From Neoechinorhynchus agilis (lineage: Eukaryota; Animalia; Acanthocephala): DNA of 64,000 bases. The position numbers and the translations under genes were made by a program. This document shows, piece by piece, positions 1-64,000 of this stretch. A model generated the notes under the pieces. The model made no database searches. It saw nothing but the letters and a program-made list of their open reading frames with translations, and had not been told where the DNA came from. The stretch covers positions 4,496,389-4,560,388 of the forward strand of contig CM121343.1 in NCBI GenBank assembly GCA_051530055.1, read 5' to 3'. Positions within the stretch are counted from its first letter, which is position 1, and each line of letters starts with the position of its first letter.

Positions 1-2350
1 CGGATTCTAAGAATGCAACGCATTGTTTTCTAACAATGCTGAGCAGAATGCTCACGCAACTTTTCAAACACACAAACTCATATATACCTCACTGCTGTGT
101 AAAAACTTGCGTCAACTATCAGTAAGTTTCCGTTCGACTTGTGTTCACGGACACAGCAGAAAGCTGCTCATGTTGGCCAACTGACCTTGTACACACTTCC
201 CTATTATTCGGCCAACCTAGTCATTTATCCAATTCACCGGCTGACCACATTCAATGACACTGCTGAACGATATGCTCACCACTATTGGTCCGCCTAAATT
301 TCCTCTGTCATCATTATCTTCACTTTGAACGATTGTAGGTTGCCGATGAGACAAAGTGCCTGTTTGTGAGTGGTCAGCGTGTGCGTATGCGAGAGTCAAG
401 TGATATCAAACAACACAGTACCCGGCTTTAATTGTTTCCTTTCAAATCTGATTGTGATAATCGATTGGCTTTAAGTGCAAATGTAGTCTTCCTTTATTTT
501 ATTCGCCTTAAATTTAAGGATATCAAATTTGACCATTATTTTTTTTCAACTCAGTAAATGGCATCATAGATGCGGTCCAGGTTGTTTGTAAATTAGTTCG
601 ATCACGCCCTCAATCTCTGCTCAAGACTAGTTTAAGTCGTCAATGCATCCTAAAAGAGCGCTATATCAATTTGTAGACTGTGAGGATATCCGGACTCCTA
701 AATGGCATCGCTCGAGAAAAATACGCGCTACTAATCATTATGTGAAAAACGCAAATGATATGAAGATGTGGTGTCGATTAAGATATGAACCTGAACACAT
801 CGGGTTAAATGCATCACCATCATCACCATCATTGACATTTAATGTGCTTTTAGGGCTTCTAACACTGCTCTGTTAATAGAAAGATGTAACAAATCAGCAT
901 AATACACCATGACTCTCGTGATTTGGGAAAACTGTACGGAAAAAGAAATGCGAAGTGGATTTTGTAAGCAATAACGATTTAACATAATTTTTGTTATATT
1001 GAGCATTGTATTTGAGTGTGGATATGTTGTTGTTGTTATTTGGGTCGCTTATTGATGACACCCGAGCGAGAGGAACGAATAATTAAAAACGATTGTATAT
1101 ACGTCGAATAATTAAATCAGTCAATTCAATTGCTTGTACATCTTCTTTTATAGCAATTGCAGTCAAATTATATTTTTCTTTAATGATTCCTCCTCTCGGG
1201 GGTCGACAAGCGACCTAAATAACAATTTGTTAGCATTGATCTCCTAACAGAAAATCGACTCCACTGTTTACGCAAATATCTCACTAGTCACAAGTTATAT
1301 GCAGTTTTAAACAACTTATGGCTTAAGATGAAAGGTATGATTGAAATAAGCAATTAATCGATTTTGTACGGCGTCTTTATCAATACATTGTTTCCGCACA
1401 ATTTTAAACATTTATTTGATTTGCAGAGCAGAATAAAGGGCGAAGCACAATTATGATGTTACTATCAAAGTAAATTCATCTTTATCAATTTCCAGTGGGG
1501 AATTTAGCATGGGAATCAATGACCCTCTTTAAATATCATCGAACGTGAGCATCTCCTTTCATAATATTTCACTAAATATGTTTTTCCCATTCAACTTCCA
1601 AGAATATAACCTTTGCCAGCCACCTTGGTATCATCGATTCCTTAATTTGAAATTCATAGAACTTTTGCACTCTACCGGGTATTAGTAAATCCCCATAATA
1701 ATATCTTACCAAGTCATTGTAAGTTGTATTTCCTAGATTTTTTGCCATTATTTTGATAATAAAAGTTTTTTTAAGATTTGGCATTGATAAACACCCTTAA
1801 TGCTAGAGGCTTCCGAATTAACATTCTCAACGCTTTCACATATATCTTCTTCCTTTACCACTTATTGCTCGTCTTCTGGGCCGGAGCTTCCGTTGGTCTA
1901 TGTAATTTATGGTGAAGAAGCATTAGTGGCGCCGTTATTGATATAAAAAAGCGTGATATTTAGACTCCATTTATCGCTTGTTCTACCTTAGGACGTCCTG
2001 TTCAATAATATAACCCATCTCTTTATGTGTAACTGTCTTCGTGCAAGTGCTCATAATCTACAGCAAAGCAGAGGCATACTTATAATAACACGTTTATTTG
2101 TTACTTAACAAGAAAGGGACCCGTGTACCTTTTGTCCTCATAAATACCTGAGTTCAGAGTTGTTCAATGAATGCGGTTGTTGATTATTGAATATATTATT
2201 GTTTTGGTCGAGTGGGAAGATCCGCTCGGAGAAAGTCCTTTCGGGTAGGAATATCCAGTCGGGGGATGCCCTTTCGGGTGGGGATTGACGAGCATTGTTC
2301 TAAGGAGAGTTTGTAAGATTACGTCTTTCCTGAGGTTAATTTCGAATAAT

Positions 2351-4969
2351 GAAATCCGAGAAGATTGGGCAGTATGGAAAAAGGAGCGGAGGTTGGTCTC
2401 TCCTCAGAATCATTTCAGGTTATGATATCCGAGAAGATTGGGCAGTATGGAAAAAGGAGCGGAGCTTGGTCCTTCCTCAGAATCATTTCAGGTTATGATA
2501 TCCGAGAAGATTGGGCAGTATGGAAAAAGGAGCGGAGCTTGGTCTTTCCTCAGAATCATTTCAGGTTATGATATCCGAGAAGATTGGGCAGTATGGAAAA
2601 AGGAGCGGAGCTTGGTCTTCCTCAGAATCATTTCAGGTTATGATATCCGAGAAGATTGGGCAGTATGGAAAAAGGAGCGGAGCTTGGTCTTTTCAGAATC
2701 ATTTCAGGTTATGATATCCGAGAAGATTGGGCAGTATGGAAAAAGGAGCGGAGCTTGGTCCTTCCTCAGAATCATTTCAGGTTATGATATCCGAGAAGAT
2801 TGGGCAGTATGGAAAAAGGAGCGGAGCTTGGTCCTTCCTCAGAATCATTTCAGGTTATGATATCCGAGAAGATTGGGCAGTATGGAAAAAGGAGCGGAGC
2901 TTGGTCCTTCCTCAGAATCATTTCAGGTTATGATATCCGAGAAGATTGGGCAGTATGGAAAAAGGAGCGGAGCTTGGTCTTTCCTCAGAATCATTTCAGG
3001 TTATGATATCCGAGAAGATTGGGCAGTATGGAAAAAGGAGCGGAGCTTGGTCCTTCCTCAGAATCATTTCAGGTTATGATATCCGAGAAGATTGGGCAGT
3101 ATGGAAAAAGGAGCGGAGCTTGGTCCTTCCTCAGAATCATTTCAGGTTATGATATCCGAGAAGATTGGGCAGTATGGAAAAAGGAGCGGAGCTTGGTCTT
3201 TCCTCAGAATCATTTCAGGTTATGATATCCGAGAAGATTGGGCAGTATGGAAAAAGGAGCGGAGCTTGGTCCTTCCTCAGAATCATTTCAGGTTATGATA
3301 TCCGAGAAGATTGGGCAGTATGGAAAAAGGAGCGGAGCTTGGTCCTTCCTCAGAATCATTTCAGGTTATGATATCCGAGAAGATTGGGCAGTATGGAAAA
3401 AGGAGCGGAGCTTGGTCCTTCCTCAGAATCATTTCAGGTTATGATATCCGAGAAGATTGGGCAGTATGGAAAAAGGAGCGGAGCTTGGTCCTTCCTCAGA
3501 ATCATTTCAGGTTATGATATCCGAGAAGATTGGGCAGTATGGAAAAAGGAGCGGAGCTTGGTCCTTCCTCAGAATCATTTCAGGTTATGATATCCGAGAA
3601 GATTGGGCAGTATGGAAAAAGGAGCGGAGCTTGGTCCTTCCTCAGAATCATTTCAGGTTATGATATCCGAGAAGATTGGGCAGTATGGAAAAAGGAGCGG
3701 AGCTTGGTCCTTCCTCAGAATCATTTCAGGTTATGATATCCGAGAAGATTGGGCAGTATGGAAAAAGGAGCGGAGCTTGTCCTTCCTCAGAATCATTTCA
3801 GGTTATGATATCCGAGAAGATTGGGCAGTATGGAAAAAGGAGCGGAGCTTGGTCATGGAAAAAGGAGCGGAGCTTGGTCCTTCCTCAGAATCATTTCAGG
3901 TTATGATATCCGAGAAGATTGGGCAGTATGGAAAAAGGAGCGGAGCTTGGTCCTTCCTCAGAATCATTTCAGGTTATGATATCCGAGAAGATTGGGCAGT
4001 ATGGAAAAAGGAGCGGAGCTTGGTCTCTCCTCAGAATCATTTCAGGTTATGATATCCGAGAAGATTGGGCAGTATGGAAAAAGGAGCGGAGCTTGGTCTT
4101 TCCTCAGAATCATTTCAGGTTATGATATCCGAGAAGATTGGGCAGTATGGAAAAAGGAGCGGAGCTTGGTCCTTCCTCAGAATCATTTCAGGTTATGATA
4201 TCCGAGAAGATTGGGCAGTATGGAAAAAGGAGCGGAGCTTGGTCTCTCCTCAGAATCATTTCAGGTTATGATATCCGAGAAGATTGGGCAGTATGGAAAA
4301 AGGAGCGGAGCTTGGTCTTTCCTCAGAAATTCAGTTAGATATCCGAGAAGATTGGGCAGTATGGAAAATGTCCTTCCTCAGAATCATTTCAGGTTATGAT
4401 ATCCGAGAAGATTGGGCAGTATGGAAAAAGGAGCGGAGCTTGGTCTCTCCTCAGAATCATTTCAGGTTATGATATCCGAGAAGATTGGGCAGTATGGAAA
4501 AAGGAGCGGAGCTTGGTCTCTCCTCAGAATCATTTCAGGTTATGATATCCGAGAAGATTGGGCAGTATGGAAAAAGGAGCGGAGCTTGGTCTTTCCTCAG
4601 AATCATTTCAGGTTATGATATCCGAGAAGATTGGGCAGTATGGAAAAAGGAGCGGAGCTTGGTCCTTCCTCAGAATCATTTCAGGTTATGATATCCGAGA
4701 AGATTGGGCAGTATGATATCCGAGAAGATTGGGCAGTAAGGAAAAAGGAGCGGAGCTTGGTCTCTCCTCAGAATCATTTCAGGTTATGATATCCGAGAAG
4801 ATTGGGCAGTAAGGAAAAAGGAGCGGAGCTTGGTCCTTCCTCAGAATCATTTCAGGTTATGATATCCGAAAAGATTGGGCAGTATGGAAAAAGGAGCGGA
4901 GCTTGGTCCTTCCTCAGAATCATTTCAGGTTATGATATCCGAGAAGATTGGGCAGTATGGAAAAAGGAG
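2351..4969. repeat. Tandem array of a 73-bp unit, about 36 copies
   Basis: Seen directly. Unit GATATCCGAGAAGATTGGGCAGTATGGAAAAAGGAGCGGAGCTTGGTCCTTCCTCAGAATCATTTCAGGTTAT. Variation is concentrated at GGTC(CT/TT/TC)TCC, with a few partial or deleted units (e.g. ~3850, ~4325-4370, ~4710). Confidence 0.98.
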
Positions 4970-5283
4970 TGTATTAGATTATGCGTACGTTTGTGTTCGT
5001 TCATATTCGTTTTATTTAGGATTGCATTCGGGTGGTTAGATATGTTGTCGTTTGGGTCGCTTGTTAACATCCGAGAGTTGAAAAACTAACAAGCAAGTGA
5101 GGTGATAATGACTGATTCAATCAGTCGAAATCCAACATCCTCTCTCTCGTCAACGTCTATTCTCTCAACAAATCAATGAAGAGTGAACGGTAATCGGTTC
5201 AGTATTCCGCTCTGATCGATATTGTACTAAATAAGTGTTTTGAACGAGTCACTGAAACTCTAAAGGGTTCATTAATTGAGGCG

Positions 5284-6720
5284 ATGATCACACTTAAGGA
5301 TATATTAACGGATGCTATTCAGTGCGAAATGGAAGCTCTCAAAAATGAACTGTTGTTTGAAGTCAAAAGGCGCAAAGGGAAAAAGCTAACGGTTCAGGGA
5401 AGTAGACAAAGGTTACAAATGGGAATTCTAAGAAACAAGCTAAAGGTTTACAGAAATCGGCTAGTGAAGCTTCCAAAAAGGAGAACACGGTTTTTAATAG
5501 ATTCCATCTTTATGGCAAACTCAAACGAAGATTCGTTGGAAACGAGTGATCTTCAAAAGACTTCGAATGTTTCGACAATTACTAGGGACTTGGTAAAGCC
5601 TGTAGTACTTAATGATTCTTAAATTACTGTGGAGGAGTATGATAAAGCGATTCAGCTGGAGTAATTATTAAGAAAGCTACAGGAGCAACAAATAACTATA
5701 AGGATATACCATCAAAATCAATCAACCCTTCGATTCATTTCGGTAATGATACGCATTCTCAACCCCGGCCATCATCTCTCGTTGCTCTGAATTCGGCCCA
5801 TCGTATCATGCACTCCTCCCTCCAGGATAGAAATCGCACCATATTCATTTCTGGTATGCCGGAAGCCCCTGTTGCAGATCCTATCGCCGCCGATGCACAC
5901 AACCGCCACCACATTCTTCGTATCGGTGAACCCCTTTTCCTCGACATTCACTTCAAATTTTCGAGTCGCCCCTGGATTTCTCTCTTTGGGATAATCAATC
6001 GTTCTATATCGGCAACCTGTAACAATTCCTCCCTTAATCCATCACTCGTGACGAGCAACGCAACCTCAATCTCCCTCATTTCCGCCCCCGGTTTGCCGAA
6101 ATCCAAAATTCCCTTCCCCACCATTTTCTAAGCTAATACTCGTAGCTTCCTTCCTAAACTGGATGAAATTTCACTCTTTTCATCTACCTCAATAGCCGAC
6201 GTAGTAATCTTAACAAAAACGTGGCTTACCCCCTTCAACAGCAATTCAGCCATCCTTGCCGGGTAATCTTCCTTCTATCCAAACCGCGAGGCCTGTCCAG
6301 GAGTGGGTCTCAATTTACGTGCGGCAATCGCTACCTTACTCTTTATCTCTCACAGGCTCTCTTCAAAACCCCGATTTAGAATTCATCGCAGTCCATTTCA
6401 TAGCTCTTCTGAGAAGCAGCCTTAGAGAATTCACCATTGCTGGCGTCTATCGCCCTCCTACCTCTCGTCCTGAGTCCTCTTTGCGCCAACTTGATTCTAT
6501 GATGGAGCTCATAAACTCCACAAATTCACACCATTTCTTAATTGCAAGGGACTTCAATAATCTATTTCTTTTTCTAGCCTTCTCCGAGCTGCGACTTCCC
6601 AACTCGTCTTAACGCTCACCTCAATAACTGTTCACAAATATCGATGTCTACTAATCCGCCTCTAAACTCCCTCCCCCGCGAATTCTGACCATTCCTCTGC
6701 CCTCATCACTTCCTCCATCC
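5284..6720 (+). mobile_element. Degenerate 5' half of a non-LTR retrotransposon (CR1/L2-type): ORF1-like remnant plus APE endonuclease
   Basis: Broken frames give APE motifs: IF*ANTRSFLPKLDEI (6122), DVVILTKTWL, GVYRPP, FLIARDFN and a C-terminal SDH (~6686). The ORF at 5284-5622 is a basic, coiled-coil-like ORF1 candidate. Stops and frameshifts are present. Confidence 0.8.
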
Positions 6721-7374
6721 CACCTCAGCGTATGAAATCTTCCCGTTTACCCGTCTGGGATAAACGTGATCATCACATATCAATGTCGATTAATCCAAAA
6801 AGTGAGTTTTACGTCGTTGTAATCCTTTGAAATTTGAAGAATTCCTTTCTTGAAACTGTACGAAATTTCATGGTGTGAGGCGCAATAAATATCATAGATG
6901 TTTATTACTCAAGTCTTGCGGGTTTTCATTTTATTTAAAAATGCTTGGCGAGAGCAGCTTGCATTTCTGAAATCTAAAACTCGGGTATCCTATCCGTAGC
7001 AGCTAGTCAAAGTTTTATTGCTCTGAAGGACGAAATGAACGGCACATCGACATTGGACATTTGCTCTTTATTCCAAATTTAACAGACTATTTAAAGATCA
7101 AACTAAAGCGTAATGATTTAATACTGATTGAATTTGTTGACCCATGAAACTTTGTAGTTAATTAGATTTTGTCCTCCGATTTTATCATTTCAAGTTATCA
7201 TGGTAGCGCTCGTTCGTGTGACTCCAAACAGTTTGAAGGGTTATTATTTAGAAATCAAGCAAATCTGAATTGTTTCGTCCTTGTAAGCTTCTACGATCAT
7301 TGCAGTAAAATATGGTCGAACCGAGCAGGGTTTGATCAAAGGTCCCGGTGCGCTGATGCATTGATTAACTTTAT

Positions 7375-8797
7375 TTGCCAACGATGATGATAAGGATGTT
7401 CATTATGTTGTCTGTGTACCAGGAAGATCCTTATGAATTTCGATTCGACAGACTTCTTTGCTTTCAGCTGGATCTTTTTGATGATTCTGAAGCGGATTCT
7501 GGGTACTCACGCACGTATATATCTGAATTCACATCTCCATTCATTATCCAGTGCATGAAACATACAATCATTCCGGGTGGGGGAAATCCATGTGCAGGGC
7601 GCCTGATGATTACTTTCTCTTCTATAACGATGCTCTACCACTTCTTTGGCTGAATATAACCGAGGTTCAGGCTTAAAAACTCAATGACAAATCGATATTG
7701 CTAAAAGGTTGTTGGCTCGATCGAATTCAGGATTCGGAATTCGACATTTTATCCGCTCGTTCGAATGGAGTTATTTGTTCGTTTTTTTCATTTATGTGGC
7801 ACTTAGCAAAAATGTGTAGTTCCTCCGCTAACCGAAATGATTCAAAAACATGTATAAAAGCCATTCGCAGATATTTAATGAAATTATTGACAAATATTAA
7901 CATGGTAAGATACGAAGCACCTTTTGAGAGTGATGAATTTAAATGACCACGTAAACGGAGTCTTGGAAGGATGTTTGTTGCTAATGAGCAAGTATTTGTA
8001 CATGGTTGATACTGATCAATGTGACTGTCGCAGTCTCTATCCCATTTGTCGTCAATCTTACTTAGATTGCGTCCAAGCAATAGTGACACTGGTGAAGACT
8101 CCCAATTGCGACAGGAATACATTACCTAGAAAATTCATTCTCAGCTACAGCTTATCTTACTTTTTAATAGCCGTGAGGGATTTCTATTTTCGAGATTACA
8201 AAAATGCGACTGATAAAGTCGATTTTATTCGACAATCAGAGCCCGCAATCTACAACCGCGACTAAAAAGCACTCCAGCTTGAAATGTATGCCGATGAAGG
8301 CTCGTTTCCGCGATTGCTTATACAATCAAATACTTGGACAAATGCTAAATTGCCACTCAATGACATGTTTACCATTGTTCTGCTACGGCAGGCTCTTTTC
8401 TTGGTTTATCTCGATTGGAGACTTGAATGGCCAATTACATTGAGGGTGAACAAGACGGTATTCTGTGCAAAAAGGTTTTATCCATTGGTTTTTTCCAATG
8501 GCTGCTCCCATTGCAATAAAGTTAGAAAAAATAAATGTCTTACACTCGTTTGTACATAAGATGGTCAAGAATGTGCTTTATGATTCGATGATTCCGCAGT
8601 CGGATGCCATTTGTCTCGGAATGTCTCACGTTATAATAACGACACCGTTCCAAATGCTACAAGTGTTCAATCCCAACGAGTTTCAAATTCTAATTAACGG
8701 ACGTGCGCTCAGCACTTTGGACTGCGGACTTAATCCGCCTTTCACCGTCGGTGATTTCGGTCGTGATACTGAGAGATGGCCAACGATCAGGTTTTGA
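7375..8797 (+). pseudogene. Interrupted intronless coding-like region of unknown family
   Basis: Consecutive + strand ORFs (7375-7653, 7698-7946, 7924-8265, 8284-8559, 8465-8797). The 7924 and 8284 ORFs share a frame, separated by one TAA. No motif recognised. Confidence 0.3.
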
Positions 8798-9750
8798 ACT
8801 TGCATAACAACGGACTAAAGCAAATATGTATATATATATGGTCGAAACTGGTAGTAACGAACTAAAATGACTTCAGCCAATAAAACCTATGCGTAAAAGA
8901 GTGTCATCTCCACTGAAAGCATACTTTTTATCAAACTTTACTGACTTAACACTACTGAGCTAGCTTCTGCTGTGAGCTGTTTGCTTCGCAAATGGTAAAA
9001 CTTGCTTTTAATAATCTCTAAAAGTTGAACAAATTAAATAGAGTTATGCGACCCAAAAACTCACCTTTTCGGATTTAAAGAAATATTTTCAGGAAAACAC
9101 CATTGTTATCGAAGAAGTGACACCACTTTTCTGGGGAACGCGGAACGTTGTTCGGGTGGATTTCGTCTGTTCGGATTTACACAATTCCTTTTTCTCTAGG
9201 CTAGAAGAGTTTCTGATTTTCCCTGGTCAGGAAAGTAAGTTAATCACTTAAACATGTTCACTTCACAACTTCGAAAAAAAGGTGGTAACCGGCTAGCCCG
9301 GCATAAGATAAAATACCTTCAACAAGCTAAAACCTGGCAGAGTTTGTACATTCCGCAGTTGTGCCGAGGTGGACGTGAGGCCCAAATCCCAGTTTGGGTC
9401 GGTATTGGAGAATTCGAAACCATATGAAAACCCATAACCTGATTGATTTCATCCACTTCACTGACCCGGATCGGAGGGAGCCTTGTAAGTGATGTGTTCA
9501 CTTCAACACACAAGACTCCGTTGACAAAAGGAGCGGATGTGTAATATCGATTAGAACTCTAAGTGAACATTCCCTGAGTCTAGAATTTCGTGCCTTATTC
9601 CTCCTTAGGAGGGCACATCACAACAAGAGCCTTTCGCCCGTTTAAATGACACAATCGATTTTAAGAAGATGGAAGTCGTGAGTTTCTGAATTTCTGCGAT
9701 TTAATTCACCGTTGGGAGCGCTTGACAAATATCATTCCTTTTATTCAACT

Positions 9751-10854
9751 TTAATAGAAATTGTATCTTTTAGGCACATGGATTGGTGGGTATGGTGCGG
9801 TTTTTGAGTTTTTAGGTTTTCGTTCATTACGATTACGCACTCCGACATTCGGACTCCTGTTCATGGGCAATGAACTTGCTTTCCGAGAGAAAATTGTTCT
9901 TTTTTTTGGTGATTCGTTAAACACTCGAGGAAGATTTTCAGATGGAAAGCGGGAAGTGCGCTTGCTCGTATTGATTGGTTGAGGAAAGGGCTTGTCAAAA
10001 AAGTTCTCAAATCTTCGGTTATATTCATCTTTATCTGGATGTCCTCCGTTTTTATTCTGAACAGCAAACGTTTCGTCATACGTATTGAACACAATGCGGT
10101 TCATTAACTTGGCTTTTGTCACGGGTAAAGGATTAGATTGTGGCTTGATTCGTTCATCTTTAACTTGGATTGATTCGTGCTCTCTTCTTATTAACAACCT
10201 TTCACTTGAATCCGGCACCGGCATTTTGTTGTATTGGTTCTTCATCGAATCATTTGACATCAATTTTCTAAGATTTTCTATTCGTTCTTCTCTGCTTGGT
10301 GTAAATCCTCTATCATTCAGTCTGTCGGTATGTTGTTGTGACGAACGATATCCGCCACGGGCATTATAGTTGTAATTTTTGATGCGTACACAAGGTCGCT
10401 TTCTACCGCCTTTATAAATGGATCTGAATCCTGAACTCCGACGCGTTCTCACATTCCCATTTGGTATTTTTCTGACCATCAACTCGTTAGCCTTGTTGGC
10501 GGACGTAGTTGCCATTTGTGAAGAAGGTAGCATTGGTAAGCGTAACTTTTCACTGCGATTACTATTGGACGAAGGAATCGAGCATCGAACGTGCGATCTC
10601 GAACGTGGTAATTCCTGGAGATTGCTATCAAGATCATTCCAGGTCTGAACTAATTGCTGAGGTTGAGGCGGCTCATACTCCATTTTTTCATCCACATCAC
10701 TTTGTTCATCAATCATGAACGCTCTATACGAAGCCAGATTGTTCTCGAAAAGATAATTCTCCTCATTGGGGACGACCCGTAAACCGCAATTGTGACAAAA
10801 GTTCGATTCCAGCAATAGATTCGTCGAACAAGATGAACACATCAAGTTCTCCAT
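9751..10854 (-). CDS. 367-aa orphan protein with an N-terminal zinc ribbon (CxxC...CxxC) and a long disordered R/S/N-rich tail
   Basis: Single ORF. CSSC-x9-FCHNCG at the N-terminus, TTTTTTTTCAG acceptor 2 nt before the ATG, and AATAAA just after the stop (~9738-9743). Confidence 0.75.
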   Translation of the reverse strand: MENLMCSSCSTNLLLESNFCHNCGLRVVPNEENYLFENNLASYRAFMIDEQSDVDEKMEYEPPQPQQLVQTWNDLDSNLQELPRSRSHVRCSIPSSNSNRSEKLRLPMLPSSQMATTSANKANELMVRKIPNGNVRTRRSSGFRSIYKGGRKRPCVRIKNYNYNARGGYRSSQQHTDRLNDRGFTPSREERIENLRKLMSNDSMKNQYNKMPVPDSSERLLIRREHESIQVKDERIKPQSNPLPVTKAKLMNRIVFNTYDETFAVQNKNGGHPDKDEYNRRFENFFDKPFPQPINTSKRTSRFPSENLPRVFNESPKKRTIFSRKASSLPMNRSPNVGVRNRNERKPKNSKTAPYPPIHVPKRYNFY

Positions 10855-10985
10855 TTCTGAAAAAAAAGATTAACTCTGTGAGATGAACAAAGTCAATTGA
10901 TCGCCTACATAACCCGTTCAAAAAACATTTATTAACCGGTTTTATTTTGTACGCAATTGTAATTGTTGAGACGTCCACAATCGTG

Positions 10986-12510
10986 TCACTTTTTATCAAC
11001 ATAAAATGTACCACTCGAATCAATTCCAATATCCTTTATAAATCGACAATCACCCTCCTTACATTCAAACGCCCCGAGCTTTAGAAAAGCGGGACTTGTA
11101 ATACTAACAGAATCCGGAACGCAATCTTCGTGAGAATACAGAAAATAAAAGATATCGTTAACTGTGTGATTGCTCATTAAAAACCTCCTCCGCAGTCTTT
11201 TCCCTTTTGGACATACAAAATTAAGGACAATACAGTCAGGATCGGACGCTTCAGGTTCGCTGCTCACCGATTCCTTAGCCCGTTGCCTAGCTGTAGCAAT
11301 CGCTAGCCTTTGCTCTTCAGCCTTCAACTTGCTATCTCGTAGTTGCTTTTCTTCCAACTCACGCTTCGCATCCTTCATTCTGTCGATCATGAGTGACTCA
11401 CGGTACCGCTCATCCTGTTGACGCCTCAAATCCCTATCCTCCTGGATTTTTCGTCTCCTTGCGGCTTCATCCTGCAACATATCATCGGCCATCAAACTTG
11501 CGTCCCTCAAATGCCCCACTAATTCGTCGATCGTCAATCGCCAGAAATCGAACCGTCGAATCAGTGCACCGGTGCTGCTTTCTTTTGGCACATACACACC
11601 CATAAATGGCGATGACGTCACTCGTACCGAATCGACGCGGCCACCACTGCCTCCTTGATTCGCGCCGTTGTTGTTGTTGTTGTTGATCGTCGTGGTGTAA
11701 GTGTAGGGGTTGCGTAACAAGCGCAGATCAGGAGACGCGGAAAGACACGTCCAAAACATGAAAGAAGAATTGAGCAGATCAACAACGGACGCATTCGATA
11801 AGAATCGATCACAGAAGGTGGTGCATCTTTGATCAGCCGGGTCATGGATGTACAACGTACTGGCCAGATTTCCTTAGCACTGCCCAAATCGACGAAGGAA
11901 ATCTGATCAGTCACTGATAAATCAATAAACTACGCAGTCGCTGATAAGAAACCAATTTGCCCTCACTAAAACGACCAGCCACAAGCGATGAGCCGACACC
12001 CGCGTACTTGTCCCGAAGCTCCATTCGAAATTGAGTGGATGGTACGTCATCGTCGCCATCATCATCATCATCATCATGAATGCCGATTGAGTGCTGCCGA
12101 TTATTAATACCATACATTAAGATTGAGATATCATCTCTAAACATAAACCAGGATATCCATGACAACAGAAACCGATAAATCGAACCAAAAATTCGAAACG
12201 GACTTGTCGATACTATCCATCGGGCTAACGAGCATGCATACGTAAAGTAGTGCTCAAATACGGATAAATGAGCTGAAGAGGGTACTCGGGGTGCTTCATC
12301 ATCATCTTCTAAAAGTGGGGAGGAATCGTGCCCTGATAAATAGTGATTAGCCGCCGCGTGGACATCTCCATCAAAACGGGTTAACAAACTACGTGCGTCC
12401 TCCTCTGTCATATAAAGCATTTCTTGCAAGCCCGTCATTGCATCCATAAACGCCGAAGATCGACGGTAACTGTCGTTTTGATCTGTGGACTCAGATTGTT
12501 GTGAAGACAT
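10986..12510 (-). CDS. FAF2: FAF2/UBXD8-type UBA-UAS-UBX protein (p97/VCP adaptor), two exons
   Basis: UBA-like N-terminus (MGLQEM...ARSLLTRFDGDVHAAANHY), UAS (YIHD...FC...FMFWTC), coiled coil LRRQQDERYRESLMIDRMK, and UBX (FVCPKGKRLRRRF). One intron ends at 11860; the most likely canonical donor is 11914. Confidence 0.85.
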
Positions 12511-13456
12511 CTCTAAAAATTAACAATGAACTCTCCTCGGAATGCTCTAAAGATCATTCTCTTCAAAAACAGTCTCTGGAAGAAATTCGGATGAACCGTA
12601 GATAACGAGTGCCAGTGTTTTTAAGTGGCCGCGTCGATGAGAAATGTATTCGAAAATGTCGGGAGTGTCGTGCCGTTAGGAACTCATTAAAGAAACCTTT
12701 GGGCCTAATAATCTATTTTGGATTCCACGCAGTGTTTGGCGCTGTGACGTCACATAATGAATTTTTAGGGCAAGTTTGATTTCCTATCGTCATCCGTTCT
12801 ATGCACTTTGTTATAAGATTTCATTTTTTAGCGATGACGAAAATCCGAGGAAGAATTGCTTGAATTTGCAATTAAAATTCCTAACTTTTGCGATTTATGA
12901 AAACTGCGAAGATCAAGCTAAAGATATCGGTTATATGTGGTTTTGTATGTAGCAGACATTTTTGTCGTTGGGTGTTTACGCGAGGTATTTTTATGTTATT
13001 AATTAGGCCATTCGCGTGGACAAGAAGCGATGCTTTTCCCGATTTCTCAAGTTCACATTGATTCCCAAATGATGGTTGAAAACATTTGCTATAACGAGCT
13101 TTATATAAATATTGAACACGGAACCCCCCGCGCGCACACACAAGCGCATATTTTGAACAATTGAACAGTAGTACATGATGTGTGCACAGTCAGTGTTTTA
13201 CACGAAGGGGACTTTAGAGGATCGACATATAATCTATTCGGATTGTGCAATTGTTGGTTTCAAAATGGAGATGATAAACGGCGTCCTTGTATTAATCGAA
13301 CTTTTTTTATTGATCATGAGCACGAAAGGGGAGATTGGTATGGTGATAGTGTGCCGACGACTACCCAATGACACATGATGATTGGGAGGATATTTGGTGC
13401 ATATATATTGGTTCTCTTAAAGCAACGCACAAAAACGATGGACTCGTACGTCATCA

Positions 13457-16448
<2,992 letters not shown>

Positions 16449-16459
16449 TTCTAGAAGAT

Positions 16460-16790
16460 ACACGAGTCGAAATTTTTCGAAAACAGATATTTCAAATCCG
16501 TCCCTTCGACGAAAACCCGATCCGAGCTCCAGAGTGCCGCGCGCGCATTCGACGACGTAATCGTTGCGTCGAAGTTGTAGCGCCCGAATGTCGACGACTA
16601 GTTTGTGTGTGTGTGCGGTAAACGCCGCACGCGCGCGCGGCATTCACATAAAGCGACGGGCGCTTCGATGCGCGTGCGCGCAGCACCACGGCAACGCACG
16701 CGAACTCTGTTGCGAGCGAGCGCAGTGTGCCGAGTTGTTTTAGGCGGTGCCGATAGGCGGCGTAGGGCATCGACACTGTAGCTCTCTCTC
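16460..16790. promoter_or_regulatory. GC/CpG-rich tract with (GC)n and (AC)n runs upstream of DDX3; probable promoter or outron
   Basis: Seen directly: GCGCGCGC, GCACGCGCGCGCG and (GT)n inside an otherwise AT-rich genome, between the MS4A-like stop and the DDX3 start. Function is inferred. Confidence 0.4.
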
Positions 16791-17175
16791 GCTGAGAATC
16801 TCAAGCGAAATGGGTGTTCAAAGTTTGTTTTCGTCCTTTTGTTTTGGTGTTGTGTCTTTCAGGAATCTGTGGAGTGTTCTAGACAATCACAAGGTTCCTT
16901 GTTGTGTCGGTAGTAACGTTCTTGTGCTAACGGACGGTCCAATTGATTTCAATCGTATCGCTTCGAGCTGATATTCGGTTTGACTTTCGGATACTTGACT
17001 AAAAGGCTGTACACATCGCCATTACAAAACGATGGTGTAATAAACACGCACACTCCTTTTTAGAAAAGATCAAGAAATCTCCCTGATTTCGAGGTATTTT
17101 AGTCATGCACAAATCAAAGACTTTTTCTTACTGGCGAGCTTATTAACCACGGGTTTTTTTAAATCAAGTTGTTGT

Positions 17176-17790
17176 TTATCGGACGAATGGTCTCGCTCCA
17201 GGATAATAGCCTCCTGCTCGTCCGTACAAAGGAGGAACAAACGAACCCGGTGCTCTCGGACCAGTTGGTCCTCGGAGCCTCGTATCCATGCAAGCATCAG
17301 CTAGACATCCTAGGCAGGCCAACAAAGATGCCAATAGGAACGCTATGACTCCGACGGCGATAAGAATCGCGTTCATGGTGTATTCCACGTTTTGTTCGTT
17401 ACTGCGATTGGCAAAGCTTTGTAGATTATTATGTCTGTAAAATTCGAGTTGCGGTATAGCACTTAGCATCAAGAAAAAGGCGAGGATCGCTGATATTGCA
17501 GCTAATATGGTCGTCGCAGCTATGGCTTTCGAAGTCCTCTCCCTTTGTGAACATATAGCAATAATTCCAGTCGCCATCAGGAACAATCCGACCCATATTC
17601 CCTTTCCTAACATTGGCCACATTGAATAATCACTGGCGATATTTGTGAACCTTCTCGTATCGTTTACTTTGGCGACACCCGTTTGGGATCTTCGACTGAT
17701 ATCAATGCTTGAAAAAATAAGTGCGAGTAATCCCAGTAAGAAAAGTGATCCTCCGAGGATTATACCAGCGGGGCTTCTGCCCCACCTCAT
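17176..17790 (-). CDS. 204-aa four-TM membrane protein (MS4A/CD20-like topology) with a G/P/Y-rich C-tail
   Basis: Intronless ORF from MRWGRSPAG with four hydrophobic segments and GKGIWVGLFLMATGIIAI, which resembles the MS4A second helix. Confidence 0.75.
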   Translation of the reverse strand: MRWGRSPAGIILGGSLFLLGLLALIFSSIDISRRSQTGVAKVNDTRRFTNIASDYSMWPMLGKGIWVGLFLMATGIIAICSQRERTSKAIAATTILAAISAILAFFLMLSAIPQLEFYRHNNLQSFANRSNEQNVEYTMNAILIAVGVIAFLLASLLACLGCLADACMDTRLRGPTGPRAPGSFVPPLYGRAGGYYPGARPFVR

Positions 17791-19510
17791 ATTTACTTTG
17801 GTCTGATAGTACGTATCGAACATTTTTTGTTTCAGTTTTTGTGCTTATGCGTCCAGATCGCTGCTACTTATTTGCCACTTCGTCGTCGAGCAACAGTTTG
17901 TTTTATGTATACAAGAGAGAAAGAGAGTTTAAAAGAAGCGGCGCGATATGCGCATTTACTAAAGAAAAGTCATCATGAGCATTCGTACTTAAAATGTTCA
18001 CATACACTTTATGGGAAAAATGTACACTTAAGCAATGACGCTTTTCACTCACTAACATTACTCATGTTTCGTCGTAAAAAAGGCAGCAGCGGCGGCGGCG
18101 AAATGCACCCTAAAATTCCAGCTAAAGGGGTTTACTCGAAAACTCACTTTGAATTATTTGCATCTATTTGAGAGAGCCATACTACAAACAAAACTGCACA
18201 AGTAACGCGGATACATCATCGAAAAAAAAGAATCACATGGTTTTAGGTATTTTAGTCGGTCCTAGACGTCTTCGCCTACTAAAGTGAACACTCACGTCAT
18301 GCTTATTTTTTAGATTTGAATTGTCGGCAAAATAATAAGAAAAAATCCTGAATAAAAGATTTCTGGAATCGATTTACCCAGAAGTGTCGACGCCTAACTT
18401 AAATATTCGATTATAAGGAGGACTTCTACAATTCGACAAATTCTTATGTGAGATATCAGTCATCATTATCATGCTTCTTATTTCCAAGTAGATCCCATAG
18501 CTCTTTTTTGTCATCAATAGAAGCGAGTTCTGCCTCATGAAATGGGTCGAAGGACGCCAATGTCCATTCGTCGTAACACTTGATCAAATCTGAAGAACTA
18601 GTACTGCTCTCGTAATCTTCCCCAGTTGTCCTTGCACAACAATCAGTACTACTCGCAAACTGAGTTGTCGCTGCCGTTGACTGTTCTACAACATTAAACG
18701 GCTTTTGGTGCCATTGTCCATTCGAAGCGCTCGTTGTCGGATGTAATAGTGACCATTTTCTAGTATTTTTAAAGGCTTTGTGCTTAAACTCACGACCTAA
18801 CCCAGCCGTTCTTTTATTTTTGCAAGCATCCCCAAGATCACTGAAGCAAAAAAATTAAACTGAATAGCCTAACACGGGAAGGGCTGAAAATAAAGCCAAC
18901 AGAAAGTAAAAATAGGAACTGTATAAGGGAAAACCATTTTGAATTAAATCGTCAATTTAATTGGATTGGCAATCATTTCGGCTCATCCTAAAAATTGCAT
19001 CGGTTTATCATCAATTATGCAAAATTTTCCCCATTGATTCCCAACGTTCTTAACAGTTAGAATGAGCAAAACGATACACTTTTACGATTTTTGATCGGGA
19101 GTCAAAATTTGACTTGTCACATCCTAAATTGTAAATCCATAGAATGTGGTCGTTTACGGAAAGCTAAAAAAGAATCATGCTTTAATGAAATAAATACACC
19201 AGCGAACTTTGTTTACAGGTAATGAATATCTTTTATATAATTACTTTCTTTAATCCATCTATTACAAATTTGGGATATGTGGGCTGTTGAATGATGCCAA
19301 ATGACTGAACAATTTTCTACCACCGCTTTAAGGAAATCGTGGAGCTATAAAAACGGTTACACTAGAGCGATTAAATGCAATGGTCTACAAAAAGCGCAAT
19401 TTTTTCATAATAATTGCAATTTAATTTCGAATCTGTCGGTTTAAAATCAGCTAAAAATAAGAACCAGCTCACCGCTTACGAAACCAGTCCGGACGTCGAT
19501 ACACACCTCT

Positions 19511-19830
19511 GGCATTCTCGAACCGAGTCACCTACGCCGTTCACACGGCAAGCGTTCCGACGGGATCACTTTCTCCCCCTGGAGCAAGGGAAAATGCTTA
19601 TTATAGGATGCTTCGACTCACTCGCCACCTTGCGGACAGAAGCGACCGTATCTGAGAAACGAAAATCAGCTTAATGTGAAGATCTGCTGCGGGGAATTAC
19701 CTTACGCCGATTGGCGTATCGATAATTCTACTCATAAAATATGCAAGGAGATTGGCCGCCGCTTTATACAAAGTATAAGCCTAGCCATCCAAAGAGGCAA
19801 CGCCTCAATCGTCCGAGAAGGACTACTAAT
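19511..19830 (+). mobile_element. 3' fragment of a CRE-clade non-LTR retrotransposon (restriction-like endonuclease), degenerate
   Basis: Translation ILEPSHLRRSHGKRSDGITFSPWSKGKCLL*DA and KEIGRRF...SLAIQRGNASIV match the CRE/Cnl1-type RLE signature (EPxGL.RxDGKRPDG...W...QRGNA). Confidence 0.8.
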
Positions 19831-20048
19831 ACCTTTATTATACTTTGTGACTACGTAAAAAAGTTTAAGTGTTCATCAAACTTAACAATGCACGAATAAA
19901 CAATGTGCCTAAATTGCATAGAGTTTGTATAAAAAAACACACACAAACAAATCAATAATGATTTTGCACTCATGTAGTTTTTTGGACATCTACTTAATGA
20001 TTAAAAATTTCAATGCTTTCATTTATTGGGCATCACTAATTAAATGTT

Positions 20049-20260
20049 TTTTGACTTGTGTGGTGAATATAGTCGCCCGGTTAAAAATCATTTTATTGTT
20101 CGCGAAATATTTGGAAAGAGGAAACATTGCTTTATCAATCATTGCTTGTAAGTTTTTAAATAAGCAATGATCGATAAAGTAATGTTTCCTCTTTCCAAAT
20201 TTTTTGCGAACAATAAAATGATATTTAATCGGACGACTATATTCACCACACAAGTCAAAA
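20049..20260. repeat. Inverted repeat: 99-bp arms, 14-nt loop, 7 mismatches
   Basis: Arms 20049-20147 and 20162-20260 aligned by hand. The ORF track shows near-identical peptides on both strands here. Confidence 0.95.
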
Positions 20261-22633
20261 TTTATCATCCCGGTGGACTTTCTCTCGATGTGATTAAATG
20301 TTTTTGCGCCTTAACAAGATTAAATTTTTTGATTTTAAGGGAAAATGGAACAAGAGTCCATTGAGAAAAGAACGACGTGTTGCTTAATTTGTCAATTGAC
20401 CATTTGTCGTCATCGCACTCCTCAGCATCGACGGTTGCAAGTGTACAAAGAGAAGTCGAGAATGACTCTACTGGGGTACTCACTGGGTTTCGATTTGGCT
20501 TTCCGGATAATGTATCAGACTCCAAGCTGAAATCTATCTATTCGTAGTGAACAACAACAACAATAATAATAAAAACAGCGAAGATAAAACTAACGAAACG
20601 CGAGAGTATTTCCTCCGTCAGTTTGAAACCGTATTGGGGCAATTTATAGAACTAAATACATTTTTTAATTTTCGATTCAATCTGATTGAACGTGTAACAC
20701 CACCACATACCGGCTGCTGAGGAGTATATCGAGAATCAAAGACCATTGGGATTTCGTCTATAACCTCACTGAAATTGTACTTCTTTTGTCCAACTTAAAC
20801 ACAAATAATAGAGAATTAATGGGACAAAAATGTTAACGTTCATACCAGAGTAAAGAACCATAACAAGCTCACTAATGTCGAAATTGGTGATCGGAGACTA
20901 TATCTGAAATCTAAAAACCAATCCTGTGTTCCGAATGGACCAATGTACGTATGAACGATTACGTCTTAAGTTAGCATTCTTTCGTGCCTTGCACAGAGCG
21001 GCATCATCCACTCACAGCTGCGTCTGATATGACGTCGTTGGGATTTTTAGGCGTTTAAATCGGCAATCAATGTTGGAATCGACTTTGTTTAATGTGCGCG
21101 AATCAAAATGCCGGTGCTTTTACGCGTTGCTAATCTGAAAGCCAAAAGAGCTACCAAACTCGGACTTGGTCCGCACAACTCCAAAAGTATCTTTAATTCT
21201 TGGGCCATTTCAGGCCTACTCTTCTATTCGAGAGGCAGACCCTCCCGAACAACGACCAATCTTCACTAACACTTTCCTTGAAGCTTTGAGCAAACTCCCT
21301 TACTCCTGGATGCACAACGACGGCTGGGCTAAAAAAGCACAAAAATGGACAGCAATAATCTCAAGGCAACTATTTGATCGCAGGTTTCACATCATTTAAC
21401 TACGATCTTTACTGTCTTCTTCGAATAAATATTATTAATTAAAAATGCCGGTTAGAATAGGCTCGTTTATTGATCAGTAATCAAGAACATGACTTTTCTT
21501 CGAAGTAAGCAATTTTGTAGAAATCTGATCGTTTTAAGGAAGGCACAATCTCGTACGCGTTTTTAATACGGAACCAAAATTCTTTTAATTGTTCACCGTC
21601 ATAAAAAAAACAAGCATGAATAGTTCAATCGTCAAACAAATAAATCTATTGTTGTTATTGTTAGAGCAGGGAAATAAACTTATAAAGTGATAAACACACA
21701 ATAACTAATGAAAACAATTTAAGGAAAAATGCGTAATTTGTCTTCTAGTCTCAGTGACGAAATCTTAATTGAAGAAATAGAATTAACAAGATCAAAATAG
21801 GTTTGGCCATTAGAAAAGATATTTCAACTCTGGTAAATACTCGAATATACTTCATAAGTATTTATTAAAATTATAATGAATAAAGGAAACATTCTGTTTG
21901 ACCGAAGAGTGGCCTTATGATGATGGTAAATCCTTAAAGGCGCTCTTAAGAAACTTTGCTAACCCTTCAGGTTTCCTCAAGAAGGACATTGGCATTTATA
22001 AAGGCTTGCATTGAATATTTTACTGATTTTTCGTAAAATCAATCTATTTTGCCATTATCGAATCGCACCCACAAAATCTGGCACATTCCCGAAAATACGG
22101 CAATTTATCTTAGAACGCAGCATTACATTTAGACGCTAATGAAAATGACCGTCCGGTGCTGAACGCAACCACATATTTAGGTATAATCAACTACCCATTG
22201 ATAAGAAATACAGCCAAATTCGAGTAATCGGACCGGCAGCTCACTATGATAAAGCCGATCGCGTCGCGCTGTGGTCAGTTTAACCATGGAATCGACGTTA
22301 GTTTAAAAAACTAAGTGCTGAAATCGTAAATCTGGAGCGATTAAATCCCAAGTTAACGATTTCAGCAATTGGATTTCAAATTTACAGTTGATTCGGGGTA
22401 ATGGGATCGACCGCTCCTAAAAAGGAAACCGAACCGATATTCACTGGAATCGACTGCATATTTTTGCATTCCAGGTTAAAATGCGGATTACGTAGCGCCA
22501 AACTTTACGAGAAATAGCTCGATTTTTGAACTTTGAGCATACTGCACTTTTGAAAAGTGAATTCTTCTGGGTCTTATCGTTTGAGACTGATATCTTGAAG
22601 GATCTTTGCATCGACATTCAGCAGTTCGAAGTA

Positions 22634-23721
22634 ATGGCTACTTATTCCGACGTTGATGACTCGGATGGGCGTTTTGTTTATGGTGAATTTCGCGGTGATG
22701 TTGATCAAGACGAGTTCATTTCAGCTATAACGAACAGAATAGATTTTGAAAAGACTAAAGAGGAGCGATCGGCGGTTGCGGCGACGATTGTGAATGTTTC
22801 GATCTCTTATCCGTTTCATTACGTGAAGACTTTGATGCAGATGGGTCATGAACCTCTGCCTCCATACATAAGAAGCGGTATGTTTCCATTCGGTGGTTCT
22901 GGATATTATTTGCCTGGTATACCAACGTACCTTCGTTACATTCGACAAGTCGATGGAACCAGTGGCCTTTGGCGAGGATGTTGTTCGTACATTGTATCAA
23001 AAATCGTGCTCAATTACACTACTCTTCGGTTTAAGAAGGTCTTACTAGCAAAAGAAGACACTAAAGAACTTGATAGAAGTGGGAGCGGTAGGGAAGCAGC
23101 TTTAGATTTATTCGTCCAAAGACTGCGCACCGACATTGTTGCCTCTTCATTCGGCATTGTACTCAGCCATCCGTTCTATGTGGTCGCTGTTCGCTGTATG
23201 GCTCAGTTCGTTGGTGGTGAATCTAAATATAGTTCAATTAATATAGTTCAAAGCTTTGCTGCCATTTACGACCAACAAGGAATATCTGGATTTTTCTCTG
23301 GCTTAATACCGAGCCTTCTTCTTAATGGTACTAGTGTCGCAATTACAAGTTGGCTCTCATTCATCATTCAAAATCATGTTATAAAAAATAAGAATTACGA
23401 TCAGTTCACTAAAATGTTTTCAACGGTAATTATCGAACAATTATCATCGCATCATTCTCCATTTCCATTTCAGCTGATTGCTGGCTCAATTACTTATCCA
23501 TTGGCCGTTGTGACAACTATCGCGTCCGTCAATAATTCTGGAATCGAAGCCGGTTGCCCTCCCTGCATGCCCATTTTTGATGGATGGTTCGATATTTTAG
23601 TCTACTTGGCCAGAAATGTAATTTCTTAAGTTTTCACCGTAGTTTTTAACCAAATGTTTAGAACCAATTGAAAAGAGGAGCCGGATTCTTTGCCCGATCA
23701 ATCAATATGCCATTGTTATAG
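22634..23721 (+). CDS. MTCH2: Mitochondrial carrier homolog (MTCH1/2 family), three exons
   Basis: YPFHYVKTLMQMGHEPLPP, LSHPFYVVAVRCMAQFVGGESKYSS, GFFSGLIPSLL and VNNSGIEAGCPP. GT-AG introns at 23426-23473 (48 nt) and 23618-23661 (44 nt). Confidence 0.92.
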
Positions 23722-25998
23722 TCTCATTCTTAAGTTCTCAAATCTCATGATAAAAATTCTCTTTTTTCATACAGCATCATATTAATTATCATGGGAAATA
23801 TGGGAGAGTAGATAGCAGTCATTACACAATCTTCATGATTAAAAAACCGTGACCAAAATCGATCAAAATAGACACTTTTAACATTCAATTTGAATGTCGT
23901 TGCTTTAATTGCTTGACGTTTCCTAAATCGTGCTCTCGAAGACATCCACTGATGATGTAAATTTTTGTAGTCTTATTATTTGATATATAAGCGCCAATCG
24001 ATTGGTGTTTAAATTGGTCAATGAATACAATCGCTATTTTCAGTGTTTGTGTCTTAAGTCTACATACTAAGATAAATCGTAAAGTCCGTTCATGCGTTTG
24101 AATCTATCATTTGTGCTTTGTTGTTTCTTAGAAATCGTCGTCCGGGAGATTATGCAACTTATTAATAACAATAGGAAAGTAGCGATTTATGATTTTAGCA
24201 CGAGGAATGGATTATCGGAACTTTCGATAGAAGTTCTTAATATTAAGTTAAATTCGTGGAATTACATTCGTCAATTTTAAACAGGATAGATAATTCAACC
24301 GAGATTTTTAAAATTAAAATCCAACGCCAAATAATATTCTTATTTGTTGGATAACATTAGGATTATGAGCATTTGAAGATATTCGAAAAGAAATTAGACA
24401 TACTTTTTGTCGGTTCACATTACTGTTTTAAGTTATTGCCGACATTTAAGTTTGATAAAAACATTTCAATCACTTTAGTTTCTTTTGGTAGTTATCCCCA
24501 CTCTGATTTAACATTTAAATCCCTTGATAATGTCGAAATAATCCGACGAAAAGTCGGCAATAAATCTATGAATTTAAATACTTGCAGGGAAAACTACCAA
24601 AAGAAAGTATCTTTTCCCCTGAAGATAATAATCCAAGACATCAATCACTTCATAATCTCGTCCTCTGCTTATTTCCTGCTAGAAATAAGAATTTTAAACC
24701 TCAGTAGGATTCGTATTCTTCTCAGGGATTGATTTAAAATCTTAAATGGTTTGAACAATACTGGATCGGTGGCGACTGATTTCAAACTCAAATGTGGGTT
24801 CGTATTTTTTATTACTATGAGCAAGTTTTGCTTTGAAAATACAAACGCTAAAGCTTTCTTTGTTTCCTGACTCGCGTCGTTGTGTGTCCAAAGAAAACTG
24901 CATCTTTTCTTTTAGCAACTGTTTGATACGATTAATTCTGAACACAGAATGCGATTTGGCTTTTAGTGATAATGCTCGCCATAATCGGCCATTGTCAATC
25001 GGTCGAAATATATTCATCTTTAACGATCTTACTCGGGTGTCGACAAGCAACCTAAACAATAACTTTAACGTTACTTTGACCAATTCAAAAATCGCCCAAG
25101 TTCTTATTATGTTTTTCACTAACAAACTTTCACTGTGAAAAGCGTCTTCATAACTTTCACTTTTATTTTCAATCAATTTACAATTGAACGCTTCATAAGA
25201 AACGCAAAAAATCAATGTGAAGAATTCTGCTCACTTTCCACGCATATTTCATCGCCTCACAAGCCGTCCTGCAAACAATAACCACCAACTTTCCAAACCG
25301 ACCGGGCCCGTAATCCATTGCAAAAAATCAACAACCTCATTCATTTATCCTTTCAGAACTCGAGTGTTCATATGAACTTAAACGGGGACATGGGTCCTAT
25401 TCTTCTTTGTTGTTTAGCTAATAAAACTTATTATTACTATCAATAAGCACTCCTTTGAGGTCTTCGAATTCATTTGATTCGATGCTAATGTTCTGCCGAA
25501 AACCAGGATTAGTTCTTTAATCGCGGGTGCGGAATCCTTCTCTTACAAACTAGATTCTCGGTCATCCCAAAGTAAATAATCTCTTCCAATTCTAATATTT
25601 ATCGATTAACAACTGATAAGCCACCTAATTTTCATTTTCTGGATTATCCGGAACACAATTATTTTGCATGTTCATAAGTGTAACTTCAGTCTGCATTGAA
25701 CTTTGTTTGACTGAAATCACAATCTTTCCCCATCCTTCCATTTTTGTTTTGCACAACCCTCGTCGTCGGTATTCCTCCATTTTTGTTAATCATCATCACA
25801 AATTTATTTTGCCACCTGATTTGAGGTTGCTTTAAATTCAAAGTAGATGACTCTCGGAAGTTTCTGTAATAATAACCGGGTCTTTTTGCGCCACCAATAA
25901 TCATCGAGAGAGAAAATCCGACGGAAAAAAGTACCGGGGTCATTTGCTTTGAATTTAAAGCAACCCCAAATCAAGTGGCAATAAAAACAATTTGTGAT

Positions 25999-26062
25999 GT
26001 CATAATCCCCCGGATAAAAGATGTTTTATTGATTTGAAATATCTTTTATCTGGGATTATGAC
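25999..26062 (+). ncRNA. Pre-miRNA-like hairpin (candidate)
   Basis: About 26-bp stem with one 2-nt bulge, two G-U pairs on the + strand and a 10-nt loop. No match to a miRNA family I recognise. Confidence 0.35.
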
Positions 26063-26510
26063 CTATTAAATCTCTTTTAATTTGTCGATGGCCTTTTCGG
26101 ACTGGGCTATGCAAAAAATTACGATTATTGAGTCACATAAATATTCGATTGTTCATCGATCGCTGACAAGTTTCTTGTTCCACATTTGAGTTTGCCATCA
26201 ATCGCCAGCGATCCAATATTGTTCAAACCATTTAAGATGTTTATCCAAATCCACTGAATGCCTAGTTTTATTTTTAAATTGTTTTTTTCAGGATGCAATG
26301 ATTGAAGCTCCTTACACGCAGGGAGAACATTTACGCTTTTAAATTTTTGTTCAATGAAAAAACAAGAACTCTTGAACATCTTATGGAATTTTTTTAAACA
26401 GGCGCTATAAAAACGCTCTAGGCTTTCTCAAGTGACGTATTAACTCATGAGTACATGTACAGTGGTAGTAGTAGCTTTTGAGCGTCCATGTGAGTTTTAT
26501 ACGCAGTGTA

Positions 26511-28837
26511 ATGGCGCGCAAAGTGATCGTATTGATTATTTGCTTTGTGCTCACTGTTTGTTTATTTGATTGCGATGAACACAATCATCAGGTATGTTTT
26601 TTCATCCATTGGGCCGCGTCGGGTACATTTTTTTGAACGTTTCAGTGATTTTGAACGGAAAACAACTACGAGGAGCGCTTTCTTTCCATTTTCAGTTGCG
26701 CTCTTAATTTAGGACGTTTTGAACTCATTGTGCATTAATTTTACACTTCAAAGAACTTCGCGATTTCCTTTAAGTACTTAATCGCGTAACATAAAAGTAC
26801 TAATTTATCCAGGGCATTTAAGTCACTCTTTTGTGTCATTTTGCCTTTTTAGTATAAAGATGGCGAAGAGATTATTGCCTGGATGAACACAGTGGGCCCT
26901 TATCACAACCGGCAAGAAAATTATCCATATTTTTCGCTTCCGTTTTGCGCCGGAGGACGAAAGGAAATCTCTCACCGTCATGAAACCATAAGTGAACATT
27001 TACTTGGAATGGAACTTGAATATAGTGGCCTTGAAATTAAATTTAAAAGTAAGTTACGACCTGATCGCAATTTTTGCCCAAATCCATCGTTCAAGACGAC
27101 GTAACAAACACGAATTTCTGTTCAATTGCTTCAACTCCCGATCAGTTGCGTCAATTTATTGATGCGATAAATCGTGATTATTGGTATGAGATGCTAATTG
27201 ATGACTTGCCTGCCTATAGTGAAGTCGGTTTCTTGGAGCACGAGAATGGTGTTTATAATCTTTATACCCACAAATTGATTTCTTTGTCGTACAACAATGA
27301 CCGAATAATTGAATTTAATTTAACTGTTGCGAACCCACAACCATTGATCTTTGGATCCGAGATCTGGTTTTCCTATAAAGTAACATGGTCAAAAAGTAAT
27401 TTGAATTATGACCAAAGGTTTAACAAGTATTTGGACACCAAATTCTTTGGACACCAGATTCACTGGTTTTCGATCCTTAATTCATTTATGATGGTCCAGT
27501 TTTTAGTGTGCTTTGTCTTCATGATCCTGTCTAGAACTTTGAGGCATGATTTCGCAAGATATGGATTTGTTAATGACGGTGATGTTAACTCATTGAATAC
27601 TGAACCCAGATCCGATTACGAAAGGAGTATAGTTGAAGAATATGGATGGAAACAAGTTCAAGGCGATGTATTTCGACCACCCCGTAAAGCCATTTTGCTA
27701 GCTTCACTTTTGGGAACCGGACTTCATATAAGCACTTGCCTCCTTCTTCTCATTATTGTGACGATAATCGGCCGGTTATATACCAAACTATCTTCAATGA
27801 TCGGTGCTGGCATATTCCTATATGCGATATTGTCACCAATCAATGGATTTTTCGGTGCCAGCTATTACTCCCAGTGGAATGGCAAAAACTGGATCAAACA
27901 GATGATAACGGGCATTCTTCTATTTCCAATGTTGTTCGCCATTGCTGGTTTCTCCATAAATCTTATTGCCGTTTGTAGTGGAAACACTCGCGCAATTCCA
28001 CTTCTGACAATTCTTAGTCTAATTGCAACTATGTGCCTCATTGTTGCACCACTCAACCTAGTGGGCACATTGTTTGGTCGAGCCACTAGTGGGACTATCG
28101 TTGATACGAGGATCCTAAAGTTTAATGCAATTCCGAGACCAGTTCCAGAGAAACCTTGGTATCTCAGAACTTTTACAATGAACATCCTTGGTGGCATTCT
28201 GCCTTTCGGATCTATTTTTATCGAGATGTACTTTATTTTTTCTTCTTTTTGGGCTTATACGGTAGAGATGCTCATTTAAACCCCGGAATGTGGTACAAAA
28301 ATAAGAAGTAATAGAGATTCTCTTAGTTCAGACATCACTCTATCGTCGAAATCGCGCTACAGTGTGTGTGTGTGCGAGTTTCGATGCAAAAATAATTACT
28401 TGGCAATTTCCCGCCACGAATTATCCCCTTTTCACACAGTGTTAATCTTGTCAACTTCCTTTTATCAAAGCCTTCATGAATATCGCTACCATAGAATCTA
28501 TTACGTCTACGGGTTCATGCTACTCGTGTTTATCATGCTTGTCATTGTAACTTCATGCGTTGCTGTTGTATCGACTTATTTTCTTCTTAATGCAGAGGAC
28601 CATTATTGGCATTGGTCCAGTTTTATGGTTGGAGCATCCGTTTCAATATATGTATACATCTATTCTATTTATTACTTTTATTCTCGGACAAGAATGAGCG
28701 GACTATTCCAAGTTACATTCTACTTCAGCTATATGGCCTTATTTTGCAATATATTGGGAATCATGTGTGGTACGTTCGGATACTTGGGTGCCAATGCCTT
28801 TGTTTATAGAATATATTCAGTTGTAAAAATTGATTAA
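26511..28837 (+). CDS. TM9SF3: Transmembrane 9 superfamily member 3 (nonaspanin), four exons
   Basis: Signal peptide plus DEHNHQ|[71 protein letters not shown] and C-terminal VVKID*. Introns 26592-26852 and 27049-27095 (approximate) are GT-AG; the third junction is anomalous (see findings). Confidence 0.96.
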
Positions 28838-30609
28838 AATAAATGAACATACTAGTTTTGTTTTTATGCTCCAAATGGGGACCACCGGATTATGCTATGT
28901 AACCAGATCCTTCCCAAGTACATTGTCTCTCGGGGTAGAACTTTTCGTCCTAGCGGCGGATCAGGTTGAAGAGGATCTTTTTTGGACTTACCGGCTAACC
29001 ATTTCGACTGCGACTTGCTCCTGGTAAGCAGACGCAATAAAGCGGAAATAGATTATGGAAATCCGCTGCGACCAGTTTTTAACAAATCCAAGCGCTCTGT
29101 CCTTCTGTGGGCTTCGTTGCTGGCCAAGCGTGGCAGTCGCACAATTGTGAATACCTTAAATAAACTAATTAGCGAATGGCTTTCGTTCATCATCCTCTAT
29201 GCAGGGGGAACGACACCAATTCTCCGATACGAGCTGCTGCCGACGAATCTTTTTAATTTATATTACGCATATTAATGTAGGCGAGCGACATTCGTAGTGT
29301 ACTCTTATTGCTAACAAACTCAACCTTAAAAACAAAATTGATTACGCCAAACATTTAATAGTATCAAAAAAACATATTCTACATGTCGATTGAGCAGTGA
29401 AAAACATTTAATTAAACTATAGCAGCCTTAATCAACAATGGATTATAAATTCGCACGTCCTGCAGTTCAAACAGAAGAAATTTTGTCGAAAGCAATTAAG
29501 TTGAAAATTTAGCTTTCTAATGAACATTATATGAATCGCACTTCCTTCTAAAGTCGAGAATGGTTTTATTTCAGACAGTATTTTACGATCGAGAACACAT
29601 TCATCCAAAGATAAATCCTTAATCCACGTGGATGTCGATGAGAAACATTTGGATGCTGCTTACTAACGTAAATGACAAAACTAAATTTTCCTATAATTTT
29701 TCTGGGTTTGCTGCACCTTTAATCACTGATATCAAATCAAGCAAAAAGCCAATATTCAAATCAATTCATTTAGCTCCGATGAAATTTTGCAGCACTCAGG
29801 ATTACCCCGATTTTTAACTGTGTTGCGGCGGTTCAGTTCGATAAAAATGCAATCTGAATAATTGAATCTTAATGCTGCAAAGAACAATTTTTGGACAGAG
29901 TCAGAGCGTATCAATAATTAATGTAGCCCGGCAATCTAAACTACTTTTGCTTTTACTGCTAAATTTCGTAGAGGATACTCATAGAAAGGAAAAATCGTCA
30001 CGAAATAAAAAGTGAGGCGCGAGCACTAGTAGAGACTAAAATTCAAACAAAATGCACTCGGTTTGTTAAGCTTAAGATTTGTTAAATTCTCACAAAAACA
30101 ACCATTTTCATAAGAAGCATTCAGTGCCTCAAACATAAAAAGGTAAAATTAAAGTCAGCTTATAAAAAAGCGCAATATTTCGACCCTGCGATTCAACCTA
30201 GAATATAACGCAGAACTACACTAATGATTCCAAGAATGTTTCTTGATTGCGCCGTTATTTAGAACTTAATCGAAAGGTTTAAAGTGAATTTCGAATTTTT
30301 GAAACATAAAGGCCATATTAGTGTCACATTTTAAAATAGCGCAAAATTTTGAATTTACGACTAAATAATGAAAAACAATACCGCAATGCACCATGAATTC
30401 TACTTCGCTTTTTAAACTCAAAAGCTTCTGGAAAACAAATGAAGGTCTTATGCTGTTTAATTATTTCGCTTTCTCCTTAAAACGAAGCTCAGAATACTGA
30501 AAACTGACAAGATCCAAGTGACAAACGGCTTAATAATGAAAAAGACAATAGCAGTGCACCAATCATCATGAAATGCCATTTTATAACGGTTTGGATACAA
30601 AATTTCAAA

Positions 30610-30791
30610 GTAAGTTTCCTCTTCCCTTCATCGAGGTATTTCGTCCCCTTTGGTTGTGTGCGTCATCAGCAGTAACGGATTCGAACCCTTCAGATCCCAG
30701 TTAAGGGTCACCGGGTTCGAATCCGTTACTGCTGATGACGCACACAACCAAAGGGAACGAAATACCTCGATGAAGGGAAGAGGAAACTCAC
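30610..30791. repeat. Near-perfect inverted repeat: 79-bp arms, 24-nt structured loop
   Basis: Arms 30610-30688 and 30713-30791 with 2 mismatches. Each arm carries GGTTCGAATCC. Confidence 0.97.
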
Positions 30792-32000
30792 TGTTGAGTC
30801 CCGCCTCCCCGGGAGGTATCTGAGAATCCGGAGGGATGCACAAACTTATAACCGTCTACGGTCTTGGGGCATTGAGCGCAGACCAGCGCTTCCCAGACCG
30901 AAATCGGTAGGCTACGGGTGTCCATTCGGCCGTGTATGGAAAAAATATCAATCAAAATTTCAAATCTTTTTTGTATGCATTTGGCAATTTTACCGTGACT
31001 TAAAAATTCTCTTTAGAAGAAGCTTTGAGCGATTGTAGGAGGAAAACTATACATTACAAAAGATCATAAAATCGGCGCAACATGTCGATCTTAAGGCCAG
31101 TAATTAAAAAGGACATAAAATGCACCAATCAAGTCCAAGTATCTTTTATATAGGCTATTATTAATAAATAATTAAAAGTTGTTGACAAATAAAGTTTAAA
31201 ATATACCGCCGTGGATTTGTTTGTATGTACCAATTGACGACATAAATGTCTGAACTAAAGATGAAAAAGTTTTTGTTAAGATGTTGTCTGTGAGTGCAAC
31301 TCAATGCTAGGGATCATTTTTCGAAATTAAACGCTATAGAAATTTAGGTTATGATATTGAACAATGGAAATATGATATCTTGTTATTTTAAGGTCACCGG
31401 ATCAATTTGAGGTCTGATAAAGTTATGAACGAAAACCATTGGTTAATTTCACACTTGATCATGTGATCAGGGGTGAAAAAACTATTCATCGTTCAATGTT
31501 GTCTCACATAGACGCTAGCACGGAATGAATACACAGAATCTTAACTCTTGTCGCTTTCTTTATGTTGTTGGATTGGTAGTGACATTGCGAAAATCGAACT
31601 AACAAACCACGAAGGAGTTGGAATTCGGTAAGAAGATGTGATCTCCGTGGCAAACGACGGTTTAAACCTTCGTCCATAGACCTTAGAATTAAAGTCTAGA
31701 CAATGCCCAAAGTAATTCGTTGCCGATGACTATCCCCAGTACTCGTATCACAGTACGATCGATGTAGTAATAGGGAGAATCGGCGTTTGTCCTAGTGCTT
31801 TGGGAGAATAGCACGCCACTTGAGAGAAGCCTGTAGAGATTGCGAGAAGACCGTTGTAACACGCATTATTCGCAGCGTCGCTTGGATCACGACTAAGACA
31901 AAAATAGGAATCTTGGATGATTCAAAAGTCTAAAATTCTAGTTTCATTTTTTGGCTTTCATGCATGTAATAAACACCCAAATCCGTCCTTAGATTTGTAG

Positions 32001-33956
32001 ATGACAAGGTCGCGGCAAAATCAAACCCAGGTAATTCAATCTTCAGTGGCAAAACAATGCGTATCAGACGAATATTTGTCACGAAGATATGTACCAATCG
32101 CTCCTCGTCCGGCTAGCGTTCAACCCAACGAGCTCTGCATTCTCGGAGGTCCAAGACAAGGAGTGTCTCGTGAAACGGATTCGTTTGCCTTATCACGCGA
32201 AGGTCGAAGTTGTCTTGTAAACTATGGAAATTATATGGAACAACAGGGCAATCAAGGAACGCAAAAGACTTTAAGACAATATCAACAGCTAATTCCTAAT
32301 GTCACGACGCATCGTGACAATAACTCGACAACATCCCTCAGTCCCATCGATTATGAAGTACGATTCGTCGTAACTAGTAGGAAAAAGGTGGAAGAGACAG
32401 CTAAAGCAAAAAATAAACGTCAATCCGGCAACGATTCTAATAAATGCAGAGAAAAAGTTCCAACCAACCACTATCCAAATAGCATTGATTTGAGCGCATT
32501 CAAAGGCAAAGTGGTTCCGACTTTTGAAAATTTCACGGGAATGACTGAATCATCGACTGATAGACAGTCTCGTTCCTGTTCAATCAACTCACAGCGAAAA
32601 AGAAAAGTACCATGCGTTGTAAATAAACAAATTTTAAAGCGGCACTGCAGCGAAGTTAGATCCGTGAGCAATTTTTTTATACCTGATGACAATGAAAATC
32701 CAAATTTATGTCAATTGCAACAATCAAATCAGCAATCAAAGTTATATTACGCCGCCGATGGAAACAAATTTCAGTATTTAGATCCAAAATCGTCGCAATG
32801 TTCATCGCAGGTATCAGAGTCGGTGTTCTTCGACACCCCTGGGACCAATATGCTTACCTCAGCGTCTACTCAATGGAGGAGCGAGGAAGCCAGTGTTACA
32901 CATCTTTATAGCGATCCGATAGCCAATGGGAATTTACGACAGTCGTTACAAGTTCGACAAACACAAAGTCAACAAGCTTACCGCGGCCGAGCTGACAATC
33001 AACAACTACCTACAAATTCAACAACACTTTGCAACATATTAGGAGCGAACTCATTGTGTCAAATCGTTGATCCGCGCTGGAACGCTCAAGTGGCACATTC
33101 ATCTCTCAACTATGCCGCAAATCGTAAAAAGTCGCAACATTCCTCAGCATCATTAGTGAGCGAAAAAAATGGAGCGCATTCTAAAGCTTTTAACATTGAA
33201 CATAATCAAAGTACACAAAACGTTCATCAGTATAAACTCTCGCGGTCCAAAGCGGTCGACGGAGTTGCCGAAGTTCAGCTTCATTGTTCCAATGAACAGA
33301 AATCTCGTCTACAGTCACATGCTGAAAAGAAAATTATTTACCATCCAACAAATCTGCATGTACAAAATGTTGACAGTATTGATCCTAAGATGATTTGTAA
33401 AAAATCAATCAATCGTAGAACAGGCCAAATTGCAGTTGCTACAACGAACACTGGGCTGAAATTTCTGTTAAATCTAAACATATTCAATACTCACAGTGCT
33501 CTAGAAATACCAAACCCTAAACGAAAGGAACCGCGGATGAGCGACATAAAATCGCTTAATAACTACTATTTTAGTATGCCTATCCCGACTAATGCCGAGT
33601 TGTTGGAATATAAAATGAGCAATCTTGATCTGAATGCGAATGAGACTAGAGTTGCTCAGCCGCAAACAATCGTTGAGTACAAGTTCACCGAAATGGCCAA
33701 AAGTGCCATATTTACCTCGCGAGATGTTAAATCGGAAACGATCAAAGAGCGCCTGGAGTCCAAATTGGAAGAACAAAGGAAAGCACAAGAAATAATTACT
33801 GATATGGATCCATGGGAAGAGGAATATGTAGCTCGAATGGCAGCGACTAAGCAATCCAAAAATACACGAAAATCAAAAACTACGGAAATGACAGCCCGCG
33901 AGCGATTTTGGGCATTTGCAGGTCTTGAAAAACCAAGCAGTGACGAGTTTTCTTGA
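32001..33956 (+). CDS. 651-aa intronless orphan protein, S/Q/N-rich, with a C-terminal coiled coil
   Basis: Long ORF, TTTGTAG directly before the ATG, AATAAA about 40 nt after the stop. No catalytic motif recognised. Confidence 0.75.
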   Translation: MTRSRQNQTQVIQSSVAKQCVSDEYLSRRYVPIAPRPASVQPNELCILGGPRQGVSRETDSFALSREGRSCLVNYGNYMEQQGNQGTQKTLRQYQQLIPNVTTHRDNNSTTSLSPIDYEVRFVVTSRKKVEETAKAKNKRQSGNDSNKCREKVPTNHYPNSIDLSAFKGKVVPTFENFTGMTESSTDRQSRSCSINSQRKRKVPCVVNKQILKRHCSEVRSVSNFFIPDDNENPNLCQLQQSNQQSKLYYAADGNKFQYLDPKSSQCSSQVSESVFFDTPGTNMLTSASTQWRSEEASVTHLYSDPIANGNLRQSLQVRQTQSQQAYRGRADNQQLPTNSTTLCNILGANSLCQIVDPRWNAQVAHSSLNYAANRKKSQHSSASLVSEKNGAHSKAFNIEHNQSTQNVHQYKLSRSKAVDGVAEVQLHCSNEQKSRLQSHAEKKIIYHPTNLHVQNVDSIDPKMICKKSINRRTGQIAVATTNTGLKFLLNLNIFNTHSALEIPNPKRKEPRMSDIKSLNNYYFSMPIPTNAELLEYKMSNLDLNANETRVAQPQTIVEYKFTEMAKSAIFTSRDVKSETIKERLESKLEEQRKAQEIITDMDPWEEEYVARMAATKQSKNTRKSKTTEMTARERFWAFAGLEKPSSDEFS

Positions 33957-34572
33957 CTTTATATATACACGAATCTTACATAAAGTTTATAAATATAATA
34001 AATAGTTCAAAGATATCGCTTTTTTCTTGTTTAGGAATTTAAAACAGTTTACGTGCTCTGTACTATCTAATTTGCTGCATTCAATAGTAAGATGAATTTT
34101 GTAGTCGTTTTTTTTAACTAATATTGCCTCTCATATATATGGCCAAAGGTACGATAGCTCAATAAAAACGTAATTTATATTAATGTTTGTGTGCGAATAA
34201 TTACGAATGCACCATTTTTGAGGTATATATTGGCTATTTACTCTTTGAAAACAAAAATAATATAATTTTCACATACTCCATGGTTTAAATTCCACAAATC
34301 GATCACAGTAAGCGCGATTGAAACGGAAAATATGAACGGTTCTTAGTATAACTAATAGTTTCATAAGCTAGTATTTTGAGCAAGTTACACTTCGTAAAAT
34401 CATAATCCGGTAAATATATTTTTAGCGTTAGTTATTTCTTGGATTGCTAACCAAACATAGATAAAAGGGCTTCCAATATTCCCGTAGTTGCTCATTTTGT
34501 CAACCATTTCGATAGAACAGACTTTAGATAGTCATATAAATCCTTTATATTAGCTTTGGGGGAAAATATATG

Positions 34573-34807
34573 TTCTTTTGATAGTTTTTCCACCCCGGAT
34601 TTAAATTCACTAATTTATTGACCCGATATTTCACCTATCGGATAATTGCAACATTATTAAGTTTATCATTGTTTGCAAGTGTTTACGACGTTAGACACTT
34701 GTAAACAATGATAAAGCTTGAGAAAATGTCGGAATTATCGGATAGGTGAAATATCGGGGAAATAGATTAGTGAATTTAAATTCGGGGTGGCAAAACTACC
34801 AAAAGAA
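34573..34807. repeat. Imperfect inverted repeat: arms ~113 bp, ~8-nt loop
   Basis: TTCTTTTGATAGTTTTTCCACCCCGGATTTAAATTCACTAA...GCAAGTGTTT pairs with AGACACTTGT...TTAGTGAATTTAAATTCGGGGTGGCAAAACTACCAAAAGAA. Confidence 0.93.
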
Positions 34808-35153
34808 AATAAATCCTTTAGATCCGTGTGAAAATCAAAACGAATATGTTCTTTTAAAAATGTTAATCGAATTTTTCTACAGGTACAAATCGAATGTAGA
34901 AAATGACATTTTTTTTTAAAATGCGCAAAATGTTATCCTGATAGCGGTACATCTATTTTTTATAGGTTTGAATTATTCTCGGAAACGGCACGTTTTCTCT
35001 GCAAATGTTCCGCATTTAGTCACAATTGTTTAAATTGAACATCACTCACTCTTACACTTGCGCTTGGTTTGCATTCTGTGAATAAATAGGTAGACGAGCG
35101 AAAGAGTGAATCGAGCACAAGCTGAAGGGAGTGTCTGTGCGACACGAGGTAGA

Positions 35154-38100
35154 ATGTCTCATCAAGCACAAACGGATCTCCTACTCGATTATGCATGGAT
35201 GATTGGAAAACGCAAATTGGACAACAAAGTGGCTGATCTAGTAAATAAATGCCCTACTCCGTCTGAAATTGTTGAAGGAAAATCTTCATTTACAATTCAA
35301 AAAAGACAAAGACTCCACATTTTGGCAGTTTGCCAGTGTGCTCTAGTGGCAGATAGAGCATGCCATGTTCAATTGACATGCGCTACGTTCATAAGTAGGC
35401 TAATTGGACAACTATATAAAGCCAACTTTCAAAACAAGATAATAAACGAGCAAACCGATAATCTGGTTTCCGCGACAAGTTCCATTCTAGACACTGATAC
35501 ATTCATACTGTGCCTCGTTCGAACCGCATGCGAACTTATTGATATATTAGAGCGTTTTTCAAACGAAAAAAAAGTTTATGTGGTACTAACTGAGGTAAAT
35601 GTTTGCATACAAATCCAAATGTCTGAGGGTAATCTAATTTTAGCTTAAAAAGTCCAAAATAGGACTGCTGATAGGCTTATTGAAACAATTACATTCGGAT
35701 GTTAAATCAACCTCGTGGATTACCGAAAGGTTGATGGTTATTATAAGCGCCACAAGAGCTTCGCGAAGGTTTGGTTTCTTTTACTACCATTTCGACTAAT
35801 TTGCTAAAGGATCCAAGAAACCGGATCTCTTGTACTTCATCTATTGTGTTGTGGCTCCAACAATAGGCGTTCGATTAGATTTCAGCAATGTGAATATTGC
35901 CAATTACTTGGAACTCAAAAGAGCGACATTGAAGATGCGTTAATGTGTTCATTATTTAATCGTTCCAATAGATCGACATTGCACATTCCTTCTATAGAAC
36001 TGCTGCTAAAAGAGTGTAAGAAACTCATGAGTCCCGATTTTTTCCAAAGGTTGTACAATCGATATGCAAGTCACATTCCAGGGCTATGTCTAACTCTTGA
36101 ATGCTACGAAATGCTCCGTGAGTTTCATCTACCTGAAATTCTAGGCGATGTGGCTGTAAACAAAGAGCTGAAGAAACTTTTAAAGTTGATTCTGAACAAC
36201 ATTCGAAGTACACGTTGCTTCTTATTTACAACTCGGGATCGAATCTTTTTTAGTCATGTGTACCACAACTATGAAGATGTCCTTTCTCAATTTCTAAACA
36301 TACAATCCCGGGTTGATTCCGCGATACTAGAGCTGGAATTCTTGCTGGCTGTTGATTTTCCGAATCGACGGATATCGTAGGCTTCGTGTTTTCAATGCCT
36401 GGCTTACAAGAAGCAAGAGCGAGATATTTGACGCTTTCAACTTTAAAAGTTTGTTTAAAGCACCGATAGAGCATCCCAAATATTTTTTATTAAAGCCAGC
36501 GATTTATTCTTTATGATTATTCAAATGCAATTTCCTTAATCTGTACTTTTAGGTCCATAAATAACGTTAGTCGTTCGTATGCAAAAATGATTAATTTTTT
36601 CCTTGAACATGTAATCATAGCTGATGTCCTTGATTGCACTATGATTCGCAAAAACGTTATTTGTATGCACTAAAAAGCCCTAATTGATAATTTGTTAGAC
36701 ATTACATTTTTAAACAATCGTATTATTACTCAAAATTTGCATGTATAAATTGAAATGATTTTTCTGGATGCAGTTTTCTTGGAGAATCCTGTACTTTTGA
36801 AGCTATCGATAATGCAATTTTTAATGTATCTCAACGTTTTAGCTGTAAACTCTCCATTTATCAAGATATAGAAATCTAATTAACTTTTTTAAACGAGCTG
36901 GTATTACATTTCTTAAATTTCTTTTCCACATCGAGATTCGTTGATTTGGTGGACACGGTTCTTCGTACAGTGGTCAAACAATTTAACCCACCAATAATGT
37001 TGGGTTCAACAGAATGGTGCGAAATGAACGATGGAACTCTTCCTTGCTTCATGTGTATATTCGGACTTGATAGCAATCATCTTTCTTCAATACATCATTG
37101 CACTTGTGATCCAAAATCACCGAACTATGAGCAGAATGTCATATCCAATCAGGATGTTTTTATCCGCAGCAGACTTAGGTTCATTAAAACATTGAACGGG
37201 ATTTTAATTGAAATATGCAAGAAGCAGCGTTCTCTACAGCCCGTTGTCGTTCGATTTATATTTTACTCCATCACCGAATCCAATGGATTGTTATCAGCAC
37301 TCCAGAATACCAATAAAACTAGCAATGTTGTCTCCAGTGACTTAAGGAGAATGGTTATACATACGCTTGTTTCCAATCTTTGTCAATGCTCAAAATTAAA
37401 TGATTCGGAGATCGTATCAAATACGTGGTCAATTGAGGGAGTCTTGTCTACAACCTTAGAGCCTCAACATCCCTTAGAAACTACTGATTCAACACATTCC
37501 ACTAACCATTTAGTGGCAAGCTTACTTTCTCTACATTTGCTGGATCCTACAATTACGGATAATTTTATCCAAAACCTATTTACTGTATGCGAAGAAAACG
37601 CATTCGAAACGACTGTATTTAATTTTATGTGCCAAGTAGTTTCTGGAATGCTAGGAAGGACAAAAAAACTCGCAGTTAAATCCTACGATGAACATAATCC
37701 TATCGGCCCTAATACTATTCTGCATGTGGTCTTCCTTGATGTTGTTGGAAGATTGTACCATGAAAGCTATGCCTTGCGGGATTATCGTCAATCGAGCTTT
37801 TATATTCGGATTCTGGGAAGTTTGTCGAATTCGATCAGAGATGGCACATTGAATAGTCAGCATTTATTACAGCGGTTGCTCTTTGTGCTTTTGGAATTGT
37901 TCGTTAGCACAGCACGGGAGCGCACAAGTCTATCTCAAATAGGAGCAATCATCAATCTACTGAATTCGATTAATAAAATTATCGGTGATATATCAGCAAA
38001 GATAGACAAGCAATTTAACAATACTAAACTCTTAACACGAAGAAAACTATTTAGAGATGTTTGGATGTACAATACGCTCTTTTTTAGTTGTCCTTTAGCC

Positions 38101-41100
38101 AATGATTTTGACAAGCGTGAAACCTATAAAACAAATCATTTCGGGCCTCTTTCAAGTATATCTCCTGCGATCGTCGTCGGTGATCATCTTCGCGAGTTGC
38201 TCTTCTATTCCGACTTGAAGGTTGCCGGCACAAATGGAGGGCGGGGATTGAGAATAAAGGAAATCGCGTTTGGGTTTGCCACTTCAGACGACGAAAAGGC
38301 GGTTCTTGGCAGACTTTCTCCAAGTGGACTTCTTTATCTTCTGGCGGTGAAAACACTTGAAAGTTGTAGGTTTGTGTGGTTTCATTAATTAAGCATTCTA
38401 CAACCATAGGTCATTTAGAGTCACCTACAAGCTTCGTCGTGATGATCCGACTAAAACTGAGAATCCATTCGAGAAAATGTTCGAATATTTGGAAGACCCT
38501 TACATACAAAGCGACAAATCAAATATCTGGATCTGCATCAAGAAAATAGCTGAGCTGTGCTTTAACTCTTATGTAACAAGCATGAAAATGGTACAACTGG
38601 ATGCTGATTGTGAGATTCGCATTCTACAATTGTCATATATATTGCTCCATAGAACGTGTCATTTTTATTTTGAACTATCTAAACTTTCCGTTCAATTACT
38701 CAATGCACTGTTAAATAAAACAAATTTTCCAATTATTATTTGGAATTACAAATTCCTTGAAGGATTTATGGACTATTTTCAGCTATCTTCATTGTCTGCG
38801 CCGCTGAACACGATTAATGACAAGAACGTTAAATTGTTTCAAGATCGAGTGCTTTCAAACTTTGTCTCAATAGTTGCACAACCGTCCGAGAAGCACAGAA
38901 GCTTACTAAATGCGGTTGTCACAATGGCAATGGATCATCCAAGTGAGCGAGCTATACAATTAAAAGAACTGAGTAATCTATGGGATCGTATAATATCTGA
39001 AGCTACCTCCTATGCTCCGCTGATGACTAAATCACACATACAGAACTATTTGTTTCGGACTTCAAGCGTAAAAAATAGAATCGGTGATGTGGAGCAATTT
39101 CATTCTCATCCGGCTTTAATGATCGCAGTAAATATAATAAGTGGAGGTAATAAAAACAATATGCTGGAAGCACCAATCACTGAAGGCCATTCTCATCACC
39201 TGAGGACTACGGGATCACTTGTTCACAATGAGTTTTTTCCAGTTCTACTCTCAAAATCCTACAGCATCGGATATATCCATGGAATGGATTTCGTTCCGGT
39301 GAATGACCTTCTAAACGAATTGGAAAATCAGATTCGTTTCCATATGAGCGGCGTTAATGAAATCATACAAAGTTTCACTTCACCAACAGCGAACGTAATT
39401 GTGGATTGTATACAAACGACCTCGATTACTATGAAAACAAACAACAAAGAATCCAATGGAGAACCTTTCCCAGCCAGCATAAACACCATTCTTTTCAGAA
39501 TTAGTGCTTTGCTCGTATACCACAAAGGTCAGCAAAGTGTAAATCCCCGTTTTTTTTATAAAAATGAGATACTGGTGATTATTTAGGTGTTCGATCAGAT
39601 GCTGTTTGTGAGAAAAGGCTGCTAAATATGATTGCTTGGATTCCAGGTCTTATTCTCACAAAAGAAGCAGTATTAGCTGCGGTTGAGTGTTGGACGTGGC
39701 TCTTGTCCGCTCGTCCGGATTTATCGCTATCATTATTAGAAAAAATCAACGACTCTTGGAAAAATACTGTGCAGACTCAGAGAGGCATTTTCTCACATGA
39801 AGTCTTGGCGGAAAATCAAGCTTCGTTTGATGGTCCACTTTGTTCTGGCCCACCTAAATTGGACAATCGATCGAATCAGGAAAAGAATGGGCTTTCATCC
39901 TGCACGTTCACCGACTTGGTAATGCCACATTTGATTTGGCTTACTTTTATTGACGAGCAAGTTAAACTGTCACTGCTCGGAAATCCACAAACCTTTCATA
40001 TGTTTGTGGATATGTTGCATCACTCATTGGGGATTCATCACACCGGCGAAAGGAGAGCATACTCTACCGATAGTACCGCTTTAAGTTTTAAAAGTGATTC
40101 AGTGCCCACGATTTCCACCAACATTGCGGCTGTTGGACCCTTGTTTAAACTCCTTTTGATTGTGATGCGCTGTGTTCAACATGGAGTAAATGAGAGCAAT
40201 AGAAGCAATCAACTAAGTGCTCTTAAAGAGCGGGTAATTGCAACAATAACAAGATACTTTTCTGGACCACCTCAATTTCCAATGAAAGACATGATAAGCA
40301 TGCTAGATGATATCGAAACCTTGTCAGCTCTTTTCAGCTTCTTAAAATCAGAACAGCCCGTCGAAGAATTTTCAACCGATTCGGAAGCACCGAACAGGAT
40401 GGTTAGTATGATAGGCGAGTACCATGGCGGACCAATCATTTCTAATATTGCATTCCGATCATTTACCGATATTTTCTACGAAACCTACATGGATAATTTT
40501 GGTTACGTCAAGTATTTGGTTAGGTTCGTGATGTCCAATAAAGAGGGAGAGTGCACATTGTCGCCAAAAAAGGATCATATGATTGATATGGATGTCGATT
40601 TAATTCGGTGACTCTTAATCTTATGTTCCATTTGGATTAAGAGACGCCGCTTTAGGAAGTTTTAAGAATATATTGAATCGAAATAGCAGATTAGATGATC
40701 GATCATTGCAAAGGATATCGAAAAGGCCTTCAAAAAGTCTTCGATGCAGCTCACAAAGAAGCTTCGTAATTTCTGCGCAGCCACTAGCACTTACCAAGGC
40801 GTCTTCAGATATGCATTTAAACGAAAAACACGTTACCAAACCAGGGTCCTATCGATATTTCAAAAATGCAGCGAGCAGATTCAAAGTAGCGATCAGCCAT
40901 AAGCTACTAGACGATCCTGGCAATCACAACTCTGCAATAAAGCAGAAAATGCAAAGCCGGAGCACCTCCTATGAGCAAAGAGCTACGTTTTTCCGTTCTC
41001 TTAATGGTAAGAAAACCAATCTTAGTTTTTATATATCAAGTGTCTATTAGAAGGACGTCCTAAGCAAAGAATTTTATCGATAAAATTAAGTCAACGGCAT

Positions 41101-43490
41101 GACTTTATCCTTTCACTATTGGTAATGTTTTTATCTTTGATATGCAGCGTAACCCACAGCACCATTTTACTAGGCATTAGAAATAAAAAGATTTAAAAAT
41201 TGTCTCAATCCATTCATGAAAGCCGAAATAATTTCTCTCTATTCCAAATACGTTGAAAATGTGGACACTTGGACGTCTAGAAATGAACCACGTGGATCAG
41301 ACGTTGCTAATGAAAACAATTTGTTTGATCCAGCAAACGATACTAATGAAGTTTCGATCTTTAATGACACGATTATTAAATGGGTCAGAATGATCGAGCA
41401 ATTATGGGATGTGAACCCGTTGGTATGTACATGGACATATTCCAGGGTATCTTCAGAGAGAATATGGCTTACCCTTGCGCGTTTAATGCAATCGGAACCT
41501 TCGGTTTTTTTATTAGATTGTTCATATTCATTTCAGTTTGCCATTGGAACACTTGATTCGGTCCGAAGTAAACTCAACAGTGCCGATTCCCATGTCGATG
41601 GCGCGCCGGATTTTACGACAGCCGTAAAATGGTCTGGTCTCAAAAGGAATTGTCCTTATTGCGCAGGAGTTTCAAATTATAAACAACGCCTATATCCACT
41701 GATCCTTATATGGTGTTCAATAAATCCAATCGATGCATTATCGTTTCTCTTTCAATCGGGTGGATGTACAGCCGTTAACAATAAAAGTGCTTCAACATTA
41801 CGTCCTAAGGACCGTTCAAGTAAATCACCTTTATCTTCTTCTATTCAACAATCGTTAGTTACTACTTCGTATGCTCTCCATTTCACTGCTTATCATAATT
41901 CGCCTCCTGTTGCCGATGAGCATTATTTATCCAAATTATCAGAATCAAGCTACCCGTTATTAAATCCAATACTCACGCAGTACGCTTGCCGATGTCTGAT
42001 GAGATATAATGCTGACATCCTAATAACATATATTCCTCAATTCATTCAAGCTTCCCGTTACGATATGCTGGGTATTGTGGAAATGCTCATTTGCCATTTA
42101 GCTGCCAAATCGAATCTGTTGGCCCATCAGCTTCTTTGGGATATGAAAACTAACTGTTTTCTAAATGAAGAAACCCCAGACGGGCTAATGCAACCTATAA
42201 TGGAACGATTGATTGGTAGAATCACTGATAGATTCGGCATACGGGAAAACACTTTTTATAGGCGCGAAGTCACTTTTACCGATGCACTTGTTTCGGTCTC
42301 AAAAGTCTTAAAAGGCTACCGGAAAGGCGCGGATCGACAGAAAGCATGCTTCGAGAACATTAAGACAGTTGTTGTTCCTAGCGATGGATGTTGTTACCTA
42401 CCTAGTAACCCAAGTTCGATTGTCCAATCGGTCATTTATGCTTCAGCTAGCTCAATTGTTCTTTATTCGCTATCGGAGTGACTTTTAATAAAGAATCGAT
42501 GGGCATAAACCCATGCATAGCGCTGCCAAAGCACCGTTTCGATGTACTTTTATTGTTCACGATGTTCAAAAACTAGAAGTGATGGAAAAACATTGCCTTG
42601 ATTACGAAGAGTACAGGTCATTTGCTAATTTGCATTTACAAGATTCACTTGTCCGTAATAGAAGACGTGATTCAAAACAGTCCAAACCTGATCAATCATT
42701 TTACTTAAGAAAGCAAATGGTGATTTTAAAAGTCGGTGATGATGTTAGACAGGACATGTTAACTTTACAGCTTATTCGAATGTTCAAAAATATTTATGAC
42801 TCAATCGGACTTGACCTTTATTTGTATCCATACAATGTCGTATCGACTGGTCCTGGCAAAGGCGTGATTGAATGTGTTCCGGATTCACAATCAAGAGATG
42901 AAATTGGACGAAGGGTTGATGGCGACATGTTCCAGTATTTCTTAAGGAAATTTGGACCTATCAATTCTGAAGCATACCAAATTGCAAGGTCGAACTTTAT
43001 ACGCTCTATGGCCGCTTATAGTGTAGTAGTGTTTATTCTTCAAATCAAAGATCGTCATAATGGCAATATTCTAATCAATGAAACGGGTCATGTAATCCAC
43101 ATCGATTTCGGTTTCATTCTTGAAATATCACCTGGGGGGAATATAGGAATTGAGCCAGACATAAAGTTAACGAATGAAATGATGCTTATAATGGGAGGCA
43201 GTGAAGATTCCCATGCTTTTGAACAATTTAAAAAATATTCGGTGGAAGCATATCTTGCACTCAGACCCTTCAGACGCCAGATATGCAATATCGTCGCGAT
43301 GATGCTCGACACAAAATTACCCTGCTTCCTTGGTAGAGCCGTTCAACTGCTTGATTCCAGATTTCAACCAGAACTAGACGATACCAAAGCAGCAGAATAC
43401 ATGCAGAACATTATCTATAATTGTACACGGGCGTTGCGATCACAACTCTATGACTTATTTCAATATTATCAAAATCAGATTCAAATGTAA
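35154..43490 (+). CDS. PI4KA: Phosphatidylinositol 4-kinase type III alpha (STT4), about 12 exons
   Basis: YIPQFIQASRYD, LLAHQLLWDMKTN, YLPSNP, MHSAAKAPF, KVGDDVRQDMLTLQ, QIKDRHNGNIL, HIDFGFILEISPGGN and LYDLFQYYQNQI*. Most introns are 41-58 nt GT-AG; two junctions appear to need GG donors and one region has a frame break. Confidence 0.96.
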
Positions 43491-43759
43491 TGCCGCTTTC
43501 GTTAACAGCATAAACCTTTGATAATAAAAAAAATCATTATGCTAGAAACCAGAACTGGGAGTTTGAGATATGCTATTAAATCGATTTCAAAATCACTTAA
43601 AAGATACAACTTGGAATCCTTAAGGTTGAATGCGTAGTGAAAATCCAGGAAACATTGTGCCGAGTTGAAAAGCAATAATTATTTTCAATGCAATTTGGTG
43701 TACGATTTTCAAATAGACAGTGAAATTTCGACCTTTCATCAGAAATAAATCATGTCCTA

Positions 43760-45290
43760 GACTCTATCAATCAGAACCTCTGCCCTGACTCAAATTACAG
43801 CCATTGTCTCATAAACTATCGGTTCCACATACGAAACTTTTGTCAACTCGCCGATACTCCCCTTAGTTTCGTCATACGAAGTACTACAGCATCTCAATAA
43901 AATACCTCGAAATTCGTCTTCTTAATCCGAAAACCCCAACCGGGCTCTTCGCTGCATCATCCCGAACTTATAGATTCTCTTACTGTCATCATAAATCACA
44001 GCTTTTAATATGGCATCTACCCCTCATGCCTGGAAACTGCTAAAGTTATCCTCCTTCCAAAAAATGGCCATCCGATTTCCACCGAATCATCCGTATAATA
44101 TCCATTTTACCCGTTCTTTCAAAAATCATCGGAAAATGTTTTAAATCTCGCCTTCTTTCACTTCTCCACGAAAAGTTATCGCCCCTACAATTTGGCTTCC
44201 TACCCAGATTTTCTGCAACCGATGCCCTACTTTGAATTTATGACACGCTGCTACGCAACCTCGACAATAATCCCTCCCACGTCACCCGTCTCATTCAACT
44301 TAATTTATATAAAGCTTTCGACTCAGTGGACCATTCACTCCTTCTCTGGGCCTGCTCCCATTTTAGTCTCAACTTGTGGCAGATCCGCTGGCTCGAATTT
44401 TATCTTCACAATCGCAAACAATACATTCACTGCCGTTCTACCCCTTCCATGGGCCTATCCCTCACCAAAGGCGTACCTCAAGGTGTCGTACTGTCACCAC
44501 TTCTCTTTAATATTTTCCTAAACGACCTCAAACCTCTCCTATCACTCTAAACTTTTCTTATACGCCAACGATATCACCCTCATCACTCAATAACCAGCCC
44601 AACTCTCCCTCTTCTGAACCTCTAAAGAAATCACACACATAAAAGATTTCTGCACCAATCACAAACTCTGCCGCAACCCCACATTCTCCCCCGAACTTCT
44701 AAATGACATCCTACGAGTAACCTAGCTAAGAATTATTGGTATCCAATTTCAATCAAATTTGAAATGGGACTCGCACATCACTTTCTCGCTCAAACACAAC
44801 ACTTAAAATTTATGTCCTCAAACGCCTCCAGCATTTAGGAATCCCTTCCTCCGATCTCTACAAATTTTACTTCTGCTTTATCTTACCTTTCCTCACCTAC
44901 GGTTACGCCGTATGTTGCAACCCTTCCAAATCTCAATTCCGTCATCTTGAAATGTTTCACGGAGAAGAGCCTCTGAAATTTGCATAGTTGATTTTCCCCG
45001 CTCACCAAATGCCTTTATAAAATTTACAACAAATATTCAAAACGCCTATTAAACCTATCTCAACAACACTCTTAATCCTAATTCGTTTCATCCTCCCTCT
45101 ACCTCTGCTTCTTTTTCCATGCTGCCCAATCTCCTCGGATATCATTGCTCAAAATGAATCCGAAGAACGACCAACCTAGCAAAATCCGTCACCCGCTCCA
45201 AAATAAACAACCCCATTCATTGAACCTATCCTATTGATCGAGTGTTCACGACGACCGAGAGATACATGGTTTCTCTACTTTGAATAAAAA
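43760..45290 (+). mobile_element. Degenerate 3' half of a CR1/L2-type LINE (reverse transcriptase), ending in an A-rich tail
   Basis: TAKVILLPK, ISILPVLSKII, QFGF, KAFDSVDHSLL, GVPQGVVLSPLLFNIFLNDL and LYAND (YADD-derived). Frameshifts throughout; AATAAAAAA at ~45283. Confidence 0.9.
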
Positions 45291-45785
45291 ACTTGTTTTT
45301 ATTGATGTTGTGTACAATTATTGCAAGTTAATTCTACAAAATTGATTGACAAGTTCTTAGTGCGCAAAAGACACAGTGCTTTACAAATGTGGAATATCTC
45401 GCATCCATGATTCAGCATCACTCATGAAATGGTTTCGGCTTTATGTATAGCATGAAAGCTCTTGACTGTGGTTGGGTGGATGATTTTTGGCAGAAGAAGG
45501 CGACAAAACACGACTACGAAGACAAATAACATGGAACATTGGATGGAGGCTTAAAAACATAATATGCATTCATACCCGACCGACAACGAACTGGTGCTTC
45601 GTGATGTACTAGATCCCACTCATTGTCTTATGATGATGAGGGTTTTTGTGACTGGTGGCTTCGATGTGCGCCAACAGCTAGAACGCAGCACCAAATAGTT
45701 GCATAAACGTCGAAACCCGGTTCGTGTATTTGTGTCTCTTTCCCTCATACACTCTCGAAGTGAGTAGCTTTCGTGAAAGTGGCAA

Positions 45786-46358
45786 ATGATCAGTGAATCT
45801 ATCAAAACTTTGATATTTCTATTGGTCTCTTATATATTGACCGGTGTTGATTTATCAAACAAATTTGGCGATATTTCGGAATCCGATTGCAATGATCACA
45901 AGATGCTTTTCACGGATTTGTATAAGAACACCATTTCCAGTCTAGTGGATACGATTTGTATGCATAAGGCGGGAGAATGTGTTCAAGTCTGTCATCTTGG
46001 AGCCGCTCAAGCCTATCGCCTTCTACTTGCGCCTCCAACTGAACTTTCTTTAAAGGAAATCTTAGATAAGAAAAGAGAAATATTAGATTCGGAGATGTCA
46101 CCGAGCGTTATTAAAATCATCGATTCAATGATCACGGACAACGTTGATTCAGCCGAACAACTTTTACTTAACGCAAATACTTGTCTTCACTTTTATGGGC
46201 AACTACCCAATTGTCAAAAAGTGCTCAATAACCTAGTTAATAACTATAAGAAATGCTCGAAGAAATCATCAAAAAAGGCTGATAGTGAATGTACAGAATT
46301 CCTTCGCCGAGCTAATGCTGCTTTTCCGCAAATGATTGGAAGAGTGTCCGAATATTGA
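45786..46358 (+). CDS. 190-aa putative secreted protein with 8 cysteines, unknown family
   Basis: Intronless ORF with an N-terminal hydrophobic signal-like segment (LIFLLVSYILTG) and spaced cysteines. Confidence 0.7.
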   Translation: MISESIKTLIFLLVSYILTGVDLSNKFGDISESDCNDHKMLFTDLYKNTISSLVDTICMHKAGECVQVCHLGAAQAYRLLLAPPTELSLKEILDKKREILDSEMSPSVIKIIDSMITDNVDSAEQLLLNANTCLHFYGQLPNCQKVLNNLVNNYKKCSKKSSKKADSECTEFLRRANAAFPQMIGRVSEY

Positions 46359-47910
46359 TGCCAAGCACACAAAATTGATTATGTTCTCTATACATACCAA
46401 TGCGTACGAACACTTTAATCGGTTATGAAGATTGATGAAAAAATATGCGTATGTCTTAAGCAGGAGAATTCGCTTTTTTGTTTAAAATAACATAACCATT
46501 CATTCGCCTATGCTCACCGACCACACTCAGAACTTCATCAGTTCGCAAATTATTCCAACAAGATTGTACCGTCAATTCGTCAGATTGCATCTTTGTTGCT
46601 TGAGTTTCATAATACTTCTCAAGTGGAGAACACATCACTTCTATTTTATCTATCGTTGTAGTCATCGACCAGACGAATATAGACGATCCTCAAAAATCAG
46701 AAAAACGGAACTGCACTTCTAGAAATGTTTAAAATTTATTCACGGTTGTACTGTTGAGCCAGTCAGCAATTTCTCATAGACAAATATACATGAAATACGA
46801 TCAAATAGAGCACCTTTTAAAATCTGCTTTAAGGCTTTCTTCGTAAGATTTTTCACCTACGTTCTGAACTAGATGACTACACCGTTATATGATACTTTTC
46901 ATAAAGACTATTGAACCGATTACCAATCTGAAAAACGTCTTTGACAAGAGTTAAGTCTCCATTTAATCCACTCCCTTGTACATATTTTAAGTTCACAGCA
47001 ACCAAACGTGCCAGAAAATGCATTTTTCAAATTCTGAAACAAAAGTCATTTTTACGGTAGAGGTAATGATGCACAGAGTACCCATTGTTGAGAACGTTCA
47101 GCGTAATGTTCTCCTGCTTTTAGAACGCGAAATACTATAAAGGATGTGTTAAACGTTTGGTCGAATTCTATGCCAAGGCTGGTAACTTCGATAGCCAGGT
47201 TATTAGAATTAAATTACTCTCTACACGAGATAATGGTCATCCGTTGCCGTGGTCAGTCTCAAAAGTTTTATCTCGTGAGCTTTAATAACTTCGAATGAAA
47301 CCTAGTAATAGGGTTCTATTCATAAATTTTATCTCTTATTACTAATTACTTAGGTGACAACGAAAAAATCAACCCGATATGTTGAATTACCAAAATACCG
47401 TAGTTTAAAATTGAAGAAATGATCCATAGATTATTGGAAATGTCAGAAACGTTGTCTAAATGTTTTAATGATTAAATACAAGGGCAAACTTCTTTGTGGA
47501 AACTAGCACATCAAACTTAGGAGTTCTTAAAATCTAGTAACTGCAACATCGTTCCATGTACAACTGTAGCATTTGTAACTTTCTAATTGGCACTGTATAT
47601 CAACGATTTTGTTGCATGCAGCGGCATAGAAAATAATAAAAGCAAATTATGCGAGTTGAGCAACACAAACTTCTAAAACCCGAGCGAATTTCGAATATGC
47701 ACTTCTGGAGCGGTCTTAAAAATAGCTTGCAATCTTTCCGAAGCTTACTTGGGCCGAAGAAAAAGGAAAATTTACACATTTAATTTTTTTCAAATTATAT
47801 GATCTAAATATGCGTATGGGTTACTATGGTTACTTTAGTTCTATTAGGAAGGTAAATATGAATGTCGTATTACCCTTCTTCACCTATCATCGTCCAGCAA
47901 ATACATCGCG

Positions 47911-49230
47911 ATGCCAGAGTACATTCAAATACAGGTTGGTGGATACGGAGCGAACATTGGTGCATATTGTTGGGGACTATATTGTCTCGAGCACGGCTTA
48001 AATTACGAAGGTCGGAGTTTATCAGGTCCTCCATCGGCATCCATCCATTCATTCTTCAACGAAATTGAACCATGTGTATACAAACCAAGATCTATCTTCG
48101 TTGATACAAATGCAAACGATACTATGAGAATTCAAAGCAAAGGCCATTTGAGGAAAATGTTCGAAGGTCAATTCGTTCAAACATTGTCGGACTTGGAGTG
48201 TACATCTTACGGTGATTTTGTATATGATTCAAAGCGAGATGTCTATGCAGATTCCTCGGATGTCATTCGAGCTGAGGTTGAAAGAACCGATCAACTAGCA
48301 GGATTCATCATTATCAATTCCGCGAAGGCCATGTCGGGATCTGTGTTAAGCCAGCAAATACTAACAGGTCTTGCTGACAAATACCATCGTAAGACGAAAA
48401 TTTCGTTTACAGATTTTCCAGCCATTGGAAAGGAAGCACTTGCTGTATACAATGCAGTATTGTACCAAGCCAACACCGCTGAATTAACTGATTGTACCTT
48501 TTGCTTGGATTTTGATTCAATCGGAGCATGGTATAAGGATCGATATTCAAAAGAAAACGCAACTTTTCAAGACGGTTGTAAACTTATTTCCCAGGCAATC
48601 AGTGGAGTCACAATGTTCGATAGGCTGTCTAAATCTCGAACCGGCGGATTATGTCAAATGATATCGAACCTACAAATGACAAGAAAACTTCATTTTCCCA
48701 TTATGTTCTTCAGTACTGAGATTGACAGAAAAATATCCACATGGGAACTAACGCGAAAGGTTTTCAGACCGGCATCTTGCCTATTGACCATTGATACCCG
48801 TGAAGGAAGTTTCATGGGTTGCAATTTCAATTACAGAGGAATTGCAAGTAGAAGAAGTATACATGACGATCTTAAGAGGATACGAGCGATTGAGCCATAC
48901 AAAAGTTATGTCGAGGACGCAGTGATAAATCTTGACTATTTGGCAGATAAGCCAGTGCGTCATGGAAAGGGAGGCTTGGACTGTATGGATTGTTCACTTC
49001 TCCTGGCTTGTCACACTACAGGAGTTAGGCAACTTTGGGAAAGAATTGCAATCCGAACTTCAGTTCTCCACAGCAAAGCAATGTTATTGCATCATTTCGA
49101 TGTCGATTATAGTATCCTAATTTCAGAAGCAGCAAACATGATCGTGGATTTGGCTTCAGAATATCAAAGAATGGAACCTATTCAAACAAGCAAGGTTTCT
49201 CGTACGGAGGGGAAGAAGGTCCCGGTATGA
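47911..49230 (+). CDS. Highly divergent alpha-tubulin-like protein, intronless, 439 aa
   Basis: IQIQVGGYGANIGAYCWGLYCLEHG, PRSIFVD, VYNAVL, TDCTFCLD, LHFP and YRG are collinear with alpha-tubulin. The GGGTGSG motif and the acidic tail are missing. Confidence 0.88.
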   Translation: MPEYIQIQVGGYGANIGAYCWGLYCLEHGLNYEGRSLSGPPSASIHSFFNEIEPCVYKPRSIFVDTNANDTMRIQSKGHLRKMFEGQFVQTLSDLECTSYGDFVYDSKRDVYADSSDVIRAEVERTDQLAGFIIINSAKAMSGSVLSQQILTGLADKYHRKTKISFTDFPAIGKEALAVYNAVLYQANTAELTDCTFCLDFDSIGAWYKDRYSKENATFQDGCKLISQAISGVTMFDRLSKSRTGGLCQMISNLQMTRKLHFPIMFFSTEIDRKISTWELTRKVFRPASCLLTIDTREGSFMGCNFNYRGIASRRSIHDDLKRIRAIEPYKSYVEDAVINLDYLADKPVRHGKGGLDCMDCSLLLACHTTGVRQLWERIAIRTSVLHSKAMLLHHFDVDYSILISEAANMIVDLASEYQRMEPIQTSKVSRTEGKKVPV

Positions 49231-50216
49231 TTTAGGCGACAAAGTATTTTGGAAAGCTTTAATTAATTTTATTATCAATAAAATTGAATGAAATCGGCGA
49301 TTCAAGCAAGGGGTATGATTCCTTCATTCGCATGCTTTGCAGCAGAAGTCTTGTTCGCGCTCCATATTCATAGAGGTGCAATAAACGACCACGGTGATTA
49401 ATAAGATAACTAATGGAATCGCATTCGCATTCACAAATAAGGTTTAATCAGCGAAATCGATGATCACTTTTGGCAAAATAAGCGAAAAAATTCGATTTTC
49501 AATTAAAATAAATTTTTATGGGCATTCTAAGGATAATATTCTGCAATTGTTAAGGAGCAGGTAAAGGCCAAGCCAAGTACGATTTTTATAAGAGCAATCA
49601 TGTAGAAGACGCTTCCATACCCTTAAAATCAGAACGATTTGTACGACACGTAGGAAGGTTATGATCGGCCGTAGTTCGCTCAAACGCTTGCAGTATTGTG
49701 AAAGTGCTACAATCCAAAAGGAGAAAAATAAAATCCTGGAATTTGTCTAAGTTTAGGATTAAGCATAGATTTTGTAAGTATAATTAGCATTAAGTTTATA
49801 ATACTAAAAGTCGTTGATATTTACTATAAAACCAGTAAAAGTTCTTTAGGACCGTAGTTATAATAAACGTTACTCGAGTGATTGGGAATCATAATAATAA
49901 TGGATGATGAAAAGCTTAGTACTAAAATGTTTTCTTTTAAAAGTTTTCGGTGTAGCTTGATTCTCACATTTAGTTTTATTTATATCGGAAATGTGGAAAA
50001 TCAAACTAACTGTTAAGGGAAATCTCTTGCAGCGAAATATGTGCTAAAATGCACACGTTGATAAAAAAAACTCACATTTAGAGAAGATGAAAAACAAAAA
50101 CCGCAGCCTATATGAGGTACGATTGGGTTTTGAACACAAACACTCATTCATAGAAGAAATCTTTGATCATAGTACACATTACCTCGAATGAAATTCATAT
50201 AATCGTTTGGAAATTG

Positions 50217-53200
50217 TTATACAAGGTTGTTCCACAAAAAATAGCAAGCTGAGTTGACAAATGCATTCACACAGGCAACCGCCATTTCAGTCGGAACATT
50301 TTTAGACCTTCGAACCACGTCAATTAACTTAAATTACAAAAATGATACGAAACACAATATTAACCGATATACTTACCATAATTGCGTGGCCATTGAACGT
50401 ACCAGTTGATATATTGCTAGGTATACTCCCACTATGGCGGCTGAGTCGATCTATTGATGGATTGTCGGGTGTGACTTCATCCATATTTAAACCGCCAATA
50501 CTTAAACCACCGATTGAAAACGCTGATTGGTTTACTTTAATCAGAATAAAAGCCTCTGTTATTTCGAATTCACCATATACTGATAACTGTGAAGTTCCGG
50601 ATTTTCCAGTAAATACAAAGCTTCGTCCGGGTTTTATATCGCCTGCAGCATGCACTCCAGAAAACAGACAAATGTATGTTGTACCAGATTCATGGAATGA
50701 ACTCGCTGAAGTTTTCGGCGATGTAATGTATTCAAGAAATCGACTTGCCAAATCCCCTTGTAGATTGACTAACGATTCTAACCTCGAATCCAGTTCGGTT
50801 AAGCTATTTGAAACAGTATGGCATAACAAATCCTCAAATTCATTAAACGAGAGAGGAGGCCCTCGCCCTGTAACATTGTTTCCTTGATTTTGCGAGTTGC
50901 AATTCCATTGGACAAGCCGTGTCCAAAGTCGGTCGCGGAGAAAAGATTTCGAAGCATCGGACACTATGTTTTGGAAAAATGCCCTTGTGGATATTGAAAA
51001 AGCGTTGATTTTGTGTTCAATATCCGCAACGACTGTTTCATCACGTTTAGTGACTAGGAAAGTCGAATGAACGGGTAAGATACTTCCGATCGCGTTTAGT
51101 TTTATTATATCATCAGATGCTTCCCATGCTGGAGAACTTGATGTGCTGGATGGTGATGAAGTCTTAGTATTCCTTTTCAAAGAATTTTCAGCTGTATTGA
51201 CAAAGTTGGAGGACTTGACACTGACTTTATGTGCTTCATTAGCTAACGGAAGTAAATCACTTTTATGCATCATTATTGTAAACGCAGTGATTTTGACAGA
51301 GTTGACAGAATATCGATTTGTAACTTGAGGTTTACTTGGCTGGAAAGCAGATAAAATCGACTCATCGTTAATTTCACTTAAAGTACAAGTCGAGCCTGTT
51401 TGTGGAGACGGAAAATATGCTAGACGGCATACATTGAAATGTGGATCGCTTTGGCTCGAGTGAAGAATAAAGCTTGGACTCTAAATTACAATATGAAATG
51501 CATAAAAATAAAACATTTAAAGCGTTTTTCCAAGATTAACTATAAGCAGATTCCCAAAAATTCTTGATTTGAGTCTTAAATTGAAATGATGGACTCAATT
51601 ACCTCATATCGCATGTTCATTTTTCTGACATCAATACCATATTCCTCAACATGGACGATAATATATTCAAAGACGTCAGCTGGCATAGCTTGGATATCGA
51701 TATACCAATCCTCTGATTCACACGTAAAAATAAAAATCAAATTAGGAAATACGTACCCTGCCAAGCGATATTTCTGGCATATATTGGTCGATCAGCATAA
51801 TAGGTAAGAAAGTCATGAAGAAAGACGATGACAGGGAAATTCTCCGTTAGAGTCTTTGATTGGTTAACGAGGTACTGGTAAAGTAATCTCAAGTGAAAAT
51901 CATACGTAAAAGAGTTAAAGTGAGTTATATCGCGTATCCGATCACCGGCGTCTTCCAAACTGGGTGTGGATAGTAGAATGTCGCTGGCATTCGGTTCATG
52001 TTCGTAGAAATATACTTTCACAACAAAAAAGTGACCAAGTTCCTCCGAACTCCTCACCATTTCGATCAAGACAATCCCGACGCCTCGAATAGTTTTTTGG
52101 ATTACAAGAGGAGACGTTCCTTCAGTAATGACAACTGGAGAGAATCCCGCAGTGCTCAAATAGTTTTGATATTGTTGAAAGAAAAGATTGGCCATGTCTT
52201 GTCGCCATAGTGGATCATCCCCTTCGTCATATTCTTCATCCATCCGCATATCGTCTCCGGTCAATATCTGACAGTCGTGATCATCCTCTGCAATAGTTTC
52301 ATTACTGTCTCTACAGCCTCCTTTAACAATCGCTGAGAAGCTTCTTAGCCCGTACGACCCAGTGACGGATCGATTGACTTGATTCCGATGTTCGTTAAAG
52401 CTTGGCAACTTTCGTTGTCTTGTATCTTGTAATTCTGAACTAAACTTGGATTTAGCTGTCGGCGGAGAATTTGAATTGCATTGAATAGGCATTGCGGATG
52501 AGTCTAAAGTAAGACTTAACTGTGATTTAATGCATTCACGGACGTTGTTATAGAAAAGTAGAGGAGTAGCGACCGAATGTAAGCACCGACTGTTTTGTTT
52601 GAGGATATTAAGAGTGTTCACCGTAATCGGTGCTTTTTGACGTACAAGCCAACTTTCATAAAGAGTTCTCAATTTGTCCTCGCAATAATAATTTTCGTGA
52701 TAAATCGATTTTAATTCCAATGCCCACTTTCCAAATAGGCTAACCGGATCAGGCTGTTGATCGCATGCCACAACTGGTGCAACAATGTCGATCGGAAGTG
52801 CCCTTTTTATCATTAAATAATCATCGAAGCTACTGCACTTGTATGGATCAGAATATCCGATCTTTCGATTTTCGAACTGCACCGAAGGCGTTGCACGGTG
52901 GAGTATTGTTAGAGCGTTTCCGGCATTCTTTTTAACGTCGGAGCTTGTGCATTGGTCAGTCGTTCCTACCAAGACAGAAGACATATCATGTGAGTCGGCT
53001 GGAGAATTGATTGAAAAGATGTTCAGATTAAAGAAGTTAAGCTGTTGAAGTAGAATTGAAGTTAATAGAGTTCCACGTCTCGCGTGCAATCGACAAATCT
53101 TGTTCATTTGTGAGCATACAGCATCGGATAGAGATGATGACCAGTTATAACAATAAAGGGTAATTGTATCGTTTAGAACGTGAAGTATAACAAAAGATTG

Positions 53201-56200
53201 CCTTGGAACGCAAAATCGACATTCCTTCTGATCGCATTGAATAGGTTCATACCTCATGCAATAGCACGAAGTATAATGCATCGATTCTTCTACTGGTTCA
53301 CTTGGCATAGTTCCGTTACTGTACATTTTGATCCACAAATCGATATCGCGGACCATCACCACAATATCAACTGGCACTGAGTGCGTTTCCGTACTCAATG
53401 AACAAATAATTTTTTTGATGAACTGATGATTGTCGTCGCAGATCACATATTCATCATCCGATGATCGATGATAAAGAACGATGTCCAGCCGAATTTTCGC
53501 CCTCAACCATCGAATAAACTGGTCCAGTGCTCGAAGGACTAAAAAATCGTACGGCAGAGCATGTCGCACCTTCTTGAATTCCGTATCGTCTAAAAATTCT
53601 ATCAGACCTAACCATATACAGTGAAATACTCACATTTTGAATTCGCGAAGTCTAACCATTCCAATATAAACAAGAACTTTGAAACTTTTAAGGAGCCATA
53701 ATAGTAAGGATGGTCTTGGTAAGTAATGGTGTTGTAAGCAGTTTGAACTGCACTGCTTCGACAAAAATCAGTGTTTGCACGCTATTTGCAGAAAGTTCAT
53801 TTTATTAGGCAGTAATATTAGTCAAGGTATTTTAGCCAAAAAAACCTTTAAACTTTACTTACCGATAGAAATAAAAGATTTTCCCTGTATATTGAACATA
53901 ACCCTACGTCTTCTTACGTTAAAGCATACGCTTCTCATTTGGAACTATTTAACAAAGCGACTTAAACTTCCAATTTATTTTTATAGAGAGGGTCGAGAGA
54001 GTTTGCCCATTCGACCTTGTTAAATTTATTGTTTTTTGAGTCGTGTCCAAATTAAAAATATTTACTTTTATACACGAAACGACAGTTTGTCTTAAACTAA
54101 GGTTCAAATATGTGTTCAATTTCTGATTCTATAAATGGATTAAACTGAACAAAAAAGACGACTATATGAGGTGGGAAAAACCTGCAAACTACAATGCGAT
54201 GTTTGGTAACACGGGATATACCTTTCGTGAAAATGCGAATTCCGGAGATGCAGTTGACGATCTTCCTCCTAGATGCGATTTAAGTCTAAGTAAAAACTTT
54301 AGGCAATAATACTAACGGCTTGTTGGAGTGCGAGGAGAAGCCGAATCCATAGTTATGATGGCTGGAAAAGGATCCGATAAAACCATGTATTCTGTTAGAA
54401 GAAGAATCATTGCATTTGTAAGGCATGGTTCCACTTTCGACATAAGATCATCTACATCAAGTTCCCCTCTTTTCCATATCCTTAGTTTTAGTGTATACCT
54501 CGACGATTCATAAGGACTGGAGTTCTTGTGCGGTATAGGTCTTATTTGCATCCATTTGATGAATCCCTCGCGTCCTTTCGATATGAATGTATCCAGACAA
54601 TCACTTCGTAAGCTCGATGGATGTTGAAGGTTAACAAACAATCCATTGCAGTCGCAGATTCCAGCTTCTATCCATGCGACTCCTTGATTTCCAATGCCAA
54701 CTGCGCGGTAAATAGTGTGAATGAAGCAGAAGCACAAGTCGTTCTGGGGAACGACTAATGATGCGGCAGATGAAGAAGGACAAGACATCCTGGAAGGAGT
54801 TAGAGCATCTCCGGATAACATATAAGTGCCAGGATTGTACGATAAGGTCGGAGTAGTTAGTCTGTTTGGTGAATAGGCATCTTCGGAATAATTTGGAACT
54901 ATTAGGAATTGACTTAAAGCTTGCTTTAAGTAATGCATATATTCGCTGATATAATTGTAGTTTTCACACTCGGTCACCGCGTAATAATATACATGCTCAC
55001 GATCCTGATTTCGTTTTATAAACTAAAGAAATACACATTGTTGTCTGAATCAATTGAAAGCTAAAAAAAGCGCATACCTGAACGTCGTCAGCGTATAATC
55101 GGCACTTCGAATTACGCTGTAAAATCTCTAGCAGCTCCGCCAGTGTTTCAGCGTCCAACCGTTTTGATACCAATGGAATTATATGATCCTTTACGGCTTG
55201 ATCTAGATCGCCATTTAGGTTTAATTTTTGAAAATTTTTTTTACCAGGTTCATTGAGACCATATACGTGAATGGCTACAGAATTGATGCGGTTACTCGAA
55301 CCTGCAAGTGTAGGCGCCTCCATTGTACTGTGAGTTAACATATTTTCGTAATCAACGAAGGATATCGGTCTTCGTTTGTACTTTAATTCACGGAAATCGA
55401 TGAGCGAGTCAGGATTCGATATGTCATTTGTACTACCAGCGTCTCCTGCACTCCTATATTCGCCCAAATAGTTTTCTTTCACTCTAATTGTACAGTATGA
55501 ACAAAAAGATATTAAATGGTTAATTTTGACTCACATCATGTAGTAAATTGAAGCAGTCTCTATTCGCCTATATACAAACATATTGCGTCGATTGTAAATA
55601 ATGAAGCTATGAAGTGCATTTTCAACAGTCGCGAATCCTAAAATGATTTTTTGATACTAAAAAACTTTGAAATGCAGCGGATCGTTTTCGTATTATACCA
55701 AGGGGACCTCAGTAATTTTTTTATAGACTAACGGTGGAAGCGTAAATCGAACGTTTAGTCTACTCAAGAAGAGCATAGTATATTTTTAAATATAAGCACT
55801 CCATGGATTATACATATTTGCGAGCTTATAGATTTAATATTTTGAAATAGGAAAACGTTGCAAAATAATATTAAGGAAGGCTCAAAAATGCTCCAAACTG
55901 CGACGTTCAGATAACTGCTTTTACATACCTTTAGTGTGCTTTACATTCATGGTCCTTAGTCTTGGATGGAGCGTAAAAATGACTGTCCATTGCAGATCAC
56001 AGGCGAACTGCCCTGGCTTTAATGAAAGATCAAGCTTAGCGGCCAAGTATTTATCCTCTTGAACATTTTCCGCTAAATATATTTTGTTAGATTTTATTCC
56101 TTCAAAAAGGATAATACTAACTCGAGCTTAAGTTTCCTTCGTCTTCATCGGGTACAAGAAATGGCGCGCACATCCGTGTATCCTCAAGATCAATCAGAAT

Positions 56201-59200
56201 CATTTTCTTGTTCACCCAAAGGCATATAGACTCAACAGCTCCAAGCAATTTATTAAACACCAGATTAGCTTCCTCGGCAAGTGAACCACCAACATCTGCG
56301 TCACGTATCTGCAAAAGGATATCAGCAAAATGTGTTGGAGCATCTTTTGCTTCAGCTCGGGATGGTAGCGATCTAAATTTGATTAATAACCAAAATCCAG
56401 GTAGGATTTTAGGGCTCATCCATGTATCCACATCTTGAAACATTGTCTCCTCGTCAACAGAGCATGAAGATCGAGTAAATAGTCGGTCGTTGAGAACTCT
56501 TTCAGGATCAGAACGAAATCTTTTGCGATCACGAAACTCACCCACGACATGCTCATACCTGCACCACGAGTGTCGACGCTTGCATGGCTCGTATTCGTCC
56601 GTATCCTCTTGGCTCACCAAAGCAACCACGTATAAATGAGACGTAACCTGGAGCAATTTGTGGCACCTCCCCATTTTGTTATCTGTATCAGTTTGTATGG
56701 TCAACAATTGCAGTTCCTGTAAGAAAGCTTCAAACGACGGTTGAACACCCATTATGAACTTCAATGGGTGCGAAGCTCGACGGCAATTTCGTGTAATATT
56801 TCGCTTCCCAATTGTATCAATCTTTAGGATGTGATCAGCGACATGATTGATTTGATCGAGAGATATCGTAAAAGACAGCATCGATGCGATAAATTCATCA
56901 TCGAGAACCCAGTTCAATTCCCTCATACACCTCGCCATCACAGATCGTTTCTTTTTTAGTCTACTAGGTACATAAGTACCATGAGGCGGTGATATATTAG
57001 ATACATTAAAGGACCCACACGGTGAATTTACGCTATAATGTGGATGCTGATGAAGATACTGTAGACGTTGGGAAGGATGAAACAAGTGGACGTATGGTGG
57101 AATTTGCGGGTGAACAATGTAGTTTAAGCAACTTCGCACATTTCGAGAACTCTCAGCATTGCAAGAAGCGGGTCCTCCGATACATATTGAATCAGACTGA
57201 GTGCGTTCGCTATCAATATCATCATCAAACTGTTCAGTCGATATTTCTTTATTGATTTGAGATAGTTTCGCCTCTTCGAAGCTGTTTAACGGAACCATCG
57301 AGACGACGTCCAACATAACGGCAACTTCCGACATGGGTGCGGACGGAATCATACAATCCATTTCATGTAAGAGAAATGTTATGCATAATGGAAATTGCAG
57401 ATTTGGATCAAATGGAATAATTTTGTCACAAGATCGACAGATGAATCGCAAGGAGAATGATACGAAGAAAGGAACATTTTGGTGTTGCGAGCTTTCCATC
57501 CCCATCGATATATCAGCCTGACTATGTTTTGAACTAGGCTGGAAGATAAACGATTCAGGAATATATGACACGCTATGTATTTCTACTCACCAGATCGTAT
57601 GAATAATAGAAGATGTCACTACAGTTATTGACTGGTTGAAAGTATTGATTGATTACTTTTAAAAGTCGTTGACGAAATACAATCGGATCTCGGTTTAGCG
57701 GTTTACAGGGTTGTATCGAAGCATGCAATGCAGGAGAAGACCTAAAATTAAAAGTATTCAATATTAGCTATATATTTTTTTCTACACGTTTTCAATTGAA
57801 ACATTGGATTTTTTAGTAACGAATTGTACCCGTGCATGTAAGGCCGATAAATAAGATTTACAAAAAATATAAATTGACAAAGCCGCTCTATACAAATTCT
57901 ACTAATATTGAATAACTTCGAAATTTAAATGGAAGGATGAGATATTAACAGAAGATGCATTAATGGATTATCCACTACTTACAATTCCGGAAAATTCATC
58001 ATGTGGGTGCAATATAACCGGATCATATCCGTTAGGATAAGTTCGTTGCTTGTCTCCTGGCAGATCGATAGAGCAAACTCTAGATCACTTCTCTCTATAG
58101 TCATGTCTCGGCGACAACATTCGAATATTCCTAAAATATACAATTTTTCCGTGTGTAATCAAAGGTAAAAAGTGCAACATATACCACTTATGAGGATATT
58201 ATCAAAATTTTCCCGAAGTTCATTGCAATGCTTGTACAAAACGTCAAGTGCTTCTTCTTCTGCCAAAGATTGAGCTGTACTGGAGCGACTTCTATTTCGT
58301 TTTCTCTGATGTAAAGCTTTATAGCCGACGGTTGCGTGTGAAATAATCGGAGATGATGTAGCTATGTTCAAGCCATGACTGATAGCGGCATTACATTGAG
58401 CAGATATTGAAACTTGCTGGCATTCATCACCAGATCGGGTGTAATCGAAAACGATTGTATCCGATCTTAAAGAATTCACCAAAGATGAGAATGATCCAGA
58501 TACGTGTAGTATGGAGTTTGATGAATTTTGTCCACGAGATGAGGAATTCGAGACGTTTGACCATAAACGGCTCGATAATGCGGATTTAGAGATGTAGTAC
58601 ATAAAGACTGGCAAATATTTATGGGGTCCTGGAACCAGTCGCTCGCGGCACAACGCATCGCATTGTAAGTGTTCATTCCAGCAATCAAGAACGTCAAGTG
58701 TTGGAGCAATTATTACTAGGCAGGCAGACGCAAGCGGCTTTAGAAAGCATTTCCACCCAACATCATTTGGCTTAAGATTTTGAAGGAATGCATTAAGTTT
58801 TAAAGACAACTTCGCTGCAGATTCAACTCGTTTGAGAGAACGACTAATCCATTGCACAGCATTTTGGTGTTCTTTAAATATATCGTATTCGTGATTGCAA
58901 CAAGCTGTCCGGCTTAACAGTGAGTATAATTTTGTTAGAAGAACCGAGTTGGCATTCGCGGTCGCAAAACTGGTTAGGACTGCTAATGCTTGACAGCTTT
59001 GATCCAACAGTGACAATGGGTCGAAAATGAATGGTAAGTTATGGATGTGATCAGTTATTGCTGAACAAGCTACACAACCATCGTGAGCATCTATGTTCTC
59101 ACGCAATGTAGGTTCAATCCAATTCTTTAGCTCGCTATGTGTTTTTCCTGACACAGTATCATTCCATTGCACGTAAATTTCATGGATAGTTTCAAGATCG

Positions 59201-62200
59201 GCTACTCGACATGGTAAGAGGTATTCCAAGGACATAAATAGTTTAAATATTTCGTCATCTTCATATTTAATCTGGTCAGCGATGCTATCGAATGTGTTAA
59301 GACCGGTGGAATTATCTCCATTCTGAGGCTCCAACCAACATTCCGAAATAAAATAGATTTCTTTGTCCGCTTTCAAAGGTCGATTTTCAAGAAGCCTATT
59401 CAATCATTTTTAGGAAGACTTAATAGTTCAATACAAACTAAACTGACCTTGAAAAGAAGAATGGCTCGCTGCATTGAATGGGAAATACAACATACTGAGC
59501 GAAGCATGAAACTACTTCACAAGATCGCTAAGTTAAAATCGTGTTACTGAGAGTTTATTCTTTATGACTTAGAGTCTGGTACAATTGCAAATATTAATTA
59601 GTTTTACGTTATAATTATTTTTAGGGCGATATACATAAGAGATTTTCATGACGGTCCGCCATATAAAAACATGAACAATTCAACTAATTTTCTGGAAAAG
59701 TATTTGCATAAGGCGCGATGATCGCAGTCCGCGTGGTTTACCAACACATCTCTTAAATACCACAAGTTTTTCCGTCTCCAAGAATATTAAATTAACGTTA
59801 TTTGTACTTTCGTCAATTACATGCTGTGATTTCTGTTTATGAAAATCGAGCGAAATTTTTGCCTCAGTTTATAGATAAATCACAAAGATCTTTAGAACGT
59901 AGAAATTTTGAAGCATTGTTTGAATTTTACAAATTCAATCGCGTAAATTAAGTAATTTAAGTATAACAGTACTTTTATCCCACTATGCGGCCGTAAAACA
60001 TTTATTTCTCTGGTTTATCAAGCAGTAAAATGTTTGCGTAAAATGCAACCTCTTTATTCTAAAAGGTCACTTTCTTAGTTAACGAATTAAAAAAACGTCG
60101 CGCCATTAAGTGCACAAACGTCCTAGAAACTTCCTTGATGCAGAATTAAAATACAGTGACTGCATCAATATTTCGAAAGCAAATAAAAAGTTAGAAACGA
60201 GATCGTATAAAAAATCGCCCCGTTCAACTAACCATTAGAGCAAACTCGTTGAACAATACGTGAACGCCTTGATTGTTTGATTGCGCGAAATGAAATCCTT
60301 TTGAAAGTCGTTGCCTCCAATGATCGTTATAAGAGGGCTAAAATATAAAAAATACTTACCCAATAATTGTACTAATGATTGCTTCGACACACTCGACATT
60401 TATGGGATTATTCTCAAAATCAGCAAACGTTCTAATCCAAACTTTTCGATGAAAAAAGCGGGAGAGAGCGTTTCTTTGAATTGTGGACGGATCATTATCT
60501 AGTACTTCTTGGTAATTTTCTGACCAGTTTTTTCCCATTGGTTGATTGTGAATATGATCGTAACTAAACATCCATTCACAATTGATTAAGCTACTTTAAA
60601 TGTATTCTTACTTAATCAGTAACTCATGAATTAATGGTCTAGGTAGGCGATAAAATGGTACGGGTAATGGCGACACCGGTGGATTCTCCCACCGGACCGT
60701 ATGACGCTCGATTACCGGGCACCTTTTAGTTTTCTTTGATAGCGGAGAAGCACTGAATTGATTTACGATAGTAAGATTACTTAGGCTTGCAAGCGTATTA
60801 GCGGAAGCGGATCGGCATCGCAACACTGGGATATTCCGGGAGACGTCGTGCAGAACCTTTTTTGGAGAGTGCCGGACAAGCAATTGAAGAACCTTGAACT
60901 CACGCCTGCGCACATTTCCTGGCTGGCAGCATAACTGAAGTAAAAGCGAAGGATGATGAAGAATGGACTAGATGGGGATTCATATGAATGTAAAAGGCAG
61001 AATCTAATAGGTAGACTTGAATTTCCTGCTGAATCGCTTAAAGATAAAGCAACTTTAACGATTATCAAATAGACTAGAAGAACATACCTATCGAAAAATT
61101 TGAGAAACATTTGATTTTCCAGTAAGGTTATTGGAAAGTATTCTTGTAAATAAACATTTAAATCTTGCCTCGCTTTTCTACACCTTACAAACGAAAATCC
61201 ATTGGCATCATTTGATATCGCGAAGCTGGGCAACGGTATGTCATGTTCAAGCAGTAGCGTTATTTTAAAATCCCGGAGATACCAGCACCAATAGGATGGA
61301 TGGACAGATATCAGTGGTTTCCATATCATACAAAACTTGGTAGTTGAGTGGTCTCTATAAAGTTTGCTAAATAGTTTAGAGGTGATTTGTACAAATTCAA
61401 ACGATTTACCTCCGAAGTTGTTTTGCGAGTTCCAGCTTCCCCGTAGAAATTTGTATAAAGACGGGAACGGTACTTTTAAACGTTTCACAGGTACATTCAG
61501 TTATGGAATACATGAACGAGACCATAATGCGATCTATTTGTATCGTCCTATATTGGCGGCAAATGATTTTGAAACAAAAAAAAGAAATATACCTGGAGAC
61601 TGTTCCATCTACAAGTTGCTTCGTTTTAGCCCCGACGCATTTCTTGTGTGCTGGAATGCACCTTTGATCACTTTCGCTATATATCGTAACAACACTTTGG
61701 ACATCCCCACTTCCAGACGAAGGATGAGGTCCAAAAGCTATACACGTGGAACCAACAATTTTGTAGCACAATCTGTAAGGACCGATACAACTCCTTACAA
61801 GTCTCACTACAAGGTCTCCATTGTCAAGCATTTGTATACCGGGTTCCTCATTGGCAAACGATCTTATGGCATAACCATGGCCAGCGATTTTAAGGCATAC
61901 CAACTCCGGAACACTAAATGGCATCTTTAGCTCAGCGTAATGTTTAACGACATGTCTTGATTTATCCGGTCCAACTGGTTCATGCGAAAAGAAACTACAC
62001 AGTAATATCCTATGTAACGGATATTTAAGTAACTCGAAATTTTTATCATGCACGCGTGGAACGACCAAGCTTCCAAGGCTTTCCATTGACGATGAAACCA
62101 TCGCAAAAAGAGTAGCCGATTTGAAATTGGAGGAAATGCAAGCCCTTCCGTACGAGAGATGGGATGTTGGCTCTAATGTCGTGGATTGATTCTCTGGTGG

Positions 62201-63147
62201 TTCAGCGACAACAACACAGAGACCAATGTGTCTCTGAAGTAATGATTTGCGATAGGATTCAAGCAGTCCAGGATTGCTTATGCTCATAAGCCCGTCTGTT
62301 ATCAAAATAATCAATCTTCGATCAGTTCTACCGAACATGTCGGCTCCACATTGACACTCAGAATCGGGCATCATGTTCAATAACATTATTCCAGAATTTA
62401 GCACATTGCATAACTCGTTGCTCAAATCACTCAATAGTTTACACTCTTCACCACTTTTTAGATCCAAATTTCCGATCATTTTATTAGATTTGTATTTCAC
62501 CCGCCATATTTCATAAACTAATGTTTTCAAACGAGCATTTACAATCTCCATTATTTCGTCCAAACGTGTATTATTGTCCAAAACGAGACAATTAACAATA
62601 ACTTGTTGAGAGGAGTTCCCAAGATTTATTGGAAAGTGAGCCATTATTGATATGTAAATCTCTGGCTTAAAAAGAGTCGATCCATCCGAAGCATATACGG
62701 GCTCACAGAGTTGCTGAAGAAGAGATTGTAACTGCACCGCAATCAGTTCCGCATTTATGAGTTTATAACGATAGTGTACAAAACTAGATGATTCGCTCAC
62801 TTCAAAGGTGTTCAAAGGAAATAGCGTACATTGAGCACCTTTGATCATAGGTCCATTAGAATCGCAAGTTTGTAGGAATGTGAGAAAATATAAGGTCGAC
62901 TGTCGGTGTCAATGTATACTGCATCTGCGTGGTAATTGTTTGGCGTTAGAAATGTTTCGGATTTACCATTTGTCCTTAGTCTTGCAGCGATTACATTGAA
63001 CCTTTTGTCTTCTGATGAAGGCCCAACAACAATCGAGCGCTTTTCTATTAAGGTATCCATATACCATCTAATCATTTCTCCCTTCGTAATTATGTCTTTT
63101 TTGGACGTGGGCAATATATATACTTGGTCTGCGATTTGAGGTATCAT
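50217..63147 (-). CDS. SZT2: SZT2 (KICSTOR subunit), more than 20 exons
   Basis: ADQVYILP, FKPEIYISI, WKPLISVHPSYW..LLLEHDIPLP, RLSKGFHF, AQYVVFP, FISECWLEPQNG, PGQFACD, NRRNMFVY, RLDAETL, THFNSFTYDFHLR and a C-terminal CYFLWNNLV* all match the SZT2 layout as I recall it. Exons between ~53600 and 54220 are not fully resolved. Confidence 0.93.
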
Positions 63148-64000
63148 TAAGCCGGTGTGAACGTTTGTCTGAAAATAAGTTAGGTAAATTGATAAATTCA
63201 TACAGTAATCGAATATAATGTACTAAACTGCTTTTACTTTGATAGCTGCAATATAATGCTTCGTACTATTTGATTACCTCCCATTTTTCGTCGGTTTCAC
63301 TACAAATATATTTCAATTTTTAGGTAGCTAGTGATCACTGTCATCAATGTTCTTAAAAAAATTCAAAATAAAAATTCATTGGCTCGGTTTTATAAAGTAA
63401 GATATATAAAACACCGAAAAATCTTTATCCCAAGAAACCTTAGAATTTAATTAAGTACTAAATGCCCTAAGATAAAATTGAAGAGTTCTTTTTCTAAATT
63501 TATATGTTTTCATGGGTGAAGCGCATCGCTCAGAGTGCGAATTCGCTTTCGTAAGACTTAAATCAAACATCTATTTGTGAACAAATTCTTCTTATCAGAT
63601 AATAAATAACAAGTTCAAATTAAAAGATTTGCCATTAAAAATCATGGTTGAATGCAATGATGATTACCGCATTTATCTAAGATATGGTTTATCGATTCAC
63701 GTTTCCGTCATGTTATATCATAGATGGACCATGGTTAATGTCGTTGAATGGTATTATCCGATCTGCAGAATAAAAGGTCCTTCAATTCATATATTTCCGT
63801 CGATAGTAAAAGAAATATTCGTCGCCCGATTATTCTCTGTCGAATTTCATCTTGCACTGTATTTATCTCGTTGCTTTTGTTATTTCCGGAGTATTTAAAC
63901 TTTAGATGAATCGCCAATGATCGTTACGATCTCAAGGTTTTATATATGCCTTTCAATCCTTTCCAGCACCTTTCTAATGAAACTGATCACGTGGTGAACA

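Follow-up and report, generated by a model that had tools for sequence, protein, structure and literature searches.

GA or GG begins about 10-12% of the introns in Eurytemora affinis, a copepod, and GA-AG introns are found in Oikopleura dioica. In these animals GA is more frequent than GG, and the donors have an obligate AG at the exon end and an A at position +3 (AG|GAA, AG|GGA). In Fritillaria borealis, 95% of the introns are non-GT/AG, with AG/AC and AG/AT borders, and a divergent U2AF as well as snRNA modification have been implicated. In humans, the GA donor of FGFR is located 6 nt from a GT and is used alternatively; in the 'parasitic' model of Burset et al. an unusual cut adjoins a canonical GT (or AG) able to recruit the splicing machinery. 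Canonical GT donors combined with a non-AG end are found as isolated cases in the GT-GG intron of vertebrate BANP and at human TG 3' sites (PMC2374985). A literature search for non-canonical splicing in Acanthocephala, rotifers or Syndermata found no report.

The window analyzed here is a stretch of 64,000 nt from chromosome CM121343.1 of Neoechinorhynchus agilis (Acanthocephala; GCA_051530055.1, 4,496,389 to 4,560,388). An earlier note had described introns with GG or GA donors at four junctions in TM9SF3, PI4KA and SZT2 (junctions 1 to 4 at 28261, 40607, 42430 and 62846), with lengths of 234, 49, 64 and 47 nt, and both sites and lengths were recovered as described. As in Eurytemora and Oikopleura, these would be short introns of the U2 type in an animal, with a base other than the T of GT at +2, and they could make up a similar share (2-4 of roughly 35). 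However, the likeness does not extend to the donor context, as the obligate exon-end AG and the +3 A are missing. In N. agilis, C (or T) closes the exon and T occupies +3, which places a GT one base inside the intron; there are three GG to at most one GA, and the offset may be located at the 3' end. As in FGFR and the 'parasitic' model, the unusual cut would adjoin a recruiting canonical GT (or AG), but at a distance of 1 nt and with constitutive use in essential genes. A 3' offset would resemble BANP and the human TG sites, though with two or three cases in 64 kb and with an AG directly upstream of the cut. With Fritillaria borealis, N. agilis would share a spliceosome that takes other borders, whereas most of its introns are plain GT-AG and the border types of Fritillaria are wholly different and genome-wide.

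Sequence data and controls

The N. agilis assembly is a MaSuRCA hybrid of Illumina and ONT (R9.4 nanopore) reads from a pool of 50 worms with long-read gap closing, and the consensus was made from more than 17 Gbp of Illumina data. Public RNA-seq is deposited under PRJNA1223661 (2025). About 15 of the roughly 30 GT-AG junctions that had been traced by hand were re-derived; the DDX3-like and PI4KA introns in Table 1 served as controls. snRNA genes were not detected by Rfam within the window.

Table 1. Exons, introns and candidate junctions in the N. agilis window with predicted mRNA reads (^, join).
Feature	Position	Strand	Description	Predicted mRNA
DDX3-like intron, canonical control	14403..14457	-	TAG|GTTGGT...CATTTAG|A, 55 nt; restores 26-residue protein stretch	
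TM9SF3 exon 1	26511..26591	+	27 residues, signal peptide; fits DEHDH-K|Y start of orthologues; missing in public BRAKER model	
TM9SF3 intron, canonical	26592..26852	+	CAG|GTATGT...TTTTTAG|TAT, 261 nt, phase 0; same position and phase in Adineta	
TM9SF3 intron, canonical	27049..27095	+	AAAA|GTAAGT...TTCAAG|A, 47 nt, phase 1; same position and phase in Adineta	
Junction 1, GG-AG	28261..28494	+	C|GGTAGAG...CCATAG|A, 234 nt, phase 2	GCTTATAC^AATCTATTAC (TATAC^AATC)
Junction 1, GT-GA	28262..28495	+	CG|GTAGAG...CATAGA|ATC, 234 nt, phase 0	GCTTATACG^ATCTATTAC
Junction 1, GT-AG	28262..28494	+	233 nt, frame lost, ...FWAYTNLLRL	GCTTATACG^AATCTATTAC, also TATACG^AATCTATT
TM9SF3 last exon	28495..28837	+	IYYVYGFM...VVKID, stop; not in public model P0001	
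PI4KA intron, canonical control	38370..38418	+	GTTTGT...TTTAG, 49 nt	
PI4KA intron, second canonical control	about 39528..39586	+	GTCAGC...TTTAG, 59 nt	
Junction 2, GG-AG = GT-GG	40607..40655 = 40608..40656	+	49 nt, TTTAG acceptor	TTAATTCGAAGTTTTAAG
Junction 2, GT-AG	40608..40659	+	52 nt, GGAAG acceptor, in frame	TTAATTCGTTTTAAGAAT
Junction 2, GT-AG	40608..40641	+	34 nt, in frame	TTAATTCGAGACGCCGCT
Junction 3, GG-AG	42430..42493	+	C|GGTCATT...ATAAAG|A, 64 nt	TGTCCAATC^AATCGATGGG; shorter TCCAATC^AATCGATG, CAATC^AATCG
Junction 3, GT-GA	42431..42494	+	CG|GTCATT...TAAAGA|ATC, 64 nt	TGTCCAATCG^ATCGATGGG; shorter TCCAATCG^ATCGATG
Junction 3, GT-AG	42431..42493	+	63 nt, out of frame, meets stop codon	TGTCCAATCG^AATCGATGGG
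Junction 4, GA-AG	62846..62800	-	T|GATCAAAGG...TTTGAAG|T, 47 nt	GGACCTAT^TGAGCGAATC
Junction 4, GT-AG	62900..62800	-	101 nt, ...YIDTDM|SESSS	CACCGACA^TGAGCGAATC
Junction 4, GT-AG	62900..62839	-	62 nt	CACCGACA^GTGCTCAATG

Intron borders in TM9SF3 and PI4KA

The proposal that all four junctions need a non-GT donor was borne out in part: canonical GT-AG or GC-AG solutions are absent from junctions 1 and 3, where no GT-AG pair stays in frame, while in-frame canonical ones exist at junctions 2 and 4. The best GT-AG pair at junctions 1 and 3 leaves the frame off by exactly +1, and a shift of 1 nt restores it. Removal of 234 nt at junction 1 gives FWAYT|IYYVYGFM, without a gap relative to 10 orthologues; removal of 64 nt at junction 3 gives LPSNPSSIVQS|IDGHKPMHSAAKAP, which aligns through the junction to human PI4KA and also to nine metagenomic PI4KA homologues sharing a 22-residue motif. 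In border-pair scans, none of the 389 in-frame pairs keeping SSFW...YVYGF at junction 1 and none of the 610 in-frame pairs at junction 3 was GT-AG. GC-AG options insert into or destroy conserved residues at both sites; in the 389-pair scan each of them puts at least three residues into the invariant motif. Border shifts of -1 or -2 were rejected, since they give Arg at junction 1 but a stop or inconsistent borders at junction 3. The junction codons encode Thr where the TM9SF3 orthologues have an otherwise invariant Lys, and Ser where the nine PI4KA homologues have a near-invariant Asp. As far as the assembled sequence goes, it is proven that TM9SF3 28261 and PI4KA 42430 allow no in-frame GT-AG removal, the exon ends being fixed by residue-level homology.

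At junction 2, two in-frame GT-AG options (52 and 34 nt) had been missed by the earlier reader. The region gave no alignment to human PI4KA, and public model P0121 runs through the junction to ...DVDLIR and a stop. Metagenomes were scanned twice for PI4KA loci carrying an intron where junction 3 lies; the first scan yielded nothing, and the second gave 80 homologues, all intron-less, which were of use for the protein motif only. A protein database search with a long PI4KA query, swamped by word-sharing candidates, returned only the N. agilis fragment, and a chimeric query joining the peptides of all four junctions recovered no product of N. agilis or a close relative across any junction. The annotation break of PI4KA at 36380/36997 was rejected as a fifth case, as a canonical 559-nt solution (GTAGGC...CGAG) exists. 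ORF-only scans for further off-by-one donors were discarded as uninformative because a canonical pair of some kind is nearly always available in trimmed ORFs; for the candidates at 58185 and 51757 there are canonical alternatives.

The SZT2 junction

Compared with human SZT2, the canonical 101-nt model of junction 4 scores 13.1 bits and the GA-AG model 13.7 bits. Judged by this alignment, the canonical intron is an equally good fit, and the intron at 62846 may be of the ordinary GT-AG type. An exhaustive HMMER search with SZT2 exon 2 matched solely the N. agilis fragment model P0235 and thus gave no orthologue with which to decide junction 4.

Splice-site context

In the GG/GA register, the bases before the cut at junctions 1 to 4 are AC|, TC|, TC| and AT|, and every one of the four has T at +3. 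The donors of junctions 1 to 3 (ACG|GT, TCG|GT, TCG|GT) share a C at -2 of the GT and have no G at +5. Among the approximately 15 canonical donors, C at -2 was found only in the MTCH2 candidate (acg|gtaatt), whose 48 nt are stop-free and in frame, and which therefore may be no intron at all. Neither the U12-type 5' sequence RTATCCTT nor, 10-15 nt before the 3' end, a TCCTTRAY branch site was found: the donors compared read GGTAGAGA, GGTGACTC, GGTCATTT and GATCAAAG, and a loose TTCCTTTGAAC is present near the 3' end in junction 4 only.

GG-AG and GT-AGA or GT-AGG borders give an identical protein, and at 40607 also an identical mRNA. Since they are indistinguishable at the protein level, and since any ordinary G|GT donor plus one surplus base gives GG, the GG donor put forward earlier is not established as a label. 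The rotifer intron phase even points to the acceptor side. In the bdelloids Adineta steineri and Rotaria, TM9SF3 is interrupted at the codon boundary of junction 1, where FWAY-x meets IYYVYGF, by an intron that is absent in Aplysia and Porites. This K|I intron is canonical (AAG|GT and AAA|GT ... TTTAG|ATT) and in phase 0, the phase that junction 1 has under GT-GA, as opposed to phase 2 under GG-AG. The N. agilis GT would accordingly be the ancestral donor, with the surplus base after the AG.

Discussion

On the evidence of junctions 1 and 3, N. agilis probably removes some of its introns one base away from the usual borders. We tentatively propose, at somewhat less than an even chance, that the introns TM9SF3 28261/2..28494/5 and PI4KA 42430/1..42493/4, as a minimum, are genuine spliceosomal introns taken out one nucleotide off the GT...AG register, preferably with the offset at the 5' end; PI4KA 40607 probably belongs with them. 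Each would have a normal-looking G|GT donor, a YAG or AAG acceptor and flanking exons that are one base too long, so that the cut would lie either one base upstream of GU or one downstream of AG. With a 5' offset, which we consider somewhat more likely than a 3' offset, U1 would sit on the GU, the first-step cut would follow the conserved C (C|GGU), the intron would be GG...AG, and the junction codons would become ACA (Thr) and UCA (Ser). The genes and proteins concerned are established, and canonical borders can be excluded at junctions 1 and 3; the reality of the surplus base and the side of the offset are inferred. The C at -2 common to three donors points to a cause on the 5' side, and Thr and Ser replace Lys and Asp as if the C were required. 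TM9SF3 and PI4KA are single-copy, essential and otherwise intact in N. agilis, and their flanking exons of 1-2 kb are intact, so that errors would need to hit the junctions only. Two other animal lineages make frequent use of GG and GA donors, and non-canonical sites adjoining a canonical one have precedent. On the other hand, donors in the GG register pair very poorly with U1, their context is unlike the AG|GRA donors of Eurytemora, and the proven sites number two.

The bdelloid phase also argues against a 5' placement, as do the other two TM9SF3 introns, which lie at the same positions and in the same phases in Adineta. Both are accounted for if a canonical GU at the ancestral position is joined one base past the AG, yielding GT-GA introns at junctions 1 and 3 and GT-GG at junction 2. 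This 3' offset, which we regard as possible but less likely, would leave the donors normal in the GT register (-1 G, GT) and agrees with the AG-A-ATC 3' junction common to junctions 1 and 3, with the generally greater variability of 3' sites and with the conservation of the GT-GG intron of BANP across vertebrates. However, it leaves the C at -2 unexplained and requires mixed end dinucleotides (GA, GG, GA), and no animal with frequent AGR| acceptors was found in the literature. A pairing of G(+1) with a terminal A is not known from the second step of splicing.

An assembly artefact, by which plain GT-AG introns would have gained one base per junction (G read as GG, or A as AA), is improbable. 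Each surplus base lies within a 2-base run of a hybrid assembly using R9.4 reads from pooled worms with long-read gap closing, and with one base less all three introns become canonical, junction 1 then matching the rotifer phase. Against this stand the Illumina data behind the consensus, the absence of frameshifts from long exons that total about 25 kb in the window, and a chance of about 1e-6 that two or three random indels all fall within 1 nt of a splice junction. A biological cause is also suggested by the unusual CG|GT context common to the donors and by the change to Thr and Ser. We thus concur with the earlier note that random error explains a pattern confined to junctions between intact long exons poorly. 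Most improbable appears the use of canonical GT-AG sites with rescue or loss of the product by +1 ribosomal frameshifting, a micro-exon or gene decay. Junctions 1 and 3 would indeed share the mRNA context NCG A AUC, but its 0 frame is without the slow or stop codon of known +1 frameshift sites. A micro-exon would put residues into gap-free invariant motifs and would not fit a 64-nt intron, and decay is at odds with single-copy genes having long intact exons and conserved catalytic motifs.

In the public BRAKER models, TM9SF3 is truncated, PI4KA is in four genes and SZT2 in at least two; P0001 runs on into the intron of junction 1 before it ends. The support from these breaks is weak, given that canonical introns in this window were missed by BRAKER as well (TM9SF3 intron 1 and a GTGAGT intron at about 60903..60857). 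As in Eurytemora and Oikopleura, where gene finders restricted to canonical sites truncate or split genes, off-register splicing probably helps account for the broken published models. BUSCO completeness of N. agilis is 47% for the genome versus 55% for the transcriptome.

Overall, if confirmed by RNA, a new animal lineage and a new context would join the few genomes that routinely break the GT-AG rule, providing a natural system for how the cut position relates to recognition by U1, U6 or U2AF. The finding also bears on one-base intron sliding, the same TM9SF3 intron being canonical and in phase 0 in bdelloid rotifers. More speculatively, acanthocephalans, or N. agilis alone, may possess a distinct 'register-shifted' intron class, CG|GU...AG|R, with cutting uncoupled from recognition by one nucleotide, used constitutively in essential genes and comprising several percent of introns. 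If true, relaxed splice borders would have arisen independently in a third animal lineage, here under a new rule, and this would be a live case of one-base intron sliding. Gene models would also be truncated systematically, and estimates of gene loss inflated, in Acanthocephala, for which massive gene loss has been claimed (PMC12256650); such claims, and drug-target screens built on these models, should be checked against non-canonical junctions.

Junctions at which no GT-AG intron fits

The earlier note had described four junctions as frame-broken with the nearest GT and repaired by non-GT donors. For two of them, #1 (TM9SF3, 28261) and #3 (PI4KA, 42430), this was borne out; #2 (PI4KA, 40607) is plausible, and #4 (SZT2, 62846, minus strand) has a canonical fit.

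At #1 the exon reads ...TTT TGG GCT TAT ACG GTA GAG... and the downstream side reads ...CGCTACCATAG A ATC TAT TAC GTC TAC GGG. Removal of 233 nt by GT(28262)...AG(28494) leads to FWAYTNLLRL, while removal of 234 nt gives a homology-consistent protein that aligns gap-free to ten orthologues ranging from bdelloid rotifers to a coral. None of these departs from the motif SFWAY-K-IYYVYGF; N. agilis is the sole exception, since the split codon (window 28259-28261) specifies Thr instead of the Lys of FWAY-K-IYY (10/10 orthologues). Among 389 border pairs, comprising every exon-end/exon-start pair that keeps SSFW...YVYGF in frame, no GT-AG was found, and the only GC-AG pairs available put at least three extra residues into the invariant motif.

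The donor side of #3 reads ...ATT GTC CAA TCG GTC ATT... and its acceptor side ...TTTTAATAAAG A ATC GAT GGG CAT AAA CCC ATG CAT AGC GCT GCC AAA GCA CCG. Splicing by GT(42431)-AG(42493) leads to a stop, and with 64 nt out the product is YLPSNPSSIVQS-IDGHKPMHSAAKAPF, whose phmmer alignment to human PI4KA spans the junction with high posterior support. Because the motif, ending [ML]Q-SAAKAP, is present in nine distinct metagenomic homologues, the join IVxx|ID is exact. No GT-AG occurs among the 610 border pairs that keep the frame. The split codon (window 42428-42430) changes the near-invariant Asp of PI4KA IVxD-ID to Ser, and the split codons at #1 and #3 are both NCG/NCA. A canonical pair at 42478..42520 (43 nt) was rejected: it would remove ID...PMHS including the kinase N-lobe M-x-S and add 16 unrelated residues.

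About 15 of the roughly 30 junctions previously counted as GT-AG were re-derived. Removal of the DDX3-like intron brings back the DEAD-box spacing. Past GT, canonical donors are loosely conserved, with G at -1 in about two thirds, mostly A at -2 and G at +5 in 9/12. The MTCH2 donor acg|gtaatt, which had been taken as a canonical control, has CG|GT, as do the anomalous donors; its candidate intron is in frame and stop-free and may not be a true intron.

Introns and off-by-one candidates in the window
Feature	Position	Strand	Borders	Length
TM9SF3 canonical intron	26592..26852		GTATGT	261 nt
TM9SF3 canonical intron	27049..27095		GTAAGT	47 nt
DDX3-like canonical intron	14457..14403		TAG|GTTGGT	55 nt
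PI4KA canonical intron	38370..38418			49 nt
PI4KA canonical intron	about 39528..39586			59 nt
PI4KA canonical intron	41007..41180			174 nt
SZT2 canonical introns (several)				43-55 nt
Unnamed gene, canonical intron (one)
MTCH2 candidate intron	23426-23473	+	ACG|GTAATT...TTTCAG	48 nt
SZT2 off-by-one candidate	58185	-	aagt|GGTATAT..57768
SZT2 off-by-one candidate	51757	-	gcag|GGTACGT..51481

Junctions with canonical alternatives

At #2 the claim that a non-GT donor is needed fails, as two in-frame GT-AG options had been missed: GT(40608)-AG(40659), 52 nt, giving ...DLIR|FKNIL, and GT(40608)-AG(40641), 34 nt, giving ...DLIR|DAALGSFKNIL. The region is a poorly conserved linker that does not align to human PI4KA. 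The proposed GG-AG intron (40607..40655, 49 nt, consensus TTTAG acceptor) and a GT-GG intron (40608..40656) yield identical mRNA. Since the donor TCG|GTGACT has the CG|GT context common to #1 and #3, TTTAG is the usual acceptor (8/11 short canonical introns) and the shortest canonical intron seen measures 43 nt, #2 is probably a third off-register case.

The upstream frame of #4 terminates ...ATG GAC CTA TGA. The GA-AG model (62846..62800, 47 nt) gives ...YKLAILMDL-LSESSSFVHY and in phmmer aligns FSHSYKLAILMDL to LAWQYRFVIELDL of human SZT2 (E=0.3, 13.7 bits). GA-AG is not required, as a canonical GT(62900)-AG(62800) intron of 101 nt, giving ...AVYIDTDM-SESSS, scores 13.1 bits and places IDTDMSESSS gap-free against IELDLSPSTG; a canonical 62-nt option gave no score. 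An exhaustive HMMER search with SZT2 exon 2 found no orthologue, the sole match being another fragmentary N. agilis model. Because its similarity reaches further upstream (SRPYIF to TRVTFL), we lean slightly towards the GA-AG model over the 101-nt intron. The 3' part of the candidate intron (window 62800-62830, minus strand) contains a loose likeness of a U12 branch site, TTTCCTTTGAAC, at 12-13 nt from the acceptor; the start of the intron (GATCAAAG) is unlike a U12 donor. At two further candidate SZT2 donors a good G|GT and a good acceptor are off by one (see table), canonical alternatives being present at both.

Position of the proposed one-base offset

When the most convincing canonical intron (G|GT, TAG/AAG end, ordinary length) is removed at #1, #2 and #3, exactly one exon base is left over. 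Of the proposed GG/GA donor system, the exclusion of GT-AG is supported at #1 and #3; the GG label itself is an automatic consequence of the consensus G at -1, and 3'-shifted borders (AGA| or AGG|) are equivalent, encoding the same protein at #1 (ACA vs ACG, Thr) and #3 (TCA vs TCG, Ser).

The comparison covered TM9SF3 in two bdelloid rotifers (Adineta steineri and Rotaria), Aplysia and Porites. At the codon boundary of #1 both bdelloids have a canonical phase-0 intron (Adineta GCA TAT AAG|GTAAAC...TTTAG|ATT TAT TAT, Rotaria GCT TAT AAA|GTAAAA...TTTAG|ATT TAT TAT), which is absent from the Aplysia and Porites loci. As the remaining two TM9SF3 introns of N. agilis also match Adineta introns in position and phase, GT 28262 would correspond to the ancestral phase-0 donor (ACG|GT), with the A after AG (CCATAG-A-ATC) as the surplus base. 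This comparison favours a 3' offset, or else an insertion of A compensated by a 5' slip, the second of which would amount to a one-base intron slide. In the bdelloids, YFIFTSFWAYK is an 11-codon mini-exon between two short introns (3299-3446 of the Adineta locus, 3560-3660 of the Rotaria locus), of which N. agilis retains only the downstream one.

Other evidence points to the 5' side. All three anomalous donors have C at -2 (#1 ACG|GT, #2 TCG|GT, #3 TCG|GT), found among the ~15 canonical donors in the MTCH2 candidate alone, itself possibly no intron, and all three lack the +5 G. At the junction codons Thr takes the place of the invariant Lys and Ser that of the near-invariant Asp, as though NC(G/A) were obligatory. 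A precedent for GG/GA donors comes from Eurytemora and Oikopleura (10-12% frequency), in contrast to frequent AGR| acceptors, for which there is none; those donors, however, require an exon-end AG and +3 A, unlike the N. agilis context. We therefore retain both placements, with the 5' side (GG-AG) tentatively preferred. A 3' offset, for which the ancestral donor position speaks, is somewhat less likely.

Assembly, gene models and artefacts

The assembly (GCA_051530055.1) is a hybrid built with MaSuRCA from Illumina and ONT R9.4 reads and a small amount of HiFi data. The material was a pool of 50 worms together with single females, and genes were annotated by BRAKER with RNA-seq PRJNA1223661. 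An extra base introduced at each junction by assembly error would leave the true introns canonical, and dropping one base indeed turns all three canonical. Nevertheless, the consensus is Illumina-based, long-exon sequence across the window (~25 kb) contains no frameshift, and the probability that two or three random indels would all lie within one base of a junction is ~1e-6, so that error is very improbable, in agreement with the earlier note. Rescue of the canonical splice product by +1 ribosomal frameshifting is disfavoured, the usual slow or stop codon being missing. That the genes are single-copy, with their conserved domains intact, excludes pseudogenes; micro-exons are excluded by the gap-free motifs and the 64-nt length.

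The TM9SF3 query is 100% identical to N. agilis protein ACOME3_009555 (all other matches at most 54%), and the PI4KA query matches ACOME3_009558, whose genomic locus coincides exactly with window 26997-50611 and so puts the start of the window at position 4,496,389 of CM121343.1. The public TM9SF3 model continues through #1 and terminates inside the intron, and breaks in public models fall at #1, #2 and #3, which lends weak support, because BRAKER also missed clearly canonical introns in the window. Fragmentation of the models extends to canonical introns (window 26511-26852, 35154-43490, 60784-63147): TM9SF3 lacks its first exon and the canonical 261-nt intron, PI4KA is divided among four genes, and SZT2 among at least two models (P0235, 515 aa, and one of 2478 aa), its first ~200 residues being unannotated.

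Elsewhere, a 73-bp satellite repeated in tandem ~36 times (copies 97-99% identical) occupies window 2349-4969 and is accidentally open in one frame, hence many spurious ORFs. Decayed reverse-transcriptase fragments in three frames (PF00078, E=7e-12; window 44099-44984, plus strand), just downstream of the PI4KA stop, are a dead non-LTR retroelement.

Overall, one-base-offset (register-shifted) introns describe the phenomenon better than an established GG/GA donor system does; judged from sequence, the misfit is real at two junctions and plausible at a third. The N. agilis assembly paper makes no mention of introns or non-canonical splicing, and no report of unusual splice sites in Acanthocephala or rotifers was found in the literature. 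These would be introns of a type so far unreported for Syndermata, in a sequence context that differs from that of the known GA/GG lineages.
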